Origin: a virus | Lineage: Duplodnaviria; Caudoviricetes | Direction: 5' to 3' (one strand) | Virus record (IMG/VR): IMGVR_UViG_3300021255_002539 | Span: 192,001-256,000 of that record | Length of the DNA stretch: 64,000 bases | Translations under genes and position numbers: made by a program | Shown here: piece by piece, positions 1-64,000 of the stretch | How the letters are laid out: each line of letters begins with the position of its first letter | How positions within the stretch are numbered: position 1 is the first letter of the stretch | Notes under the pieces: model-generated | What the model was told of the DNA's origin: nothing | The model's database searches: none | Seen by the model: the letters and a program-made list of their open reading frames with translations, nothing else

Positions 1-3000
1 GGTCTGCTGTCCAACCCTACTGTTGAGGTACTGCAAACGACCTCGCAAGCAAGGGCGACTCTGTGTCTATCTGGTCTTGGATGTCCTGGAGGGACTTCCC
101 ACTGTCCGTCGGGTTGCCATGTTCGTCAAGCGCGGCGAGGTTGCCCTCATAACCAGACCCGGCGGTGAGAGCGAGGGTGCCGGACGTAGAGGGTGCAGCA
201 AAGTAACGGACTCCGAGACCATCTCTGTGCACAAGGAAATTGCCTGAGGATGAAAGCAACGTTAAGTTGCTCGATTGTGTGTCTGAGACGGCAATTCCCT
301 CGTCGGTAAGTGATATAGTTGTTTCGCCAAACGTCCCGCCGCTCTTGTCGAGCTTACCATCTATCGAGTTGCTGAGTTCCGAAATGTTCTGTCTGATGGC
401 GGTGTCTGCGTTCGCCCTCGTTGTTGACTCTGCTGTGATGCGCTAATCAACCAACGAGAGTTTTGCCGAAACTGTGGTTGAGTCATTGTACGCGATGTCA
501 GCGCCAGTCAATGTCACATCCGACGAGAGTGGTTGTCCGTTCACAGTGCGCGAGTTCGGGACGACATCGTTTTTCTTGGCAACTACGGTCTCGTCTATCG
601 AAATCACGCCTGGACGCGCTATGTCGTCGGCGGTCGACCTGTCGTAGTAGACGGGCTTCGGCAACGACACCGTGTAGATGCGCCCGATAGTCGTGTTGAT
701 GGTCTTAACCGTCTCGCCCGTCGGTATTGTGGTACTTCCATTCCACGAATAGACCGCGCTTCCAACATCGGCTGGCCCTATGGTGTATCGCAGTTCACGC
801 TCTGTTGTAGTTCCCTCTACACCCCTGTAGGCATAGAGCTTGTTGGGGGTTTCGACAAGACCTGTGCCGACAGTGAAGTCGTCCTTCTTGGCGTCAAACT
901 TGGCATTAACATCTTCAGCAAGCTTCGCCATCGTCACAGTCCCGTCGGTTAACTTGGCGCCGTGAAACGCATTTGTCTTGAAGTGCGTGCTGGTGATGCC
1001 GTTGTTTCCATCGCCTTGTAGCTTCGCATCGCTTATACTGTTGTTCGCGATCTTTTCGTTGGTGATCGCTTGATTGGCGATGTCGGTTGTCGTGATGGAC
1101 CCAGCTGATATTATTTGCGCCTTTGTCACTCCATGGGGGTTGTCTTTGTTGGAGATGTGGTTGGTCAATGTGGAGTCCAATTCCGAGAATCTGTCCTCCA
1201 ACCCAGAGACATCATCAATTTCGTGCGTATGACCCTCAAGGGATGGCTTCTTTCCATCTATCGTGATGTCCTTTGCGGATATCTCGTCCACCTGGAGACC
1301 ATCCACCAAATCCTCCATCTTCACATAGTCCACAAGTTCGGTCTCTATGGAATCGAGCGCCGTCTTGATTGTCCCACTTTCCAGAAGGTTCTTGCTGTTC
1401 GTGGTTGGGGCAGAATCGAACAAATTGTCCTTGAATTTCCCACGAGATATGGACTTGTCAGCCAAGTTCTCGTTCTTCACGCACTCTCTGGTCAAGTGGT
1501 TGGATGTTATGACACCATTCTTGTCGTCCAACTTCTTCGCCAATTCAACCGTCAATTCAGTTTTCTTCACGACAGAATCGACCTTCACAGGTATGATTGG
1601 CTTGAATGTGAATGTTATTGTTGACGCATTTGGAGGGGTGTATGTGAATGTACCAAGGTCGTCCAATGCTGGGTCAGGATATTCGTCTGTTCCAGGCTTC
1701 TTTGGTATCCTTCCCAGTACAGTGGTTCCCCCATTCGTCACCTCTCCTGTGGACTTGTTGTATACCAATGTGTAGCTGTATGTGGAAAAGAACCATTTGT
1801 ATGGGGTTTCTTCTGTTCCATCATATACATATGTTCCTGGGTTGGATCCATCCCTAATCCACTTCGTGTCCTGTATGCTGCCAGTGTTGTTCTGGTATAT
1901 TGCGCAGTCTCCAGAGATGAATGTGTCATTCCCGCCAGTTACAGGAAACAGCTTTCTTGCTTCAATCCCTATCTTCTGCACCAGACCACTTGTTATCCCC
2001 GAGTTGATGGCTGCCCATTGGTCTGCCGTGAAGGACGAGTTGTTCAATGTCCATTCGTACTCCCATTGGAATGTAGCTGGCTCCACGCCCTCTTCTGATG
2101 TCTTGACGCACTTGTACCTCTCAATCCTCTCGAACACAGTTGGTTCGCTGTCGTCGTGGGGTATCTCCACGAATGCGTAGTCGTTGTCGTCGTAGGTGAG
2201 GTGCTTGGCGTCTATTGCCTCCTGCAGCTTTTCTGCGATTTGCTCGTGTGTTGCTGTATTGGGAAGTCCAAGGTTCTCGTGGTTGTTGTACGTTCCCTTG
2301 AAGCTCGCTGTGTTCGTCTGGATGGACGAATTCACGAAGACCTTGTCGGCCAGTTCGTTCCCATCCTCGTATGCTTGGTCTGGTATCACGCCTTGGATTG
2401 AGGACAATGTGCTGTCAACTTCTACGAACTTGTCGTCTATCTCGCCAAACTTCTCATCGACATGCTCCGACAAGTTGGATATTGTGGAATTCACTTGGTT
2501 GAATCCCTCGCGCATCTCCTCCCTTGTCGCCTCGTCTTCCTCGTCAACATATTCCCTCAGTTGGGATATTGTGGAATCCACCTAATCGAATCTGTCATCT
2601 GTGTATTCGCGCAGCTCTTGTATGTCGCCATCAAGTCGGTCAACCTCGTCGTCGACGTGCTTTGACAGATTGGATATGGTGGAATCAACTCGCTCGAACC
2701 TGTCGTCGGTGTACTCCCTGAGGTCAGATATCGTGCTGTCCAGACGGGCTATCTCATCCTCCACATGTTCACCCAAGGTGGATATTGTGCTGTCAATGCG
2801 CTCGACCTCGTTGTACACGCCACCACTGGATATTGGTCTGTCTGACCCATCAACTGGCGCATCGTCTATAACCAGCCTGTCGTTGGGTATCTTGCAGTTG
2901 CCGGCGCCATCTTCCTCCACCACGATGTGTCCCTTGTACGCCAGGGAGTTGGGGGTGTCGTTCGTCCCTGTGCCGAGTTCCACAGCATTGTCGCCAATTG

Positions 3001-3694
3001 CGGTTGCCTCGTATCCAAACGCCAACGCCCCACTTTCGGAGCTTTCAACCATCGCCCTTCTGCCAGCAGCCACATTCTTGCCATTCTTCCAAGACACGAA
3101 CATTGGCTCGTCGTGCGCCCTGCCAGCAGGAGCCACTATCCTGTCCTCGTTCAACCCACCTTCTGGCCCCAGCCTGTAGCCAAGCAGGTTCTCGTCTGTC
3201 CTCTCTGCGGCAATCTCGTCAATCCCGGTGGCAACCTTGTCAATCTCGTCGTCGTACCATTGGAGGTTGATCGAGGTTGAACTGCCCTTTGGTTGGGTCA
3301 CGGCCCTCCAGTCCTATGTTCCATCGTCGAACTTGACTTCCCATCTTCCATCGTTGCGCAGCACCATCTTGAGTTCGTGCCCGTACGCATCGAACTTCGG
3401 AACCACCTCCCACTCTCCAAATGCTGGCTCCCTTTTGTCTATCTCAATTGGGAACAACTCGACATGCTCTGTGAGGTCAACTACCCTTCTGCCACCTTCT
3501 GCTGTCGGCGTTATGTTCTTGCCATCCACCCTTACATCGCCAACGAATATGTCCCGGACATCCTTGGTCTCGTTCGTGTTTGGGTTCCTGGACATGATTG
3601 TGCCGTGGAACTCGTTGTCCTTGTTGGTGAACTTCACCTGCTCGGTCGACTCGTTGCCAATTGGGTTTACGGAAATGTATTTCTTCTCAGCCAT
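1..3694 (-). CDS. Long tail-fibre/adhesin-like protein (>1230 aa, runs off the left edge); read through 4 in-frame TAG codons
   Basis: ORFs 3314-3736, 2582-3301, 443-2581 and 17-259 are in one frame and separated only by TAG (3314, 2582, 443, 17). Start taken at MAEKKY (3694), which has a GAGGT RBS and lies downstream of a late promoter at 3739-3745. Contains 18-aa coiled-coil repeats (VDSTISxLxExxD), GHTH and NPHGVTKAQI fibre motifs, and modules shared with the fibres at 30586 and 33822. Confidence 0.8.
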
Positions 3695-3738
3695 CTTTGT
3701 GTACCTCAATGGGTTTTGTGCTATTGCGTTTTCCATTG

Positions 3739-3770
3739 TATTTACAATTTCGGACCTCCAAAGGTAAATA
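3739..3770. promoter_or_regulatory. Divergent pair of late-type promoters TATTTAC-N18-GTAAATA
   Basis: Same 18-nt spacing at 7404-7435 and 30522-30553. Motif resembles the T4 late promoter TATAAATA. Confidence 0.7.
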
Positions 3771-3780
3771 CAACATAGTT

Positions 3781-5346
3781 ATGGCAGACGAAACCGACAA
3801 CAAAGTGTACTTCAACGAGTTCTTCGAGAGCTATCCCAGTCTTCCGAAGGAGGAATTGAGGAAGTGGCTGGAGGAGAAGCGCAGGCACAAGCCCTCCTTT
3901 GTGGAATACCCATGCGTCAACAACCTCACGAGGAGGGACATATGGGAGGACAGGGCGAAGTTCTACTTCCTGCCATTCCTCATCAACTGCTACAAGTTCA
4001 CCAAGTTCCAGAAGCTGCCATATTTCGCAATCCCAGTATCCCCAACCTGCATGTTCTACAGGGACAGGCTGCACCAACGCAACTTCATGGACACCATATG
4101 GCAGGCGTTCTTCAAGTGTCTGGACATGTGCATCCCACAAGGCGAGAAGATAATGCTTTTGGTGCAAAAGAGGTTCCATGTGTTCAACCCAATTGATGGC
4201 GGGACACAACAGCTCTACAACATGTTGTGGGATGTAGACCTATCCCCTGTGGCGAAGAGCGTTCTGCTCCCTCCACCACAAATGGGTATGATGTCAGGGA
4301 GGATGGGAATTCCAGGACTTGTTGGTACATCCACCACAGAGAACAAACTGGGTTGGGACAGAGACGACTTGAACCCAGATGTGCCAGAAGAAGGTGTTGA
4401 GTTGATGAGGACGACACTCTGGTTGATGGACGACCTCGAATTCCTCTGCAAGAGGTACGACATATGTGATCAGTACCACTCGAAGGAGGTAATAGACTTG
4501 TCCAAGTACCCAGAGGAGAAGTGGCCGATATACGAGAAGACAGCCAGGGACTTCTACTTCAAGGTGTTCGAGCCAAAGGACAACCCAGACGACCCAGACG
4601 AACCATCTGCTTCATCTGATTCAGATTGGGATTCGTCAGACGACGACTTCGATCCAATAAGCACAGAGACAGACTTGCTGGATTCAACGACAGACTTCAA
4701 GGAGGACGAAGAGGAAATGAACCGTATAATATCGTTTTTCGCCAAGATGCCAAAGGTGACGAAGCTCGTTCAGGGCATGCTTGACATGATGGGGGCGTTG
4801 ACGCGCATTCTGCCCCTGGTGATAATGAAGATAGACGACCCGAAGTTGAAGGGGGCGTTGGAGAGAACCATCAACATATTGGGCGTTGGCATAACCAAGA
4901 CGCTCAAGATATGCGGCTATCTGGGCATAAAGGTTCAGAGAAAGCAGGGAGACGCGATAAGCCAGATAGTGAAGAACAGGTTCAACAAGAACAAGAACAA
5001 GCAGGACTTCCTGGAGTACGAGATAGAGGAATTGGACAAGTACATCGAGGAACTGGGGAAGATTGACGATGGCAAGGATGACGAGGACGAAGACGACGAG
5101 GATGGCAAGCACATGAAGGGTCAGATACCAGTCATCGTCAAGCAATCCGACCTCTATCCCCAGAAGATGCCATTGCGCCCACATGGACCACAACCAGACC
5201 ACGCAATCGTAGTCCCAGTCAAGGATGGCAGGATAGTTGACAAGGAAGGAAAGCCGTTGCCACCCCCACCACCAAAGATCAAGTGGATAACGGACGAGGA
5301 TGGCAAGAAAAAGAAAAGGGAGCCGGATGGCGAGTGGAACACCTGA
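3781..5346 (+). CDS. Hypothetical protein with acidic tracts (521 aa)
   Basis: Long ORF with phage-typical codon usage. Start MADETDNK lies just downstream of the GTAAATA motif at 3764. Ends TGA. Confidence 0.75.
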   Translation: MADETDNKVYFNEFFESYPSLPKEELRKWLEEKRRHKPSFVEYPCVNNLTRRDIWEDRAKFYFLPFLINCYKFTKFQKLPYFAIPVSPTCMFYRDRLHQRNFMDTIWQAFFKCLDMCIPQGEKIMLLVQKRFHVFNPIDGGTQQLYNMLWDVDLSPVAKSVLLPPPQMGMMSGRMGIPGLVGTSTTENKLGWDRDDLNPDVPEEGVELMRTTLWLMDDLEFLCKRYDICDQYHSKEVIDLSKYPEEKWPIYEKTARDFYFKVFEPKDNPDDPDEPSASSDSDWDSSDDDFDPISTETDLLDSTTDFKEDEEEMNRIISFFAKMPKVTKLVQGMLDMMGALTRILPLVIMKIDDPKLKGALERTINILGVGITKTLKICGYLGIKVQRKQGDAISQIVKNRFNKNKNKQDFLEYEIEELDKYIEELGKIDDGKDDEDEDDEDGKHMKGQIPVIVKQSDLYPQKMPLRPHGPQPDHAIVVPVKDGRIVDKEGKPLPPPPPKIKWITDEDGKKKKREPDGEWNT

Positions 5347-5428
5347 TTATATGACTTTTATTTAAAAGCATAATGAATTATTCAAATTCATCATTTGATT
5401 TTAACAATTTCAATAATATTTTCAACTG

Positions 5429-6394
5429 TCACTTTCCATATCTAATGATGGAATCATCGTCAAAAGCATTATCTGAAATTTCTGGGTTTCCGAGGATTCT
5501 GACCTCTTTTAGTTTTTCGCAATCAGCAAATGCAAGAGTTCCAATGTATGTTACACTCTTTGGTACCGTCACGGATGTTAATTCAGGACAGCACTAAAAC
5601 ATCTAACTATGAATCCTTTCTATATTGTTAGATAGTTTAACATTCATTAAACTAGAACATCCAGCAAATTCGGCACATCCCATTTCCATTACACTATTTG
5701 GAATCTTTATGCTCGTAAGGCTACTGCAATCATGAAAAGTATAACCAATAAACTTAATTACACTATCTGGAATTACTACATTTTTCAAATTTTTGCATTT
5801 CTCAAACGCGCACAATCCTATCTCCTCGACCCCATAGGGAATAATCACTTTTTCAAGACTCTCGCAATATCTGAACGCCTCTTGCCCAATGCTTTTTACG
5901 CTGTCAGGAATAATTACTTTGGTGAGACTTTCACAAAGTGCAAATGTACCTTGTCTAATGTATTGTATTCCTGATGGAATCGTTATTTTTTTAAGGCTTT
6001 TGCAACAACAAAACGCCATCCTGCCAATATTTGATACATTGGGTGGTATTTCTACTTTGATGAGATTATTGCAGTCATAAAACGCATAATCTCCGATACT
6101 TTCCACCGAGTCTGGAATTACAACTTTGCTCAAACGGTAGCACTCGTAGAACGCTTTGTTACCAATGGATTTGACTCCGCTTGGAATTACAGCAATTCTT
6201 CTCTTTCCATTATATTTCACCAAAACACCATTGTCAATATCAAATTCACCATCAGACTCGTTAAACTTCAGTATTTTTCCCTTGTCCGTCTTGAACAGAT
6301 TTCCTGATTCGGAGACATATTCAAGCTTGCCGTACTTCTCCGTGAAGTATTGGCTTTTCTGAAAAGCCTCCTTCGTTATGTTCAATTTCTTCAT
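5429..6394 (-). CDS. BspA-type leucine-rich-repeat protein with N-terminal MKKLNITK leader (321 aa, 2 in-frame TAG)
   Basis: IPDSVxSIGxxAFxxCxxL repeats continue past TAGs at 5603 and 5594 (..VTVPKSVTYIGTLAFADCEKL..) to TGA at 5429. GAGG RBS. Confidence 0.85.
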
Positions 6395-6428
6395 TGTTTG
6401 TTTCCTCAATTGGTTATTACTATTTACA

Positions 6429-7379
6429 TTAAACTATCTTCAAGACCTGACCTGGCTTTATCACATCTGACTTGAGGCCGTTGAGCTGCTTTATCTGCTC
6501 GACCTTCTTCATGTTCTTGCCAGCGATGGCATAGAGGGTGTCGCCATCCTTGACAGTGTATTCCTTGGTTTTGGTGGAGGCGACCATTTGTGGCACATGT
6601 GTCTGGTGTGTGGGTTTCTGCAGCTTCTTCCTCAAGTTGCTGGCGTGCCTTGTTTGATCCTTTAGTTCGCCCACGATGTGGTGTCCTACAGTCTCTGGCT
6701 CAATCAACTGGGATGCCCAATACGGACTGCACTTCTTTGGGTTGTAGTATGCGTTCCACTTGTCGTTTTCAGGCGTGTAAGTCCCATCTACTGCCTAAGT
6801 TGCCAGATCAACGCATGTATTCCATAGGTTGTACTCCTTCCCATGTCCTGTTTTCACGCATTTCGGGAACTTTATCTCGTAGGTGGATGGCTGCTTCTCT
6901 GACTTTGGTTTGCCGTTCCAGCACGAGAATTGAGATGGTCTAAGGCATTCCTCAGCCAATTGACTTGCCATTCCACCACCCGCTCTGTTCCAAATCACAG
7001 TCATTGACATATTAAGCCCAGCCTTGCCATCTTCCCTTGCCTCCATGTACAATGTCCTTGCGACTATGTTCAGTATCTGGGATCTCCTCCATCTTCCTAT
7101 CCTGGGATCCTCGACCTTGGACTTCTCCACGGCGTCTGCTATGTCCTGCTTCGTTACAGTCGCCCGTCCTCCTTGCTCAGCCTGCTTGTTAGCCTTTGCC
7201 ACCTTGCCAAGCTCCTGCTTGAATTCTGCCGCATTCACTATTCCAGACGATCCAAGCAGAAACGCCAGTGCCCCAAGTGAAATCAGATTTCCGATTCCCT
7301 CCTGCACAAGCTCTTCGTCGACTATGTTCAAAACGATGTCGTCCAGGTTTTCCTGTGGTTCTATTCTCTTCCAGCCCAT
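6429..7379 (-). CDS. SleB/CwlJ-like cell-wall hydrolase with C-terminal LysM domain (316 aa, 1 in-frame TAG)
   Basis: ARTLYMEAR..VIWNR..QFSCWN core. Readthrough of TAG at 6795 restores the C-terminal half (AYYNPKKCSPYWASQL..VGHH) and joins the LysM domain (YTVKDGDTLYAIA..LNGLKSDVIKPGQVLKI). Confidence 0.85.
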
Positions 7380-7403
7380 TCTCGTAGTATCTCCGTTTTG
7401 CCC

Positions 7404-7435
7404 TATTTACCATTTCGCGCCATCCATTGTAAATA
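7404..7435. promoter_or_regulatory. Divergent pair of late-type promoters TATTTAC-N18-GTAAATA
   Basis: Between divergent genes 7379(-) and 7469(+). Confidence 0.7.
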
Positions 7436-7468
7436 CAATAGAACCAACAACATTACAGGTGAACTACA

Positions 7469-8539
7469 ATGGCATTTGACACGACAAACAACAAGGCGAC
7501 AAGGCTTGCCCCAGATGGGATAGTCCAGGTTGATGATGGGACTGGCGGGAACAATGGAACAGAACTGACCAACTTGGTTCAGCAAACAGTTGACTCGAAT
7601 GTGATTGCCACGCAGTCATGGGTATCGAGGCTATTGCGCAGGTTTTGTTGGTGGACGAAGGTGTTCCACACGGATGTGCTTCATGTCGCCACCGAGACCC
7701 ACACACCCTACCTCAAGTCTGACACGATTGAGTCCAACGACATCTACGCGAAGGGCTTGACATTGGTTGGGGAGAATGGCGCGATGGTGAGGCTTTCCAT
7801 TGGACCAGATGGCAGGTTGAATATATCCGACACCTTCTGCGATGTGTTCGTCTACCCCACCAACAATGTGTTCGTGAGGGAATACCTCTATCGGGACCAC
7901 GAGAAAGTGGCGAAGAACTTCATCGGGCTTACTGAGTGGCAGGTTCTCTTGAACTTCGTGCCATTCGTCAATTGCAGAAGGGTTCAGCACAATGGGTACA
8001 CATGCCAGTTCCTCTGCCGCTCCGATGGCGAGGACGACTTGGTGAACCACACTTTGCTCTTCACGATGCACACAAACAAGGTCGCAAAGGATGTCGTTGT
8101 CGTGGACGAGGATGGGAACGAGGTGCAGAGGTTTTCGCTTCCAGAGCAGGATGGCATAAGGCAGCTCACGGTGAACCTGCCACACTTCAAGAACCCAAAC
8201 ACAGGTGAGATAGTCAATGTGCCCCTGCCAAAGGTGGATCCAACTTGGACTGGCACCGACACCACAGCTGTGTTCCCATCCCCAATTCCACCTCCAAGTT
8301 GCTCTGGGTTCGTACCTCCACCAGCAAGTGGCACCCTTCCTGAGCCAACATACCCTGGGGACGACATCTTCAACGACGATTCTGATGTGGACTATGGGCA
8401 ATTGGATCCAGATGTGGACTACGAGGTCCTGAACGAGGTGTACTCCACCAACACCTACTACAACATCGTCCTCAAGAGAAGCGACTTCCCACACGCGGCG
8501 AAGACGCTGTTCCTTTTGGTCGAGACAACCCCAGGCTAA
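7469..8539 (+). CDS. Hypothetical protein, probably virion-associated (356 aa, Pro-rich segment)
   Basis: Long ORF preceded by GTAAATA (7429) and an AGGTG RBS. Ends TAA. Confidence 0.7.
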   Translation: MAFDTTNNKATRLAPDGIVQVDDGTGGNNGTELTNLVQQTVDSNVIATQSWVSRLLRRFCWWTKVFHTDVLHVATETHTPYLKSDTIESNDIYAKGLTLVGENGAMVRLSIGPDGRLNISDTFCDVFVYPTNNVFVREYLYRDHEKVAKNFIGLTEWQVLLNFVPFVNCRRVQHNGYTCQFLCRSDGEDDLVNHTLLFTMHTNKVAKDVVVVDEDGNEVQRFSLPEQDGIRQLTVNLPHFKNPNTGEIVNVPLPKVDPTWTGTDTTAVFPSPIPPPSCSGFVPPPASGTLPEPTYPGDDIFNDDSDVDYGQLDPDVDYEVLNEVYSTNTYYNIVLKRSDFPHAAKTLFLLVETTPG

Positions 8540-9250
8540 TCAATCCACCAACCCAACTTCCTCTGGTCTGGGAAACCCAAGCTTGAACACCTCTTCTGGG
8601 GTGATGTTATCCTTCTTTGGGTCCAGATGCACGACTCCATCTATGTACTGGAACGTCGTGTACCATGTGAACCCATGTTGGTTGCTCATGGATGTGCCAA
8701 CTTGGTTGTACTGGATGAACAGGTTCCTCTTCGACGCCAATATCCTGCCTCTGTCGATGCAGGTGTTGTTGATTGCCCAGAATGGCGCGTCAGACACATG
8801 GTACTTGTCGAAGGTGTCCAGGAACCTGCCATATCCACCCTTGAACACGATGTAGGCGTGGGTGCCATATCCAACGAACCCCTCTATGAACTGGTCTGAC
8901 TCGCCGTCCTTCTTCCAATTACACGAGTTCCCCAGTACCAGGGAGTCGCAATCAGGAACATCAGAGAGCAGGTCCTTCAGATGGTCAACCACGCCATTGA
9001 TCGGCCAGGCGTCGTCCTCGAACACGCACACGAAGTCCCAATTGCGCTTCTTTGCATATTCCACGATGCCCTTGTGCGATTGGCAGCAATTGTACACTGG
9101 GGAATTCCACCACTCTGAATGACCTGTCCATTTCTTGGGCAGTGGACAGAGATTGTGGTGCTTGAACACCTGCTTGAATGTCCTGTACCTGCAATCGTCT
9201 ATGGTCAACACAAACGAGTGCTTCAGTAGTTCCTTTAGTTCGATTCTCAA
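8540..9250 (-). CDS. Glycosyltransferase family 25-like protein
   Basis: CxxSH..VFEDDA and GTHAYIV motifs typical of GT25. TTG start with AGGAGAG RBS. Confidence 0.7.
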   Translation of the reverse strand: MRIELKELLKHSFVLTIDDCRYRTFKQVFKHHNLCPLPKKWTGHSEWWNSPVYNCCQSHKGIVEYAKKRNWDFVCVFEDDAWPINGVVDHLKDLLSDVPDCDSLVLGNSCNWKKDGESDQFIEGFVGYGTHAYIVFKGGYGRFLDTFDKYHVSDAPFWAINNTCIDRGRILASKRNLFIQYNQVGTSMSNQHGFTWYTTFQYIDGVVHLDPKKDNITPEEVFKLGFPRPEEVGLVD

Positions 9251-9268
9251 GTTCGCGCTCTCCTTTCG

Positions 9269-11356
9269 TCAGTAGTTGTTCCTGGACATCAAGTTGAGGT
9301 TCTTGTTGACGACCCTTATCCTCTGCTTCAGTTCCTCCTCAGTGTTGGTGTAGAGGACTGGGTACATGAATGGCTCAAGCGATATGTTGCCACTCTTCAC
9401 CTGCAGGTCGTCAGCGAGATCAACCAGGTCGGTGTTGGTGCAGAACACAGCCATGGAGATTCCATGCGTATATATTGGCGATTCGTTCTTTCCCGATTGG
9501 TAGACCGTGTATATGTCAGACACCTGTGGCATCTTCTCCATTATCAAGTTCACGATGTCGTTGGTGTTGAAGGAACCAAATCCAACCTGCCTGTTCCTGA
9601 CATTGAAGAAGTAGGACAAGAGGGAGCATACGCGCTCCATCACCTCGTTGGACGAGATCGAGTAGTCGTCGTTGATTCTGACCTCCAGCCAGGAGGCGTC
9701 GTAGTCCCCATCGTCCCCCCGTATTGTTGGAACTGTCGTGTGTCCATTGGATTCGAGGTACAACTTGGCATCCTCCTCGGGGACACTGGATATCTCGCAC
9801 CTCATTTGGATTGCTGGCATCAAAACTGGCTCGTGGCACATGTCCTTCAAGTCGAACATCATGGACTTGCACCTCTGGATCATCTGGTCGTAGTTGATGT
9901 CTGACACATCTCCGAAGTTCGTGATGTACCAGATGTAGACGTTGTTGGAGTCAACTGCGTCAGATAGCGCCGCACCACCATACTTCGTGAACCTCGCAGG
10001 GTTGAGGTAGTACCTGGGGTTTCCATCGTGGTTCTTCACGCCAAGTTGGTTGAGCCATCTGTAGAAGGTCGCCACATACTCCCAGTTGTTCATCACCTTC
10101 ACTGAGTTGAACATCCCAGATATGGATGGTTCGTTCATGACGAAGAACTCGTAGTCCTCCTTCGTCACGAGCCTGTTGTTCATCTTGAACCAATGTGGTG
10201 CCCGCTCCCTTATCTCGTCTGGACCCTCCTCCCTGACTGCTGATGTCGAGCTTGTCAACACAGAGCAATCAAGCAAATCTACATTCGTCTCGCCAGGGAA
10301 CAACTTGTCGTAGAGTTCCTGGGATATGCCAAGCATCGCGGCGTCGTGTCTGAACTGCAGTTTGTCTGAAGCTGGCGTCACGCCACCTTGCATTCCCTGC
10401 GTCTCCAGGTAGAACACATACAGTTCTGAATTTGGCGTCAACTTCCTGGTGGTCACGCCATCGCCGAACTTCAACACCAGTTGCTTAATCTCGTTCAATT
10501 CCACATTGAACACATTGTCGTCCTCCCCACCAAGTCCATTGTAGAGGAAGTTGTGGAGTTGGTCTGTGTCGTTCACATTTGGCAGACCCTTGAACAGACC
10601 TTGTTGCGTTGGGTGGAACACATTCACGGTGGTTCTGCCCCAGTCAATCTCGTCTGGGTTGTCTTGCTTCGTTTGCTTCACAACCTCCACTGCGAATATG
10701 TGGGATGTGGTGGCGTACTTTTGCTCGTCCATCTCGCTCCGCACCATTGGCATCACGAATGTCTCGTAGTCGGTTCCATTGGGCGTGAACACAGTCGAAT
10801 ACCGCTTCCAAACGCCATTGTGCAGAACGATGTCGTATGGCTTTCCTGACTCCAGATTCCTGGGGATTTGACACTCTTGCCAGTGGTATGGACAATAGGA
10901 GTAGTACTTGCCCTCCTTCGTCGAGACCATGGCGAATGGGGGTATGGACACATTGCGCGTCACTGGGTTCTGCACCAAGTCCCCTGCATTGGAGAGTCTG
11001 AACATCGCCGTGCTTGGCGTAATGCCCTTTGCGTTGTAGCCAATCAACTTCGCAATCCTCACGATGTTCTCGTAGTATTGGGACTGGGAGAACATGGATT
11101 CGGAAGCAGCATGGTTCAATTGATAGGACAGTGTCTGGTACATCGTAGCAACAAGATCCACCAATATCGCCAGGTTGCTGCCTGGGTAGACCTGATCCCT
11201 GGTTGCTGGATCCTCTATGAGTTTCCTGATAATCAAGTCCCTCATCTGGTAGGCATTAAAACAAGCCAGTTTAATGGGAAAGTCCTTGGACAAGGTAACA
11301 TTGTCCTTTGAAAACCTCTTCTGGTCGTCGTAGTTTGAGTTCTTTGAAATAGCCAT
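9269..11356 (-). CDS. Baseplate wedge subunit, T4 gp6-like (695 aa)
   Basis: GSNLAILVDL..ESMFSQSQYYENIVRIAKLIGY, LKFGDG and EIRERAP..NRLVTKEDY motifs characteristic of gp6. Late promoter at 11389-11395. Confidence 0.85.
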   Translation of the reverse strand: MAISKNSNYDDQKRFSKDNVTLSKDFPIKLACFNAYQMRDLIIRKLIEDPATRDQVYPGSNLAILVDLVATMYQTLSYQLNHAASESMFSQSQYYENIVRIAKLIGYNAKGITPSTAMFRLSNAGDLVQNPVTRNVSIPPFAMVSTKEGKYYSYCPYHWQECQIPRNLESGKPYDIVLHNGVWKRYSTVFTPNGTDYETFVMPMVRSEMDEQKYATTSHIFAVEVVKQTKQDNPDEIDWGRTTVNVFHPTQQGLFKGLPNVNDTDQLHNFLYNGLGGEDDNVFNVELNEIKQLVLKFGDGVTTRKLTPNSELYVFYLETQGMQGGVTPASDKLQFRHDAAMLGISQELYDKLFPGETNVDLLDCSVLTSSTSAVREEGPDEIRERAPHWFKMNNRLVTKEDYEFFVMNEPSISGMFNSVKVMNNWEYVATFYRWLNQLGVKNHDGNPRYYLNPARFTKYGGAALSDAVDSNNVYIWYITNFGDVSDINYDQMIQRCKSMMFDLKDMCHEPVLMPAIQMRCEISSVPEEDAKLYLESNGHTTVPTIRGDDGDYDASWLEVRINDDYSISSNEVMERVCSLLSYFFNVRNRQVGFGSFNTNDIVNLIMEKMPQVSDIYTVYQSGKNESPIYTHGISMAVFCTNTDLVDLADDLQVKSGNISLEPFMYPVLYTNTEEELKQRIRVVNKNLNLMSRNNY

Positions 11357-11388
11357 TGTTCTGTCTCTGTTGGTTTTTCTCGCTTTGC

Positions 11389-11460
11389 TATTTACCATTA
11401 AAAACTTTTTTCAAAAAACTGCAAAACATCCCTCGGTTTTTGTCCGTTTTTGCGTAAATA
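11389..11460. promoter_or_regulatory. Divergent late-type promoters for gp6-like and scaffold/MCP genes
   Basis: TATTTAC at 11389-11395 and GTAAATA at 11454-11460. Confidence 0.7.
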
Positions 11461-11487
11461 TATGTAGACTTTGAAAAAGGAACTTCC

Positions 11488-12558
11488 ATGAAAGTGTCAG
11501 AGACAACGAAGAAGATATACGAAGGGATATCCAACATCCTCAAGGAGAATGGACAGCCCCTCACCAAGGCTCAGGTGTATGCCATCGAGAGCATGGTCGA
11601 GACGGTCGAGGATGCCACCGAGAAGAGGTGTTGCGAGGTCACTGAGGGCATCTTGAAGAAGAAGGACGCATTGATTGCCGAGGCCAACCAGAGGGTGGCC
11701 GCGTGCCAGGGCACTGTTTCTGAAGCCACCATGCAGAAGGTGAACGAGATGGTGGAGAGCAGGATAGCGCAGTTGAAGAAGGACATTCCACAAGTGCTGG
11801 ACTACGCGAAGATGAAGAAGCTCGAGTCCTGCATGGCTACAATCAAGGAATGCGTTGGATACAAGACCGACGAGCAGGTTGAGCGCGTGGCAAACGAGTC
11901 CGCCAAGATGCTCAAGTCCACCAAGTCCCTTATCGAGACACAGGCCAAGACGATTTCTGAGAAGGTTGCTTCGCTTGCTGAGAGTGCTTCGAAGATGAAG
12001 GCACTACAGGAACAGGTGAGGCAGATGAAGCAAACAATAGACGCAAAGGAAAAACAGATAGTCGAAAGCACGAAGACGAACACAGAGCTGGTCAATCAGA
12101 ACCAGAATCTGCAGAAGAAGATAGAGGAAAGCAAGAAGATAACCGAGAGCATAGAGGAAAAAAGAAAGGCAGAGGCATTGAGGTATTATTTGGAGGAAAA
12201 GATATCGAAGTACCCGAAGTACGAGGCAACTCTTCTCAGAAAGCATTTCCAGAACGCCAAGTCCAGGGCAGAGATAGACGAGAACTTCTCCAAGGCACTT
12301 TCGATGGTGCAGGAGAAGCGGGACACGATGAGGACGGTTCAGGCTATACCAGTGGCGAAGGTTCCAGCCACGCAGGTGAACGAGAACAATGGGACCGAAA
12401 AGCAGATTTCAGGTGAAACTATTGTCAAAGAAAGTGGTGGGGCAAACAAAGATGCTTCCCTCTCGATGTATGACGATGGCTTCGTTGAGGTTGAAGCAGA
12501 CTTCGACGAAGACCCAATCAGCAACGAGGAGATGCAGGCGTGGATGTCCCAACTTTGA
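11488..12558 (+). CDS. Prohead core/scaffold protein, T4 gp22-like
   Basis: Coiled-coil protein immediately upstream of the major capsid gene. Carries many x-x-E|S/A/G sites and a C-terminal ..MQAWMSQL helix like gp22. Confidence 0.7.
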   Translation: MKVSETTKKIYEGISNILKENGQPLTKAQVYAIESMVETVEDATEKRCCEVTEGILKKKDALIAEANQRVAACQGTVSEATMQKVNEMVESRIAQLKKDIPQVLDYAKMKKLESCMATIKECVGYKTDEQVERVANESAKMLKSTKSLIETQAKTISEKVASLAESASKMKALQEQVRQMKQTIDAKEKQIVESTKTNTELVNQNQNLQKKIEESKKITESIEEKRKAEALRYYLEEKISKYPKYEATLLRKHFQNAKSRAEIDENFSKALSMVQEKRDTMRTVQAIPVAKVPATQVNENNGTEKQISGETIVKESGGANKDASLSMYDDGFVEVEADFDEDPISNEEMQAWMSQL

Positions 12559-12599
12559 CATACTTCACACCAAACAAAGAACAAAAACAGGTAAAAGAA

Positions 12600-14198
12600 A
12601 TGTTCAAGACAAATTCAGAATACCAGAAGAGGTTGCTCAAGCGTTGGGCACCCGTCCTGGAGAAGGGCGCAGCGATCGACTCCGTCGAGAAGAAGCTCGT
12701 CCTGGCGCAGGTTCTCGAGAACACCCGCAAGGAGTTCACGAAGAAGAACCTGTTCACTGAGGCTGCCCCAACTGCAGTCCAGAACACGATAGACAACCGC
12801 GACCCAGCATATCAGGCTCCAATTCAGGGCAAGGGCGTTCTCACTCAGAACGACTACATCCTCCCCAATGTTGTGATGCCAATGCTCCGCCGTATCTTCC
12901 CAACCCTCATGGCTCACGAACTCGTTGGCGTCCAGGCAATGACTGGTCCTACGGGCTATGTGATGGCTCTCCGCGCGATTGCTGCCAACCCAGAGCGTGT
13001 TGGTTTGCCACAGGGCTATGAATTCGGCTATGGCGATCACGGCCGCACGAACCAGAGCGTCTTCACGGGCGACACCGCAGTGAACACGAATGTTCCTGTG
13101 GACTCCACGCAGTCCCTCCAGAACAAGCTCTATGGCGAGAATCCTGCCCTTGACGACATCGGCATGTTCATCAATGGCACTTCCTACTCCGGCCGTGGCG
13201 TTCCTACGGGCCGTGGCGAGGGCTATGCACATGGAACACCTGCGACATACAAGGGACTTGACGGCAAGGATTATCCTTACATGAATGGTGCAGCAGGATA
13301 TGCTGGTGGCTATGCTGGCGATCCCAACAGGGCACTTGACCCAACATTCGGTCACTGGAGGAACAACACCTATCCTCAGGCCACCATCAAGTTCGAGAAG
13401 CGTTTGGTCGCAGCTGAGACGCGCAAGCTCGGCTCCGAGTGGACGCCAGAGGACGCAGAGGACCTTGAGGCAATGCAGGGAATCGACATCGAGACCGAGA
13501 TGACGAACCTCATCTCCTATCAGCTCGGTGCCGAAATCGACCAGCAGATCAAGGAGTCCATGCTCTACGCTGCATGGGGTACCGCAAAGGTTCTCGATGT
13601 CTCCAAGCTCGATGGTTTGGACCAGATGGGTCGTATCGCAGCAATGCTCACAGTCGTGACGCGCGAGGCGAACGAGATCTCCATCAAGACCCGCCGTGGC
13701 GCAGGCAACTTCGTCCTCGCTTCGACGACGGTTTGCTCCTGCCTCCAGCAGCTCGGTACATCCAAGCTCGTGAGCGACGGCAAGACGATGCCTTCCGTCC
13801 CTGCCTCCAGCATTGGCGCAATGACCAAGGAAGGTCTCATCAACGATGGGCGTCAGCTCCTCGTCCGTGACACCAATACCTTCGGTTCCTACGCTCTCGT
13901 TGGCTACAAGGGAACGCAGGCTGGCGATGCGGGCATTATTTATTGTCCGTACATCCCGGTGACGTTGTATAAAGCAATTAAGCCTGAGAATGGTCTCTCG
14001 GTCATCGGTGCCCGTACGCGCTACGGTCTCGTCGACAACCCATTCGATGCTGACAACTACTACAGCCTTATCAAGTTCACAGGTTTTGACCGCGGGTATA
14101 CGCTTGGCAACTCTGAGCGCACCTTCTTCGGAACCGTCGAGGCTGCTGAGGCTTCCGACAGCACGAACTTCAACTTCCGCAGCGGCCTGGTTGGCTAA
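12600..14198 (+). CDS. gp23: Major capsid protein, T4 gp23-like (532 aa)
   Basis: KRWAPVLE, PMLRRIFPTLMAHELVGVQAMTGPTG, RKLGSEWTPEDAEDLEAMQGIDIE, GIIYCPYIP, RTRYGLVDNPF. Strongly biased (highly expressed) codon usage. Probable cleavage at LFTE|AAP. Confidence 0.95.
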   Translation: MFKTNSEYQKRLLKRWAPVLEKGAAIDSVEKKLVLAQVLENTRKEFTKKNLFTEAAPTAVQNTIDNRDPAYQAPIQGKGVLTQNDYILPNVVMPMLRRIFPTLMAHELVGVQAMTGPTGYVMALRAIAANPERVGLPQGYEFGYGDHGRTNQSVFTGDTAVNTNVPVDSTQSLQNKLYGENPALDDIGMFINGTSYSGRGVPTGRGEGYAHGTPATYKGLDGKDYPYMNGAAGYAGGYAGDPNRALDPTFGHWRNNTYPQATIKFEKRLVAAETRKLGSEWTPEDAEDLEAMQGIDIETEMTNLISYQLGAEIDQQIKESMLYAAWGTAKVLDVSKLDGLDQMGRIAAMLTVVTREANEISIKTRRGAGNFVLASTTVCSCLQQLGTSKLVSDGKTMPSVPASSIGAMTKEGLINDGRQLLVRDTNTFGSYALVGYKGTQAGDAGIIYCPYIPVTLYKAIKPENGLSVIGARTRYGLVDNPFDADNYYSLIKFTGFDRGYTLGNSERTFFGTVEAAEASDSTNFNFRSGLVG

Positions 14199-14229
14199 TG
14201 CGTCGTTGATTGAAGAGGTATACGCAACG

Positions 14230-14270
14230 AAAGATGGTTCGGAGAAATCCGAACCATCTTTGTTTTGTTG
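14230..14270 (+). terminator. Rho-independent terminator after major capsid gene
   Basis: 14-bp perfect stem AAAGATGGTTCGGA-GAAA-TCCGAACCATCTTT followed by a T-rich tract. Confidence 0.85.
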
Positions 14271-14359
14271 TCGGTTTTGTTTGGTTTTTGTCGTATAATT
14301 GTAAATAGTGGTGTCATCATATGACCATCACATCTATGATTGACATACACATACAGCTA

Positions 14360-15449
14360 CAATAAAGACACTATTGACATATGGATACGACATACGACAA
14401 TCTTACTGACAAGGAATTGATAGATGCCGTCAATTCGTTGAATCTACATCCAAAAACCTTTCGCGTGGTATTGTCCAACAGGCACCCAGAACTATATAGG
14501 GAGTTGACGAACCGCACGTCCTTCTTGAATGACTCGTATACCGACACAAAGGAGGTGTCTATATTCTCAAGGATATACTGCCTTGAACATGGATTGACTA
14601 GTGCTCCAATGTGTGCAAGGGAAGGCTGCCCCAACCATGTGCACTGGAACAACGACAACAGGACATTCCATAGGTTCTGCTCCAACAAATGCAAGGCGAA
14701 CGACAGCAATTGGCAGATGGAAGTCAAGCAAACCACTGTTGAACACCATGGGGGAGTTGGATTCGCGTCGCCCGAACTTGCTGACAAGGCACATTCCACA
14801 TTCTTTGCCAAAACGGGATACCATCATCAAATGCACGATCCCAACACAATCATGAAGATAATGGAGACCAATAACCATAGATATGGCAACGACTGGGCTA
14901 TTGCCTCTGAGTCAGTGAAGAACAAGATTGCCTCTACATGCATGGATAGGTTTGGGTACGACAACTATGCAAAGTCCCCAGAATACCAATGTAGAAAGCG
15001 GCACAAGTTCCATTCCAAGAAGTACCCTGGATTGACATTTGACTCCAAGTGGGAGGTCAAGGTCTACGAGTTCTGTCGGGACAACGACATTCCAGTTGAG
15101 TATTCGCCAGAAGTTGCGTTCCCATACGAGTACGATGGTGGAATACACTACTACCACCCTGACTTCAGAATAGAGGGGAGGTTGTATGAGGTGAAAGGCG
15201 ACAACTTCTTCAGGATCAACGAATCAACTGGCCAAGAGGAGATGTTCTGTCCATATAGATACGACTATTGGTCAGACGAGAAGTACGAGTGGATGTGTGG
15301 TCTATACAAAGCCAAGCACCAGTGCATGATTGGAAATGGCATTGTGATTCTTCGGGGTACTGACATAAGGAAGATGGGAAAAACGAAGTCTGGAAGAACC
15401 ATCACATTCCCCCAGACCTCTGACCACAGCCAATAAAGACACTATTGAC
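14360..15449 (+). repeat. 19-bp direct repeat CAATAAAGACACTATTGAC flanking the endonuclease gene (14360-14378 and 15431-15449)
   Basis: Exact match read directly from the sequence. Confidence 0.9.
14381..15436 (+). CDS. Free-standing homing-endonuclease-like protein (PD-(D/E)xK type with repeat/zinc-binding N-terminus)
   Basis: FCSNKC motif and (K/R)YG/RFG-type repeats. C-terminal FDSKWE..YHPDFRI..YEVKG nuclease motif. Confidence 0.7.
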   Translation: MDTTYDNLTDKELIDAVNSLNLHPKTFRVVLSNRHPELYRELTNRTSFLNDSYTDTKEVSIFSRIYCLEHGLTSAPMCAREGCPNHVHWNNDNRTFHRFCSNKCKANDSNWQMEVKQTTVEHHGGVGFASPELADKAHSTFFAKTGYHHQMHDPNTIMKIMETNNHRYGNDWAIASESVKNKIASTCMDRFGYDNYAKSPEYQCRKRHKFHSKKYPGLTFDSKWEVKVYEFCRDNDIPVEYSPEVAFPYEYDGGIHYYHPDFRIEGRLYEVKGDNFFRINESTGQEEMFCPYRYDYWSDEKYEWMCGLYKAKHQCMIGNGIVILRGTDIRKMGKTKSGRTITFPQTSDHSQ

Positions 15450-15542
15450 CATGGCTAATGTAAATTATACAACAAGAGCAACGACTTCAAAACCTGTCTT
15501 CTGACATGTTCTCCACTAAATCCTTGGCGCACACGAGTTTCT

Positions 15543-15821
15543 TCATTTGATTGGATTAGTCATGCGGTATTCAATCCAGTACTTGTCCATCTTGATTGAC
15601 TTTTCCACGAAGTTCGTCCACACCTGGGTGTCGTTGACCATCTTCAGAACCATATCCCTGTCGTATTCCTGGGTGGGGTTGTGGTACTTGATGATCAGCT
15701 TGTTCTCGTAGCCAGTGTTTTCCACATTCCATTTGATAATCCAAGAAATAAATAGTATTACGCAGGTTATCAGTATCCCAACGAGTGCTCCGGCGCAGAA
15801 GGCTTGGTTTTCTTTGTCCAT
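15543..15821 (-). CDS. Small membrane protein
   Basis: MDKENQ start with AGGAG RBS. One TM helix (AFCAGALVGILITCVILFISWII). Own promoter at 15855-15883. Confidence 0.7.
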   Translation of the reverse strand: MDKENQAFCAGALVGILITCVILFISWIIKWNVENTGYENKLIIKYHNPTQEYDRDMVLKMVNDTQVWTNFVEKSIKMDKYWIEYRMTNPIK

Positions 15822-15891
15822 GTGAATTCTCCTATGTAGTTGTGTTTCGTATATATTATACGACACTACTGGAGAACCGTAAAGTGGGTGT

Positions 15892-17634
15892 TTAGATTGT
15901 GATGTCAACAGAATTGTCGAACTTGGACTTGCTGTAGAACTCCTTGTAGAGCCGCCGACGTTCTGCTCGGTGCCGCTTGCTGTACTTCATGGAGTAGACG
16001 ACATCCAAAACCTCAGCTTGCTTGCCGTCCTTCAAGCGCAATATGCGGCCAATTGACTGGATGGTTCGCGCCATTGACTTGCCACCCACGAACAGAACCA
16101 ACTTGGACAGGGACTTGATGTTGATGCCAGTTGACAGAATGGAGCTTTGACCCAACAACAGGCAGCCCGTGTTGTTCTCCACATACTTCCTCACCCTCTC
16201 TCGCTCTGCAACGGGTATTGAGCCATCTATGAACAATGGGGTTCTGTCTATGACGCCCCTTTCCTTGAGCAAATCAAGATATGTGAACAACCTCTCGCCC
16301 ATTTCTGTCCTGTCGAACAGAATGATGGCGTTGTCGTCCAGGGTCGTGTTTGACACTAGGTAGTTCAGAACTGGCTGGAAGAGCTTTTCGCAGTTCTCCA
16401 CCATGTACTTTTGCTCTGCCCTGAATGGATCTCCAGACCCAACCAACGACATGCCTGTTTCGTCCACAGAGTTTACCTTGTAGATGGAGTTGGGGTGGAA
16501 CAGATACTCGCGGTTGGACATGACATCCTTCACCTCCACGGAGAGGCTGGTTATGGAGCAATTGGAGAGGAAGCCCTGCTCCTGCAGCTCGGTGACGGAT
16601 GCGTCGAACACCTTTGGTCCAGTCAACCCCACCATTTGCCAGAACTTGAAGCCCTTTGGCAGGGTTCCAGACAAGCCAACCCTCAACTTGGTCTCCATCA
16701 GGAAGTTCTCCAGAACCGAGAACCCAGCAGTACCATGGTTGAAGGTCTTGTGCGCCTCGTCCCCAATCACCATGTCGATTCTCCCAATCTCGCCAATGTG
16801 CTGGAGGCAATATGTGGAGTTGGCAATCACGATGGACGCTGTCCTCACATGCTTCTTGTCCTTCGCCTTCGTTGAGCCTGAGAACCTGCACACCTCGGTG
16901 GGTCTATACCCATATTCAAGCAGGTCAGAGTAGAACTGCTCCACCAGCCCGATGTTTGGGACATATATAAGCGTTCTGAACTCCTCGTTGGGGAAGAACT
17001 GCCTTTTGAGAGTGTATATGAGGTTGGCTATTATCAGGCTCTTTCCTGCGCCAGTTGCTGCCTGAACCAAGCATCTGCCATTCCCCTTGAAGATTATGGA
17101 TCTCACTGCGTCGTCTTGGTAGGGGCGCATTATCCGCACATTGGGATCCTCTGGGTTCTCTGCCCTGTCCAGCGAGATGTTGTCCACCTCGAAGTTGTCC
17201 TTGTCAATCTTGAGTTCGGATATCTTCTTGGCGAGTGGAACCAGGTAGTCGTATACATAGAGCTTCGCCCTGGGACCAATTAGAGCCAGTTTGCTGGACG
17301 ACAAGTGCGTTGGATTCAGCTCAAAGTCGTTGACGATGAAGTTCAACACCTCGAACAGCAGACCTGTTGGGAAGTATCCAAATGGCGACACCGCATACAG
17401 GTAGGTTGGTTCCCTCTGCCCAGTGAAGAAGCTGGATTGGTCAACCTCCCTGAAGTGGCGAACCACCCTGTCCAGATGCATGGCGTTCCTCACGAACATC
17501 CTGAACATCATTTGCTGGTTGTCGAAGCCGATGTAGAACCTGAAGTTGGGATTCGTGTACATCAAGTCGTCCATGTCGTCCACATACTTCAAGTACTGGT
17601 TCTGGATTGTCTGTGATATGTTGTTTGTTGCCAT
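15892..17634 (-). CDS. uvsW: SF2 DNA helicase, T4 UvsW-like
   Basis: Walker A AATGAGKS, DEAH, SGT, STGINIKSL and QSIGRILR motifs. Confidence 0.88.
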   Translation of the reverse strand: MATNNISQTIQNQYLKYVDDMDDLMYTNPNFRFYIGFDNQQMMFRMFVRNAMHLDRVVRHFREVDQSSFFTGQREPTYLYAVSPFGYFPTGLLFEVLNFIVNDFELNPTHLSSSKLALIGPRAKLYVYDYLVPLAKKISELKIDKDNFEVDNISLDRAENPEDPNVRIMRPYQDDAVRSIIFKGNGRCLVQAATGAGKSLIIANLIYTLKRQFFPNEEFRTLIYVPNIGLVEQFYSDLLEYGYRPTEVCRFSGSTKAKDKKHVRTASIVIANSTYCLQHIGEIGRIDMVIGDEAHKTFNHGTAGFSVLENFLMETKLRVGLSGTLPKGFKFWQMVGLTGPKVFDASVTELQEQGFLSNCSITSLSVEVKDVMSNREYLFHPNSIYKVNSVDETGMSLVGSGDPFRAEQKYMVENCEKLFQPVLNYLVSNTTLDDNAIILFDRTEMGERLFTYLDLLKERGVIDRTPLFIDGSIPVAERERVRKYVENNTGCLLLGQSSILSTGINIKSLSKLVLFVGGKSMARTIQSIGRILRLKDGKQAEVLDVVYSMKYSKRHRAERRRLYKEFYSKSKFDNSVDITI

Positions 17635-17677
17635 CTATCTATATTATACCAAAACTGTATTTGAAGGTAAAGTATCA

Positions 17678-19072
17678 TCAAAATTTTACCTTGAATCCCC
17701 CTTGGTTGCTGTCGTGCGCGGTCCCAAACTGGATTCTTATGTTTTGACTTTGGAGAGACTTCAGAACAGAAATTCCATTCTTGTACCAGTCTCTCCCCTT
17801 TGGCACAGAAATCTTTCCAATTTTCGCACTGAGCATTTTTGAAGCGTCAGCACTGGTTCCAAGGTTATCGTCAGTGTTGAAGATGAGGAACATGTTTATC
17901 CCCTCCAACGAGGTGTATTGGTTAAATAGTGCGCCAAACAGAATTGGAAACAGGGCGTCGTCCAGTTCTTTCTCCTTTAACTTGACTGTCTGAAGATGCG
18001 CTATGATATCTTCATATTTCATTCCCTTGACCTCGTTCAGGAGTTCTTGTGCCTTTGGACCGCTAGCTTCCAGTCCATTCCACACATGGTTCTTCAGAAT
18101 CCTGAAGTTGTTAATCAATTGAACTCGCTCTGTTATGATGCCGGTATTTCCCTTGACTTCCACCTTCATGCCCTTGGAATTTTTATTCTGTCCAATGAGG
18201 ATGTCACCCTTGTCAGTTGGGAGGTTGCAGTCTCCGAAGAACATTGTCAAGGCAATCTCTGCCTTTCCAACGGCCTTGTTGTTCTTGCTGTAGTTGTTTG
18301 CGGTGACCAGCTTTCTGAAAATCTCCATTATGTCATCCATCGTGTATCTTGGGGTCTCGCCTTGGTCTTCGACAAACTGAGCAAATGCGCCGTCAATCAA
18401 CTACCTCAATGTAATTCCTTTCTTGCCCCCAATGTTTCCGAGATATTCTTGCAACGACCTCTGTTTTCTGGAGAAAATCATGTCTATGAACGCCGTGACG
18501 TTGTATGTGTATTCGCTATTGCCATCCGTTTTAGTCATCATCTTGGATATGGTCTTCCCCGTTTCAGCATCCTTTACCTTTCCAATGTAGTCTGGGGACA
18601 ACATCTCAAGAAACTTGCTTGCTCTCACTTTCGGGGACAAGTCAGAAATTCCGCAATTCGAGAAAAGTTTGTCAAGACTTGTTAGCCTTTCCAATCCGGC
18701 TTCTGGACCTTTGCCGCCTCCCAATTTGGAAAAGGTTTCTTTCATGTTGACAAGAACTTCTGATATTTCGTCATCTTCAGCTCCCATGAACTGCGCAATC
18801 ATCCTGCCATGACGCTCGAATTCTGTCCATTCGCCTCTATTGAAGAACCCAGGGTTAGTCGAGTTTGTGGTTTTCCCTTCCTTGACCAAGTTGCTCCTGT
18901 ACTTCATCACTGCGTCGAACAGTGTGGTGGCGAGAATCTGCGACTTTAGGCTGTCCCTTGAGTTTGCTCCCTGCTGGTACTTGAATGCTGGCGTTTCCTC
19001 GTTTTCGTTCATCGGCACGAACTTCTTTGGTTCAGTTTTGCTTTCAATGTCAACCCATTTTCTTTCTTTCAT
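17678..19072 (-). CDS. Hypothetical protein with C-terminal PD-(D/E)xK nuclease-like motif (464 aa, 1 in-frame TAG)
   Basis: ORFs 18401-19450 and 17678-18400 are joined in frame by TAG at 18401. Start MKERKW has a GAGGT RBS and late promoter 19111-19117. Motif GKAE..GDILIG..VEVKG. Confidence 0.7.
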
Positions 19073-19153
19073 GTCTATACCTCTTTTCTTGTACGGGTGT
19101 GTCGTTGAACTATTTACCATTTGCGCAACAATTGTATAATTGAGTGTTGAGAT

Positions 19154-20161
19154 ATGAAAGACTACTACAAGATATTGGGCGTATCGAAGGACGCATCTGC
19201 AGACGAAATCAGGAAGAGTTTTCGCAAGTTGGCACTTCGCTACCATCCAGATCACCAACAGGGGAAGTCTGACGCCGAGAAGAAGGAGGCCGAGGACAAG
19301 TTCAAGGAAATCAACGAGGCATATGAAACCCTCTCTGATCCAGACAAGCGGCGGCAATACGACAACCCCTCTCCATTTGGTGGTTTTGGTGGCGGGGACT
19401 TTGGCGATGGTGCATCTCGGACATGGACATCCCCAGATGGCAGCGTGCATTTCGAGTTCAGTGGTGATCCACGGGCGATGGGTGGTGGATTTGGCTTTGG
19501 TGGCTTTGATCCCTTCATGGGTGGATTCGGACCATTTGGGCGCAGACGGGTCGATCCAAATGCACCCCGTCCTGGCGAGGATTCCATGTTCACATTGTCA
19601 GTTGGGTTCATGGAGGCCATAGAGGGGTGCAAGAAGAAGGTGAGGTTGGGAATAGAGGACAATTGTGGTTGCCTGAATGGCTGCGACAAGTGCAACCACA
19701 CTGGACGGGTACACAAGACCATAACATTGGAGGTCAAGGTGCCGAAGGGTTGTCCACCAGGTCAGAAGCTTCGGGTCGCAGGTCAGGGAAACCGCGGCTA
19801 CAATGGCGGCCCCAATGGTGACATCTACTTCGTCATAGACTCGCCAACCCAATACGATGGCTTCATCAGGGATGGGTTCGACTTGCTTGAGAAGATAGAC
19901 CTTCCGTTCGAGACCTTCATTCTGGGTGGAGACATCAATGTGAAGACCTTGGATGGTGAAGTCAAGTACAACATCAAGCCATTCACCAAGCTGGGCAAGA
20001 TTGAGGTCTTCAATGGCCAGGGCGTTCCTGTCATGAATTCCCTGAATGCAAAGGGTGACTTGAAGGTGCTTCTGAATCCAGTTCTCCCAGACTCCCTCAC
20101 AGAAGAGCAAAGGGAGAAATTGGAGGCATATCGGGATTCCTGTGCCAAGAATGGTAAATAA
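19154..20161 (+). CDS. dnaJ: DnaJ/Hsp40 co-chaperone with abbreviated zinc-finger region
   Basis: KDYYKILGV..YHPD J-domain, G/F-rich linker, CGCLNGCDKCNHTG, C-terminal GDIY/GDL motifs. Confidence 0.92.
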   Translation: MKDYYKILGVSKDASADEIRKSFRKLALRYHPDHQQGKSDAEKKEAEDKFKEINEAYETLSDPDKRRQYDNPSPFGGFGGGDFGDGASRTWTSPDGSVHFEFSGDPRAMGGGFGFGGFDPFMGGFGPFGRRRVDPNAPRPGEDSMFTLSVGFMEAIEGCKKKVRLGIEDNCGCLNGCDKCNHTGRVHKTITLEVKVPKGCPPGQKLRVAGQGNRGYNGGPNGDIYFVIDSPTQYDGFIRDGFDLLEKIDLPFETFILGGDINVKTLDGEVKYNIKPFTKLGKIEVFNGQGVPVMNSLNAKGDLKVLLNPVLPDSLTEEQREKLEAYRDSCAKNGK

Positions 20162-20187
20162 GTCTATAACAACGAGGTATTACTGAC

Positions 20188-21831
20188 ATGGAATGGTATA
20201 GACTTTACAAGGAATCTTCTGATGGATTGACCAAGGATGAGTTCGACAAGTTGTTCTACGACTATGTTGATGCTGTTGACGAGTATTATTGGCAGGAAGG
20301 ATACAAGTCCAAGACCGCCAATATGCTCAAATTGAAGATGAAGGAGTTCATTGACACTGTGAAGTCGAATGTGTCCAGTGACTACAAGCACGACGACCCG
20401 AAGTGGGAAGAGCATGTCAGTATGGTCATAATCGAACTTGACGACATCATAGGCGATGGAAATGACGATTGGATAGAGAGGAAGAAAAGGCAGTTGTGGT
20501 ATGACTTCATTGCTTACAAGTCCTTGCCTGGGGAGAACACCAACGAGTCCTCTGAAGAACCAGTTGACCTCAAGAAACTCCTCAAGTTGAATGGCGTGAC
20601 GAAGCTTCCATCCGGGAGCCAAATCAAGCCAAACAGAATCAGTTGGAGCAAGCGGGGTGGATATGCTGGCCGAAAGACACTTGACCAGATGCGCGAGGTG
20701 CTTGAAGACGCAGGATGGAAGAAGGGGGAGTGGAAGCCAGATGGTTCGCCAGATGGCTCTTGGGTGTCGAATTCAGACAGCTACACATCCCCCGACGGCA
20801 AGATAGTGATGTCCTACTATTCCTGCTATGGGGCGACATCAAGGGACAACAGCTACGGCTTCACATTCAAGTTGGCAGAAAGCCAAATGAACGAGTCGGA
20901 TGAATTGGACGATTGGAACGATGGCGTGCCGAAGGTATACAAGTATCATTCCGACGATACAATTTCCCCAAAGGAGTTTGCTTCCATTGTTCGTTCAACA
21001 GAGCATACAGTAGAGGACATATTCATTCAGAACAGTGACTTCTACGAGAATGCTGACGATCCTTGGGGGGAGTTTGTGAACGACATGTGCCAAGGCAAGT
21101 CCCCAGAGGAGGCGTTGGAACTTGACTACTACATGAATTCGTCGGCCCGGGAGCAGCTTCCAGACGACATTGCCAAGTATGTATATGCGAACGACTTTGA
21201 CGCAATGCAGTGGCTGCGTGGAATATTCGAGCGGCTTATGCCAATATGCAAAGACCCAGTAAATGAGTCTGAAATAAAGGGAACTGGCAGGGTCGATTTC
21301 GACGACGACCTGGTTGCCGTATATACCCCTGATGGAAAACTTGAATACAAGGGGTTGTTCGACGATTGCCCATACAAGGACGACGACATGAGGTACGACA
21401 AGACCACCATGACATATCGCATTGAGGGACCAAATGGCGACTATCGGACGATGGCGAAACTTGCTGAGAGCTGCAGGGAGTCCAGTAGATTTGGCTTCAA
21501 CATTGGAGACAAGGTTGAACTCAAGTCTGATGTCGAGCCAAACAGATTCAGCGGCAGGGGTGTTGTCCCCGCCGGGACAGTTGGAGAGGTTGTCGCAATT
21601 GACAAGCCCATGCGTGGTGTCATCAAGGTGAAGATTGAGGATGGAACAGTGGTTTCGGTGCCTGAGCGCAAGTTGAAGTTCGCAGGAACCGACAACGAGC
21701 CCTGGGAGAAGTACAAAGTCCCAGCGAAGCCAAAACCGTCATTGAAGGAAATCCTGGACAAGCATGGTCCAGAGGAAATCTACAACGAGCCTCCACCAGC
21801 AGACGGTTCTCCAAAGTGGACAGGTGACTGA
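20188..21831 (+). CDS. Multi-module acidic protein with MEWYRLYKES leader (putative internal head polyprotein)
   Basis: 547-aa ORF after GTAAATA (20154). Modules are separated by xNE|S / LAE|S sites. Last module is SH3/KOW-like (FNIGDKVEL..GTVGEVVAI). Confidence 0.7.
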   Translation: MEWYRLYKESSDGLTKDEFDKLFYDYVDAVDEYYWQEGYKSKTANMLKLKMKEFIDTVKSNVSSDYKHDDPKWEEHVSMVIIELDDIIGDGNDDWIERKKRQLWYDFIAYKSLPGENTNESSEEPVDLKKLLKLNGVTKLPSGSQIKPNRISWSKRGGYAGRKTLDQMREVLEDAGWKKGEWKPDGSPDGSWVSNSDSYTSPDGKIVMSYYSCYGATSRDNSYGFTFKLAESQMNESDELDDWNDGVPKVYKYHSDDTISPKEFASIVRSTEHTVEDIFIQNSDFYENADDPWGEFVNDMCQGKSPEEALELDYYMNSSAREQLPDDIAKYVYANDFDAMQWLRGIFERLMPICKDPVNESEIKGTGRVDFDDDLVAVYTPDGKLEYKGLFDDCPYKDDDMRYDKTTMTYRIEGPNGDYRTMAKLAESCRESSRFGFNIGDKVELKSDVEPNRFSGRGVVPAGTVGEVVAIDKPMRGVIKVKIEDGTVVSVPERKLKFAGTDNEPWEKYKVPAKPKPSLKEILDKHGPEEIYNEPPPADGSPKWTGD

Positions 21832-21863
21832 TAAATACAATTATAGACAAAGAGGATAAACAC

Positions 21864-22394
21864 ATGAAATGGATTAAAATGAACGAATCAACTAGATATG
21901 ACCCTTGGCGAGGGGACGACATCAATGACTATGTTATGGAAATTCTCGCAAAGTTCACCAACGACATTCCAACAGACGAGGAATTCTTCAGAGGAAATTG
22001 CCTTAAATTCCTTGATGTCGACATCGTTGATGGTCACATGGAATACAACACAGTTGAAGGAAAATGGTCAAGCGAGAACACCTATCCACATCTACATAAA
22101 TATGATGGGTTTACCCAAGCAAGTCTTTCCTGTTTCCACAAGAATGAATTGCATGTGATAAATGGTCCTGACACATGGGTGTTTTATTTCAATGAATCTG
22201 CAACTTGGGAAGATGTCGTGGAAGCAGCAGTCCATTTTACTCACGATGTTGTCCCAGAATTGAGCGAGGAAGTCAAGGAAGAGATTTTGCATGCGTTAAG
22301 AGGAAAAGCAGTGACACAACACGCCATTGAATCGCTTATTCCAGTGATGAAAAAGTATGGTGGAAAGGACATATTTGTTCGCTCCGCTGGCTGA
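21864..22394 (+). CDS. Hypothetical protein with MKWIKMNES leader
   Basis: ORF with GAGG RBS and ATAAATA upstream (21831). Confidence 0.7.
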   Translation: MKWIKMNESTRYDPWRGDDINDYVMEILAKFTNDIPTDEEFFRGNCLKFLDVDIVDGHMEYNTVEGKWSSENTYPHLHKYDGFTQASLSCFHKNELHVINGPDTWVFYFNESATWEDVVEAAVHFTHDVVPELSEEVKEEILHALRGKAVTQHAIESLIPVMKKYGGKDIFVRSAG

Positions 22395-22407
22395 AAGGAA
22401 GATCTGA

Positions 22408-23130
22408 ATGCTGGATATAGACAACTTGATAGCCGCAGGGGTTCAGACGACCCAGGAGATGGAAGTCAAGAAGGGGAGTGCCAGCTATGGCACAGGGAAG
22501 AACAAGAACGCCAAGGAAATTCCCTTTGAGATTGACGGTCACACCTACATGCTCGACTCCCAGGAGGAATGGTGCATGTTCAACTGGATCAAGGAGATGA
22601 AGGAACATGGTCTGCTCTTGGATTATGTCTACCAACCGGAGCACTGGGAATTGACCCCCAGGTTCGAATACACGCCATATCCAACGGTTGTGGACAAGAA
22701 GAAACGCCCTGTTGACGAGAAGTACGCGAATGTTCCGACGCCATTCAAGACCAAGTTCCTGATGCATCCCCACATCTACACAGCAGACTTCACCTTGAAG
22801 TTTGACGCGAACAACCTGAAGTTGATGGAGTATCTGTCACAGGCGTTCAAGTTGAGGTTGGACGATGTTCAGGATGGCGTTTTGACTTTGGTTGTGGACG
22901 TGAAGGGAACTTTCATGAGCAACGATGGCGGACGCAGTTTCTCCATCAACCAGAAAATGATGATGGCAGTCCACAACATCTACGTCCAAAAGTTCGTGCC
23001 AAAGGTGGCGTTCAAGAAGCTGGGCGTTCCAAAAAGATGCACCACCACGATGAAGTCCGGCAAGGCAAGCAAGGTGTTCAAGGGAATGAACTTCATGGAG
23101 ACTGTGCTTAAAAGGTTTTCCATATTGTAA
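22408..23130 (+). CDS. DUF1064-like PD-(D/E)xK endonuclease
   Basis: DSQEE..YQP..YTADF..VVDVKG..INQKMM pattern. Confidence 0.65.
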   Translation: MLDIDNLIAAGVQTTQEMEVKKGSASYGTGKNKNAKEIPFEIDGHTYMLDSQEEWCMFNWIKEMKEHGLLLDYVYQPEHWELTPRFEYTPYPTVVDKKKRPVDEKYANVPTPFKTKFLMHPHIYTADFTLKFDANNLKLMEYLSQAFKLRLDDVQDGVLTLVVDVKGTFMSNDGGRSFSINQKMMMAVHNIYVQKFVPKVAFKKLGVPKRCTTTMKSGKASKVFKGMNFMETVLKRFSIL

Positions 23131-23160
23131 ATATTACAAGAGTACAAAGAGGACAAATCT

Positions 23161-23496
23161 ATGAAATGGAGAAAACTGTACAAAGAATCCGAAAATGATT
23201 TCTATGCCACGCATTCAAACAGAGAGATACTGGAAACATTGATGGAAGATATAATGTCTGTCCTTCCATTGAGATACCAGGTTGAGATTATTGGCAATGA
23301 AATCGTGATTCCATTTGACACAACCAGATTTAGATTTAGGGACGTTGATAGTATCAAGATAAGTGACGCGATTCAGGAATTGGTGGATGAGGTTCGGGCA
23401 ATCGTTGACGCTTTCTGCGACATGAATGGAATTGAGAACAGATTCAAGGTGGATAGGTTTTTCGGAGACCCTGGAGTGAGCGTCTCCTTAACATGA
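23161..23496 (+). CDS. Hypothetical protein with MKWRKLYKES leader
   Basis: ORF with GAGG RBS and GTAAATA at 23127. Confidence 0.7.
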   Translation: MKWRKLYKESENDFYATHSNREILETLMEDIMSVLPLRYQVEIIGNEIVIPFDTTRFRFRDVDSIKISDAIQELVDEVRAIVDAFCDMNGIENRFKVDRFFGDPGVSVSLT

Positions 23497-23570
23497 CAAG
23501 TGTAAATGACTTTCGCTTTACAATTCTCACCAGATGTGGTACAATGGATTGAGAAAGGAAACTTAAATCC

Positions 23571-23867
23571 ATGATAGAAATTGAATATAAATTGACAGAA
23601 GACGAAACCAAGATGGTCAAGCGTTGGGCGCCGATTCTAGAGAAGTGTGGAAACCTTGCAACCCCCAAGGAAAAACTGTATCTTGCCAACACACTTGATG
23701 CATTTAGGCAGAGTTACAATGCAGCCAATCTAAAAGACAGAATATTGGAAGATGGTGGGACAATCTACATATCCAATCCAACCGGAACCAAGCGACTTGC
23801 GATTTCATATGACGACAAGGGAGATTTTTCCATAACTAGTCAGCACAGGGATTGGGTCAACAATTGA
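23571..23867 (+). CDS. Small protein resembling the N-terminal propeptide of the major capsid protein
   Basis: MVKRWAPILEKCG..KEKLYLANTLD aligns with MCP LLKRWAPVLEKGA..EKKLVLAQVLE. Confidence 0.7.
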   Translation: MIEIEYKLTEDETKMVKRWAPILEKCGNLATPKEKLYLANTLDAFRQSYNAANLKDRILEDGGTIYISNPTGTKRLAISYDDKGDFSITSQHRDWVNN

Positions 23868-23881
23868 CCACTCCAACCCCC

Positions 23882-23911
23882 TTGACTTTTCGAGGGGGTT
23901 TGTGCTATAAT
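23882..23911 (+). promoter_or_regulatory. Sigma70-type early promoter (TTGACT-N18-TATAAT, extended -10 TG)
   Basis: Consensus match upstream of the 23943 gene. The -35 box sits inside an AACCCCCT..AGGGGGTT hairpin. Confidence 0.75.
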
Positions 23912-23942
23912 ATAGTCGTCAAGTGAGGAAAAGGAGATTACC

Positions 23943-24158
23943 ATGAACGACATCAACGACACCATCGCCACCTACGAAGCCAACCTTCGGGATGCTGAGA
24001 GGGATATCGAAAAGGCACTTCAATCCATTTGCGACCTCTATGGGGATGGCCAGCTTACTGAGGTGCGCAAGACCCTCAACGAAGCCCTGGCAATGGTTCA
24101 GTACAACCTGGGTGGGACATACCTGCTCTACGACAACCCTGAGATCAAGAGGTCGTGA
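23943..24158 (+). CDS. Small hypothetical early protein
   Basis: AGGAG RBS and strong promoter upstream. Confidence 0.7.
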   Translation: MNDINDTIATYEANLRDAERDIEKALQSICDLYGDGQLTEVRKTLNEALAMVQYNLGGTYLLYDNPEIKRS

Positions 24159-24204
24159 AGGGGTATTGAGTATCAACATAGTTGATAATAACACCCAAAG
24201 GGTA

Positions 24205-24234
24205 TTGACAAGACCGATGCATTTGTGATATAAT
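24205..24234 (+). promoter_or_regulatory. Sigma70-type early promoter (TTGACA-N18-TATAAT, extended -10 TG)
   Basis: Perfect hexamers upstream of the 24273 gene. Confidence 0.8.
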
Positions 24235-24272
24235 ATTGGCGTAGTGAGGAGAAGTCTAAAGGAGCAGACGCC

Positions 24273-24695
24273 ATGATTGACTACAACAAGATATTTGACC
24301 GTAATGCCCATACCACTGATGTTGGGGAGCTTCTTCTGGTTCTGTTCGACCGAAACAACACACTGGCTGACAAGCGCAAGGTGTGGAGAAAGTGGCGTGA
24401 CGAATACTTCTCCAACGATGTCCTTATCGAGTTCTTCTCAGACTCGTTGTTTGCCAAAGACAGACCCAACTACTTGGATGCCGTATTTCAGGGGAACTAC
24501 AAGAACTTCTATGAGATGGCGTGTTCGCTTGACATTGCTGGCATAGATCCCAGGGCATACTACATCTATTGGATTCTGTGCTATGGACATTCATTTGCAT
24601 CTGGTCTCCTCAAGGAGGCATTGGAGTACGACCCCGAGACCATCAAGGGTATGTTCCCGGACATTGAGCAGGTAATCATGGACAAGGGAGTTTGA
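24273..24695 (+). CDS. Hypothetical early protein
   Basis: AAGGAG RBS. First gene of a three-gene run. Confidence 0.7.
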   Translation: MIDYNKIFDRNAHTTDVGELLLVLFDRNNTLADKRKVWRKWRDEYFSNDVLIEFFSDSLFAKDRPNYLDAVFQGNYKNFYEMACSLDIAGIDPRAYYIYWILCYGHSFASGLLKEALEYDPETIKGMFPDIEQVIMDKGV

Positions 24696-24699
24696 CACG

Positions 24700-25065
24700 A
24701 TGAACCCTTTGATGTCAGAAGCCCGAATCTTGGAACTCATAGATGAGGCGCACAACCATCAGATGAGGTGGTCTAGTTGTGATTTCAATTCAATTCAGTT
24801 CAAGATACGAGATGACAAGAAGTTCAGGAATGTGTATTTCTCTGATGTAATTGAATATTGTAGGCAATCCCATAGGCTGGACGAAATTCCCTCGGTGATG
24901 TTTGACTTGTCGCTCCACCAATTCTACATATCGAATGTGAAGGCACTCGCATATGGAATTCTGCGTGTCACTTTCAAGCATTGCGAACACGGTCGGGACA
25001 CCAACTATGGGGCTGACACCATAGATTGTCTTATGTCAGTGGCCAAAAGGATGCTGAAGTTGTGA
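24700..25065 (+). CDS. Hypothetical protein
   Basis: Closely follows the previous gene. GGGAG RBS. Confidence 0.6.
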   Translation: MNPLMSEARILELIDEAHNHQMRWSSCDFNSIQFKIRDDKKFRNVYFSDVIEYCRQSHRLDEIPSVMFDLSLHQFYISNVKALAYGILRVTFKHCEHGRDTNYGADTIDCLMSVAKRMLKL

Positions 25066-25088
25066 ATAACTTGAAAGAGGATACAACC

Positions 25089-25397
25089 ATGTCACGGGAA
25101 TACAAGATGCCCAAGGCAATTGAGAACAAGCTCCACGCAATCTATGACGCTGAGGAATATGGGGATTGCGCAGAACAGGCTGTGATTGACGCCGCGTCCG
25201 AATTTGGCTATGAGGTCGAGGACGAGAAGGTATCTCAGCAGGATAGGGGTGATGGTGGCTTCATGCGCGATGTGAAGCTGGTGAAGCGAGAGCCTGGTCC
25301 ATGGGGCGAGGTAGTTCATGTTGGTTGGGCGCACTTCAACCATCCTGGTTCAGACTATGCCCATCACCGTGACGAGTGGTACATGTACTTCCTGTGA
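25089..25397 (+). CDS. Hypothetical protein
   Basis: MSREYK start with GAGG RBS. Ends TGA. Confidence 0.65.
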   Translation: MSREYKMPKAIENKLHAIYDAEEYGDCAEQAVIDAASEFGYEVEDEKVSQQDRGDGGFMRDVKLVKREPGPWGEVVHVGWAHFNHPGSDYAHHRDEWYMYFL

Positions 25398-25398
25398 T

Positions 25399-25860
25399 TC
25401 ACAACTTGTGGATGAACACCTTTGTGTTCGCAGACCCAAACTTGACCATTATCTTGTTGAGCATCGTGTTCCAATCGCCACCAGCAAGTCCACATCCAAT
25501 TCCATAGGGCATGTGGATGTCCAGGTTGAAGTAGTTTGCGATGTCCTCCAATTTGTCCAGAATTGTGTTCCATGCGCCATATTCGGTCATGTTGCCTTGT
25601 CGCCCTGGATATACTTGCCCAAAGCAATTTGCCACCACCAGGTTGTTTGACACCAAGGTATCCTGAACATGCCCAAGCAACTTCTTTGGGTTCTCCACGA
25701 ACGAATCGCAATCTTCCTTGTAGTTCTTGTACACCACAGGCCATTTGTTCTTGATTTGAAGCGCGATTCCAGCCCCCATTGCGCCAATGCAGTTTACTTG
25801 GTGGCATATTATCCCTGACTGGACTTCAAGCAAATCTGAATGTTCAAGTGTCCGAACCAT
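25399..25860 (-). CDS. Macrodomain protein (ADP-ribose processing, Poa1p/DarG-like class)
   Basis: IICHQVNCIGAMGAGIALQIKNKWP and MPYGIGCGLAGGDW motifs. Confidence 0.85.
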   Translation of the reverse strand: MVRTLEHSDLLEVQSGIICHQVNCIGAMGAGIALQIKNKWPVVYKNYKEDCDSFVENPKKLLGHVQDTLVSNNLVVANCFGQVYPGRQGNMTEYGAWNTILDKLEDIANYFNLDIHMPYGIGCGLAGGDWNTMLNKIMVKFGSANTKVFIHKL

Positions 25861-25869
25861 GGTGATGTA

Positions 25870-26130
25870 TTAGAATGTGGAGTGGATCATAATTGGGCCA
25901 TACTCTCCAGCATATGGCAGGCTGCGTAGGGTATTGTACCCAATCCAGTCATATGCCTCCTCGTGGGTCATCCCCTCTTTCACCAGACATTCCGCGAACT
26001 TGTCGTAGTCATAGACAACATGGTGGCCATCGCAGGTCAATCCCACTATGGCATCTTGGTATTGATCGGGCGTGTCTCCGAGATAGACCAAATCCTCGTT
26101 CTGGTTCTTCAGTTGCTCAATGTCAATCAT
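25870..26130 (-). CDS. Conserved phage hypothetical protein
   Basis: DAIVG..VVYDYDK..GMTHEEAYDWIGYN..PI pattern common in phage small proteins. GGAGAG RBS. Confidence 0.65.
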   Translation of the reverse strand: MIDIEQLKNQNEDLVYLGDTPDQYQDAIVGLTCDGHHVVYDYDKFAECLVKEGMTHEEAYDWIGYNTLRSLPYAGEYGPIMIHSTF

Positions 26131-26518
26131 TGCTTGTCTCTCTCCTTTCAACTTCCAGACAAATTGTCTTTCCGTCAGATGGAATTCCCTTCCATCCAAG
26201 AATCTCATATGGCTGTCCGATGTCCACTTTCGCCACTATGAAGTCTGTGTCGAATATCTTGTATTGCTTCCCTTCAAGTTCAATGTCCACCCCAACTGCC
26301 TCTGTCATGACGACATCATTTGGTTTCAGGTTGATCTTCTTGAACTGGCCATTACCCTTCACCCACTTGACCTTGTAGAGCTTGAGGTTGTCCTTGGAGA
26401 GCCTGTCGTCAAGCTTCGTGGATGCAAGGAATGTGTTGCCAAAGTCAGCAACGCTGACATCAGCGTTCCAGCATTCCTCGCAGATTATCCTGTTGTCTCT
26501 GGTTATCTCGATGTCCAT
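26123..26518 (-). CDS. GroES/Cpn10-like co-chaperonin (divergent)
   Basis: LKPNDVVM..GVDIELEGKQYKIFDTDFIVAKV resembles the GroES C-terminus (VKVGD..GTEVKIDGEEYLILRESDILAIV). Confidence 0.6.
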   Translation of the reverse strand: MDIEITRDNRIICEECWNADVSVADFGNTFLASTKLDDRLSKDNLKLYKVKWVKGNGQFKKINLKPNDVVMTEAVGVDIELEGKQYKIFDTDFIVAKVDIGQPYEILGWKGIPSDGKTICLEVERRETSND

Positions 26519-26530
26519 GTTGTATTGTAA

Positions 26531-27274
26531 TTAGTTCTCAAGAGTTTCGGCATTCGTGTCGTCCGAGAAATGTGCAGAATGCACGAAATATGTGGGACTC
26601 AACTTGAAAATATGCCTATGCGTGTTCAATGTGGTATTGAAGTAGACATCAACATAGATGTAGTCTGTCTTGTCCAATGTCTTGTTGGTTATTTTCCATT
26701 TGCTTATTATGCCGGAGTAGGATTTTTTCAACTCTTTCAATCCCTTGTCGATGAACTTCTTGGTCTTGCTCATGCTGAATGGCTCTTTTGCCGATTCACG
26801 GATTCCATTTATTGACGAGATGCATTGTTCCTGAATGTCGCAGTCTGCCATCATGGTCTTGTCCAACGCATTTTCCTTGTATGGAACATGGAGATTGTGC
26901 TGCCTTTTCGCAGATTCGCTCAATGACTTCGCCTTTTTCCTGTCAACATCCAAAAGACGCATAATCCTATTGACATGCTTGGTCGAGTATTCATTGAACG
27001 GAAAGTCAGTTATTGCCATTTCCCTTTCCGTGTTTTTGAGGGTCTTGATTCTCTCGGACTTGCTTGGCATCTTGGCGTCCGAAGCAGTGTTCTTGGTGTG
27101 AAGACCCTCTCTCAGCAAAATGGATTCCAATTCCTTCGTGATGTCCTTTGCAAGCACATCCCTGTTCTTGCGCAGAAGTTCCATGAACTCGTCCAGAGCT
27201 TTCCTGGACTTGCTTTTGTCTTGTTTCAATGACTTCTTGGCTTTCTTGCTCGTTTTGGTGGGTTTCTTGTTCAT
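26531..27274 (-). CDS. Basic hypothetical protein
   Basis: 247-aa Lys-rich ORF between the two GroES-like genes. AAGGA RBS. Confidence 0.65.
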   Translation of the reverse strand: MNKKPTKTSKKAKKSLKQDKSKSRKALDEFMELLRKNRDVLAKDITKELESILLREGLHTKNTASDAKMPSKSERIKTLKNTEREMAITDFPFNEYSTKHVNRIMRLLDVDRKKAKSLSESAKRQHNLHVPYKENALDKTMMADCDIQEQCISSINGIRESAKEPFSMSKTKKFIDKGLKELKKSYSGIISKWKITNKTLDKTDYIYVDVYFNTTLNTHRHIFKLSPTYFVHSAHFSDDTNAETLEN

Positions 27275-27293
27275 GTTTGCGTGATCCTTTCTG

Positions 27294-27896
27294 TCAATCG
27301 TTGACCTTCGCTATGATGGCGTCTGTCTTGTAGATGAGAATTGGCTTGTCTGGATCCAGGCTGGAATCCCCCTTGAAGCCATGCAGGGTGTCGTGTTCGT
27401 CCTTCGTGAGCAGAACCTTGTCGCCAACCTTGAACTTGGATGCGTTGTCCTCTGCCCCATCGTATGGAGGGGTGATGGACTTGATTACGCCGATGTGCAT
27501 CTCGTCTGATGTTGGGATTATGAAGCCACCACTCTTGTTTTCGTTGGACTCATTGACCTCCTGCACTATGCATCTGCCACCCATTGCCCTGTACTTGGTC
27601 TTCTCTGGGTTGGATTCCATTATCAGTCCTGTGTACCTTAGAACCGCTATTGGTTGGGTGTGGTAGAATGTGGACAGGGTGTCGTAGAACGCCCAGTCCC
27701 CCTCCTGCAAATTGGTCTCGGACTTCGCCTTGTCTCCAATCTTGAGTATCTGGGCAAATCCAACCCGAAGGTTTCTAAGCGCGTCGTCCCCAATCACGAA
27801 GCCGGATGACTTCGTTGACAATGTGTCGTTGTCCTTGATCCTAATCACCACGCAGTCTGAAGCTGGCTCGATGTTCTCGTTGTCGAAATGTATCAT
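27294..27896 (-). CDS. Tandem two-domain GroES-like co-chaperonin (Cpn20-like, 200 aa)
   Basis: Two repeats of the GroES pattern: IEPASDCVVIR..TKSSGFVI..LQEGDWAFY and YRAMGGRCIVQ..KSGGFIIP..FKVGDKVLL..DAIIAKV. Confidence 0.75.
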   Translation of the reverse strand: MIHFDNENIEPASDCVVIRIKDNDTLSTKSSGFVIGDDALRNLRVGFAQILKIGDKAKSETNLQEGDWAFYDTLSTFYHTQPIAVLRYTGLIMESNPEKTKYRAMGGRCIVQEVNESNENKSGGFIIPTSDEMHIGVIKSITPPYDGAEDNASKFKVGDKVLLTKDEHDTLHGFKGDSSLDPDKPILIYKTDAIIAKVND

Positions 27897-27984
27897 ATGA
27901 TGTAGCCTTTCACCTTTCAATTATACGAAAACGCGCCCCCTATTGAAAGGAAGCGCGTTTCGCCTTGTGATGTGTCGGTTTGTC

Positions 27985-28689
27985 TCACATTTCGTCTTCT
28001 GGCAAGTCCTCGTAGTAATCCATGCCGTTTTCCAATGCGGCATTCTCCATATACTGCCAAAACTCGTCCTTGATTTGCTCTCCCTTCCAATCGTCGTCAA
28101 GAACCTCGTCCAAATTGGGGCCAAGGTACTTCGCTATTTCATCATCCCCCCAACCTGCGCTTGACAAGTAGTCGTAGATGTCATATGCAATTCTCTGCAT
28201 TGTCTTGTCGTCGAGTTGGCTTGCAGCCATTGGTTCGGGCAGTGATTCGTAGTCGTACCTCGTGATTGTCACGCCCTTGTAGGTGAATTCCTTTTCCATG
28301 TCATCAAAGGACTCCTTGAGCATTTTACCCTATACCATCTTGAAGTCAGCAACTTTATTGCCATTCTGACTTATGACAATGAATTCGTCGTCTTCAACCC
28401 AAATAGCTTTTCCGTTACATTTACGGGCAATGAAATTTCCATTTCGTTCAATCCACTGTTTACATGACTTCATGGAATTAAAAGTACGGATTTGGTCTTC
28501 ATTCCAATTTTCGCATGATGCAAGGCAGGTAATGTGTCCCATATCATTGGATTCCTTGAACATCAGCACTTTGCCTTTGTTGGTCTTGAATACCTTGCCA
28601 CTTTCTGACACGTATTCAAGTTTGCCGTATTTGCGCGTGAAGTAGTTGCTTTTTTCAAAAGCTTCCTTCGTTATTGGTAGTTTCTTCAT
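27985..28689 (-). CDS. Two-module protein with MKKLPITK leader (234 aa, 1 in-frame TAG)
   Basis: ORFs 28330-28821 and 27985-28323 are joined in frame across TAG 28330 (..KMV-Q-GKMLKES..). RBS GAGGAAACAAAAC-ATG. Confidence 0.75.
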
Positions 28690-28717
28690 GTTTTGTTTCC
28701 TCGTTATTTGTCGAAAA

Positions 28718-30472
28718 TCACATCCCCAGTGACCTGAGCTTCTCGTCGATTTCCCTAGATGCGAGTCTGGTGTCGGTGGCAACTCTGGAACTGCTTGAGT
28801 CGTCGCCATCCACTGGCACATACTCCACCACGACCCCAGTTCCCTCGGTTCCCACAGCCTTTCTTATCACGAGTCTGCACTTGATGCCTGTCTTGCTGTC
28901 CACGAACACGAGCTTGTTTACGTCAATTTCGATGTCGCCACTCATCCTCACAGTGGTGTTTACGCCCATGTTGAGGGTTGAGCCATTCTGCATGTCGAGC
29001 ACCGAGCCATCGTGGAAAGTCACCTTCGCCCCATCAGCGACATTGGCATTGGAACCATCCTCCATGAATACATCGCCACCTACATGGACGCTTCCATCGA
29101 ACTCTGCAAGGCCCCTTGACTTCAGCAAGTTGTCGGTGTCCACTACATTGGACGCAACGGATGTCGTCACCACCTTGTCTATGTTGATGTTGTTGATGTT
29201 GAACTCGTATGCCTCCAGTTTGCTGAATCTGCCTTGTTCGCAGACCAAGTTCTTCGAGAGGGTGTTGCCATTGGAGTCCAAGCGGTAGATGCCATCCTTC
29301 ACAGTGAACTTCTTTGGCACATTGGGGTTGGAATGCTCCATTGCGTAGGATATTGGGTTCACGAGCGTCTTCACCTTCAACTCGGCGTTCTCGTAGTTCA
29401 CCCTGTTCCTCTCCATTGCGTCTGCCACGGTCTGATATGGATCGTAGTCTGGGCTGGCGTTCTCCTGGTCGTCGTATTCCTCAACCATGTCGTCAATGTA
29501 CTCGTCCCAGTTCTGTTGGGTTGTCAACTGAACCCCCTTGGTGTTGGTGGACTTGGAGGACGATGTGATGTAGGATATTGGCGTGACGAGAACATTGTCT
29601 GTGGCGAGTGTCGAACCATCCAGAATCAACTTGCTGTCCTCTCCCTAAATCGTGACATTGCCCTGGAAGAGGGAGTTCACGCCAGGGTCGACAACGAAGC
29701 AATATGCCGGGCTGGCCGTGCCACCACCCATTATCTTCATCGTCTGGAACCTGTTGTTCACCGTGTGCGAGACGATGCCCCTGTTCGCCACTATCTCGCC
29801 ACCATTTACTGTGAGGGCTGCACCATTCACGCCAGTTCCATCTATGACAACGCTTTGCTTGACCTGGATGTACTTTGCGATAATGTCCTTCACGGTCAAG
29901 GTCTTCTCCACGCGCATGTTGAGCGAAGCCATCGTGTCCATGAACAGGTTGTTGGTCTTCACTGTGTCTGCGAACACTGTTTGACCTATGATCTCGCTGG
30001 TGGCCTTCATTGTGTCAGCAGTCACCACATTGGCCGCAACCTTCTTCGCCGCGATGTCGTCCACCACCAGTTTCTTCAAGGACATCGTGAAGGTGTCTGC
30101 TATGATCTTCCTGGAATCCACATCCCACTTTGCGGCAGAATCGCCCAATATCAACCTGTCCCCAGCATGGAGGGTCTATGTCCCAACATACGCAGAATCG
30201 TAGGTCTTCTCAATACCTATTATGGTGTTGCCTCCACTGAACTCAACTGGTTCTGCGAACGAGCATGCCTTTCTGAAGGATATCGTGGAGTTGCTGACCC
30301 CCAGGGAGAGGTTTCCGTCGTCGTCTACCACCTTTAGCCCATTGGTCGTGGTCTGACCCTGGACGCCCAGGTTGCCCTCCACTGTCAGGCTTCCGTGGAT
30401 GGTCGCGTTTTTTCCACTGTCCTCTGTGTCCATGTAGTCGATGTAGTTGCTTTCGTCTGATGATGTTGCCAT
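28718..30472 (-). CDS. Beta-strand-rich virion (tail/spike-like) protein (584 aa, 2 in-frame TAG)
   Basis: ORFs 30176-30472, 29645-30154 and 28718-29629 are in one frame, separated by TAG only. GAGAGG RBS and late promoter 30522-30528. Confidence 0.75.
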
Positions 30473-30521
30473 GGTTGTCTATTGCCTCTCTTGTTGATAT
30501 GTCAAGGTTGTTGTCATATCC

Positions 30522-30553
30522 TATTTACAATTTTGGGCTTGGAATTGTAAATA
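30522..30553. promoter_or_regulatory. Divergent pair of late-type promoters TATTTAC-N18-GTAAATA
   Basis: Between divergent genes 30472(-) and 30586(+). Confidence 0.7.
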
Positions 30554-30585
30554 GACTACGATGAACAACAAAAGGGTTTACTGAG

Positions 30586-31902
30586 ATGGCACAACAAGTT
30601 CAGTTTGTATATCTGACATAGGCGGAGTACGATGCTCTGGGGACGAAGGATGCAGCCCGCCTATACTTCACATCCGACACAAAGAGGGTCTACAGGGGTT
30701 CGCAAACCTACATACCCCAAAGAATATTCTACGGGACTTGCTCCACTGATGCAAATATGGCGGTTAAGGCGGTGACATGCGGAGACTTCACTGATCAGGA
30801 CTTGACCACTGGAACCGTGTTGATTGTGAAGTTCACATATGCCAATAAGACAATCAATCTCAAATTAAAGGTGAACGACGGCACCGCAAAGAACATGAAG
30901 TGGCAAGATGGTGTCGATGTGTGCAACAATCCCTGGGCAGCAGGTCAGACGGTATAGTTCGTGTACGATGGCGCACAGTGGATTATGATGGAGACAACAC
31001 TGGCCATTCTAACATATGGCAGTTCCACATGGAACGACTTCCTGAATGCCTACAACAGGAACGCATTGGTGTATTGTCGGGTTACAGTAAGTGGTGGTGG
31101 CAGTCGCATGGCGTTCATGGCATACAATATAACTAGTGGTAGTAATGCCAATGTTGAGTTTCAGTATGTCAGAAGCTTATCAACAAAAACCATCACTGAT
31201 CAAGGGGACGAGACCATAATATACAAGCTTGACAGTAGTGGAACATGGACGACGACTACGCGAAAGAACTACACCAGGATAGCTGCAGGAACTGGTTTGG
31301 GTGGGCAGTTTTCAGGTGGCACGACCACTCCCGTATTGACCTTGAGCAACACTGGCGTCCTATCAGTGAATGGAAGCACAGGTGATGTCACCATTTCCGA
31401 TGCAAGCACTTCGACGAAGGGACTTGTTCAGCTCAACGACACCCTGACTTCAACATCCACAACCCAGGCGGCAACCGCGAACGCAGTAAAGCAGTTGAAC
31501 GACAAGTTCGACGACTATGTAAGCATTGCCGACCTGGAAGATGGGTTGCAGGTGGACGACATAGAGGCCAAGTCGATAACCATAGATGGCGTAAAGCCCT
31601 CTTTGGAGGGGCATACGCACTCAGAATACAAGGTTCTGCAGACAGCCAAGTCCAGTCCAACCGCGAGTGGGACAGACATATCGTTTATAGACACGGTATC
31701 CCAAGATGCCAATGGCGAGATAACAGCAACCAGGAAGTCTGTGCGATCAGCGTCAACCAGCCAAACAGGGGTCGTATAGTTGAGTTCCGCTACAAATAGC
31801 ACATCAGAGGCATTGGCAGCAACCCCAAAGGCAGTGAAGACGGCATACGATCTCGCTAGTTCGAAGTCTTCTGTGACGATAATTGATTGGGAGGAGAATT
31901 GA
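30586..31902 (+). CDS. Tail-fibre protein with Phage_fiber_2-type repeats (438 aa, 3 in-frame TAG)
   Basis: LT(TAG)AEYDALGTKD, WAAGQTV(TAG)FVYDG, GVV(TAG)LSSATNSTSEALAATPKAVKTAYDLA. Ends TGA at 31900-31902. Confidence 0.85.
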
Positions 31903-31905
31903 CAT

Positions 31906-33354
31906 ATGATATACATGGGAAACACGCGAGTTGGGTTCAACGCATTGACCAGTCTTCCAGCAAACCCACCACCATCAGAGAACCTGGTGAAGTTCAGGGA
32001 CTATGATGGAACTGTTCTGTATGCATATACACCAGCGAAGATTGCCAGCATGGAGTATCTGCCACCACTTCCATCGAGACCTGGCTTGACTTGCCAAGGG
32101 TGGAACTGGACATTGCAGCAGCTAAAGACCTATGTTGCTGCATATGGAAGATGTGAAGTTGGCGCGACCTACACAACTGACGACGGCAAGACCAGGATAA
32201 AGCTTACGATACAGGATCCGAAGTACACGACCATTCCAATTGTGTTCCAACAAACCGTGGCAAATGGCGTGAAAGTGAATTGGGGCGATGGATCTGCTGA
32301 CCAGACATATGGCGGCACTTCGCAACAGACCATAAGCCACACATATGCGCCATCCGCATATCCTGCCACATATACCATAACATTCCAGGTTACAAGCGGC
32401 ACGATGTCGTTCCCAACCTACATAATGGGGATTGACTCCAGATCTTTCCCGAACATGATTGACGAAGTGAACATTGGCAATGGTGTGACGAGTATTGGGT
32501 ATTATGCATTCTAGTTTTGCCAGTCCCTTATTTCTATAACTATACCTAGTTCAGTGACTAGTATTTTGGGGTATGCGTTCAATAATTGCTATTCCCTTAC
32601 TTCTGTTACGATACCTAGTTCAGTTACCAGCATAGGGACTTATGTGTTCACTCTTTGTCGTTCCCTTGCTTCTATAACCATACCAAGTTCAGTTACCACA
32701 ATTGGGACTTATGCATTAGCTAATTGCGCTTCCCTTACTTCTGTTACGATACCTAGTTCGGTTACCAGTATTGGAAATAATGCGTTCTATTGCTGCTATT
32801 CCCTTGCTTCTGTTACGATACCTAGTTCAGTAACTAGCATTGGTTAGTATGCGTTCAATTATTGTTATGCCCTTGCTTCTATAACCATACCAAGTTCAGT
32901 AACTAACATTGGTTAGTCTGCGTTCAATTAGTGCTATTCACTTGCTTCCATAATCATACCTAATTCAGTCACCAGCATTGGTTAGTCTACATTTAATTAG
33001 TGCCATTCCCTTGCTTCTATAACCATACCAAATTCAGTTAGTAGTGTTTAGTCTTATACATTCATTTAGTGCTATTCCCTTGCTTCTATAACTATACCAA
33101 GTTCAATCACTAGTATTGGAACTCAGGCATTTTACTAGTGTGGTGGCCTCAAGACATTTGACTTCAGGAGAAGCACATCCGTACCAACACTTGCCAATGT
33201 AAACGCATTCTAGTACACACCATCAGTGAAGGAAATTGTCGTTCCAGACTCCCTATACGACACCTGGATTACAGCAACCAATTGGAACTCGTCCACGAAC
33301 CAAATCAAGGAAAGCATCGTAAAGGCGTCAGAATCGTCGCTTGGACCACTATAA
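31906..33354 (+). CDS. PKD-like + BspA-type LRR protein, probable receptor-binding/adhesin (482 aa, 10 in-frame TAG)
   Basis: VNWGDGS PKD-like motif, then about ten 23-aa repeats IPSSVTSIGxxAFxxCxSLxSxT and a C-terminal IVVPDSLYDTWITATNW cap. Frame is open to TAA 33352 if TAG is sense. Confidence 0.85.
32482..33160 (+). repeat. 69-bp tandem coding repeats (LRR array), AT-rich
   Basis: Recurrent ATACC(T/A)AGTTCAGT..TCCCTT(G/A)CTTCT units. Confidence 0.85.
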
Positions 33355-33379
33355 TTAAACAATGGAGGATTTGACACAA

Positions 33380-33814
33380 ATGGCAGTAATATACGAAGAA
33401 CAAGAAGATGGATTGGTCAAGGCCTATTCTGACCAACACAAGAAGATATTCGGTGGATTCCCAGAGGCCGAATACGATGTCGTCTACGACCCAAAGGACG
33501 CACACAGAACCTACGTGGAGACAGACCATTGGATTGACAGCATCCCAAAGCCAACTTGCAGAACATTCTCCAGGTTGTACATAGAGATGGCAGTCGCCAA
33601 ATTGGGGCTGATAGACCAGTTCGACGCCTTGCTCAACAACATCGAGCTGGCGCCAGGATACACAGCGCATAGGGCGTTCGAGAGGGCCAACGACATCAGC
33701 GAGGACTTCCCTGGGTTTTGGGGATATGTGGAGCAACTGAGGCAGGCCCTTGGGTTGACGATGGAGCAAGTAAACGCGATATTGAACGAATCTGAAATGC
33801 AGAACGAGAGGTGA
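33380..33814 (+). CDS. Tail-fibre-associated (assembly/chaperone-like) hypothetical protein
   Basis: GGAGG RBS. Lies between fibre genes. RTFSRLYIE motif resembles RRFSKLRLVE of the 36478 protein. Confidence 0.6.
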   Translation: MAVIYEEQEDGLVKAYSDQHKKIFGGFPEAEYDVVYDPKDAHRTYVETDHWIDSIPKPTCRTFSRLYIEMAVAKLGLIDQFDALLNNIELAPGYTAHRAFERANDISEDFPGFWGYVEQLRQALGLTMEQVNAILNESEMQNER

Positions 33815-33821
33815 TTTGAAC

Positions 33822-36455
33822 ATGGCGAACACAGAAACAAAGGTTGATTTGGTCATAAACAGGATGTCACAGTCCAAGTACGAGCAGTTGAAGTCTGCCG
33901 GGCAATTGGATCCAAACCAAATCTACATGACCACGGATGGAACTGACCCTGTGCCTGAAACCAGAAAGGTGAATGGCCAGACATTGGAGGCAGATGTGAC
34001 CTTGACTGGTGCTGACATAGCAGTATCGACATCAGATTCAACGAAGATCAACACGGCATTGGCAGGAAAGGCCGCAACCAACCACACGCACTCAAACTAT
34101 GTTCCAACGAGCAGGACGGTGAACAACAAGGCGTTGTCGGGGAATGTGACGCTCACTGGAGCCGACATCGCGGTTTCGACATCTGATTCGACGAAGATAG
34201 ACGCAGCTCTCGCAGGGAAGATGTCAGCGACGGCTACTGGCTCGGCCATCAATATCAACAATGATCCGTTAGCCCCTAGTATAGATACTGCATTCCAGTT
34301 ATTGAACCAGAACAAGCAGGATGCTCTCACCTCGCAACAACTCGCCAACATCGCAGCGGTGCCAAACAAGCTCGACAAGAGTGGTGGTACGATGACTGGG
34401 ACTTTGCAAGTCGGCGACAACGCGGCGGAAAACATCATACTAAACCCTAGCGACGCAACCATTACAACAGAATTCATCAAGAATAATTATAGCAATGATA
34501 GGTGCTTTGTTCCGAACGGTCCCGGCACCCTCGCTCTGGCTGCAGCCACGGGGCACGCGGGTGAAATAGCCACACTGGACGCAAATGGCAATCCTGTTGC
34601 ATCTGGCTATGATACATCTGACTTCCTCACCTCTGTCCCAACTTCCTACAAGACCTATGTTGACACCTTGACGCAACTCGGTACGGATGGCTTCAAGACC
34701 TACTCTGCGACAAAGACCCAATTGGTTACTGATGGATTCAAGACTTATGCCGACACAAAGACAGCTCTGGATTCCATCTACAAGCCACTTCAGACGGCAA
34801 AGACAAGCCCAACTGCTTCTGGCAATACCACATCGTTCATAGACACGATAACCCAAGACGCTAATGGTGTTATAACAGCCACAAAGAAGACAATACCATC
34901 GGCATCGACTTCGGCAGCTGGAATTGTACAGCTCAACAACACCTTGACAAGCACATCCACAACTCAAGCAGCTACAGCCAATGCAGTAAAGACCGCATAT
35001 GATGAGTGCTTGAAGAAGGATGTTAATGGTCAGACCATGAATGGTGTCAAATCATTGAACTTCAAATCCAACTTGGCATTTCCAGATGACAGTTACACGA
35101 CAGACACTTTGATAAATGCCTTGTACTTCTATGATTCGACAGGATACAATTTGGCAAATCTAAACACTAGACAAACAAAAGCTGGCGGCGCAATGCTGTC
35201 GCTCTCAATGGCAGCTCCATTTGGAGACAATGAAGCTAACATTACATCCTATCTGAGACTCTATATCAACAAAGCTGGTAAATATGCCTATGCTACTGTT
35301 CCAACACCTCCAAGCAATTCAAATGCTGATGTTGTTGCCACGACAGAATGGGTGAACGATAAATTGTCGGGATACAAGCCAACTCAAACGGCCAAGTCCA
35401 GTCCAACAGCATCTGGCAGCACGACATCCTTCATAGACACCATAACACAAGACGCAAATGGCGTTATAACGGCCACCAAGAAGAATGTGAGCTTCTCTGG
35501 ATACAAGACCACTCAAACCGCAGTAAGTGATCCTACGGCGTCTGGTACGGCGACATCCTTTATCGACACGATTTCTCAAAACGCAAATGGGGTGATAACA
35601 GCAACAAAGAAAAGCCTCCCGACGGCATCGACATCCACCGCCGGAATTGTTCAGCTCAACAACGGCAGAACCAGCACTTCAACCACAGTCGCCCCAACAG
35701 CAAATGCGTTGAAGTCGGCATATGACAACTGCATACACACATCCGGAACCAACCAAGTCATAAATGACTGCACGACATTCAGATTCGATGGTACAGCAGA
35801 TTGGACGGTTGGGGATAGTGCTGCACATACAATCAACAACATAGAATTGCGCGACGTAAATGACTATCTTGCTGGGTATTTGCAAACCCAAAGGACAGCC
35901 TCCAACAACTATGTGACGAACCTGGTATGCCGTGCTCCAACAGGGACAAGTGGTGCAGCATCTTCAGCAGCAATAACAATATATATTACGACATCCAATG
36001 GGAAATATGTTGGATTCCCGACTCCAGCCGCGACTTCCAATGGTGCAATTGGTGCCACTACTGAATGGGTGAATTCAAGAATAGACGAATCGTGGAAAAG
36101 GGTAACCGTTGGAAGTTCAGGAGTTTTGGAGAACCACGCAATCAATGTGTTGACGCTGACTGGGACCCACAAGTTGTATCCACCAGCCAGCTTGGCTAAC
36201 TCAGGAAACAGACACTTCTATCTACTGGCGATAAACACAAGTAATCAAGCCAGATCGCTCAAGTTCTTCAGATATGCGTCAGGCGGCGCGGCTAACACCA
36301 TAACATACTACATGGATGATGGGTATACGCCAGTAACAAATATACCAAAGACATCATACTTCTTCTATGAGTTCTATGAAACATCCACCAACATGTTCTA
36401 TGTAAAACAAACACAGATAGAAGATCAGTCATCCGTGATTGGTACAAATTCGTGA
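33822..36455 (+). CDS. Long tail-fibre protein (877 aa)
   Basis: Thr/Ser/Ala-rich. VNG..DVTLTGADIA x2, QTAxSxPTASG..SFIDTIxQxANGVITATKK x3, ASTS..GIVQLNN fibre repeats x2, KLDKSGGTMTG, ATTEWV motifs. Confidence 0.85.
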   Translation: MANTETKVDLVINRMSQSKYEQLKSAGQLDPNQIYMTTDGTDPVPETRKVNGQTLEADVTLTGADIAVSTSDSTKINTALAGKAATNHTHSNYVPTSRTVNNKALSGNVTLTGADIAVSTSDSTKIDAALAGKMSATATGSAININNDPLAPSIDTAFQLLNQNKQDALTSQQLANIAAVPNKLDKSGGTMTGTLQVGDNAAENIILNPSDATITTEFIKNNYSNDRCFVPNGPGTLALAAATGHAGEIATLDANGNPVASGYDTSDFLTSVPTSYKTYVDTLTQLGTDGFKTYSATKTQLVTDGFKTYADTKTALDSIYKPLQTAKTSPTASGNTTSFIDTITQDANGVITATKKTIPSASTSAAGIVQLNNTLTSTSTTQAATANAVKTAYDECLKKDVNGQTMNGVKSLNFKSNLAFPDDSYTTDTLINALYFYDSTGYNLANLNTRQTKAGGAMLSLSMAAPFGDNEANITSYLRLYINKAGKYAYATVPTPPSNSNADVVATTEWVNDKLSGYKPTQTAKSSPTASGSTTSFIDTITQDANGVITATKKNVSFSGYKTTQTAVSDPTASGTATSFIDTISQNANGVITATKKSLPTASTSTAGIVQLNNGRTSTSTTVAPTANALKSAYDNCIHTSGTNQVINDCTTFRFDGTADWTVGDSAAHTINNIELRDVNDYLAGYLQTQRTASNNYVTNLVCRAPTGTSGAASSAAITIYITTSNGKYVGFPTPAATSNGAIGATTEWVNSRIDESWKRVTVGSSGVLENHAINVLTLTGTHKLYPPASLANSGNRHFYLLAINTSNQARSLKFFRYASGGAANTITYYMDDGYTPVTNIPKTSYFFYEFYETSTNMFYVKQTQIEDQSSVIGTNS

Positions 36456-36477
36456 ATTTGATTGGAGATACAAAACT

Positions 36478-37041
36478 ATGGATATGAACAAAACAACAAG
36501 GGAATTCGGGAAAAGACTTGAAAACGGCGACATCCAGTATGCCCCAACTGAATTTGATGATGGGCATGGTGGCGTTGTGGTTCCTGAGCCAGAGGACGAC
36601 GAAGCCTACTATTCCAGGGGTTGGTTGAAGGTTGTTGACATTCAGCCAAATGTGCCAGGAACACAGATAGCAGTATTGACAGATTGGGTTGAGGATCTGG
36701 AGAAGAAGACAATCACTGCCCAGTACACGATAGAGGACATGCCCCAGCCAAAGGAGCAAATCCAGGTCCGCAGGTTCAGCAAGTTGCGCCTCGTCGAGTT
36801 CTGCATGGAGCGGGGTGTATGGCAGGAGTTGAAGTCCTTCATCGAGCAACTGGGCTACTACGATCTGTTCGTGATGGCGCAAGTGTTCCTGGAGAACGAC
36901 AAGTTCTTCATGGGTGGATTGACCGCCTACAAGCAGATGAAGATTGAGGGTGGGGCCGATCCCGAGCAGATCCAAGCAACCATAGACGCAGGATTGGACT
37001 ACGCATTCGACGCATACGAAACGGTGGATGTTGAGGACTGA
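36478..37041 (+). CDS. Tail-fibre-associated hypothetical protein
   Basis: GGAG RBS. Follows the fibre gene and is weakly similar to the 33380 protein. Confidence 0.6.
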   Translation: MDMNKTTREFGKRLENGDIQYAPTEFDDGHGGVVVPEPEDDEAYYSRGWLKVVDIQPNVPGTQIAVLTDWVEDLEKKTITAQYTIEDMPQPKEQIQVRRFSKLRLVEFCMERGVWQELKSFIEQLGYYDLFVMAQVFLENDKFFMGGLTAYKQMKIEGGADPEQIQATIDAGLDYAFDAYETVDVED

Positions 37042-37064
37042 CCAAGGTAAATATACATATATAC

Positions 37065-37349
37065 ATGGCAAGCACTACACCAAAGAACATATCAGGCAAG
37101 TTGAAGAACAGCAGAGTGCAGGTGGACAACTTCATCTACACGCAGTTGCTCTCCAACAGAAGGTCGTTCTATGTCTACTGTGGCAAGTCCAAGAAGCGCA
37201 TATACCAAGGCTCATGCTCCAAGGAGATCAAGAACATCTACTTCGATGGCACTTGCGTGGTGTGCATCTGCGACAACAAGACCTACATATTCGGACCCCA
37301 GGACATGAGGTATCCCCTCAAGAACTGGCGGCAAATCAGGGAGTTCTGA
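37065..37349 (+). CDS. Small basic hypothetical protein
   Basis: ORF just downstream of GTAAATA (37047). Confidence 0.6.
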   Translation: MASTTPKNISGKLKNSRVQVDNFIYTQLLSNRRSFYVYCGKSKKRIYQGSCSKEIKNIYFDGTCVVCICDNKTYIFGPQDMRYPLKNWRQIREF

Positions 37350-37352
37350 AAC

Positions 37353-38234
37353 ATGAAGGCGACGATAACCAAGATTGACAACAATGGCACTGAGGTTGTG
37401 TGGGAGGGCGAAGTCTCATCCCCAGAGGAGGCGTTTGACATCTACACTGACGCCATAATGGACAGGAGGGCAGACGACCACTACCTTTGGGATGACTACA
37501 ACAGAATACTGGAAGGGCACAACAAGTTGTACAGAGACAAGCGCATAGGGTTGTTGAAGAAGAATGGGAAGATATACGAGACCTTCCTCAGAGGCCAGTA
37601 CAGCCTGGAACTTGAGATATTCGACGACGATGATGAGGATGACGAGGAGAATTGGTTTGTCGCCGAGAGTTTGGATCCCAAGTACGACGACCAGCCAGAG
37701 AACCAATATGGCGAGAAGTGGTAGATTCTGAGGGGGACATACCTCAACTCCGTACTTGAGTCCATAATGCAGGACATTCAGATTGACCCAACAGAAGATG
37801 GTCCCAAGATGGAAAGACTCTCCCTTGGGGGACTCCACATTTGCGAGGATGGGCATCTCATAGCCGAGATATATGGTGGGGCGAATGGTGGTGGATTCCG
37901 TGGGGTGGAAAGCAACTGGCCCTACTACCTGTCCCTGGTCCGCAAGTTCTTGGGCAAGCTTCTGAACTACGACAATGGGAATATGTTCAAGGATGTCTGG
38001 CTGGTGGATTGGGACAACGACTGCTGCGACGATGTATGGACATTGACATTGGGAATAGAATTGTCGGACCAGGAAAAGCTGCAACTCGCTGAAGATGGAA
38101 AGATGTTCTCAGTAGTTGATCCCACCAAGTTGGATGTTGGTCTGGATGCGGCCGTGGCCGTTGTGTCAAATGAACCAATTGATGTCGCCAATGCGGCAGC
38201 AGCAGTAGCAGCAGAATCCAGGAAGCGAAAATAA
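37353..38234 (+). CDS. Acidic two-module hypothetical protein (293 aa, 1 in-frame TAG)
   Basis: ORFs 37353-37724 and 37767-38234 are in frame across TAG 37722. Confidence 0.7.
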
Positions 38235-38410
38235 CCAACTTGTTCAGATTTGCGTAACTCAGATTTGAACAACTTGAAAACTCTGTTCAGCTTTTTTTCG
38301 TATAATTGTAAATAGACAATGGCAAGGGAAAGTCAGGAAGGTTTCCGGCGACTACCGAGCCAAATGGTTGATTGCGAAAACAACAACCAAAAAACAGGAG
38401 GAACAGAAAT

Positions 38411-38905
38411 ATGTTCGAGATAATGAACCCACTGGCCACATGGGACGATATGTGGCAAAACATGCTTGCCTTGACGGAGTATCCGTTCAACAATGGCAAG
38501 AACCTGATGAACACAGGGCTACGTAAACTGATTGGTCGGCCCCACAATTTGGTGAATGTCACCGACAAGGACGGCAACATCATCGAGCAAAGGCTGGAGG
38601 TTGTCACGACGCCATTCAAGAAGGAGGATGTGGATGTCCAGGTTTCTGGCAACACATTGACCGTAAAGTGTGGCTCCGAACAAGAAGAACTCCAGGAAGC
38701 ACCCGAAGATGGGAAGGATAAGCCTGTTGAGAAGTACCTGTACAAGGGCATTTCCGAGCAGTACTACACCTTCTCCCTCAAGTTGTCGGACAAGATTGAC
38801 AAGACCGCAATCAAGGCAAAGAACCAAGATGGCGTCTTGACAATCACCCTTCCATACAAGAAGGAGACCAAGTCTGGCGACATCGCCAAGATAACTGTGG
38901 AGTAA
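38411..38905 (+). CDS. Small heat-shock protein (Hsp20/alpha-crystallin)
   Basis: FKKEDVDVQVSGNTLTV..YLYKGIS..AKNQDGVLTITLP. AGGAGG RBS. Confidence 0.88.
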   Translation: MFEIMNPLATWDDMWQNMLALTEYPFNNGKNLMNTGLRKLIGRPHNLVNVTDKDGNIIEQRLEVVTTPFKKEDVDVQVSGNTLTVKCGSEQEELQEAPEDGKDKPVEKYLYKGISEQYYTFSLKLSDKIDKTAIKAKNQDGVLTITLPYKKETKSGDIAKITVE

Positions 38906-38931
38906 TGGAAGAACCACAGAGACAAGCAGTA

Positions 38932-38971
38932 ATCGGGGTGGGTTTACGGACCCACCCCGATGTCGTATAAT
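38932..38971 (+). promoter_or_regulatory. Hairpin ATCGGGGTGGGT..ACCCACCCCGAT overlapping a TTTACG-N17-TATAAT promoter for DNA polymerase
   Basis: 12-bp inverted repeat. -35-like TTTACG at 38943-38948 and TATAAT at 38966-38971. Confidence 0.7.
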
Positions 38972-38992
38972 ATAGAAAGGGAAGTTTTAACT

Positions 38993-41863
38993 ATGGTAAA
39001 CATTGACTACACTTTGAGATACGATGTCGAGAAGATTCGCTCTATAATAGAACCAAACGATGGCTACTGCTGGGTATACTACGATCCACTGGGGATGGAC
39101 AGGAAATTGGACGAGAATGGCAGAATCGTATTGAAGTGCTATGAACGCGGTACCCACAAACCCATAGTGGTTGAGGTCAAGGACTTCCCATCAACGCTTT
39201 GGCATCGGACATCCAAGTCAGACGAGATTGCGAAGGCAACAGGCGTAGTGGACGCATATGGGCATCCTGTCGTCCAGGAGACCTTCTTCAACGCAGCAGC
39301 CAGGAAGAAGTGGATTTACGCATGGAAGAAGAGGGAGGACTATTGCGACAACCAAATCGTCGAGTGCTACGAGCCATGCGACGAGTTCATGCAGAGCATA
39401 TTCTGGCACGAGGCGCAGGAGGAGACCTTCAACAAGGGGGTTCAAAGGACATTCTTCCTGGATATCGAGACAGAGGTTTCCGAGACCTCCCTCATGCCAT
39501 GGAAGGCTGTTGACAAGATGCTCATGATAACGGTTCTGGACTCCAAGGACTGGAAGTTCCACACATGGTCTCTGAAGCCCTGTGCAAAGTTGTCTGACAA
39601 CCACGAGGTATACGACTTCAACGACGACGAGGCTGCGATGCTCAAGCACTTCCTCAAGTTCTGGGCAAGCAACTACCCAGATGTCGTGTGTGGATGGAAC
39701 TCGAAGTGGTACGACATGCCCTACATCGTCAGGAGAATCGAGAATGTCCTGGGGAGGAAGTGTGCGCGGTTCCTGTCCCCGATGGAGGACTACAGGATTG
39801 TCCACGAGAAGTCCGATAAGAAGGACGAGAACGGGAAGTGGATTGAGAAGGACGACATCGAGTGGGTGAACATAGCTGGTCTGTTCCAGGCTGACGACCT
39901 CATCCTCTACTCCAAGAAGTTTCAAGTGAAGGCTGCATTGGATGGCGGCTATGGTCTGTCCAATGTAGGTCTTGCAGAGGGATTGGGCGCGAAGGTGGCA
40001 TACGAGACCACGCTCAAGGATCTCTACCTCACTGATTGGCAGAAGTTCTACGAGTACAACGTCCGAGATGTCGACTTGTTGGCTGAGATTGAGAAGAAGT
40101 GCAAGTTGATTCCTCTGGCGAGGACTGTTGCTGGCTTCGGGTTGACGAACTACGACTACATCTACCAATCAGCCCCATACCTGGTGCCAACGATAACGAT
40201 ATTCTGCAGAAAGCATCGAGAGAAGATGGTGTTCAACTCATACGCCAACAACTTCCGCGAGAAGGTGAGGTTCGAGGGCGCATGGGTCGTGCCTCCATCT
40301 GAAGGAAGATATTCATATGGTACTGCGACAATTGACTTCAACTCGCTTTACCCATCGGCAATGCGGATGATGAACCTCTCTGTTGAGACCTATGTTGGGC
40401 GCATAGACGATGGCTACACTGGCGAAGGTGGCTTGGACAACGATTGGATGACCAGGGGTGGCATAGATGGCTACCCAGAGGATTATGTGTTCAAGTTGGT
40501 GATAGACAGGGTTGACATGAAGGATCCAATCTACAAGGAGATTGACGCAAAGACGCTCAAGGTTCTGCTGGGCACGAAGTTGATTATTTGCCCAACGAAC
40601 ATGACACTGTTCTTAAAGCACGAGGTCAAGAGGGGAGTCATCGCAGACTGGGCCGAGGTGTTCTTCAACCGAAGGAAGGCGACAAAGGGCGAGATGTTCA
40701 AGTGCGACCTGGACGCGGACAAGTGCCAGGATCCAGTGGAAAAGGAGAGGCTATTGACCAGAAAGGAAAATCTGCACAATCTCCAATACGCACTCAAGAT
40801 TTGCTTAAATTCGATTTACGGGGCCTTGTCGACGACAGGATGCCCATTTCTACATTCCATTGGACTTGCTCAATCAGTGACAAGGGCAGGGAGATTCTGT
40901 AACTACAATGGAAGATTGTTCTATGGTGAATGGCTTAAGGAGAACTATGGAATAGACGATTCGTATAAAATCACCTGCGGTGGCGACACCGATTCGAATT
41001 TTTTGAACCTTGAAGCAGTAACCAAGGACTTCATCAAGAAGTATGGTTGGGACGAGGACATGAACAACTGGACTGACGAGCAGAAGCTTCAGATGTTCGC
41101 GTATATGCAGAAGTTCACGGACGAATATCTTGTTCCACATGTCCAAGAATTGGTGACAAGGGAATTCCACACATCCAACGCGAAGCCCATGAAGTATGGC
41201 TTGGAATACATGACCAGTGGTGGAATTTTCGAGGGCAAGAAGCACTACATAGTACACAAGATAGTGGACGAGGGGCCAAAGGTCGTGAACAAGTTCAAAT
41301 ATACTGGAATCGAGTTGAAGAAAGCCGTGGTCCCACCTGAAATCAAGAAGTTCATGAAGGACATCTACTTCACCGCAGTACTGGACCCGAAGTTCAATCT
41401 GGAGGCAGCAAGGAAGAAGATGGACGAGGTGTATCAGGAGATCTTGAAGATGAACCCCAACCAACTCGCCAAGTGGCAGGGATATGGAACAGAATCCCAA
41501 ATGGATGGATTCTTGGTGGAGTCAAAGGGTGCCACTGGCATTGGCAAGTGCGCCAACTACTACAACCAGATTGTGAAGAAATTGGGCATGGACAACAAGT
41601 ATGCGTTGATAAATGTCGGGGACAAGGTTCAGACAATCTACATAAAGCCAACGAACAAGTTTGGAATAAACCAAATTGGCTTTCCACCAAAGCAGTGGCC
41701 AGAGGAGTTCAACGACATATTCGAGATTGACTACCCAAAGATGATGGAGAAGGTCGTAATATCCCCATTGAAGGGAATGCTCAAGGCGTTGGGGATGGAC
41801 AGCTTGATGAAGTACGATCCAAGTGTTGTTGCCAATTTGGAATACAGCATCGACGACATTTGA
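38993..41863 (+). CDS. gp43: Family B DNA polymerase, T4 gp43-like (956 aa)
   Basis: Exo motifs DIET, GWNSKWYDMPY, YNVRDV. Polymerase motifs DFNSLYPS, KICLNSIYG, GDTDS, KKHY. No TAG codons. Confidence 0.95.
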   Translation: MVNIDYTLRYDVEKIRSIIEPNDGYCWVYYDPLGMDRKLDENGRIVLKCYERGTHKPIVVEVKDFPSTLWHRTSKSDEIAKATGVVDAYGHPVVQETFFNAAARKKWIYAWKKREDYCDNQIVECYEPCDEFMQSIFWHEAQEETFNKGVQRTFFLDIETEVSETSLMPWKAVDKMLMITVLDSKDWKFHTWSLKPCAKLSDNHEVYDFNDDEAAMLKHFLKFWASNYPDVVCGWNSKWYDMPYIVRRIENVLGRKCARFLSPMEDYRIVHEKSDKKDENGKWIEKDDIEWVNIAGLFQADDLILYSKKFQVKAALDGGYGLSNVGLAEGLGAKVAYETTLKDLYLTDWQKFYEYNVRDVDLLAEIEKKCKLIPLARTVAGFGLTNYDYIYQSAPYLVPTITIFCRKHREKMVFNSYANNFREKVRFEGAWVVPPSEGRYSYGTATIDFNSLYPSAMRMMNLSVETYVGRIDDGYTGEGGLDNDWMTRGGIDGYPEDYVFKLVIDRVDMKDPIYKEIDAKTLKVLLGTKLIICPTNMTLFLKHEVKRGVIADWAEVFFNRRKATKGEMFKCDLDADKCQDPVEKERLLTRKENLHNLQYALKICLNSIYGALSTTGCPFLHSIGLAQSVTRAGRFCNYNGRLFYGEWLKENYGIDDSYKITCGGDTDSNFLNLEAVTKDFIKKYGWDEDMNNWTDEQKLQMFAYMQKFTDEYLVPHVQELVTREFHTSNAKPMKYGLEYMTSGGIFEGKKHYIVHKIVDEGPKVVNKFKYTGIELKKAVVPPEIKKFMKDIYFTAVLDPKFNLEAARKKMDEVYQEILKMNPNQLAKWQGYGTESQMDGFLVESKGATGIGKCANYYNQIVKKLGMDNKYALINVGDKVQTIYIKPTNKFGINQIGFPPKQWPEEFNDIFEIDYPKMMEKVVISPLKGMLKALGMDSLMKYDPSVVANLEYSIDDI

Positions 41864-41912
41864 TGCTGTTTCATGTAAATACTTCTATACAGCCCAAATG
41901 AGGTATAGCAAC

Positions 41913-43229
41913 ATGAAAAGGAATAGACTTTACAAGGAATCTTCAGAAACCCCCGAATTCGTGAATTCGGACAGACTACGCAAGGAAATCAAGGAAGTGC
42001 TGGAGGAGGAGACTTCTGGCTGGGACGGGACGGACGATGATTCCGTGCAGTACATGAAGGATTCTGCGCCAGACTTCATAGACGAGTATGTGGAGGATGT
42101 TGTTGACGATGCTGTGAAGAGCTTCAACGAACTGGTGCATAGGAACGACACCTCTATGTGGGGCAACTTCAAGGACATCAGATACAACTGGGAGGGCTTC
42201 CACAATGAACTTCCACATGGCTGCACTTTGAAGGAAGTTGTTAAGATGATTGATGCTGGCGAGGACAACGAGATTACCAGGGAGTTCAAGAACTGGGCAG
42301 TTGACTGGTATTTCGAGGCATTTGGCACATATAACTTGAAGTACAAGTGGTCGGAATTCATGGGCGAGGTTGCTGCCGACCATGAATACCAGCAGGAAAG
42401 GGATGCTGAGGATGAGGGCGAATACAATGAGTCCTGCAGAAAGATTCATGACAAAAGAAAGGTCGTGAAGGAGAGCTACGAGGTCTCTGATGATCTTGCA
42501 GATAGGTTGAACTCAATTCTGGCAGACGAGTTTCTTGCGGCGGAATTTTACAAGCTTGCTGAGCTTGCGATGAAGGGCAACAAGCAACACAGGCTGTCTG
42601 AGATTGCTGACGAGAATGGCGAGGACGAACTTGAGGATCACTTCAAGAACCTTTCTGAGTGGATGCAGTCCAAGGGAATCAGGGTTGTCACGAACCACGA
42701 CGAGATGCTTGACATCACCAATGGCAGTGTATTTACTGTGGAGGATGGGGATTCCACTTCTGACATCGTTGACAAGTTGATTCAGTCTGAGGAAGAGGCT
42801 ATTGAGGCATACGAAAACCTGATTCCTGACACTGACTTGGATTTGCGCGTCATGCTTTGTGGTTTCTTGAAGGACGAGCGGGAGCATCTAAAGGCATTGA
42901 CTGACGCAAAGGACGAGATGGGTGGTGGCAGCAGGTACGATGGCGAGGACAAGCCAAAGCACACCATATACGAGGGTGGACGAATGTCAAGGCATGAAGT
43001 TGAGCCAAACTACGAGGTATACAAGGCAGTTGACATTCAATGGGATGTTGACGATGAAGAGGATTTGGATGAACTTCCGACAGAAATGGAGGTTGAAGTT
43101 CCAAGGGATGTCATACGCGATGGCGAGGAAGCTGTGGAGGAATATGTTTCAGATGCAATTACTGATGAAACTGGATTCTGCCACAATGGCTTCTACTTGA
43201 GGGAGTTTTCCAAGCCTGTGAGGAGATGA
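41913..43229 (+). CDS. Multi-module protein with MKRNRLYKES leader and central ferritin-like domain (438 aa)
   Basis: LADEFLAAEFY..DELEDH..SEEEAIEAY..DEREH di-iron four-helix-bundle pattern at about 42474-42920. Late promoter at 41875. Confidence 0.75.
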   Translation: MKRNRLYKESSETPEFVNSDRLRKEIKEVLEEETSGWDGTDDDSVQYMKDSAPDFIDEYVEDVVDDAVKSFNELVHRNDTSMWGNFKDIRYNWEGFHNELPHGCTLKEVVKMIDAGEDNEITREFKNWAVDWYFEAFGTYNLKYKWSEFMGEVAADHEYQQERDAEDEGEYNESCRKIHDKRKVVKESYEVSDDLADRLNSILADEFLAAEFYKLAELAMKGNKQHRLSEIADENGEDELEDHFKNLSEWMQSKGIRVVTNHDEMLDITNGSVFTVEDGDSTSDIVDKLIQSEEEAIEAYENLIPDTDLDLRVMLCGFLKDEREHLKALTDAKDEMGGGSRYDGEDKPKHTIYEGGRMSRHEVEPNYEVYKAVDIQWDVDDEEDLDELPTEMEVEVPRDVIRDGEEAVEEYVSDAITDETGFCHNGFYLREFSKPVRR

Positions 43230-43358
43230 TATGCCAAGATTGGGTGATTCAATGGAGGATTTCTGAAGGTTTTTTGTAAATAATGATTGAACATTCGATG
43301 TGAGAGGACTAGTCCATAAGATTGTTCAAAAACAAACTACTCTATAGAGGAAACTACA

Positions 43359-44387
43359 ATGAAGAAACTAAACATTACGAAGAAGCAGTACGACGAGAGC
43401 AAGTACTTCACGAAGAAGTATGGTGCCATCAAGTTCGTATCTGAATCTGGCAAGCACTTCAAGACCGACAAGGGTGTTGTCCTGGCTCTGGAGGGCACTG
43501 AGGAACCAATGAAGGAAGATGGCGACAGCATCATGGACCGCCAGCTGGACGACAACCAGGAAGCTGACAAGAAGGAGGGTGGCGACAACGAGGGTGACAT
43601 CACCCGCGGCGAACTCACTGACATGCTCAAGGATGTCGTGAAGGAAGTCGAGAAGGTTTGCGACGAGCAGGACATTTCCTTTGAGGATGTTGCTGGCATC
43701 GAGAAGCCCGAGGGTGAGTCCGACGAGGAAGCCGACAAGGACGAGGTGGTTGCCACCAAGGACGAGGTTGCAGAGGTTCTCGCTGGGGTCATTGACACGG
43801 TCGAGAAGGTTGCTGACCAGAACGACATCGAACTCCCTGAGGAGGACGAGGAAGCCGATGGTGAGGATGGTGATGGTGATGCTGGCGATGAGAAGAAGGA
43901 CGATGGCGAAGATGAAGTCACCGTCGACGAGGGTTGCGACTGTGGCAAGAAGGATTGCCCAGAGTGTAATCCAGACAAGAAGCCAGCCACCGAGGGTTGT
44001 GAGGATGGCAAGTGCTGCCCAACTTGTGGTGCTCCAATGAAGAAGGAGTGTGGTCCCGCATGCGAGTGTGGCGACAACAAGCCTGACAAGTTCATGGAGG
44101 CCCGCAAGTCCCGTAGGGCGAAGCTTGTCCGTGAGGCAATCCGTCGTCGCCGTGCTCAGAAGGTGCGCGAGAGCATCGCCCGTCGGGCCAAGGTCCGCAA
44201 GGTTCTTGAGAGCATCCGCAAGCGTCGGCTCGCCAAGAAGGTGATGGAGAGCATTCGCCGTCGCCGTGCGATGAAGAAGGTGATGGAATCCCGCAAGGCC
44301 CGTGTTCTCGCAGCACGCAAGGACCGCAAGGTGATGGAGTCCGTCCGCGCCCGCCGTGCGGCCCGCATGCGCCGTCTGGCCAAGTAA
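43359..44387 (+). CDS. Putative abundant head-core protein: MKKLNITK leader, acidic repeats, Cys clusters, Arg-rich C-terminal repeats
   Basis: 342 aa. Codon bias like the MCP (CGC/CGT, GCT, AAG). Late promoter at 43276. Confidence 0.75.
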   Translation: MKKLNITKKQYDESKYFTKKYGAIKFVSESGKHFKTDKGVVLALEGTEEPMKEDGDSIMDRQLDDNQEADKKEGGDNEGDITRGELTDMLKDVVKEVEKVCDEQDISFEDVAGIEKPEGESDEEADKDEVVATKDEVAEVLAGVIDTVEKVADQNDIELPEEDEEADGEDGDGDAGDEKKDDGEDEVTVDEGCDCGKKDCPECNPDKKPATEGCEDGKCCPTCGAPMKKECGPACECGDNKPDKFMEARKSRRAKLVREAIRRRRAQKVRESIARRAKVRKVLESIRKRRLAKKVMESIRRRRAMKKVMESRKARVLAARKDRKVMESVRARRAARMRRLAK

Positions 44388-44416
44388 TCCGACATATAGT
44401 TTCGGGTAAACATAAC

Positions 44417-44450
44417 GGGGCATCTTTTGATGCCTCGTTTTGCTTTTGGT
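44417..44450 (+). terminator. Probable terminator
   Basis: GGGGCATC-TTTT-GATGCCTC followed by a T-rich tract. Confidence 0.6.
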
Positions 44451-44519
44451 GTGTTGATGTTCTGAAATCCCAAAAGAATGGTAAATACCACATAGACAAT
44501 TCAGGGAACATAGACACAG

Positions 44520-47500
44520 ATGAACACATCATTGACAAGACCACAGTCCCTTTAGGAACTATACAAGACATACTTCGCCTTTGCGAACAAGTTTCAGTTC
44601 ACTGCCCTTCTGAGGAACTACATTCAGAACGAGGAATGGAAGGACAAGAGCCAGGAGAGGGTATGGTCGTTGATTTCGAGGATATCGGACGATCTTGGGG
44701 CAGTCTTCACGGACGACATCGTGAACTATACGCGCAATGTCGTGGATGTGAACACCTGCAAGGTTCCTCAGTTCCTGGAGCAGTGCAAGATGTTGTCCTA
44801 CAATCTGGAGCACATCAAGAACTCGTATGGGTTCTTCCCCAAGCAGATACAGTGCCTGGTGGACTTGTTCTCTGTGAACCCAGAGTATCTGATTGGCAAC
44901 TCCAGCAACCACATCCTCTCTGACCAGGTAATCAAGGAGATATTGGTGTACATCAAGGATAATGCCACATCTACTGTGACATTCACGAACCAGGATGTTG
45001 TGGACAGGCTGATTGACGATCCGCATGGACTGGTCGATGGCGACAACTACTACAACTTCGTCGTGTCGCTTTTCTACACTACATTGGTGGAGGCGTTGTC
45101 GGCGAAGTACTCAGACGAGGATGGTCAGCCAATCGTGTTCAACTTGTTGTGGTGGGAGATGTAGAACAGGGACATCATACTGGACAACTTGAAGGGCTAC
45201 AAGTCCTGGGTGGACAGGTACATCTCCAACGAGATTGAGCATCCCCTGAACGACCAAGGTCTACAGAACACGATATGGAGCACGGTCCAGGCGGTCAAGA
45301 ATCAGAAGAAGATGTCCCCAAGGTTCAACCCATTCAAGTTGGCAGACGAAATCTACTTCAATGGCTTGAACCCCACCAACAAGCTGACTTAGGACGAATT
45401 GGATCTCATTGGGACTGTGCTTGACTACCACGCGAGGACGAAGTACAACTATCAGGAGTAGTAGTTCTCGGACGACCAAAGCACGCAATTCGCCTACTAC
45501 CGAGAGCTTGAGTTTTGTGGATATGTGAAGATGGTGATGTTCGTCCTGAACAACTTGAACAGCTTTGACTTGTCCAACTTGTCCTACGATGTCCCCACCA
45601 ACAAGTTCATACAATATGGCACGGACGATTGCCTGAAGGTGGCTTAGATATTCAACGATGGTGAGGGGCATTTGGTGCAGATGCCAAATGGGGATGTCGC
45701 CTTGAACCACAAGGATGTCGTGTTGAGGGTGGCGAAGTTCCTGGCAAACTATGTCTTCCACATACAGCATCTGAGGGAGAACGCGAAGACGATTGCCTGC
45801 AAGCATGCGATGAGGGGTACTGCTGGGTTGCTCGCGCATGTTGTGAACGACTATCTGGTGAAGGAATTGCCATCTGTGAGGGACAACTTGCTTCAGGGCT
45901 CTGATGTGGACATTCGGTTCCAATGGGAGATTCAGCCAGACAAGTTCCTCAACTATGGCAATGTGAAGGTATTGGAGTACATGGACGACAACGAGTACTT
46001 CAACATAGACCCAATAGAGGATGTGAGGTTCACCGAGAGGACGAACGCGAGGTATTGGGAGAAGTTGTCGGAGATTGGCTATGACGAGTCTCTTGGCGCA
46101 TTGACGAAGCGCGAGATACACGACCTATACGCCAATGTACTTGGAATTGGGAAGCTTCAGCCAGACAGGGAGAGTTCGTTTGACGATGTTCAGGACTTCC
46201 TGGTGGACTTGTTCAAGATTGGCGCGAACCCAGTGAAGTGGGACTTCGGTGATGGGGACTTCATGAATCCAATAGACTACGATCCATTGAGGGATGCGGT
46301 CTACGATGTCGAGGGCAAGTATGGCTACACAAAGGCCGAGAGGATGAAGGTTCAGACCAACACGGGGCTGAGGAAGAACCAGGAGGCGCAGTTCCTGGAG
46401 TATAGTGGTCAGAATCTGGAGGACGATGCCATACAGGGCATATACGACTACATGAACAACCAGTTGTTCTATTGGAAGAACACCGACTACTCGTCCCATG
46501 TCCTGCACCCGTTCATGTACAACCTCAAGTTGTGGAACCGCCTGGACAACATCATAGTCAACGGCTATAGGGACTACATCAACAACGACCTGGTGAAGCA
46601 CATGTCCTCCAAGGTGAAGTTCGACGAGTTGGTTGGGGAGTTTGGCGAGTGCAGAAGGTTCTGGAAGTACAATGTGGTGGACATGACAGGCTACACCACC
46701 AGATACGAGGCTGCCGTGAAGGACGAACACAAGGACGACGCCAACAAGACGACGAGCCAATTGACTGGGTACGATGGGTTGTTCTACCCAGACGCAGCAT
46801 TGGAGTTCCTTCGGATATACGCAGACGAGAGGTCAACATCGACAGGAGAGAGGTTCCAGATTCCAACTTGGTTCTTCGTCAACCCACAGGATCTTCTGGA
46901 TTCGCAGAAGACCGAATTGTTGGAATACTTCAAGTCCCACGCATTCATCAGAGCGATACACTCAATCTACTGGCAATTGTCTGGTGGGGTGCCCAATTTC
47001 GCGGAGTATGCGGTGAGCCGATTCTACCTTGATTGGTACTCGCACCTCAACTACACGAGGGCTGAGTATCAGAAGATTGCTATGCAGTTGTGGTATTGGC
47101 GGGACAGGGTCAAGGAGCTGATTCAGACCGAGTACCCAATCAAGAAGTACTGTCTGGACATCCAAGGCAACTCCCTGTTGTTGGTATCCACATTCGGTCC
47201 GGACGAGGTGGATTCGAACAGATTTCTGATAGACCTGCAAATCGAGCAGAACAGGGTGCAGACAGAGGCGAATGGCAACTTGAACATCCATGTGCCATTC
47301 TGCGAGGACAAGCTCGTGCAGCCCAGTGAGATGTGGGTGAGGTGGAAGTCAAACCCAATCGCTTTCCCAGCATTCGACATAGAGTGGAACCAGAAGACTG
47401 GCGACCAGCAATTCGACTTGAACTTCAGAAAGGACGACGACAACACCGAGATGGGGCAGTTGACCCACGCCAACAACGACTGCAACGACGACTTCCATGT

Positions 47501-50500
47501 GGTGATTGAGGACTGGCTGGCGAAGTATGGGGACAAGATCAATTGGGAGAGGGGTGGCTCAAACAGGCTGCCGGTGTTCTTCGACATGGAGCAATCTGCG
47601 AATGTGTTGGCGTTGGCGTCCTGGCACACATTCCAGAGGAAGGTGGATGGGGTGGCCGAACTGGACGAACTCGGAAACCCAATGTACGAGACCCTTTGTG
47701 GAAAGAACCCGCTTCACATATTCTCGGTGGAGAGGACAAGCACATCCACATTGGAGTACAATTGGACGAAGTACATCCAGTCAAACGACAAGATCTTCGC
47801 AGAGGATTACCTCAAGGGAATGCTTTTCGACGCATACCACTATTGCCCCGCGAATGGAACGCTTATGGTGCCACTCTACAGATTCACCTGTTCAGATTCA
47901 GATGACTAGGGGGACATCCACGGGCAGAAGGTGGATATCAACATGTGGTTCATTCCTGCGCAAATACTCAAAGACGACAGGTTCGTGGCGCAAAGGCGGA
48001 TATTCATGGATCGACCATCCAACTCTCCCTTGGACTTGAACCAGCTTCTGGATGCTGGGTAGAACGCAAGCAGGTTCCTGTTCGATCACCCAGTGAAGGT
48101 GTGCAGGAACACCAACCTCGTTTTCTCGCCATATGAGGACCAGAATGGGATGAACAAGGTGAAGTGCGCGTTCCTGGGCGTGTATATGGACAAGACGCCA
48201 GATCTGAAGAAGGACAACCACAACATCAAGTCGATATCCTTCAATACTGGCAATGGAGCCACCAGATACGAATACGACTCGCAATCTCCACTTGACCTTG
48301 GGTTGGTGAAGAACGGGTACTACATGCAGAACGACATCGCTGACATATACGAAGGTACTGATCCAGACTGCTGGCCAGATGGCGATTTCAGAAAGCGCAG
48401 GTACATCGACCAGGGGATATCGAGGGAATGCTTCAACTCATACGACTCCAACGACAAGTATGTGTTCGTCTTGGAATTTCAGCAATCTGTGGACAACGCC
48501 ATTCTGTTCAACAACTCCAGTGACCTCCCGATGGCATATGCCTACAACATACTGTCGGATGCTGGCTACATCCCCCACTTCGCGTACCAATCCCTCGTGA
48601 AGTACAAGGGCGATGTCGATGGAACAGCATATACATGGGAGAGCAAGTACTTGTCTGGCAAGGATCACCTTCAGTTCGAGTTGCTGGGTCTGGACGACAA
48701 GCAGATTCCATTGGCCTACGAGAACATGGAGAGGATGATCGTTGAGGACACCACAGACGATTGCCGCACCATAGTGAACCCAGCCAAGTTGATGGAGGAC
48801 ATCTACCGAGTGTGGTGCGAGACCAAGGGAGTGAAGTAGAACCCAGAGGACCAGTACGAGTCCTACTTCGAGAACGAGTACAAGGGATACGACAACCCAG
48901 AACTGGAGTTTGACGACGACAACGAGGCTGTTTGGGACGACACCGAGGACTTTGAGCTGACATTGCCATAGTTGAACGACCCATACGCATACGACAATCC
49001 AGATGTGTTCAGAAGGTTGCTTGACGAGTACTACATCACAGTGGTCCGGACAGACAATGGGGAGTTGGCGAACGAGAGGAAGTACATTCTGCCCCCAACC
49101 AGCATATCCGAACTTCTGTTCAACAACGACGCCTCCACCAACGATGGCTATGTGAGGTGTTCTGGGTTGGTGGAATACGCAGATCCAACGGTTCAGGACA
49201 ACCACTATGTCCCAGAGCAAGTCGTGTTCACGGGCACCCAAAACCCCTTCGCCTACGACCAGGAGGGCAATCGGGTGTACTCCAAGTCAGAACTGCTCCA
49301 ATATGGCAATGGCATTAGGGGCGTGGACGACATCTATGTTGGATTCGACATCAGAACTGAGGATGGCGAGGAACCAATTCGGGACAAGCAAGGCAACATA
49401 GTGTCCGAAGAAGAGGTAGTGGCGGGGCGGATAGTGGTGAATGTGCATACCAGACCGGTTCAACACAAGTTCATCAGACCAATCGTCAAGTTCAAGAAGT
49501 CCCTTAGACCATTGGATGCCAAGAACCCAAGCTTGGTTGACAGGTTGCACAACGAGCAGAACATTATACCTGCTGGCTCAATTAGGGTGATACTCTCGCA
49601 CAGAAACATGGACAACCTGGCGAAGTACCACATCCTCAACACATCGTCCAACCTCTACTTCAATGGCTCCTTGCCAAAGAATGGATTGAACCAGTTCAAG
49701 TACTCAGACTTCAAGTTCTCCAAGACCGTGCATCTTGAGCAAACCGATGATGGGTGGAAGTCCACGGAGAATGACGCCAAGGGCAATCCAGTACTGGAAT
49801 TCACCAACGAACAGATTTCTGGCCAGATTCCACCATATTCGGTTTCCATCAACAAGGGCAAGGTTGCTGAATTGTGGTATCTTGAACAAGATGGCATTCA
49901 AGGCGATGGCGAACATCAAATAGAACCAGGAAGAAGGGGATTTGACCACTTCCAGGAGAATGGACCAACCTATCCAATCCCAGATGTTGGTGGATTCAAG
50001 TGGGCGCATCTGGCGAAGGAAGTGCCACTCAGATACCTCGACTACCTCTATATCAAGCGCGGAAGGCTGTCCTTCAAGATAAGCGAGGAATCCGAGTCCT
50101 TCACAGACTTGATGTCCAGGCTGCCATCCTTCCACATAGACGATGAATTGAGGAACAAGATGGCGGATTTGAACGATGTGCAGATCCTCAAGGACTACTC
50201 CACATTCGTCCACCAAAGCGAGAACCCAGAGGTTGTCCGAGCATGCGGCAGCTTCAATCCACTGTTGGTGAACTCGATTGTGCGTCCTGGCGTGAAGTAG
50301 ATGGAGACCCATAGGTATCTGCTCAAGGAGAATCAGAGTTCAGATGGCATCTTCCAATTGGACGAGAATGGACACCCAATCGAGATAGGCGACGATGGCA
50401 AACCACTTAGGTACGACGAAGATGGCAATGTACTCAATCCACTGCCAATCGAGGTGATTTGCGCCAACGAAGGAGGTGAGCCGAACACCATGATTGAACT

Positions 50501-51728
50501 CAGCACAGGGAATACAGCAATCCCCCTCATGCTCCAGTTCGAGGATGGAGAGCTTGACGACTACCTCAAGATATACGCCAACTATGTCAGGGTTCAGGAC
50601 AAGCACGGGGACTTCCACTACGATCTCTACTTCAACATCCAGAACCTGTTCAACTCCCCATTCGAGTACATATCCACCGTGACGAAGCAACCCAATGTGC
50701 TGGTCATCCCAGACTCCTACCTCTACTTGACTGGCGACAAGTACACCGACCAAGGAGACCACAACGAGGTTGACGCCGACAAGATGAAGGTCATCAAGGA
50801 TGGTGGGGAGCTGTCCATATATGGGCAGGTCAAGACATATTCTGATTGCTTGCTCTCTGACGCCAAGACAATCAAGATGTTCACATACAGGATATACAAC
50901 ATCTCTGACGACAAGCCCAAGTTCCTCATCCAGAAGACCTTTGACATCACCAAGTCCTCCCTCAGGAACAATATTGAGAGGAAGGTGGAGGTGAAGTTCT
51001 CGGATGTGCTGTGGACGATTGACGAGAACCAGTTTGAGTTTGCAGATGCCAACCTCAAGGACGATTTCAGAATACTGAACCAGGATGTTGTCGTTGTCCA
51101 ACCAATCCACATCAACTGCCATTGGGACAAGGACGACGACTCCAGGGTACGGACGCTATCCTTCGACATCATGCACGACACCATAGACTTCGCCAATGTC
51201 CCTGCGCTGGGTCCATATTGGATGCAGGCCAGGACATTGAACTGCGAGGTGATGTAGACAGAGGATGTTGGCGACAAGGTGTTCAAGAAGCCCTACTACG
51301 ACCATTGGTCTGACTCGAACATGAGGTTGGTTGTTGACGAGAACACTGGAATCCCCAGGCTCACATTGACCTTCAACGACGATGCTGACTTCAACTTCGA
51401 GACCATATACCTGAAGTGGGTTCTGCCAAAGGGCTGCAGGATAATGGACAGCATCGACAGAATGGGTGGGTATGTGTTCAGTTCCACGCCTATGAACATA
51501 GTCGCCGACTGTGGAAATGCTGCCGTCGTTCCCCAGATTGAGACTTCCACTGGACACATAGTGGCTCGGGTCAAGAGACCAGACAGAATGTACCTCGGGC
51601 TGGAACATTCCTCCACCCAGAGGATGAATGGGTATGTCATATCGAACTTGGCAGAGGAAATTCACAAGGCATTGGTGAGGGGCGAGAGGAACCCAACACT
51701 TGAAGGAACAGACAGAAATGGAGGTTGA
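44520..51728 (+). CDS. Giant virion structural protein (2402 aa, 12 in-frame TAG); possibly baseplate wedge gp7-like
   Basis: ORFs 44670-45164, 45189-45392, 45672-47909, 48093-48839, 48972-50300, 50301-51257 and 51279-51728 all share one frame. The gaps contain only TAG (44553, 45162, 45390, 45459, 45462, 45645, 47907, 48060, 48837, 48969, 50298, 51255). LRENAKTIACKHAMRGT resembles the KGT motif of gp7/P2-gpI wedge proteins (weak). Late promoter at 44481. Confidence 0.75.
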
Positions 51729-52420
51729 TGCAAATGGCTGACATGGAACTATTGAACAAGTCGATGATCAAGAAGTACAAGCTCGACGACACCATACTTG
51801 AGTCGTACTTCAAGGACGAGAAGAACCACAATGTCTCTGGCATGACATTCCCATTGAGGATTGACAACAGACAATATTGCTCCCCAACTGACTATCAGGG
51901 GTCGAAGCCATCGTGTTGTGGGTACTCCACCGCACAGATACTCGAATCCCTCAATTGGATACGGACTGGGAAGATTGTGCAGATGGATGCCGACCAAATC
52001 TACGCAAAGTGCAAGGAAGTGGACAAGCAGATGGGTCAAGGCGGCACATACCCCGACCTGGCGATGGCAAAGGGACTTGAATTGGCGAAGGGGATGAAGA
52101 GCAAGTACGAGGTGAAGACATCCACAAAACGGGAGATTGACATCCTGAAGAGGGCAATCCACCAGAACATGTTCGTCTCTGTGAACATGATCGTGACAAA
52201 GGACATATACGACCTGGATGGGAACAACTTCGTCTACCAGGGCAATGGGGCGAAGGCTGGTGGACATTCCCTCGTCTGCTGTGGATACGACGACCCCTCC
52301 CAAATGGTGATTCTGCAGAACCATTGGGGCGTGGATTGGGGGTTGAAGGGCTTTTTCCTCTGCCCATATGACGTTTGGAAAAAGCAGTGCAACATCTTTT
52401 GTTGGTACGAGAGAATTTGA
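51728..52420 (+). CDS. Papain-like (C1) cysteine peptidase
   Basis: YQGSKPSCCGY (Gln/Cys), GGHSLVCCGYDD (His), LQNHWGVDWGLKGF (Asn). TGATG overlap with the giant gene. Confidence 0.85.
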   Translation: MQMADMELLNKSMIKKYKLDDTILESYFKDEKNHNVSGMTFPLRIDNRQYCSPTDYQGSKPSCCGYSTAQILESLNWIRTGKIVQMDADQIYAKCKEVDKQMGQGGTYPDLAMAKGLELAKGMKSKYEVKTSTKREIDILKRAIHQNMFVSVNMIVTKDIYDLDGNNFVYQGNGAKAGGHSLVCCGYDDPSQMVILQNHWGVDWGLKGFFLCPYDVWKKQCNIFCWYERI

Positions 52421-52477
52421 TGTTATAATTGTAAATAGATGCGAACATAACCAATTTCAACAAAAAGGTAAACAGAA

Positions 52478-55400
52478 ATGAGAATCGTAATTGACAAGGA
52501 CATACCTGAAATCCAACTCCTGCAGGAATCCTGGGAGAAAAGCAAGCCAACCTACAAGGTAGTTGCTGTAAACGAATGCGACAGGTTCGTATATGCCAAG
52601 GACTTGAAGAAGATTGACGAAGCCACTGATTCTGCGTTGGACATGGCGTGGGACAAGACATTCGATGATTGTTCGGCGCAAATTGTTGAGACAAAGAATG
52701 GGAAGGATGCCACAATATGGTCTTCTGATGGGAAGCTTGTTGTTTCCGAGGGGGTCTTTGGGGACCTGGTCAGGGGGCTGTCTTCTGGAATGCAAAAGGC
52801 GTTGAATGGATTGAGCAAGGCGTTCAAGAAGGTCAAGGATGGAATAGCCAAATTGGGCAATGAGGTTCTGAATGGTCTTCGTGGGGCAGACTACATCAAC
52901 AAGAACAACGACATGACTGGTGTTGGCTACAAGGCGATGACCAAGCAGATGACAGTTGACGAGAACGAAGTCAAGAACTTGAAGGAGTATTGGAAGGTTT
53001 TGTGTACTGGGGTGAAGCAAGTAGTTGACCAGACGAAGCAATACCAACCAGTGGATGTCAAGAACATAAGTGGCGTGATAATGAACAGCGACAAGGATCC
53101 AATCCAACTCAAGGTCGATGTTGTCACTGCCGAGGGAGGGGAATCCCAATCCCTTTTGTTGACGCAGAATGGAGATGCGAAGCCCGAGGCTGGAGAAGGC
53201 AAAGATGATGGAGACGACGCTGCAGGAAATGGCGATGGTGCTGGAAATCCTGGTGGAGCGAAGCCCCTTGCTGGTGTGACACCTGAGCAAGCCAGGAAAG
53301 CCGCGACGGACAACCCCGAGCAGGTTGTGCCAACCCTCGCCCAACAAGTCACCCAGAACACCCAGGACATAGCTGGATTGAAGGAGAAGATGGCAAAGGT
53401 CGCAGAATCCACTCAGAGCTGGAACTTCAACAACGAGGTTCAGACCAACAAGGCTGGTCTTGAGCGTCTGGCAATCAAGCGGTTCTTCAACGAGATGAAC
53501 GACCCAGCAGTGAAGGAAATCAAGTTCGTTTCTGAATCTGGTCAGGTGAGGACATACTACACCAATTCTGGATCCTCGGCATATGCTGCGTTCAAGAAGG
53601 ACTTCAGGGAATCCACGGCGAAGTGCGAGAAGGCCGCCAACTTGGTTGGCTACAAGGTGACATTTGAGTCCGCAAACTCCAGAAGCCACTTGAATGGCTA
53701 CAAGTTCTCGGACTTCGGAATGGACGACGACTTCGATTCCACTTCCAAGACAATCGTCATCAAGGAGAGCGTCACTAGGGTATCTCCTAACGGAGATAAT
53801 AGCAAGGAGACATCTACTACCAAGAAGGAAGAGGTGGTGAAGGAATCGACAGACGATGTTGATGCCAGATTCTCGACAACCACGGTTGACGCGAAGACAC
53901 CATCTGCGAACCCAGAACCAAGTGGTTTCACGCTTGAAGTTGGGGAGTTGAACCCCGAGGACGAAGTGAAGTCCCTGTTGGCTTCCATGAACAAGTACGA
54001 TGTTGTCAAGCCAACCGACATCCAGGATGGTTCAATCTCAGATGGGGTGACGACATATCCAGATGCTGAGGTTGTTCAGGAGGCAGAAGGAGACGAGGAA
54101 GGTGGTGGTGACGACGCAGGAGGAGATGATGCTGGAGGAGAGGACGCCGATCCATTTGCTGATGGTGGAGGAGGAGACGACGCGGGTGGGGACGCAGACC
54201 CATTCGCAGGCGATGCGGGTGGCGATGACGCTGGTGGAGATGCTGGTGGAGGAGAAGATGCCGACCCATTCGCTGATGGAACAGGAGATGACGCTGGCGG
54301 CGATGCTGGTGGAGCCACAGGTGGGGATGCAGGTGGTGGAGACGCCCCTGCCGATGCTGGTGAAGGCGATGTAGCATCAGACCCCAATTCCCCAGAGGGA
54401 GAACCTGCCCCAGAATCCCCTGTGAACACAGACGCCCAGGGTGAGCCAAAGTCTCAGTACAACATCAATGTCACTGAGCCATTCAACGTCAACGACGACT
54501 TCTCCCTGAACGAGGAAGAGCAGAAGGAGTTCTTCGGCAAGATTGACCAGTTGGTGAAGATTCCCGACATGGACAACTACTCCCTTTACCTCTATCAGAT
54601 TACTCCAGAGAACATGAACCTCGATGATGTCCACTACATCCAGGCACTCTACGAGCTGTCTGTGAAGTTGGGCTTGCTTGAGGATGTCTATGCCGATTCC
54701 AACTTGCTTGAGAAGTACAACTCCTACAAGTACTCCGTTGTGAAGGATGGTGAGAACAAGGATGGCGAGGACTTCAAGGTTCAGGAGCAGAAGAACCCAA
54801 TTTGGGGCAACAAGGTGATGCTTGAAGAAGCCAAGGATAACAACAAGAAGCCCCGTGGCATCTCAAAGGTCCAGGACGACAATGAGGACAAGAACAAGTG
54901 GGTGAAGGACAACTCGAAGGAGGATCTTGAGAACAAGAAGCAGGACGACAGAAGGGGTCCGAAGTGGACGAAGCTCGACAAGGACCAGAACGGCGCCGAC
55001 AAGCCCATCGTCATAGACGCAGCAAAGGAGGCATGGGATTCTGTCAATGGAAAGAAGGATGGCAAGGATGACAAGGAAGACGCCGACAAGAAGCTCCTGG
55101 ATGGAACTTCCGAGGGTCAGTTCCACGGACTTGGTTGGTTGGTGACATTCAAGGCAATGCAGTTCGGCTCCCCCAGATACCTCACCCTCTACATCAAGAG
55201 GAATGGTAACGACAAGGCCGAGAAGCAATGCGAGGACTACCTCAAGAGACTGTCGTACACCGAGATTGAGTTCGTGAACATAGACGAGGTTGACCCCTAC
55301 GAGTATGTATACAGGTCTTGCTCTGGAATGAAGACCCCCGAGCAGGTTAGGACAGAGAAGTACGCGAACGAGGCAGTCCCAGTGACATACCTCGAAAGCA

Positions 55401-56140
55401 CCGACAAGAAGGTGACTGTTGGGGACTTCATCTACACCCCAGCCGACACTTTTGGTGGAAATGGATGGAACACAGTGCTTGCGCAGGTAGTGGAGGTCGA
55501 TGGGGACAAGTTCACAGCCAAGGCCGTAGATTCCACTGGAAATAAGTCATGGCAACTTGAGGTTGTTGGAAAGATGAAGGAGATGCGCGGCAATTCCACA
55601 TATGGCAAGACAACTGAAGCAGAGTTCAGGGAACTGAAGAACAGCGAGTTGGCAAGGGAAAGCGCCGAGACGAAGGTTCCTGAGTCAATCCCAGGGGACA
55701 TCAAGCGCGACATCAAGCGCGTCATCACAAAGCTGAATGCTGAAATCAGGGGAACCAAGCAGTTCAACTTCCTCAAGGAGTGTGGGGTGGAGAAGCCACA
55801 GATCGACCACCTTCAGTTCCTCGCAGGATACAAGACTGCGCAGGTGAACGAGACATTGAGCGAGACGACCTACAAGTTCATCTTCAAGAAGGACGATTCG
55901 ACCTTCTCGCGGATGTTCTACTCCAACCTCAAGGAGAAGTTGTTCAAGTACCTGGGGAGCTTCGCCCAAAAGTTCAACCTGGAATGTGGCTGCGAAGTGA
56001 AGCCAACCATGATTTGCATCGACTTCATGAGGAGCGATCTTGGCAACCCAACCTACGACCTGGACACGATGATTGTCGAACCAGATAAGCCAGAAGTCCC
56101 AACATTGGATCAGGCGATGGAGATTGCGAAAGACATGTAA
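52478..56140 (+). CDS. Large acidic multi-module protein with GGDDAGG low-complexity tract (putative internal head protein, 1220 aa)
   Basis: Late promoter at 52431. Many x-x-E|S/A/G sites. Internal IKFVSESG motif shared with the MKKLNITK leader. Confidence 0.7.
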   Translation: MRIVIDKDIPEIQLLQESWEKSKPTYKVVAVNECDRFVYAKDLKKIDEATDSALDMAWDKTFDDCSAQIVETKNGKDATIWSSDGKLVVSEGVFGDLVRGLSSGMQKALNGLSKAFKKVKDGIAKLGNEVLNGLRGADYINKNNDMTGVGYKAMTKQMTVDENEVKNLKEYWKVLCTGVKQVVDQTKQYQPVDVKNISGVIMNSDKDPIQLKVDVVTAEGGESQSLLLTQNGDAKPEAGEGKDDGDDAAGNGDGAGNPGGAKPLAGVTPEQARKAATDNPEQVVPTLAQQVTQNTQDIAGLKEKMAKVAESTQSWNFNNEVQTNKAGLERLAIKRFFNEMNDPAVKEIKFVSESGQVRTYYTNSGSSAYAAFKKDFRESTAKCEKAANLVGYKVTFESANSRSHLNGYKFSDFGMDDDFDSTSKTIVIKESVTRVSPNGDNSKETSTTKKEEVVKESTDDVDARFSTTTVDAKTPSANPEPSGFTLEVGELNPEDEVKSLLASMNKYDVVKPTDIQDGSISDGVTTYPDAEVVQEAEGDEEGGGDDAGGDDAGGEDADPFADGGGGDDAGGDADPFAGDAGGDDAGGDAGGGEDADPFADGTGDDAGGDAGGATGGDAGGGDAPADAGEGDVASDPNSPEGEPAPESPVNTDAQGEPKSQYNINVTEPFNVNDDFSLNEEEQKEFFGKIDQLVKIPDMDNYSLYLYQITPENMNLDDVHYIQALYELSVKLGLLEDVYADSNLLEKYNSYKYSVVKDGENKDGEDFKVQEQKNPIWGNKVMLEEAKDNNKKPRGISKVQDDNEDKNKWVKDNSKEDLENKKQDDRRGPKWTKLDKDQNGADKPIVIDAAKEAWDSVNGKKDGKDDKEDADKKLLDGTSEGQFHGLGWLVTFKAMQFGSPRYLTLYIKRNGNDKAEKQCEDYLKRLSYTEIEFVNIDEVDPYEYVYRSCSGMKTPEQVRTEKYANEAVPVTYLESTDKKVTVGDFIYTPADTFGGNGWNTVLAQVVEVDGDKFTAKAVDSTGNKSWQLEVVGKMKEMRGNSTYGKTTEAEFRELKNSELARESAETKVPESIPGDIKRDIKRVITKLNAEIRGTKQFNFLKECGVEKPQIDHLQFLAGYKTAQVNETLSETTYKFIFKKDDSTFSRMFYSNLKEKLFKYLGSFAQKFNLECGCEVKPTMICIDFMRSDLGNPTYDLDTMIVEPDKPEVPTLDQAMEIAKDM
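54085..54375 (+). repeat. Low-complexity coding repeats GGDDAGG / ADPFAD(G)
   Basis: Seen directly in the translation of 52478-56140. Confidence 0.85.
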
Positions 56141-56158
56141 TCAACGAGGAAACAAAAC

Positions 56159-56644
56159 ATGAAGAAACTAAACATAACGAAGGAACAGTTCGAAAAGTCC
56201 AATTACTTCAAGAACAAGTATGGCAATCTTGAATATGTGTCGGAGAGCGGCAAAGTATTCAAGACGAACAAAGGCAAAATGCTGATGTTCAAGGAAGATT
56301 CATAGGGATTGCGTAGCGATGAAAAGAAGAAATGGACATGGTGGGGAAGTTCCGACGATGCCACTTATAATGATGCCCCCAGTTCTGATTATGAACAAGG
56401 CGATATAGATTGGTGTCCTGAAGGAGGATGGGAAGATAGAGAGGATGCGTGGTATTCAATGTTGGCAGTAGTTACAGATATAATTAGCCAAGAGACTACT
56501 GGTGTTGATTTACGGAACGATGTCTATGATGATGTCAAATAGGGTCATAGGTCAGCGGAGCTCGACATAGATCATGATGCTGGAACAGTTGAAGCCAATA
56601 TAAATGGCGACCACTATGAATGGTGGCTTGCGGAAGAACGATGA
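56159..56644 (+). CDS. Acidic Trp-rich protein with MKKLNITK leader (161 aa, 2 in-frame TAG)
   Basis: ATG 56159 after GAGGAAACAAAAC. TAG at 56303 and 56540. Ends TGA 56642-56644. Only partly present in the ORF track. Confidence 0.8.
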
Positions 56645-56691
56645 AGATTGACTCAATTGCAAGCAAAACCTTGTAAGCGATAGACTAAAAG

Positions 56692-56726
56692 AAAGAGACC
56701 GAGGTAAAAACCTCGGTCTTTTTGCA
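56692..56726. terminator. Bidirectional terminator between convergent genes
   Basis: AAAGAGACCGAGG-TAAAAA-CCTCGGTCTTTTT. Confidence 0.8.
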
Positions 56727-56745
56727 TTGGTGGACAGAATTACAC

Positions 56746-57102
56746 TCACTTGGACTTTCTTGGTTTTCGGTCAGTATAGTACTTTTTTGTTTTTGGCGAT
56801 CTTGTGGAGACATATTTTGGGCCATGTTCCTTGTTGAATTTATCGCGCTTCTCCGCTCTGTCGAATTTTGAAAACACCCTATTTACAATAGCCTGTGCAT
56901 CTTTGTCTCTTTCCATCTGTAGCTTGATTGCTCTCTGAGCTTTAAGTCTTTCTTCCTTTTGCGCACTTGTCTCCCACCTCTCTCCTCCATTTCCATAACT
57001 GGCATATCCTGTTAGATCGTCTCTCCTAGGATAAAATTGTCCAAATACAAATCCAGGTAACAGGAACGAAAAAATCAACAGCATTATGTTTCTTTTTATC
57101 AT
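56746..57102 (-). CDS. Small protein with signal peptide (AT-rich)
   Basis: MIKRNIMLLIFSFLLPGFVFG|Q signal-like N-terminus. Confidence 0.55.
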   Translation of the reverse strand: MIKRNIMLLIFSFLLPGFVFGQFYPRRDDLTGYASYGNGGERWETSAQKEERLKAQRAIKLQMERDKDAQAIVNRVFSKFDRAEKRDKFNKEHGPKYVSTRSPKTKKYYTDRKPRKSK

Positions 57103-57146
57103 ATTACAACCCCCTAGTTTTGATTAGATATGGATGTCAGTTTAGG

Positions 57147-57605
57147 TTACTGCACCACAATTTGCCTCTGCTCATAGTGCCCCGGCTGCCAGACTCGAAT
57201 GATCGTTCCATTGGCCTGAACCTGGTCGACATAGCGACCCTCAACCCAAACACTCTGCGTCGTGTAGACGGGAGTAGTCACTACTGGCGTAGTCACTACT
57301 GGCGTAGTTACCACTGGGGTTGTCACAACGGGGGTCGAGACTACTGTAGTGGTGGGATAGACGACTGTGGAAGGATACCTATATCCACTATAGAGTGCGC
57401 TTCCAACGACGCCACCAACGAATCCCGGCCAGAAGTTCCGACCTCCATGTCCCCAGAAGCTGTGGCTATGATGGTGATGTACTGGCATCGGTCGATATCC
57501 AAATCCACCGTGGAATCCACCCCTAGGTCCACCATGGGGTCTCGCAAACGCACTCACACATGCGCACATTGCCACAATAACTGCAATTACTAGTTTCTTG
57601 TTCAT
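57147..57605 (-). CDS. Secreted Gly/His/Pro-rich protein with PVVTT repeats and WVEGRY/WQPGHY motifs (152 aa)
   Basis: Signal peptide MNKKLVIAVIVAMCACVSAFA, GGAG RBS, and 15-bp repeats at about 57268-57335. Confidence 0.75.
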   Translation of the reverse strand: MNKKLVIAVIVAMCACVSAFARPHGGPRGGFHGGFGYRPMPVHHHHSHSFWGHGGRNFWPGFVGGVVGSALYSGYRYPSTVVYPTTTVVSTPVVTTPVVTTPVVTTPVVTTPVYTTQSVWVEGRYVDQVQANGTIIRVWQPGHYEQRQIVVQ

Positions 57606-57672
57606 ATTAGTATCTCCATTTACTTTGTTGTTCATAGGGTATTTACTATTCCTAGTTCCCTACTTCGCCTAT

Positions 57673-57701
57673 ATTATAGCAAATCTGGTTCTGAATGTCA
57701 A
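57673..57701 (-). promoter_or_regulatory. Sigma70-type promoter TTGACA-N17-TATAAT (extended -10 TG)
   Basis: Perfect hexamers upstream of the 57605 gene. Confidence 0.8.
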
Positions 57702-57713
57702 TACCCCTTGTTT

Positions 57714-58070
57714 TTACTTGTTGGATGAGCTTCTGGGCTTGAACCCCGACTTGATGTATGGGGTGAACCTGTTGTAGGTCTTTGGAACTATCTTCAGGAG
57801 CAACTTGTACATCAACTCAGGCTTGTCTGCCAACCCCTCCAATGTAGTTAGGTGATTGAGAACGACATTTCTTACAGAGATATTTGAGTTCAACGACAAG
57901 TACCTCAGAACCATATATGGAGAGAACGCCGATTGGAACAACTCGTTCTTGATGTGGCTCTCGTACAGAGCCTTGTCCTTGTCCACCAGGATGTTGCCCA
58001 GTATCATGAACAGGTCCAGACTGGGCTTTGGTTCGTCCGTTGATTTACGCTTCTTATTATATGCCGCCAT
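57714..58070 (-). CDS. Clamp-loader small subunit, T4 gp62-like
   Basis: FSPYMVLRYLS..YKLLLKIVPK..RFTPYIK pattern and size (118 aa). Confidence 0.65.
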   Translation of the reverse strand: MAAYNKKRKSTDEPKPSLDLFMILGNILVDKDKALYESHIKNELFQSAFSPYMVLRYLSLNSNISVRNVVLNHLTTLEGLADKPELMYKLLLKIVPKTYNRFTPYIKSGFKPRSSSNK

Positions 58071-59169
58071 AGTCGAAACCACCACTTCTAGTCAGGTTCT
58101 TGCATGCCACCTCATATTGCTTTTCGCTCATGTTCAGCCTCTTGAGCAGTTCTGACTTGGATTTCGCCGCCTCAGATGCGTATTCCACCAGCTTTTTGTT
58201 GTCAGAGAACATCCCTTGGCAATGGTTGAACACCTTCTTGAACAGATACAGGTAGATTTGCTTGTTGTTATAGGAGTTTTCGTTGCGCTCCACTATGGAT
58301 AGGAGATATCCCACCATTTGCTTGACCTTGTTTTCGTCTATGTTATTATAGGAGTTTTCGCGCATCTCCTTGATTGTGGCATAGAGGTTCATGTTGTTTT
58401 CGATTGATGTCAAGTCAATCATCTCGAATGGGTGGTGATCTGAGGGGGATTGCCAATCTGGGGACAGACTTTCGGGCGTAAGAACCTCCTCCAATGTGGT
58501 GGTGTTCGTTGGATCTTGGGGGTTTAGGGTGGATGACAGGGACTTGTGGTTCACCATCGCCCCCTTCTCCTGGTTTGGCTTCCTGACCTTGTTCAAAACC
58601 CACCAAGTGGCGTATGTCAGAAATCTGTTCGAGTAGTCCAAGTCGAACCTCTCGGCCGCTATTGCCAGACCCTCGTTCGCCATCTGCTTGAAGTCGTCCA
58701 GGTCATACCATTGGGTTGGGGAGTTCTTCAGATACCGCTTGAAGTATACCTCTGCCAGGTTCTCGCTTGCCTTTGTGTTGTGCAGAACCAGGAGCTTGTT
58801 GAGTTCTGGCCTGTCGTTCCTGAACAACCCAATCATGCGCTTCTCTGACAACTTGTCCAATGGGAGTAGGTTTGTCTTGAAGAAGTCCATCCATTCCTTG
58901 GTTGTGAATACTGTCTCCCATTCCTCGTCTGTCAAGTCGGGCTTCGCCAGTGTCTTGTGCAGCTGCTTGGCATATGCCTTCATCGCCTTTTCGACTTCCT
59001 TGCGGTACTTGTCCCGATAGCCCTTTTCTGTGCGTTTTACATTGACATATGAAACCTTTGCGGGGGTCGCCTTGTGATGCCTAGTCAGTTTCCTTGGTTT
59101 TGCGATATTACTGTTCTCGTCCATGATGAATGTTGTCCTTTGCTCAAGCTTGTCAATATATTGTACCAT
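58057..59169 (-). CDS. Sigma70-family RNA polymerase sigma factor (region 2 conserved)
   Basis: LDDFKQMANEGLAIAAERFD..RFLTYATWWV corresponds to sigma region 2.2-2.4. SLSSTL..TLEEVL is region-3-like. Confidence 0.8.
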   Translation of the reverse strand: MVQYIDKLEQRTTFIMDENSNIAKPRKLTRHHKATPAKVSYVNVKRTEKGYRDKYRKEVEKAMKAYAKQLHKTLAKPDLTDEEWETVFTTKEWMDFFKTNLLPLDKLSEKRMIGLFRNDRPELNKLLVLHNTKASENLAEVYFKRYLKNSPTQWYDLDDFKQMANEGLAIAAERFDLDYSNRFLTYATWWVLNKVRKPNQEKGAMVNHKSLSSTLNPQDPTNTTTLEEVLTPESLSPDWQSPSDHHPFEMIDLTSIENNMNLYATIKEMRENSYNNIDENKVKQMVGYLLSIVERNENSYNNKQIYLYLFKKVFNHCQGMFSDNKKLVEYASEAAKSKSELLKRLNMSEKQYEVACKNLTRSGGFDYGGI

Positions 59170-59170
59170 A

Positions 59171-60001
59171 TTAGGGGTTGTCTGGTAAACTGTAGTTCCT
59201 CCAAAGGGTCTCGGTCTTCGTCCTTGGTCTTCTATTCCCGTCTATGGTGTTCACATTGAATTCAACCTTTGTGAAGCCATTGTCCTCGAGTTTCTGGTAG
59301 ATGGGGTTGTCGTAGCCAGATATCAGAATCTTCGCCTTTGAGGAAATGCACTTGTCCACGAACTTCCTGTGGAAATCGTCGTCCTGGTCTATGTCGTATC
59401 TTGTTGCGCCACGTGTCGACCAGACATATGGTGGGTCGCAATAGAGGAAGCAATTTGGTTGGTTGTACTTGTCCATCAACTCCAATGCGTCTCTGTTGTA
59501 CACTATGAGGTGCTTGAGGCGTTCGTGAAGTTCTGGCATTCTGTCTATTGACGACAAGAAATCAGAAACAGATTTAGCCATTCCCCTTCTCACGAGCATG
59601 TTGGTGGCGAATCCTCCGATACCATTTATGGACAATCTGTTGGCTATGTAGAACCAATATGCCCTTTCGAGTTCTGATAGATTTGCATCCTTCAACTTCT
59701 CCCTTGCGTCATATCGCATGTCCTCGGCATATGGGGTAAGCTCCACCATCTTGATGAACTTGGGGAAAAGCTCCTCGTCCCGAAGCACCTTGTAGAGGCA
59801 ATAGACATTCTTGTTGAGGTCGTTGAATATCTCTATCGGGGGAATGTAGGGCATGTGCAGACCAATGGTGTATGAGCCCGAGAATGGCTCCATGTAGATG
59901 TTGTAGTCCGGACTTGGGAACTGCGATATGATGTTCTTCCACATCAATGCTTTTCCCCCAAAGTACTTGATTGGCGCATGCAGGTTTTTGATATGGTTCA
60001 T
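59171..60001 (-). CDS. DNA N6-adenine methyltransferase (Dam/D12 class)
   Basis: YFGGK, EPFSGS, NDLN, YCDPPY and ISGY motifs. Confidence 0.88.
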   Translation of the reverse strand: MNHIKNLHAPIKYFGGKALMWKNIISQFPSPDYNIYMEPFSGSYTIGLHMPYIPPIEIFNDLNKNVYCLYKVLRDEELFPKFIKMVELTPYAEDMRYDAREKLKDANLSELERAYWFYIANRLSINGIGGFATNMLVRRGMAKSVSDFLSSIDRMPELHERLKHLIVYNRDALELMDKYNQPNCFLYCDPPYVWSTRGATRYDIDQDDDFHRKFVDKCISSKAKILISGYDNPIYQKLEDNGFTKVEFNVNTIDGNRRPRTKTETLWRNYSLPDNP

Positions 60002-60007
60002 ATGAAC

Positions 60008-60036
60008 ATTATACGACAAAATTGGGGTTGTGTAAA
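60008..60036 (-). promoter_or_regulatory. TTTACA-N17-TATAAT promoter of MTase-sigma-clamp loader operon
   Basis: Same architecture as 15855-15883, 17643-17671, 23517-23545, 38943-38971 and 60448-60476. Confidence 0.7.
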
Positions 60037-60041
60037 ACGAA

Positions 60042-60065
60042 AGGTGACTCCTTTCGGAGCCACCT
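60042..60065 (-). terminator. Probable terminator after the small basic protein gene
   Basis: Minus strand reads AGGTGGCTCC-GAAA-GGAGTCACCT followed by TTCGTTTT. Confidence 0.7.
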
Positions 60066-60124
60066 CGTTCCCTTCTATGGAACTAATTATATGGAAAATT
60101 AGGAGGGGAACTTGACTATCGTTG

Positions 60125-60373
60125 TTAGCGGGCGACGACCGTAACCGTGCCAGAGGCGTAGCGGCGACCAACCTTGACGCGCTTGGCGGTCTCCAGGTAC
60201 GAAATGACCGCGGAGCCGGAGATCTTGCCACGACCACTCATGCCAGGACGACGGGTGAGAGCGGTGCCCTTCGAGAGCTTGAGGATGTCGCGAACCTGAT
60301 CCTTCGTGTACTGCATCGTCGGCTTGACGAGCGTAGCCTTGGCAACCATGGTCTTCTTCGTGTTCTTCTTCAT
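60125..60373 (-). CDS. Small highly basic protein (possible nucleic-acid-binding)
   Basis: 82 aa, K/R-rich, MCP-like codon bias, with its own promoter (60448-60476) and terminator. Confidence 0.75.
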   Translation of the reverse strand: MKKNTKKTMVAKATLVKPTMQYTKDQVRDILKLSKGTALTRRPGMSGRGKISGSAVISYLETAKRVKVGRRYASGTVTVVAR

Positions 60374-60494
60374 TTGTTTTCTTCTTTCCTTTTTTGGTTT
60401 GTTTACCCGGACTCCCCAACCATTGGGTCATCCAAATCTTATGATATATTATACGAGTTGTTTGCTGTGTTGTAAAGTGGTTTTTTGTGGTTTT

Positions 60495-60635
60495 TTAGTT
60501 CAGTTCATACAACCTGGCAGACGAAATCGCCCACCATTCCTCCAGATATGGCCCAGACACGATTGTGAACTTGTCATGGGAATCGTCCTCCCAACGAACC
60601 ACATACCACAGACTTGAAATCTGAATCGTTCCCAT
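60495..60635 (-). CDS. Very small hypothetical protein (46 aa)
   Basis: AAGGAGG RBS before MGTIQIS. Confidence 0.5.
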   Translation of the reverse strand: MGTIQISSLWYVVRWEDDSHDKFTIVSGPYLEEWWAISSARLYELN

Positions 60636-60648
60636 ATTTCCCTCCTTA

Positions 60649-60810
60649 TTATTCCCAATGGTAGCCTGAGCAAATTGTGCATAAGGCGCATATTCCAAAC
60701 AGCATGGCGAAGAAGATGATTGCCCCAACAAATTCCTTGATGGTGTTCACAATCTCCTTGCGCTTTGCCCGACGCTCCTGGCGTCTCATCATCGCCGACC
60801 AGCTTTCCAT
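60649..60810 (-). CDS. Very small membrane protein (53 aa), not in ORF track
   Basis: AAGGAG RBS. MESWSAMMRRQERRAKRKEIVNTIKEFVGAIIFFAMLFGICALCTICSGYHWE. Confidence 0.6.
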   Translation of the reverse strand: MESWSAMMRRQERRAKRKEIVNTIKEFVGAIIFFAMLFGICALCTICSGYHWE

Positions 60811-60825
60811 AGTTAATCTCCTTTT

Positions 60826-61218
60826 TTAGTCGTTTCCGTCATAACCAGGCTTGCGCCACTTGATTGGCTTGCGCGGAGGCTTGATTGCCTTGATTGGCAT
60901 GCCGTCATGCTCCTTGTCGTAGTCCTCAAGCAGTTCGTCCCTGGAATCCTTGTCAATGTAGAGGGACTTCAACTCGTCTTTGAGGTGGTAGAGGTCGGAG
61001 TGCGCGTACCTCGACTCGTCGGAGGGACCGCCAGCCACGGGGTACTTGAAGTACAGGATGATGTCGGTGTTCCACTCTGTCCAAGGCTCGGCGGGGGTCT
61101 GGCGCATTGCGTCAATCCCAACATAGTAGGGCCGCAGCTTCGCGGGAACCATGTTCTCGGCGATTGCCACTACTTGCTTCTCGGTCAGAGCTGGATGCCC
61201 CCACGCACAGGTCTTCAT
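60826..61218 (-). CDS. Hypothetical early protein
   Basis: 130-aa ORF with AAGGA RBS. Confidence 0.65.
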   Translation of the reverse strand: MKTCAWGHPALTEKQVVAIAENMVPAKLRPYYVGIDAMRQTPAEPWTEWNTDIILYFKYPVAGGPSDESRYAHSDLYHLKDELKSLYIDKDSRDELLEDYDKEHDGMPIKAIKPPRKPIKWRKPGYDGND

Positions 61219-61239
61219 TTACTGATGTTCCTTTCTCAA

Positions 61240-61491
61240 TCAAAGTGGATGAATTTCCTGAAGAACACGAAGCTCAGTGAATTTCTCGTTCTTCCCCATC
61301 TTGAAGAACTTCCTCAGAATGTCAGGAATGTCCTCTTCACAAGCCGCCCATACACGGGTATCGTTTGCATACCAGCCAGTATTCTTCGTCCGCCATAGGA
61401 CACGGAACAACCTTTCCTTGCGGCTGTCGTCGTTCTTGACTTCGTTTCTTTTGGCAAACAGATTTCTGAGCCAATGTATGAAATCTTTCAT
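61240..61491 (-). CDS. Hypothetical early protein
   Basis: AAGGAGG RBS before MKDFIHW. Promoter at 61523-61552. Confidence 0.65.
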   Translation of the reverse strand: MKDFIHWLRNLFAKRNEVKNDDSRKERLFRVLWRTKNTGWYANDTRVWAACEEDIPDILRKFFKMGKNEKFTELRVLQEIHPL

Positions 61492-61522
61492 CTTGTCCTC
61501 CTTGTTTCCTTCGAACACCTAT

Positions 61523-61552
61523 ATTATAGCATATTCGGTGATTGTCTGTCAA
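61523..61552 (-). promoter_or_regulatory. Sigma70-type early promoter TTGACA-N18-TATAAT (extended -10 TG)
   Basis: Perfect hexamers. Confidence 0.75.
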
Positions 61553-61580
61553 GGGGGTCTATGAACAAATTGGATGGGAA

Positions 61581-62411
61581 TCAATGTGTCCCAGACGATC
61601 CAAACCCACCACCCCTGTCTGTGGACTTGCCCATGTCGTCGTAGACGCAGTTCAAGATTTCGTTCAACTCCAAGTTGATGACAGGCACAATCAACCCTTG
61701 GGTTATCTTCATGCCAGGCTCAATGCACACAGGTGTCGTTCCATGGTTGAAGAAGCAGAATATGAGTTCGTCCCTATATTCAGAATCAATCAGGCATGCA
61801 GAGTGGTCAAGTTTCAGTTTCGTGGCAACCCCAGACTTGTTTACCATCATCATAGCCAGACCAGGAGGTATGATGGTCTTGATTCCAGATGGGATTGCGA
61901 CATGGGCGTTTGGTTGCACGATTATGGTATTGTCCACCACCACGGCACTGGGGGTCTGGTCAGGGTTGTGGGAGAAGTTCTCCACCTTCGCCTTGAAGTC
62001 CTCGTCCCATGCTTTTCTTTCAGGAACAAAGAAGTCGATGCCAGCGTCCGTTGGATGTGCCTTGGTTGGGGTCTTGACTTCCCGTATTCTGGTGAACAGG
62101 AGTTTTCCATCGAACTGCCTGTTGTGGTCGTGTTCAAGTTCCTCGGCTAGTTCATGCGACACCTGGTGGCTGTTTTGCTCGACCAATTTCCTCAGACCAT
62201 CCACAACATCAGAATCTGGGAACTCGACCTTTGGTCTTGGGGGTGGGTTTGCGGCCCTCTCCATCTCTGCCTTGATGTTCTCCTGCGTCTTCTGGCGGAT
62301 TCCAGCCATTATCCTGTCTATGGCATCCTTTGTGGTGGACTCATCCTCTGCAACTACTGACAGGTTGTTGATGAGGTCGACTATTGTCTTCTCGCGTTCG
62401 TTCAGTTCCAT
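61581..62411 (-). CDS. dut: Trimeric dUTPase with ~100-aa N-terminal extension
   Basis: DAGIDF, NKSG, LIDSEYRDE, KITQ and RGGGFGSSG motifs. Confidence 0.9.
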   Translation of the reverse strand: MELNEREKTIVDLINNLSVVAEDESTTKDAIDRIMAGIRQKTQENIKAEMERAANPPPRPKVEFPDSDVVDGLRKLVEQNSHQVSHELAEELEHDHNRQFDGKLLFTRIREVKTPTKAHPTDAGIDFFVPERKAWDEDFKAKVENFSHNPDQTPSAVVVDNTIIVQPNAHVAIPSGIKTIIPPGLAMMMVNKSGVATKLKLDHSACLIDSEYRDELIFCFFNHGTTPVCIEPGMKITQGLIVPVINLELNEILNCVYDDMGKSTDRGGGFGSSGTH

Positions 62412-62773
62412 GAATTTACATCTCTCTTTCTTTGGTTGAATGGATTGTATGGATTGGCTGTGTCGGGTTTCTTTGGTTGGTTTGTTTCCGTCAGGGAGTT
62501 CTTGAACAACTGCTTCTTGAGCTCATCTGTGAACAATGTGGTTATGTTGACCCCACTTTGGTAGAACACCTCTATGAACTTGCATGATTGTCCATCTGTT
62601 TGGTTGTCTTCGTCGTCTATTGGCCCCTTCAACAGAATCCCAGTGAATGTCCTTGCTGCCATTGCCTTGTCTGGGTCGATTCCCATTGTCTCGGTTTCCT
62701 CAATCCAAAACTGCCTTGGGTTTCCTGGAACCACCGAGACAATTTCGTTGAGGCATGTTATTGGCGTGAGCAT
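62402..62773 (-). CDS. Hypothetical protein
   Basis: 123-aa ORF overlapping the dUTPase start. TCGTATAAT upstream. Confidence 0.6.
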   Translation of the reverse strand: MLTPITCLNEIVSVVPGNPRQFWIEETETMGIDPDKAMAARTFTGILLKGPIDDEDNQTDGQSCKFIEVFYQSGVNITTLFTDELKKQLFKNSLTETNQPKKPDTANPYNPFNQRKRDVNSWN

Positions 62774-62811
62774 GTGTGTATATCCTTTCCCCTTTGTTCA
62801 ATTATACGAAC

Positions 62812-62850
62812 AAAAGAAGACCACCAAGTTGAATTGGTGGTTCTTTTCTT
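62812..62850 (-). terminator. Probable terminator
   Basis: AAAAGAAGACCACCAA..TTGGTGGTTCTTTT inverted repeat. Confidence 0.6.
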
Positions 62851-62869
62851 TGTTGCTTGTATTATATTG

Positions 62870-63862
62870 TTATTGCTTATTCACTATTGTCCAGCCAGAT
62901 GGAATGTTGCTAGTGCCAGTAGTCTTTGGCAATGCGCTTGGGCAAGTGAATGTCTTTGTTCCCGTTGCTTGAGTTCCTGCGCCATAGACCCAGTTCGTTG
63001 TCGCCTCAGATGGGTTCCAAGCTGTGAAGTTGACATCTATAGCCGAGAGCTTGCTACAGTTGTAGAACATGTTCTGGTAGCAGTAGTAGACAAGTGTCGT
63101 TGCTGGCAAAGTAGGAGCGGTCGTCAAGGAAGAGCAACCGTAGAACATGTAGTAGTAGCAACCGGCAGCGAGAGTCGTCGCTGGCAATGTCTCTGGAGCT
63201 GTAGTCAAGGACGAGCACTCGTAGAACATGCTGTAGTAGCAACCTTCGGCAAGTGTTGTTGCGGGTAGTTCGGGGGCAGTAGTCAAGGATGAGCAACCGT
63301 AGAACATGTTGGAGTAGCAGTCGTTGGCAAGTGTCATCGCAGGAAGTGCAGGGGCAGATGTCAAGGATGAACACCCCAAGAACATGTAGCCGTAGCAACC
63401 ACCTTCGAGTGTAGTAGCTGGCAATGTCGGAGCAGTCGTCAAGGATGCGCATTCCTAGAACATGCTGTAGTAGCAATAGGTCTTTCCAGATATGTCCAAT
63501 CTCGATCCATCTGCCTTCATCAAGGTCTGGATGTTTCCACTTGCGGCTATCCTCTTTCCTGTAGTAGTTGCAAACTAGTAGTAATTACTGCTGTTTGTGT
63601 AGAACGAAATGTCGTTCTCTTCAGCAGCTCTGAAATACACCTTGTCACCAACATTGGCAAGCGTTATTGTTGTATTGAATTCATATGGTGTCCAATTCTG
63701 TCCATCAGTAGAAGTCACAATATTTGCCGCAGCTGGACTGCCGACTTTGTTGAATGCTATAGTAGCACCGGCATCTTCTGCAGTGAAGCAAAGTGGTTCG
63801 TCCAGTTTTGGTCCGGTTGTTATTACAATGCTGTTAGCAGTTATCTTGCTTACATGAATCAT
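62870..63862 (-). CDS. BspA-like LRR protein with 24-aa TTAPxLPATTLAxxCYxxMFxxCSSL repeats (330 aa, 2 in-frame TAG)
   Basis: ORFs 63575-63862 and 62870-63442 are in frame across TAGs 63575 and 63455 (..RIAASGNIQTLM..YCYYSMF-Q-EC..). GAGG RBS. Confidence 0.85.
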
Positions 63863-63876
63863 GTCGGTTTACCTCG

Positions 63877-64000
63877 TTATTTGCACTTTCTAGTCTGCTC
63901 CATCTACTGCTTGTGCATTTCGTTCATGCAGAACTGGAAGCTCCTGGGCGTCATGTCCATCCACGGCATCATGCTCCCTACATTCAGCGAGTTCAATGGG
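63877..64000 (-). CDS. 3' end of an upstream gene (partial, 1 in-frame TAG)
   Basis: Open frame ..MPWMDMTPRSFQFCMNEMHKQ(TAG)MEQTRKCK-TAA. Confidence 0.4.

Follow-up and report, generated by a model that had tools for sequence, protein, structure and literature searches.

The question raised by this locus is why four scattered genes, on both strands, begin with closely related peptides and then continue into sequences with no common relationship. The genes lie in a window of 64,000 nucleotides, the whole stretch of DNA analysed here, from the complete 414-kb genome of a rumen-type phage with 48.3% GC, in which TAG is read as glutamine. The original prediction regarded the shared start as a portable leader and a candidate capsid-targeting signal. 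The four genes are found where it had placed them once TAG is translated as Gln (Table 1), leader genes 1, 2 and 4 having TAG codons inside them, and a profile search of the whole genome finds the same 47-residue start on nine genes, including the four in the window.

Table 1. Features of the window, counted from its first nucleotide
Feature	Position	Strand	Basis or remark
Leader gene 1	5429-6394	(-)	TAG = Gln reading
Leader gene 2	27985-28689	(-)	TAG = Gln reading
Leader gene 3	43359-44387	(+)	TAG = Gln reading
Leader gene 4	56159-56644	(+)	TAG = Gln reading
47-residue leader, gene 1	6254-6394	(-)	Genome profile search, E 1e-28
47-residue leader, gene 2	28549-28689	(-)	Genome profile search and AlphaFold
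47-residue leader, gene 3	43359-43499	(+)	Divergent type ending in A-L-E-G; profile match
47-residue leader, gene 4	56159-56299	(+)	Genome profile search
GAGGAAAC ribosome-binding motif, gene 1	6400-6407	(-)	Exact 8-mer
GAGGAAAC ribosome-binding motif, gene 2	28695-28702	(-)	
GAGGAAAC ribosome-binding motif, gene 3	43347-43354	(+)	
GAGGAAAC ribosome-binding motif, gene 4	56146-56153	(+)	
GTAAATA late-promoter-like motif	6421-6427	(-)	5' of leader gene 1 (LRR)
GTAAATA late-promoter-like motif	43276-43282	(+)	5' of leader gene 3
Cargo 1, BspA-type leucine-rich repeat (LRR) domain	5429-6253	(-)	Pfam LRR_5 E 4e-69; two in-frame TAG
Cargo 2, two small domains	27985-28548	(-)	One TAG; domain 2 after internal M-L-K-E-S linker
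Cargo 3, acidic region, Cys-rich segment, C-terminal Arg-rich array	43500-44387	(+)	Array sites 44091 to 44331
Cargo 4, small acidic Trp-rich domain	56300-56644	(+)	Two TAG; no Pfam or PHROG family
Coiled-coil scaffold-like protein	11488-12558	(+)	Directly 5' of capsid gene; late motif upstream
T4 gp23-like major capsid protein	12600-14198	(+)	Pfam Gp23 PF07068 E 5e-71; aligns to T4 gp23
Partial leader-like motif, strand-loop-strand part only	53516-53572	(+)	Inside protein 52478-56140

The N-termini are related as had been claimed, the four window leaders being pairwise 56-85% identical in protein. Among 150 database homologues the column entropy stays below 1.8 bits at positions 1-47 and rises to 3.7-4.1 bits from position 48, an abrupt end of similarity as noticed in the window. 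The leader closes with the motif F44-x-E46-S47: of the 150 homologues, all have F44 and 136 have E46, while position 47 is S in 105 of them, G in 16 and A in 5. All 150 top homologues retain Met1, and the module starts at residue 1 in 123 of them. With dN/dS of about 0.115 at dS of about 2, that is, with synonymous sites saturated, selection has acted on the protein and recent copying is excluded; third-position identity between leaders is 53% against an amino-acid identity of 73%. The module, which is basic (pI 9.9), is under purifying selection.

Counting copies in relatives, as had been proposed, gave nine in one related complete genome (418 kb) and six in another (434 kb), and an exhaustive profile search retrieved 376 protein clusters that bear the module, nearly all at residue 1, every member being a metagenomic protein without a name. 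A query with the divergent leader, aimed at longer cargoes, returned only 3 proteins. When one genome from each of 185,579 prokaryote species was searched, a single match was obtained, on a rumen MAG contig that is probably phage DNA. Deposited phage genomes, searched by DNA and by protein, gave no usable match to the leader, and in a literature search the module was not found described.

The shared start had been described as a much longer address label than that of T4; the length of 47 residues is borne out, but the linear signal is replaced by a confidently predicted folded mini-domain. In the AlphaFold model of the leader a compact domain of strand-helix-helix-three-strand topology covers residues 2-44 with pLDDT 86.5 and is followed by a disordered linker, and the full-length model of the leader gene 2 protein gives the same fold, with residues 1-44 at pLDDT 86-91. 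A known stand-alone domain, which the original prediction had named as evidence to the contrary, was sought in Pfam, PHROGs, the PDB and structure searches, and no usable match was obtained. Pfam returned no match, a PDB sequence search gave nothing better than E>0.05, Foldseek of the model against PDB and BFVD gave only E>0.1, ESM Atlas gave nothing usable, and the best VIA-align match (Z 2.9) is to one half of a glyoxalase fold. The PHROG matches are repeated but not independent, pointing to the N-terminus of a ScpB-like family at E 0.01-0.04, below any threshold. An AbrB/MazE-like or winged-helix DNA-binding leader, suggested by eye and by this weak match, was rejected, with no support from profile or fold searches.

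An internal copy of the leader had also been reported in the 1220-residue protein 52478-56140. Eight residues there are indeed identical to the leader of gene 3, but a full copy is not upheld: a non-circular profile, which excludes the protein's own sequence, scores the place at 7.4 bits (E 0.085 over 429 ORFs) and over 17 residues only, and the motif is hairpin-sized.

The cargoes are unrelated, as stated before, no pair giving a BLAST match at E<0.4. They range from 57 to 415 residues and differ in composition and predicted fold class; most are acidic (median pI 4.5) and belong to no known family. Pfam finds five weak matches, mostly zinc ribbons, on the 150 leader homologues, and among the four window cargoes recognises only cargo 1 (LRR_5/BspA). 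The noted AT-richness of cargo 1 is real (36.5% GC, the 1.5th percentile of equal-sized windows of the genome), and a leaderless LRR gene at 31906-33354, adjoining a tail-fibre gene, is 45% identical to it. In the full-length AlphaFold model of the leader gene 2 protein, residues 49-60 and 115-125 are below pLDDT 50 and the C-terminal domain exceeds 90; reading a function of cargo 2 from its model was given up, no fold match being obtained. The leader-end F-K-E-S and the internal L-K-E-S of this protein both fall at domain-linker edges. In other phages the second domain of cargo 2 is preceded by the 47-residue leader, by a short basic leader (5-14 residues), by a basic linker or by other cargo domains, and E-S precedes it by 6-8 residues in 22 of 24 cases. 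The array of cargo 3 is built of units of about 12 residues, each closed by hydrophobic-x-E with S or A next to it, at sites from 44091 to 44331. Both related complete genomes have an orthologue of cargo 3 that retains 6-8 Arg-rich units; this polyprotein-like member is the one leader gene common to all three genomes. The conserved leader-bearing members are this protein and one with a membrane-like segment; two cargoes are old and kept in related genomes, and the remainder turn over between them.

The ribosome-binding motif also travels with the leader. The 8-mer GAGGAAAC lies directly 5' of the start codon in all four window leader genes, as had been noted, and these account for four of its six occurrences in the window; genome-wide it precedes 3 of 429 ORF calls, a count in which some calls misplace the starts of leader genes. 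At leader genes 2 and 4 the 16 bases 5' of ATG are identical. A second motif, GTAAATA, is found 5' of six of the nine leader genes and also 5' of the scaffold-like gene, and 65 of its 118 genomic occurrences are intergenic, intergenic DNA making up 7.2% of the genome. Its placement, together with the TAG codons, suggests that the leader genes are expressed late.

The head genes are of T4 type, as the targeting reading had assumed: a gp23-like capsid protein is accompanied by a gp21-like S77 protease (genome positions 349663-350115), and the relatives likewise have both. The protease family PF03420 passes its cut-off here as well as in three relatives. The neighbouring coiled-coil protein has no family match, and its position and composition suggest a scaffold-like role; the late gene block also includes a gene for a papain-like peptidase. 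The capsid protein has a candidate maturation site, L-F-T-E/A-A-P at Glu54, which does not vary among the three genomes compared. In T4, cleavage of gp23 follows L-T-E65 (the deposited chain has 521 residues in full length and 456 when mature), which is near the same place, although the HMMER alignment puts the T4 site 8 residues downstream. Phe at P3 is common to the capsid F-T-E/A and the leader F-K-E/S. The x-x-E site seen at the junction is a conserved hydrophobic-x-Glu exactly at the leader end, a match at the level of a motif. Cleavage within the leader after V-S-E is possible, as judged from the motif; V-S-E-S-G forms a predicted hairpin loop, and its conservation may be structural. Short T4-like leaders seem to be present in the same genome too, with a modest N-terminal enrichment of about 8 observed against 3 expected.

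Several explanations other than packaging have to be weighed against these data. The conserved stretch might serve expression or recombination, as a translation-initiation cassette or a site for cassette swapping, since the ribosome-binding motif moves together with it and partial leader remnants stand at cargo-cargo junctions in some database proteins, a trace to be expected of recombination within the leader. We consider this very improbable: the protein is conserved with its synonymous sites saturated, and a folded domain is predicted with confidence for the stretch. Recombination may well move the cassettes, yet it leaves the constraint at the protein level unexplained. The shared N-terminus is all that speaks for ordinary paralogues with C-termini too far diverged to be recognised, and this is scarcely credible for cargoes of differing length, composition and predicted fold class, of which no two resemble each other and between which BLAST gave no match at E<0.4. 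Moreover, a single residue separates near-identity from random sequence, and cargo domains reappear with other N-termini in front of them.

An intracellular adaptor, in which the module binds one shared phage or host partner (protease, chaperone, DNA or compartment) and the variable C-termini bind varied targets with nothing being packaged, would agree with a very conserved basic module fused to varied small domains of binding type (LRR, zinc ribbons), with the repeated ScpB-like matches and with the peptidase gene of the late block. It is nevertheless unlikely, because late promoter motifs and TAG codons speak against counter-defence early in infection for any protein that is not packaged, because the junction rules and the link with short leaders fit a processing protease, because the PHROG matches carry little weight for the reasons given, and because a winged-helix or other DNA-binding fold was not recovered in structure searches. 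Rather improbable, too, is an uncleaved virion-docking domain that anchors varied display domains outside the particle, in capsid decoration or in fibre attachment, which would give the phage a changeable adhesive surface. Late expression, a leader folded as anchor domains are, and the adhesin-like cargo 1 with its closest in-genome relative beside a tail-fibre gene all speak for such an anchor; the conservation of Glu46 in a disordered linker past the fold is hard to explain if the leader stays attached, the conserved proteins with an Arg-rich array or a membrane-like segment are unlikely surface decorations, and the same cargo is found behind leaders of 5-14 residues, too short for an anchor domain.

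The answer to which we give slightly better than an even chance is that the 47-residue module directs its proteins to the capsid as a long, folded propeptide, which the head protease then takes off; this would be a variant of the system of T4 internal proteins. Each computational test put forward with the original prediction gave a result in the predicted direction. What the analysis shows is the module itself, with its spread, selection and predicted fold, the T4-type head genes around it and the conserved motif at the junction; docking, cleavage, packaging and injection are what we infer. The folded basic domain would dock each late leader protein into the assembling T4-type prohead core, and the gp21-like S77 protease would cut after Glu46 at F-x-E followed by S, G or A, perhaps with a second cut in the V-S-E-S-G loop. 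The freed cargo would stay inside the head until the next infection, when it would go out together with the DNA. Ribosome-binding site and leader form a portable cassette, and the turnover of all but two cargoes between related genomes is as expected of an injected accessory or anti-defence repertoire. The occurrence of the second domain of cargo 2 behind either the 47-residue or short T4-like leaders, which would then be interchangeable, tends to support targeting.

Some observations count against the propeptide. Hydrophobic-x-Glu is a loose motif, and the E-S before the shared domain of cargo 2 could be part of the domain's own conserved N-terminus. Short T4-like leaders in the same genome put in question the need for a folded domain of 47 residues. 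The cargoes are mostly acidic, in contrast to the T4 internal proteins, which are basic, and the leaderless LRR protein beside the tail-fibre gene is as compatible with a role on the surface as with one inside.

A broader proposal, for which the chances seem to us somewhat less than even, is that this folded 5-kDa address domain is the universal plug-in capsid-loading tag of a rumen megaphage clade, its modules being joined by basic residues and then hydrophobic-x-Glu/Ser, read by the head protease. Hundreds of unknown proteins would then be recognisable by sequence as packaged, injected effectors, one conserved member being the precursor of small Arg-rich DNA-condensing head peptides. Should the targeting reading be correct, a single 47-residue profile would pick out the complete set of injected proteins in an uncultured 400-kb phage clade, and hundreds of small family-less proteins would become prime candidates for new counter-defence functions. 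Capsid targeting could then use a folded, strictly conserved domain besides a short peptide, a defined tag with a protease site would be at hand for testing the loading of foreign proteins into large capsids, and the junction rule would aid the reading of this genome's many polyprotein-like genes.

Comparable combinations of a short conserved address, or a conserved N-terminal domain, with varied cargo that enters a phage head or a shell of HK97 fold are the encapsulin cargo-loading peptides and the MuF polymorphic phage toxins. Encapsulins use short tags that are usually C-terminal, the MuF domain is large, and neither is known to resemble the 47-residue module in sequence. The Dar anti-restriction proteins of phage P1 (PMC9024508, PMC12810830) are alike as accessory counter-defence proteins loaded into the head at assembly and delivered with the DNA; their capsid lineage differs, however, and such a portable leader domain was not found described in these two papers.

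In giant phages propeptides of 20-254 residues probably serve the same purpose as the T4 leader (PMC5694885, PMC10052503). The head and ejection propeptides of SPN3US, phiKZ and 201phi2-1 are longer than that of T4 and have several Glu sites with Ser preferred at P1', just as the leader here mostly has S47, and the paralogues gp53 and gp54 have an identical N-terminus with the remainder diverged. The length and the shared N-terminus of the leader fit these propeptides, the V-S-E-S-G loop providing a second candidate Glu site. They sit, however, on few paralogous core proteins, whereas the module is portable and found on unrelated cargoes, and the cleavage motif in those papers is A-x-E or S-x-E with a protease of family S80, against the candidate site F-x-E and an S77 protease here.

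The T4 proteins Ip1-3 have only an N-terminal leader in common, which directs their packaging, and are injected as inhibitors of restriction enzymes (PMC12373910); the peptide that forms this leader is short and linear, 10-20 residues long (PMC5694885). The likeness extends from unrelated proteins that share the leader alone (PMC12373910, PMC3012670, PMC5694885) to a gp23-type capsid, a gp21-type protease cutting after Glu, a leader end of hydrophobic-x-Glu and a gene set that varies among related phages. In place of the linear peptide of T4 the module has 47 residues in a predicted folded domain, which is far more strictly kept and is carried by hundreds of cargo types, mostly acidic.

All four leader genes of the original prediction are present, each with the same 47 N-terminal residues, and the leader profile finds nine such genes genome-wide, four of them in the window. 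The cargoes, said to be unrelated, give no BLAST match at E<0.4 for any pair. Mean identity of the leader among the copies is 73% for amino acids, 72% for nucleotides and 53% at third codon positions, and mean identity upstream of the ATG is 58% over 20 bases and 38% over 60 bases. Nei-Gojobori counting gives dN/dS of ~0.115 with dS of ~2, so that the leader copies are old and their protein sequence is under selection. The shared ribosome-binding motif and the AT-richness of the LRR cargo were likewise borne out: of the six copies of GAGGAAAC in the window, four lie directly 5' of the four leader ATGs, and the GC content of this cargo is 36.5% versus 48.3% for the genome (1.5th percentile). 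The internal copy reported in the 1220-residue protein stood in part, since eight residues are identical to the leader of the Arg-rich protein while the remainder is only a weak extension; with a profile built without it the motif scores 7.4 bits (E 0.085 for its own genome).

An exhaustive search of 1.84 billion representative proteins with the leader profile returned 376 clusters (354 with E<1e-10), all matches being unnamed metagenomic proteins and the longest contigs carrying them measuring 414-433 kb. In two related complete genomes (418 and 434 kb) there are nine and six leader copies, respectively, and among 185,579 prokaryote species, represented by one genome each, the single match lies in a rumen MAG, on a contig of 10 kb. 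Among the 150 best homologues the column entropy stays below 1.8 bits throughout positions 1-47 and rises to 3.7-4.1 bits at position 48 and beyond; F44 is kept in all 150 and E46 in 136, while position 47 is Ser in 105, Gly in 16 and Ala in 5. In 11 homologues a Val at position 45 gives F-V-K-E-S, apparently by insertion of one residue. The module opens the protein at residue 1 in 123 homologues, and the other 27 possess upstream extensions; because Met1 is kept in all 150, including the extended ones, these extensions are probably either gene-calling artefacts or cases of an upstream frame running stop-free into the leader gene. The latter is exemplified in this genome by locus L007, where a 114-residue ORF reads in frame into a leader gene that has its own ribosome-binding site, and where the leader protein may be made on its own as well as in a fusion; a database relative with 94% identity has the same arrangement.

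The AlphaFold2 model of the leader (76-sequence alignment, mean pLDDT 86.5) consists of a strand (2-4), two helices (8-13, 15-21) and three strands (24-27, 33-36, 41-44), with V-S-E-S-G as the loop joining the second and third strands and confidence falling to ~50 past residue 45. Foldseek against PDB and BFVD gave no significant match, nor did VIA-align against 48,161 chains (top Z 2.9, one half of a glyoxalase fold), and searches of Pfam, PHROGs, PDB sequences and the ESM Atlas gave no usable match. In the full-length model of the two-domain protein the leader fold is unchanged, the C-terminal domain is confident and residues 49-60 and 115-125 are disordered; thus the leader F-K-E-S and an internal L-K-E-S are predicted to border flexible linkers.

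In this genome the leader is joined to an LRR_5 domain, to several small acidic domains and to a zinc-ribbon protein; a further cargo belongs to a protein of 462 residues that has Gly/Ala-rich and membrane-like segments, and another to a protein that is acidic and rich in Cys and Arg. The median pI is 4.5 for the cargo versus 9.9 for the leader, and any Pfam match is found in only 5 of 150 leader homologues. Only the Arg-rich and the 462-residue proteins, which carry the most divergent leaders, are conserved across the three complete genomes; the remaining cargoes differ between them. In the wider family single linkage at E<1e-3 sorts 145 cargoes into 50 groups, one with 81 members; the cargoes are shuffled modules rather than 150 unique inventions. 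The Arg-rich protein has an acidic, Cys-rich region followed by a C-terminal array of 6-8 Arg-rich units of ~12 residues, each closing with Val/Ile/Met-x-Glu and then Ser or Ala; these unit ends are kept in three genomes (orthologues in L044 and L046), with unit number and sequence varying. It looks like a precursor that would be cut into small basic, protamine-like peptides for the capsid interior. The window also holds a second BspA-type LRR gene, directly 3' of a tail-fibre gene, which is without leader and shows 45% identity to the leader-bearing LRR cargo.

The C-terminal domain of the two-domain protein recurs in 24 proteins: immediately behind the 47-residue leader, behind short basic leaders (5-14 residues) where the protein runs on into a ferritin domain, behind a basic linker of ~12 residues, or behind other cargo domains. 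E-S stands 6-8 residues upstream of the domain in 22 of these 24 proteins, which indicates that one cargo can take either a long or a short leader and that x-x-E-S marks module junctions. Two database proteins link cargo pairs via a leader remnant of which just the loop motif and the terminal L-K-F-K-E-S are left. The basic linker (two Lys-Phe pairs, K-E-S end) follows the leader or separates cargo modules, with E-S on either side, as in the database homologues P0017, P0054, P0237, P0248 and others; it resembles the leader tail and may be the minimal protease recognition element. A second family of shared leaders is seen in several late genes here, which have similar short basic N-termini of ~8-10 residues ending Y-K-E-S, V-S-E-S or N-E-S, mostly with GTAAATA motifs upstream, the N-terminal enrichment of short leaders as a class being modest. 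The product of one of these genes is ferritin-like (PF00210, E 8.5e-10) and has V-V-K-E-S just N-terminal of the ferritin domain; by analogy with encapsulin cargo it may be a packaged ferritin.

Features of the virus record by window or whole-genome coordinates
Feature	Coordinates	Strand	Remark
Leader gene, LRR cargo	window 5429-6394	-	
Leader gene, two small domains	window 27985-28689	-	
Leader gene, Arg-rich cargo	window 43359-44387	+	array at 44091-44384
Leader gene, Trp-rich cargo	window 56159-56644	+	
Leader genes beyond window	genome 518, 97142, 100326	+	whole-genome profile search
Leader genes beyond window	genome 176444, 178225	-	whole-genome profile search
L007	genome 96800-97510	+	outside window
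Gene with basic linker	genome 176046-176444	-	
Short-leader genes	window 20188-21831, 21864-22394, 23161-23496	+	
Short-leader gene, ferritin-like	window 41898-43229 (41913-43229 as short-leader gene)	+	
Short-leader genes	genome 184351-184869, 49410-50552	-	
Scaffold-like gene	window 11488-12558	+	
T4 gp23-like major capsid protein	window 12600-14198		Pfam Gp23, E 5e-71
LRR gene without leader	window 31906-33354	+	10 in-frame TAG codons
2416-residue ORF	window 44478-51728	+	14 in-frame TAG codons
Papain-like peptidase, 230 residues	window 51728-52420	+	Peptidase_C1, E 1.8e-10
1220-residue protein	window 52478-56140	+	acidic, low-complexity
gp21-like head protease	genome 349663-350115		Peptidase_S77, passes Pfam cut-off; outside window
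GTAAATA site	window 6421-6427	-	
GTAAATA sites	window 11454-11460, 30547-30553, 52431-52437	+	

The 414,060-bp record, of which the window covers bases 192001-256000, has direct terminal repeats and is rated complete; its large genes are open only with TAG as an amino acid, and TAG was therefore translated as Gln throughout. The window also encodes a baseplate wedge protein, tail-fibre proteins, DNA polymerase and helicase. The 2416-residue ORF, without a match in PHROG and Pfam, is followed by the papain-like peptidase and then by the 1220-residue protein. The PDB lengths of T4 gp23 are 521 residues for the full protein and 456 for the mature one, which places cleavage after Glu65, within L-T-E|A. 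In the capsid protein of this phage and two relatives L-F-T-E|A-A-P is invariant at Glu54 and precedes a variable stretch, and its P3 Phe is shared with the leader F-K-E|S. This site is a plausible, unproven counterpart of the T4 site and no more, since the HMMER alignment puts the T4 site 8 residues farther downstream, where conservation is poor.

Six of the nine leader genes have GTAAATA 10-80 bases 5' of them, as do the scaffold-like gene that precedes the capsid gene, the gene of the 1220-residue protein and one tail-fibre gene; the motif is absent upstream of the polymerase and helicase genes. Over the whole genome 65 of its 118 occurrences lie within the 7.2% intergenic share, and it is found 10-50 bases 5' of many large late-looking genes. 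It is likely a T4-type late promoter element.

The reading we lean towards, by a modest degree, is that the leader is a folded capsid-targeting propeptide cut after Glu46 by the gp21-like protease. Possibly the module is instead an uncleaved surface anchor; three points speak against this, namely that Glu is conserved in a disordered linker, that short leaders interchange with the module and that the two conserved cargoes are of an unlikely kind for it. An intracellular adaptor domain is possible as well, late expression speaking against one that acts early, unless the proteins are packaged. The least likely of these three possibilities is a pure expression or recombination cassette, as saturated synonymous sites disfavour a purely nucleic-acid role. 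That the leader genes are ordinary paralogues is excluded.

The capsid-targeting reading fits the logic of known systems. All T4 internal head proteins enter the prohead core by a capsid-targeting sequence of 10-20 residues, which is taken off by gp21, and T4 Alt is cleaved at I-T-E and L-T-E (PMC5694885); in Ip1-3, which are injected and inhibit distinct GmrSD restriction enzymes, the leader is the sole common part (PMC12373910, PMC3012670). In giant phages, SPN3US among them, propeptides of 20-254 residues with several post-Glu sites and Ser favoured at P1' probably have the same role (PMC5694885, PMC10052503). The short leaders of this genome are similar in size to the T4 sequence. The module falls outside the T4 leader family, as it is not the short linear leader that defines it, and a literature search found no description of it. 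In contrast to the T4 and giant-phage propeptides, it is predicted to be a folded domain, is far more strictly conserved than its own cargoes and is borne by hundreds of cargo types.

Follow-up and report, generated by a model that had tools for sequence, protein, structure and literature searches.

In bacteriophage T4, a capsid targeting sequence (CTS) carried by IPI, IPII, IPIII and Alt is removed by the prohead protease gp21 (PMC9026906, PMC3012670). As described in the first of these accounts, the N-terminal 10 residues of IPIII are sufficient for head loading, gp21 cuts after L/I-x-E and core proteins are processed to several fragments (PMC9026906). The N-termini of IPII and IPIII read MKTYQEFIAE|A.

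Here we examine a window of 64,000 nucleotides (the whole stretch of DNA analysed, to which all coordinates refer unless given as genome positions) from the 414,060-bp genome of an uncultured, TAG-recoded, T4-related phage, for which our own gene call gave 444 genes and 121,982 residues. No close cultured relative was found among 50,697 cultured phage records, and a literature search returned no paper describing leaders and polyproteins of the kind reported below. We consider it probable, at roughly 60%, that this phage uses T4-style capsid-targeting leaders on cargo polyproteins that would be cut by the head protease.

Short leaders and their putative promoters

A leader of the pattern M-K-W-x-[KR]-hydrophobic-x(1-2)-E|S heads 12-13 genes with unrelated bodies: 12 genes match the corresponding regular expression genome-wide and one more does so after an in-frame Met. 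Four of them lie in the stretch flagged by the initial annotation, all on the + strand, namely MEWYRLYKE|S (20188), MKWIKMNE|S (21864), MKWRKLYKE|S (23161) and MKRNRLYKE|S (41913). These four N-termini, together with two looser ones on the − strand that had been added to the family, were all found in the sequence where they had been placed, but the membership of the two loose ones is doubtful. MKERKWVDIE|S (19072) has Asp at P3 and begins a 464-aa protein with one TAG (17678..19072) that found no match in a family search, and MGWKRIEPQE|N (7379) has Pro at P3 and begins an endolysin-like protein (6429..7379; PHROG, LysM) with a hydrophobic N-terminal segment.

The recurrence of the leader is beyond chance. 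Indeed, LYKE occurs four times in the six frames of the genome, and the three instances of LYKES are always residues 6-10 of an ORF, the fourth LYKE (LYKEF) being inside a helicase. Similarly, the core expression [KEGM][WF].[KR][ILM].{0,3}E[SA] has nine matches in all predicted proteins, eight of which are N-terminal and the ninth immediately after an in-frame Met; such near confinement to N-termini shows that the leaders are not random. The generic hydrophobic-x-E[SA] motif is not enriched in the first 12 residues of proteins (21 against 9-18 in later 12-residue bins). When the leaders were stripped from the 12 short-leader and 8 long-leader proteins, no pair of similar bodies was found at E<=0.01, and in two related genomes (G001 and G002) the same leader precedes different bodies, including a BspA-type LRR protein. 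In the present genome the BspA-type LRR body bears a long leader instead. The ends of the leaders (YKE|S, MNE|S, IDE|S, ICE|S, VKE|A and VSE|S) match the head protease motif of hydrophobic-x-Glu followed by a small P1' residue.

The description of these genes as late is compatible with promoter-like motifs in their upstream regions. A late-promoter-like GTAAATA is present 25-39 nt upstream of five of the six genes named above, as at 20154..20160 (+) for the 547-aa gene and 41875-41881 for the 438-aa gene, and ATAAATA (21831-21837) precedes the 176-aa gene at 21864. Overall, [GT]TAAATA was found within 70 nt upstream of 14 of 20 leader genes against 76 of all 444 genes (Fisher p 1e-7), and GTAAATA lies at <=70 nt in 9 of the 12 short-leader genes; the members at genome positions 273810 and 389146 are without a late promoter. 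At least 10 of the 12-13 short-leader genes are putatively late.

Modules and the joints between them

The 547-aa protein (20188-21831, +) had been proposed to consist of about five distinct modules split by E|S sites. Its only E|S bonds follow residues 9, 120, 231, 236, 360, 427 and 431, and all seven lie within or next to the five linkers that the AlphaFold model gives with low confidence (pLDDT <50 for residues 1-11, 111-124, 232-239, 358-368 and 427-429), between five folded modules, so that both the number of modules and the position of the sites were confirmed. After the leader MEWYRLYKE (20188..20214), which ends at E9|S10, module A (residues 10-120; 20215..20547) is helical with a net charge of −11 and ends NTNE|S, while module B (121-231; 20548..20880) is an alpha/beta domain with pLDDT above 90 that ends KLAE|S. 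A 5-residue spacer, SQMNE (20881..20895), separates the bonds at 231 and 236 and is followed by module C (237-360; 20896..21267; net −19), ending PVNE|S, and by the small beta domain D (361-427; 21268..21468), ending KLAE|S. Beyond the 4-residue spacer SCRE (21469..21480), between E427|S and E431|S, module E (432-547; 21481..21831 with the stop) resembles an SH3/Tudor-like barrel, with weak fold matches.

Such modules also occur alone or in other combinations: 21 of these were seen among 118 relatives (fragments included), some with a single module. Module A is present in 7 of 119 scanned family members, two of which consist of the leader and A alone; one of these two, P0086, stops just past NTNE|S and may be cut off. 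Module B stands directly behind the leader in most relatives and the double site KLAE|S..NE|S is recurrent. Module C is missing in relatives of the A-B-D-E, B-D-E and B-E types, module D is found twice in P0022 and P0053, and module E, the commonest C-terminal unit, is the sole module behind the leader in P0110.

Across the 118 relatives, E|S or E|A lies within two residues of 198 of 214 projected module starts compared to 6 of 263 module midpoints, and several of the 16 remaining starts show E|T, E|G or E|D instead. The joints have V, L, Y or M at P3 and mostly N or D at P2, while the other linker positions vary. By contrast, the simple count of [VILMFY]xE[SAG] is only weakly raised, and not significantly so in either protein taken singly, with 5 sites against 2.5 expected in the 547-aa protein (98/1000 shuffles) and 5 against 3.0 in the 438-aa protein (148/1000 shuffles). 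It is the position and conservation of the sites, not the motif count, that carry the case for the joints.

The 438-aa protein (41913-43229, +) shows a similar layout. Its leader, MKRNRLYKE (41913..41939), precedes a helical N-module (residues 10-173; 41940..42431; net −28; ending EYNE|S) that forms a 155-aa leader protein of its own (L004) in G002. A basic 14-residue spacer follows, SCRKIHDKRKVVKE (42432..42473), ending at E187|S, and the sites at 9, 173 and 187 lie inside the model's low-confidence segments (pLDDT <50 for 1-15 and 169-187). Given its resemblance to the N-termini MK..(K/R)..VKE|SYE of stand-alone relatives, the spacer reads as a fossil mini-leader. Residues 188-338 (42474..42926) form a Dps-like mini-ferritin module, which matches PF00210 (E 8.3e-10, 39.2 bits, cut-off 24.5) and is modelled as a bundle of four helices with pLDDT above 90; its best Foldseek matches are Dps and Dps-like chains (TM 0.78-0.90), and phmmer found no match to it among PDB sequences. 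The C-terminal alpha/beta domain (364-438; 43002..43229) stands behind a disordered linker holding TIYE|G, which in relatives is TIYE|S or MYDE|S. A further match, WYFE|A at residue 135, lies within a helix, so the motif by itself does not define a cut.

Among 93 relatives, the Dps-like module starts E|SYE in 86, is <=20 residues from the N-terminus, behind a mini-leader only, in 66 and stands behind other modules in 20. G001 encodes the module on its own (MKRIVKE|SYEVS), in a gene separated by 3 nt from the preceding 83-aa MKWNRLYRE|S gene, and this pair occupies the same position after the polymerase as the 438-aa gene.

Several further candidates were found in the window. The short-leader genes at 21864..22394 (+; 176 aa) and 23161..23496 (+; 111 aa) contain an internal FNE|S and a single module respectively. 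Similar layouts had also been proposed at 41913, 52478, 27985 and 37353. With one TAG read as Gln, position 27985 is not a gene start but belongs to the final module of a long-leader protein of 234 aa (27985..28689, −). In this protein the leader (28552-28689) is followed by module 1, MLKE|S and module 2 (27988-28308), the latter being the N-module of Dps-like fusions in P0125, P0127, P0129, P0131, P0146, P0160 and P0162. The 293-aa protein at 37353..38234 (+), in which one TAG is again taken as Gln, carries the sites FVAE|S and SVLE|S and is modular but leaderless; the module formed by its first 91 residues recurs within relatives of both the 547-aa and the 438-aa protein. Modules of both thus recur within strings of other families; a leaderless protein with such module homology counts against the main reading. 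The acidic 1220-aa protein (52478..56140, +), which starts MRIVIDKDIPEIQLLQE|S, has 12 motif sites against 5.6 expected (5/1000 shuffles), and comparison with its G001 orthologue shows an extra ~80-aa module between YLE|S and VPE|S. Finally, a 342-aa long-leader protein (43359..44387, +), conserved in G001 with 8 sites, has an acidic stretch (net −49) and, after it, seven Arg-rich ~12-mers (44064-44384, +) separated by V/M-x-E|S/A.

A PHROG search assigned none of the cargo proteins to a family, and Pfam found no domain in the 547-aa, 1220-aa, 234-aa and 293-aa proteins and PF00210 only in the 438-aa one. The initial description of the modules as effectors is therefore unsupported: the Dps-like mini-ferritin is the only module with a recognisable function, and most modules are acidic, unlike the basic internal proteins of T4. 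The cargo as a whole is mostly strongly acidic (pI 4-5). Acidic pieces might leave the head rather than stay with the DNA, which also counts against the main reading.

Head protease, proposed packaging and alternatives

Outside the window, at genome positions 349588-350325, the phage encodes a gp21-type protease (PF03420, Peptidase_S77; 45.1 bits, cut-off 27), whose ELEHP and GFSTRG align with H85 and S140 of T4 gp21, which we take to be its catalytic residues, and whose N-terminus contains LITE|S and LVKE|S. Within the window, the major capsid protein of the gp23 family (12600..14198, +; PF07068, 3.9e-72), for which translation probably begins at the ATG at 12600, has LFTE|AAP at 12750-12761 aligned with FLTE|AEI of T4 gp23, a site that is also present in G001. 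Just upstream, a coiled protein (11488..12558, +) dense in x-x-E|S/A sites (10 against 2.25 expected, 0/1000 shuffles) gave no match in a family search and is, by its position and composition, presumably the scaffold. Genome-wide, [VLIMYFC]xE[SA] is enriched in the scaffold-like protein and protease (12 against 2.6 expected, 0/300 shuffles) and in the long-leader proteins (17 against 4.7, 0/300), weakly so at internal sites of the short-leader proteins as a group (15 against 9.8, 21/300), and not in the 413 other proteins (286 against 274, 72/300).

The short peptide would be this phage's counterpart of the T4 CTS, placed on late proteins. Most likely, it would bind the scaffolding core and thereby lead to incorporation of the protein into the prohead, after which the gp21-type head protease would remove it by cutting after Glu in hydrophobic-x-Glu|Ser/Ala. 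In the 547-, 438-, 234-, 1220- and 342-aa proteins each inter-module linker is predicted to hold one or two protease sites, and with sites in every linker a single leader could load the whole string. The protease would then dissect the string inside the head into 7-19 kDa domains or ~12-residue basic peptides, which may be retained there and delivered into the host. The initial annotation had already suggested polyproteins that are packaged and then released as separate pieces. Modules that fold separately and occur alone or reshuffled, joints of the hydrophobic-x-Glu|Ser/Ala type, the concentration of the motif in the scaffold-like protein and protease, and the T4-like LFTE|A site of the capsid protein all favour that suggestion, which we retain in this conditional form.

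New strings would form when leader-bearing cargo genes fuse, split or exchange parts at E|S sites. We propose, tentatively and at somewhat less than even odds, that the head-protease site acts as a universal joint at which any such gene could be joined, parted or exchanged while still being loaded and released, that these phages share one pool of small modules loaded as fixed-ratio strings behind one address tag, and that the new head contents include a Dps-like mini-ferritin guarding DNA and protamine-like Arg-rich 12-mers masked by an acidic region. If true, a capsid-loaded mini-ferritin would protect packaged or freshly injected DNA from iron and oxygen damage, and an acidic pro-region would mask seven or eight Arg-rich 12-mers until they are freed as DNA condensers.

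The alternative that survives best, though we hold it unlikely, accepts cutting at the joints but takes the upstream modules for assembly or scaffold-like propeptides that are expelled, one piece (e.g. module E or the Dps-like module) staying as the mature head protein. It has a parallel in SPN3US, whose long N-terminal propeptides (111-254 residues) are described as cut repeatedly at A-x-E with Ser favoured at P1' (PMC10052503), and it fits the strongly acidic nature of most upstream modules, similar to the scaffold material that T4 expels, as well as the frequent C-terminal place of module E. However, the upstream modules are modelled as confidently folded 8-19 kDa domains and their order is not fixed round one constant mature part. 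Moreover, module E in P0110 and the N-module of the 438-aa protein in G002 are kept as separate leader-bearing genes, which would be unexpected for disposable propeptides.

Distinctly improbable, in our estimate, is that these are ordinary multi-domain proteins in which E-S is a favoured flexible linker or recombination joint and is never cut. E/S/N/D-rich linkers are common and the 547-aa and 438-aa proteins show only a weak excess of sites by count, as such a view would have it, yet the leaders end in the same motif as the joints, the motif clusters in the scaffold-like protein and protease and not in the 413 others, and at 198 of 214 joints P1 is Glu, with P3 hydrophobic in an otherwise variable linker. 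The pairing of sites at a distance of 4-5 residues and the presence of a fossil mini-leader would be sensible only as processing signals. Furthermore, P1' Ser is encoded by both codon families (16 TCN, 10 AGY) and Glu by both GAA and GAG, which points to selection on the peptide and argues against a DNA-level recombination signal.

Cutting outside the head by another enzyme, such as a host protease or the papain-like peptidase (Peptidase_C1-like, E 1.8e-10; PHROG 'peptidase') encoded at 51734-52420 directly before the 1220-aa gene, is very improbable: the head protease carries the motif itself, as do the capsid and scaffold-like proteins, and post-Glu cutting with a hydrophobic P3 is the rule described for T4-type head proteases (PMC9026906). 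We give least credence to an mRNA-level element (translation initiation or late-message regulation) or another N-terminal signal such as secretion, since the 22-nt stretch identical between the leaders at 20188 and 41913 and the A-rich leader region, as at strongly translated starts, are set against a 23161 leader that differs from that at 20188 by synonymous changes, relatives that keep the peptide and vary its codons, an E|S motif that recurs internally at joints and leaders that have no hydrophobic stretch suggesting secretion.

Comparison with known systems

Cargo strings of the kind proposed here would extend a trick known from phage T4. As in the T4 CTS, in the accounts cited above, a ~10-residue N-terminal peptide ending in hydrophobic-x-Glu and a small residue is found on unrelated, here putatively late, proteins, the cargo set turns over fast between relatives, and a gp21-family protease accompanies a capsid protein of the gp23 family whose maturation site is T4-like. 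The present leader is basic (MKWRKLYKE|S versus MKTYQEFIAE|A), and its resemblance to the CTS is limited to M-K, one aromatic residue and a hydrophobic-x-E terminus. In contrast to T4, this phage has two or three types of leader, many of its cargo genes encode strings of 2-6 modules that have a putative site at each joint, and its cargo is for the most part acidic, against the basic internal proteins of T4.

The head proteases of the giant phages SPN3US (gp245), phiKZ (gp175) and 201phi2-1, which process head and ejection proteins, are likewise T4-like, with a three-residue motif, cutting after Glu, Ser favoured at P1' and several cuts per protein (PMC10052503, PMC9026906). As these papers present them, their P3 is Ala or Ser where it is hydrophobic here, their extra cuts fall in long propeptides cleared from the head, and the accounts given there do not describe reshuffled folded modules with stand-alone gene counterparts.

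The polyvalent proteins (Iyer et al. 2017, PMC5512222) similarly bring several unrelated domains together in a single late polypeptide that is probably packaged in the head and injected, and they are extensively mosaic from one relative to another. As characterised there, they are large chains of recognisable enzymes with processing proposed for an embedded zincin-like peptidase, whereas the present modules are small, mostly of unassigned fold and joined by head-protease sites behind a short leader. Assignment to this class was rejected: Pfam found no conflict-related enzyme domains, PF00210 in the 438-aa protein being the sole domain.

Encapsulin cargo loading, as generally described, also brings a ferritin-fold protein into an HK97-fold shell by means of a short terminal peptide, a targeting that is putative in the present case. 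Encapsulin signals are C-terminal and retained, unlike the present one, which is N-terminal and ends at a protease site; in the present case the shell is that of a phage head packed with DNA, and the module's fold most resembles Dps-type mini-ferritins.

Leader peptides at the gene starts

The window spans bases 192001-256000 of the phage record. This record is 414,060 bp long with direct terminal repeats, and it encodes a gp23-family capsid protein within the window (PF07068, E 3.9e-72) and a gp21-family prohead protease outside it (PF03420, 45.1 bits for a cut-off of 27). Among 50,697 cultured phage records, neither megablast nor tblastn matched the region, and the family-B polymerase alone matched, being 26-28% identical to the polymerases of cultured T4-like phages. 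A closer relative, G001 (418,068 bp), shares 77% identity in the capsid protein and 85% in the polymerase. As working assumptions, TAG was taken as Gln in late genes and GTAAATA as the late promoter. The gene call (444 genes, TAG read-through allowed) is approximate, and at least two starts are wrong, those of the capsid gene and of the gene at genome 150715 (coordinates of the whole record are marked "genome", the others being those of the window). As in T4 and G001, the capsid gene probably begins at an ATG (12600, +; MFKTNSEY...) rather than at GTG 12540, which overlaps the upstream gene.

The initial annotation proposed that several late genes share a short leader ending at E|S, where the bar denotes a putative head-protease cut. 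Indeed, the six N-termini that it quoted were all found in place, at 7379, 19072, 20188, 21864, 23161 and 41913, with GTAAATA 25-39 nt upstream in five of them and ATAAATA upstream of 21864. The two looser members are doubtful, since 19072 has Asp at P3 and 7379 has Pro at P3 and is endolysin-like. The latter gene (6429-7379, -) has a late promoter and one in-frame TAG, and its product carries LysM at the C-terminus and, at the N-terminus, a hydrophobic segment which could be a signal-anchor.

LYKE occurs four times in the six frames of the whole genome, three of these, as LYKES, forming residues 6-10 of ORFs 20188, 23161 and 41913. The 23161 leader encodes the same peptide with synonymous changes relative to the other two, which share 22 identical bases. 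Genome-wide, the leader expression retrieved 12 genes, at 7379, 20188, 21864, 23161 and 41913 in the window and at genome 15680, 95935, 120705, 169481, 184351, 273810 and 389146. Its core motif is found nine times in 121,982 residues, eight times at the N-terminus and once directly after an in-frame Met (genome 150715) that is probably the true start. Furthermore, [GT]TAAATA is present within 70 nt upstream of 9/12 short-leader genes versus 76/444 of all genes; genome 273810 and 389146 are without this promoter motif and may not belong to the family. A first DNA pattern of the leader was too narrow for the collection scan (3 loci), while a looser one gave 8 matches in two relatives versus 0 in the reversed control. 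The generic hydrophobic-x-E[SA] motif shows no enrichment in the first 12 residues (21 versus 9-18 per later bin), hence proteins with the bare motif were not all counted as cargo; the signal is the specific leader and not the bare motif.

A second, long leader, MKKLNITKE.FEKS.YF..KYG.LEYVSE|SGK.FKT.KGK.L.FKE|S, opens eight genes with unrelated bodies, four of which lie in the window at 5603-6394 (-), 27985-28689 (-), 43359-44387 (+) and 56159-56305 (+). The last is a 48-codon ORF made of the long leader with no body, a remnant or a broken gene. Internal copies of the long leader, after an E|S site, occur at genome 96800-97486 and in proteins of G001, among them one with a ParB-like DGHHR domain in front. 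Taken together, 14/20 of the short- and long-leader genes have an upstream [GT]TAAATA (Fisher p 1e-7), and once the leaders were stripped no pair among the 20 bodies was similar at E<=0.01.

Other shared starts were observed as well. At least seven genes outside the window (G000:C1 about 89910, 380449 and 409857-412291) begin with the nearly identical peptide MK(I/V/L)RTDYVSNSSSSSF, five of them being consecutive near the right genome end; they may be paralogues or carry another shared tag. The starts of the form MI(T/H)I.K(L/I)V..SI.ITTGP (window 62870-63862, -; G000:C1 270592, 340420, 350363 and 406234) probably mark paralogues and not a leader family, and at least three of these proteins (270592, 350363 and 406234) match a BspA-type leucine-rich-repeat sequence. 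Between the leader genes lies a leaderless 240-aa gene (22408-23130, +), which PHROGs matched weakly to a Holliday junction resolvase (E 3.1e-7).

Modules and their joints

The 547-aa protein (20188-21831) contains exactly seven Glu-Ser bonds, at residues 9, 120, 231, 236, 360, 427 and 431. Its AlphaFold model, built from a 101-sequence alignment (mean pLDDT 80.3, pTM 0.37), displays folded units at about 12-110, 125-231, 240-357, 369-426 and 432-500, named modules A to E, while pLDDT falls below 50 only at 1-11, 111-124, 232-239, 358-368 and 427-429. The seven bonds coincide with these segments, 231 lying one residue outside and 431 two. As the bonds are thus in or beside predicted linkers, the objection that they might be buried within folded domains fails for this model, whose low pTM fits beads on a string. 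In Foldseek, no PDB entry matched the model at E<=0.001, a small barrel giving only weak SH3/Tudor-like matches, module B had no usable match in the ESM Atlas, and Pfam and PHROGs assigned the modules to no family apart from PF00210.

The relatives of this protein comprise 50 of nearly the same length and 69 shorter ones, and many of the latter are contig-end fragments. BLAST with the five modules distinguished 21 architectures, namely B-E (17), B-D (16), B-C-E (14), B-D-E (13), E (11), C-E (10), B (8), B-C-D-E (6) and others, the order A-B-C-D-E being found, within the family, in this phage only. Complete relatives include leader plus E alone (P0110), leader-B-E, leader-C-E, A-B-D-E and C-D-D-E, so that the modules do occur singly and in other combinations, as the polyprotein proposal expected. 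Moreover, E|S or E|A lies within 2 residues of 198/214 module starts projected onto 118 relatives versus 6/263 midpoints, and the 16 exceptions include E|T, E|G, E|D and sites 3 residues away. At these joints (n=199) P3 is V in 85, L in 35, Y in 21 and M in 15, and P2 is N in 82. M(I)K[W/F/R] begins 81/118 relatives, and most of the other 37 begin inside a module and look truncated.

In the model of the 438-aa protein (41913-43229), residues 1-15, 84-99, 169-187, 339-363 and 433-438 have low confidence, and sites E9, E173 and E187 fall in such segments; WYFE|A at 135, inside a predicted helix, is probably not a cut site. Residues 188-338 form a four-helix bundle (PF00210) whose best structural matches are the Dps and Dps-like mini-ferritins 2vzb, 8w1e, 2clb and E. 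coli Dps (TM 0.78-0.90), while phmmer of the protein against PDB sequences gave 0 hits. The Dps-like module opens with E|SY(E/D) in 86/93 relatives; this Glu is within the first 20 residues in 66/93 (MKVIKE|SYEVS, MKSKRMVKE|SYEVS) and behind other modules in 20. The stretch ahead of the module in the 438-aa protein, EYNE|SCRKIHDKRKVVKE|SYEV, looks like a mini-leader retained within the fusion. At the same post-polymerase locus, G001 carries an 83-aa MKWNRLYRE|S gene followed after 3 nt by a Dps-like gene, MKRIVKE|SYEVS, and a second related genome, G002, has the N-terminal module of the fusion (N-module) alone behind the short leader. In other relatives the Dps-like module stands behind the long leader (P0169) or MKFKKLVSE|S (P0206). 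A library-wide search retrieved only 78 representative clusters for it at E<=0.001, and most of the distant ones have no such leader.

Similar layouts had been proposed for 27985, 37353 and 52478. If TAG is Gln, 27985 is not a gene start; it belongs to the last module of a site-bearing 234-aa long-leader protein (27985-28689, -; sites YVSE|S, MFKE|S and MLKE|S), and this module is the N-module of the Dps-like fusions in seven other proteins. For 37353 the leader is absent but the module homology stood, as its first 91 residues recur as an internal module in relatives of the 547-aa family and of the 438-aa family alike. The 1220-aa protein (52478) bears 12 sites versus 5.6 expected (5/1000 shuffles), and compared with its G001 orthologue shows an extra module of ~80 residues exactly between YLE|S and VPE|S. 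Since modules recur across these proteins and families, they appear to be drawn from one shared pool. Upstream of this gene lie a 2402-aa gene (44520-51728, 12 in-frame TAGs) and, between the two, a papain-like cysteine peptidase (51734-52420, +; PF00112, E 1.8e-10).

The long-leader protein at 43359-44387 (+) has an acidic region (net -49) followed by an array (44064-44384) of seven Arg-rich units of ~12 residues (net +36), each ending in V/M-x-E|S/A, and its G001 counterpart has the same layout with eight sites. It resembles a precursor in which an acidic pro-region masks basic, protamine-like peptides.

Site distribution and the head protease

With TAG as Gln, the head protease is encoded at genome 349588-350325. 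In an alignment with T4 gp21 it retains the His of ELNHP and the Ser of GVSSRG, which correspond to the catalytic H85 and S140 of the T4 enzyme. The capsid protein contains LFTE|AAP, kept in G001, to be compared with FLTE|AEI of T4 gp23, which is cut after E65; MAFFT places the two eight columns apart. The protease itself bears LITE|S and LVKE|S at its N-terminus and ILE|S and VVE|S in its C-terminal part, and T4 gp21 is described as having LIE-9 (PMC9026906). The gene directly preceding the capsid gene encodes a coiled protein, taken as the scaffold by position only, that has 10 sites versus 2.25 expected (0/1000 shuffles).

For [VLIMYFC]xE[SA], scaffold and protease show 12 sites for 2.6 expected (0/300 shuffles reaching the observed count), long-leader proteins beyond residue 34 show 17 for 4.7 (0/300), short-leader proteins beyond residue 14 show 15 for 9.8 (21/300) and the remaining 413 proteins 286 for 274 (72/300). 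With [VILMFY]xE[SAG], the motif first suggested, the polymerase has 4 versus 3.7 expected and the helicase 0 versus 2.2. By count alone, the enrichment is weak for the 547-aa and 438-aa proteins and the short-leader group, so that the case rests on position and conservation. Ser at P1' is encoded by TCN at 16 and AGY at 10 of 26 positions, and the use of both codon families argues for selection on the amino acid. A DNA-level recombination signal at the joints was rejected on this codon usage.

A probable T4-like targeting system in polyprotein format

Hence the leader family, the N-termini and the module joints seen in the initial annotation were confirmed. Of its interpretation, comparison and structure prediction give good support to the module anatomy, the shuffling and the protease-type joints, whereas we infer the cleavage, packaging, retention and delivery of the pieces. 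Most pieces have a strongly acidic pI of 4-5, so that some of them may leave the head as propeptides do instead of remaining with the DNA. Two concrete candidates emerge, a Dps-like protein loaded into the head and a basic-peptide array. Furthermore, the leaders would provide a simple sequence rule for predicting the head contents of uncultured giant phages, fusion and fission at protease sites would explain the fast turnover of cargo sets, and the arrangement suggests a natural design by which one tag could bring several foreign proteins into engineered capsids.

The T4 capsid-targeting tag is the textbook route for loading extra proteins beside the phage DNA. The N-termini of T4 IPII and IPIII read MKTYQEFIAE|A. 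According to two accounts (PMC9026906, PMC3012670), T4 gp21 cleaves after L/I-x-E, ten N-terminal residues of IPIII are enough for loading proteins into the head, T4 core proteins are cleaved into several fragments, and use of the targeting sequence by T4-like phages to load varied proteins has been suggested. In another (PMC10052503), the SPN3US protease cleaves at A-x-E, with a preference for Ser at P1', and long propeptides are cleared after it has cut them at several sites. Polyvalent proteins are described as large head-packaged multi-enzyme chains, with processing proposed via an embedded zincin peptidase (PMC5512222). In the accessible parts of the literature searched, we found no account of small shuffled modules strung by head-protease sites, of cargo polyproteins so jointed or of a head-targeted or head-loaded ferritin-like protein; partial precedents may exist in the cleavage-site tables published for SPN3US, phiKZ and 201phi2-1. 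The present system would thus work like the T4 targeting and internal-protein system and appears to be a variant of it, not a member at the sequence level. Here the T4-type tag would serve at a larger scale and in the new format of polyproteins cut at every joint, and this cut site at every joint recalls RNA-virus polyproteins and peptide-hormone precursors.

Follow-up and report, generated by a model that had tools for sequence, protein, structure and literature searches.

The T4 prohead protease gp21 cleaves after L/I-x-E and is blocked by Asp at P1 (PMC9026906); gp21 is itself cut at its C-terminus and possibly at its N-terminus. This S77 enzyme cuts gp22 and gp67 ('precursor to internal peptides') after (L/I)-x-Glu into small charged peptides, and mature heads retain 139 gp67 fragments of 3.9 kDa and 115 gp22 fragments of 2.5 kDa (PMC9026906 Table 1). 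Beyond F-L-I-E, gp67 ends in an acidic piece of 3,993 Da, which matches the retained 3.9-kDa fragment, so the retained peptide is probably acidic. Another gp21 substrate, gp68, is a non-essential core component with an acidic N-half (-14) and an Arg/Lys-rich C-half (+23), and is present at 0 copies in mature heads (PMC9026906 Table 1). The internal proteins IPI-III and Alt carry a conserved N-terminal leader on diverse cargo, the capsid-targeting sequence of 10-20 aa, which is removed at Glu; they lose only terminal propeptides, remain folded and are retained among the DNA. Lysines of internal proteins contact phosphates and, together with polyamines, balance the phosphates of T4 DNA, which was proposed to speed packaging; internal proteins hold the lesser share of phage DNA charge balance (PMC3012670). 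A survey of positively charged capsid domains set motor-packaged phages apart as lacking them; host polyamines and metal ions are thought to serve these phages instead (PMC7096446).

Head and ejection proteins of phages phiKZ and SPN3US likewise have long propeptides with several Glu sites and N-termini shared among cargo, with Ser preferred at P1' (PMC10052503). Their motif differs (A/S-x-Glu), their multi-site parts are N-terminal and interpreted as waste, and no polycation arrays were reported for them in the literature examined. Adenovirus pVII and pre-mu, in an unrelated realm, are basic DNA-binding core precursors that are cut by a viral maturation protease and whose peptides remain in virions (PMC4246237). 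The protease and motif are different, however, there is no tandem array of equivalent peptides, and cutting takes place on packaged DNA, where uncut precursors condense DNA more strongly than cut forms and cleavage loosens the core (PMC4246237).

Here we analysed a gene in a 64,000-nt window that covers bases 192001-256000 of a phage genome. This genome is complete, has terminal repeats and comprises 414,060 bp at 48% GC. Judged by its sequence, the product is predicted to work like a T4 core or internal-peptide precursor but showed no homology to gp67, gp68 or any library family. The gp67 family (PF17634) had no match in the genome, homology to gp68 was found neither by Pfam PF10849, phrog_1049, direct search nor hhalign, and the protein matched nothing in Pfam, PHROG, NCBIfam, PDB sequence, GenBank phages, BFVD fold or ESM Atlas searches. 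In layout gp68 comes closest, but it has 141 aa and is encoded beside the portal and protease genes, whereas here those genes lie >100 kb away. The retained T4 peptides are probably acidic and come one per precursor, whereas 4-8 similar polycations are predicted per precursor here; the leader, of ~45 aa, is unrelated in sequence to the T4 capsid-targeting sequence, and the precursor is predicted to be diced where T4 internal proteins stay folded. An earlier note on this DNA knew of no analogue in tailed phages, which has to be qualified, since T4 gp22, gp67, gp68 and the internal proteins are partial precedents (PMC9026906, PMC3012670), and its analogy with adenovirus pVII/mu points in the opposite direction. 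A tandem polycation precursor in a tailed phage was not found in the literature covered, mostly non-subscription papers.

The precursor gene and its basic tail

The gene is a stand-alone late gene, with the following features (window positions; arrows mark predicted cuts):

43275..43284, + strand: late-promoter-like box TGTAAATAAT, 82 nt 5' of the ATG
43288..43328, + strand: conserved 5' leader hairpin, with the invariant palindromic octamer GACTAGTC (43307-43314) on top
43340..43351, + strand: invariant palindrome CTCTATAGAG over the Shine-Dalgarno GAGGA, also unique in the genome
43359..44387, + strand: precursor gene, 342 aa, ATG to TAA, no internal TAG, net charge -7
43359..43493, + strand: leader cassette, 45 aa, net +6, capsid-targeting-like, internal V-S-E↓S at residue 29
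43494..43934, + strand: acidic body, residues 46-192, net -46, with two helices, D/E runs and few cut motifs
43935..44099, + strand: Cys-rich linker, residues 193-247, 11 Cys (3-14 in homologues)
44100..44384, + strand: seven basic units, total net +36, each bounded by hydrophobic-x-E↓S/A
44100-44135, 44136-44171, 44172-44210, 44211-44249, 44250-44288, 44289-44339 and 44340-44384, + strand: the single units
44414..44439, + strand: intrinsic terminator, a hairpin plus T-run 3' of the gene in all homologous loci

The late box (GTAAATA in sense, within 130 nt) precedes 91 of 452 genes, including those for scaffold/capsid, portal, protease and baseplate wedge, and lies 82-90 nt upstream in 7/7 homologous loci with enough upstream DNA; box, ribosome site and terminator are all kept in homologous loci. 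The octamer GACTAGTC is invariant in 9 loci and occurs once in the genome. Each copy of the 5' leader folds as a hairpin (z -0.5 to -2.5), and RNAalifold on a MAFFT alignment did not recover it; hairpin and palindrome together (43288-43351) possibly serve translational control or mRNA stabilisation. The gene lies 3' of the DNA polymerase and a ferritin-like gene, a position kept across the clade with the regulatory signals. A 351-aa antisense ORF (43368-44423) was rejected as a codon-bias shadow, homologues having up to 9 stops in antisense frames.

The leader, two acidic helices (residues 83-103 and 134-154 in the AlphaFold2 model) and three Cys clusters described earlier are all present, and the Cys-rich linker may bind metal. 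The reading of the tail as seven Glu-bounded, Arg-rich peptides of 12-17 aa also held, although its start had been placed at 44094: the F-M-E motif is at 44091 and the first peptide begins at 44100. Predicted cuts after E247, E259, E271, E284, E297, E310 and E327 would give peptides of 12, 12, 13, 13, 13, 17 and 15 aa (1.5-2.0 kDa), with a net side-chain charge of +4 to +7 each. All seven tail Glu lie in [ILVMF]-x-E↓[SA], which shuffled tails contain 0.38 times on average and at most 5 times (200,000 shuffles). No stretch of the proteome is more basic than the 95-aa tail, and nowhere else in the six frames of the genome does a basic-unit repeat of this kind occur. Its composition is 31% Arg and 15% Lys, with clusters of 3-4 Arg. 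True protamines are 50-70% Arg, and by that measure (~50% Arg or more) 'protamine-like' was an overstatement.

Recent DNA duplication was rejected as the cause of the pattern, since the units are only 31-82% identical in DNA, no tandem repeat was detected, and the P1' Ser is coded by both TCN and AGC. AlphaFold2 modelled the tail as one continuous helix of 98 residues (244-341; pLDDT ~90). A coiled coil was rejected as well, because at a 13-residue spacing neither a heptad nor a hendecad stripe arises (the power at 98-102 degrees is about half of the mean).

Clustered at 90%, the related proteins number 162; the contigs that carry them come from gut and rumen and reach 434 kb. With Ala allowed at P3, the motif is present at 84% of 791 tail Glu in 113 distinct tails, compared with 8% when shuffled, and 572 of the 680 tail Ser stand directly after a Glu. 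As the earlier note had anticipated, the E↓S spacing is conserved: it is 13 in 413 of 549 units, 490 of which have a net charge of +4 or +5. As a consensus the units read S-I-R-R-R-R-A-A-K-K-V-M/L-E, Arg being paired at positions 4-5 (77% and 89% Arg) and Lys favoured at 10. The number of units per homologue ranges from 2 to 8. A fixed unit length, charge and Arg pair with a variable unit number fits a precursor of equivalent products.

To limit redundancy, 32 representatives (<70% identity) were compared. The motif occurs at 172 of their 202 tail Glu (10.4 expected). Asp is almost absent from the tails (2, to 202 Glu), but Asp and Glu are equally common in the acidic half (884 each). That half is depleted in motifs (8 vs 18.9 expected), while control acidic windows elsewhere in the genome are not (12 vs 11.9 expected); cut sites are thus avoided in the acid half, and the protein would not simply be chopped throughout. 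The precursors are near neutral (median net charge -10), and acidic and basic charge track each other weakly (rho 0.37, p 0.035, not tree-corrected), a correlation not significant with other domain boundaries (p 0.11).

A tail-only profile search returned only members of the precursor family among the 120 matches listed, and two degenerate DNA patterns for E-S/Arg arrays gave 10 matches in IMG/VR, all unrelated; both searches are weak negatives. In five homologues (P0034, P0040, P0050, P0059 and P0101) an extra module is inserted that combines an amphipathic helix with a small beta domain. It begins after D-E↓S, in many cases with E↓S at its far end, and other proteins with the leader have a helix resembling this one. 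This suggests that such modules may be swappable, protease-bounded cassettes.

Head protease, leader and expression

The phage is a T4-like jumbo phage of an uncultured gut/rumen clade. Its genome encodes a T4-type portal, an S77 prohead protease and a gp23-like capsid protein; relatives are contigs of 400-434 kb from rumen and gut samples, and among GenBank phages the best matches to the capsid protein in cultured phages reach at most ~31% identity. Assignment to the Jug phages was rejected, since those have 27-30% GC and code 11 (PMC12880540), against 48% GC and code 15 here. TAG encodes Gln: in the protease it stands in place of a Gln of relatives, and reading it so raises the coding density from 0.849 to 0.909. 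The 298 in-frame TAG are spread over 100 genes genome-wide, with none in the capsid, scaffold or precursor genes.

The protease (genome 349588-350325; PF03420, E 1.6e-12, over the cut-off; 245 aa with TAG as Gln) retains the catalytic His, Ser and Asp motifs, and in four genomes L/I/V-x-E↓S sites flank it at either end. Two further head genes lie in the window:

11488..12558, + strand: gp22-like scaffold, identified by its position 5' of the capsid gene, net -4
12600..14198, + strand: gp23-like major capsid protein (phrog_138, E 1e-70)

In a blind ranking of 452 proteins by the motif, the top three were the precursor, the scaffold and the gp21-type protease. The tail Glu do share their context with the scaffold, but not 'throughout' that gene as first claimed: 8 of 46 scaffold Glu lie in the motif (1.85 expected; reached by none of 2000 shuffles). 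These sites are largely conserved, and eight of nine relatives show the enrichment as well. At the end of the capsid propeptide stands L-F-T-E↓A, which does not vary among 7 relatives. Site density in the precursor tail is 1 per 13 aa, threefold the 1 per 44 of the scaffold, and with a motif every ~13 residues the basic tail is probably cut up within the head to yield small polycations. The comparative evidence supports well the predicted cutting by a gp21-type prohead protease, and we are fairly confident that the precursor is loaded into the head and cut by it.

The 45-aa leader is common to eight other genes of this genome, one of them split, and two complete genomes of relatives have 6 and 9 copies; elsewhere it heads hundreds of unrelated cargo proteins. 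In this genome, the other copies are:

5429..6394, - strand: leader plus BspA-type leucine-rich-repeat cargo, TAG read as Gln
27985..28689, - strand: leader plus unrelated 234-aa cargo, TAG read as Gln
56159..56644, + strand: leader plus unrelated 161-aa cargo, two TAG read as Gln
genome 518, 97174, 100326, 176046 and 177539: further copies, the one near 97174 split

The leader ends nearly always in Phe with Glu two or three residues on, mostly E↓S (F-x-E-S in most cargo proteins elsewhere); in the precursor family it ends A/S/T-L-E↓S/G/A, a variant that departs from the hydrophobic P3 rule. As with a T4-type internal protein, the gene is late and its leader is common to unrelated cargo and ends at a protease site. 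Among the 91 late-box genes, 14 have hydrophobic-x-E↓S/T in their first 16 residues, compared with 10 of 361 others (sixfold, p 2.5e-5). Even if the tail were diced only for removal, the 45-aa loading tag and the protease rule, which the precursor family defines for an entire uncultured clade, mark hundreds of unknown proteins as likely head cargo.

The leader and its upstream ribosome site travel as a DNA cassette; among the cargo are a BspA-type repeat protein, a CPxC zinc ribbon and acidic domains. A second, short leader, M-K-W-x-x-hydrophobic-x-E↓S, is found on late genes and is nearer in length to the T4 capsid-targeting sequence:

window 20188, 21864, 23161 and 41898; genome 15680, 95935, 169481 and 184351: short-leader genes

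In its likeness to the codon use of the capsid gene, the precursor gene ranks 2 of 353 genes, which bears out the match seen in the earlier note, while the scaffold ranks 59 and the protease 81. It keeps rank 2-3 without Arg, without Arg/Lys/Glu/Asp, or with residues weighted equally. Of its Arg codons 28/31 are CGT or CGC, as are 23/26 in the capsid gene, against 21% genome-wide. With codon bias as a proxy, high abundance is well supported by comparative evidence, and the precursor is apparently made at about the level of the capsid protein.

Proposed mechanism and competing explanations

We propose that the precursor is synthesised late from its own promoter at about the capsid-protein level, as promoter box and codon bias suggest, and that its leader would load it into the prohead core in the manner of the T4 capsid-targeting sequence. 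The acidic body would mask the basic tail, and the near-neutral precursor would then neither aggregate nor stick to cellular DNA or RNA. Before DNA entry, the gp21-type protease would in all likelihood remove the leader and cut at the seven tail Glu, a step that we infer strongly, leaving the acidic/Cys body mostly whole. If this cleavage takes place, we lean slightly towards a further step, in which the large acidic piece, trapped in the shell, would hold the 1.5-2 kDa polycations electrostatically until incoming DNA takes them over. The peptides would then be mobile counter-ions of +4 to +5, equivalents of spermine, that ease packing repulsion and are weak enough for ejection.

A built-in acidic counter-charge is plausible, given near-neutral precursors, an acid half in which cut sites are avoided and a scaffold that is not acidic; at net -4, against -28 for T4 gp22, the scaffold offers no acidic partner that would need the tail. 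Since uncut adenovirus precursors are the stronger condensers, the more likely effect of dicing would be to replace a strong condenser by counter-ions that are weak and mobile. In terms of charge, screening could be no more than partial: 1000 copies amount to 4.3% of the 828,000 phosphates and 5000 copies to 22%. Any counter-ions retained might therefore screen a few per cent to ~20% of the phosphates, short of protamine-style condensation; to retention of the peptides as counter-ions we give not quite an even chance. Tail-packed sites, a fixed Arg layout, a free unit number, capsid-like abundance, a near-neutral precursor and a non-acidic scaffold are together fitted best by a polycation precursor with an acidic carrier. 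The complete scheme, a capsid-addressed polyprotein with an acidic chaperone that is diced to Arg-rich 13-mers retained in the head, screening a 400-kb genome, is put forward tentatively, and so is the suggestion that such 13-mers could be a gene-coded substitute for polyamines, of a kind that the literature covered does not report for motor-packaged phages. If it holds, a tandem precursor of defined polycations would offer a clean genetic handle on how charge screening affects packaging force and ejection in very large heads, and on the role of T4 gp67/gp68-type core proteins.

The main rival, though an unlikely one, is a disposable, gp68-like core protein. Its basic tail would act intact while the prohead assembles, with nucleic acid or an acidic body (its own or that of a neighbour) as binding partner, and dicing would serve no purpose but exit from the shell; any retained product would then be the acidic, Cys-rich body. 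T4 lends this some weight, in that gp68 with its acidic and basic halves is absent from mature heads and the gp67 piece that is retained is acidic. Heads of this type cleave before packaging and most fragments leave, the gp22 2.5-kDa and gp67 3.9-kDa fragments being retained at only ~20% and ~40%, and redundant propeptide sites in T4, phiKZ and SPN3US have been interpreted as clearance aids. The alignment of helix 136-163 with gp67 by hhalign (probability 12% over 28 columns) is not significant. With no gp67 or gp68 detectable in the genome, the precursor gene may fill both roles. Removal alone, however, does not readily account for cut sites three times as dense as in the scaffold, for an inner unit layout that is fixed and prefers Arg over Lys, or for a codon rank of 2 against 59 for the scaffold. 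The basic tail of T4 gp68 has no hydrophobic-x-Glu site, and the scaffold of this phage is not acidic.

An improbable alternative is that the peptides are retained and act after injection, travelling with the DNA and shielding it from host nucleases, helping it across the envelope or inhibiting a host target, as T4 internal proteins may suggest. The leader of the precursor is common to variable cargo genes; in T4, IPI and Alt leave the head by ejection to act inside the host, and amphipathic peptides that are short and rich in Arg often target membranes or ribosomes. Cargo for anti-defence tends, however, to be patchy and to change fast, whereas the place and signals of the precursor gene are kept across the clade; nothing points to a host target, and such action is compatible with a counter-ion function. 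That the tail stays uncut, as one long charged helix that binds DNA or RNA or is structural, with the E-S motif a helix-repeat feature, is very unlikely: AlphaFold2 does predict a continuous helix at 244-341 and helices prefer Glu to Asp, but the 13-residue spacing lacks a heptad or hendecad stripe, Ser stands almost exclusively after Glu, the same motif recurs at scaffold, protease, capsid propeptide and leader ends, and the T4 scaffold is likewise helical, yet cut.

Neighbouring genes

Upstream of the precursor gene, the gene for a Ferritin/Dps-like protein (window 41898-43229) is preceded by a separate late box, and the protein carries L-Y-K-E↓S at its N-terminus. Its ferritin domain starts after V-V-K-E↓S, and in relatives the gene begins just ahead of that motif; the two genes adjoin in L001, L003 and L038. 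Because of the late box, the E↓S motifs and the kept neighbourhood, the ferritin-like protein may also be head cargo. Farther downstream, a 1220-aa late protein (window 52478-56140) has 10 hydrophobic-x-E↓S/A sites and long Gly/Asp-rich repeats; it had no family match and is a candidate head polyprotein. On the 3' side of the precursor gene (window 44520-51728), six apparent ORFs merge into one 2402-aa protein with 12 TAG. Other genes in the window encode a papain-family peptidase (51734-52420), an Hsp20 (38411-38905) and a DnaJ-like protein recognised by its N-terminal HPD motif (19154-20161).
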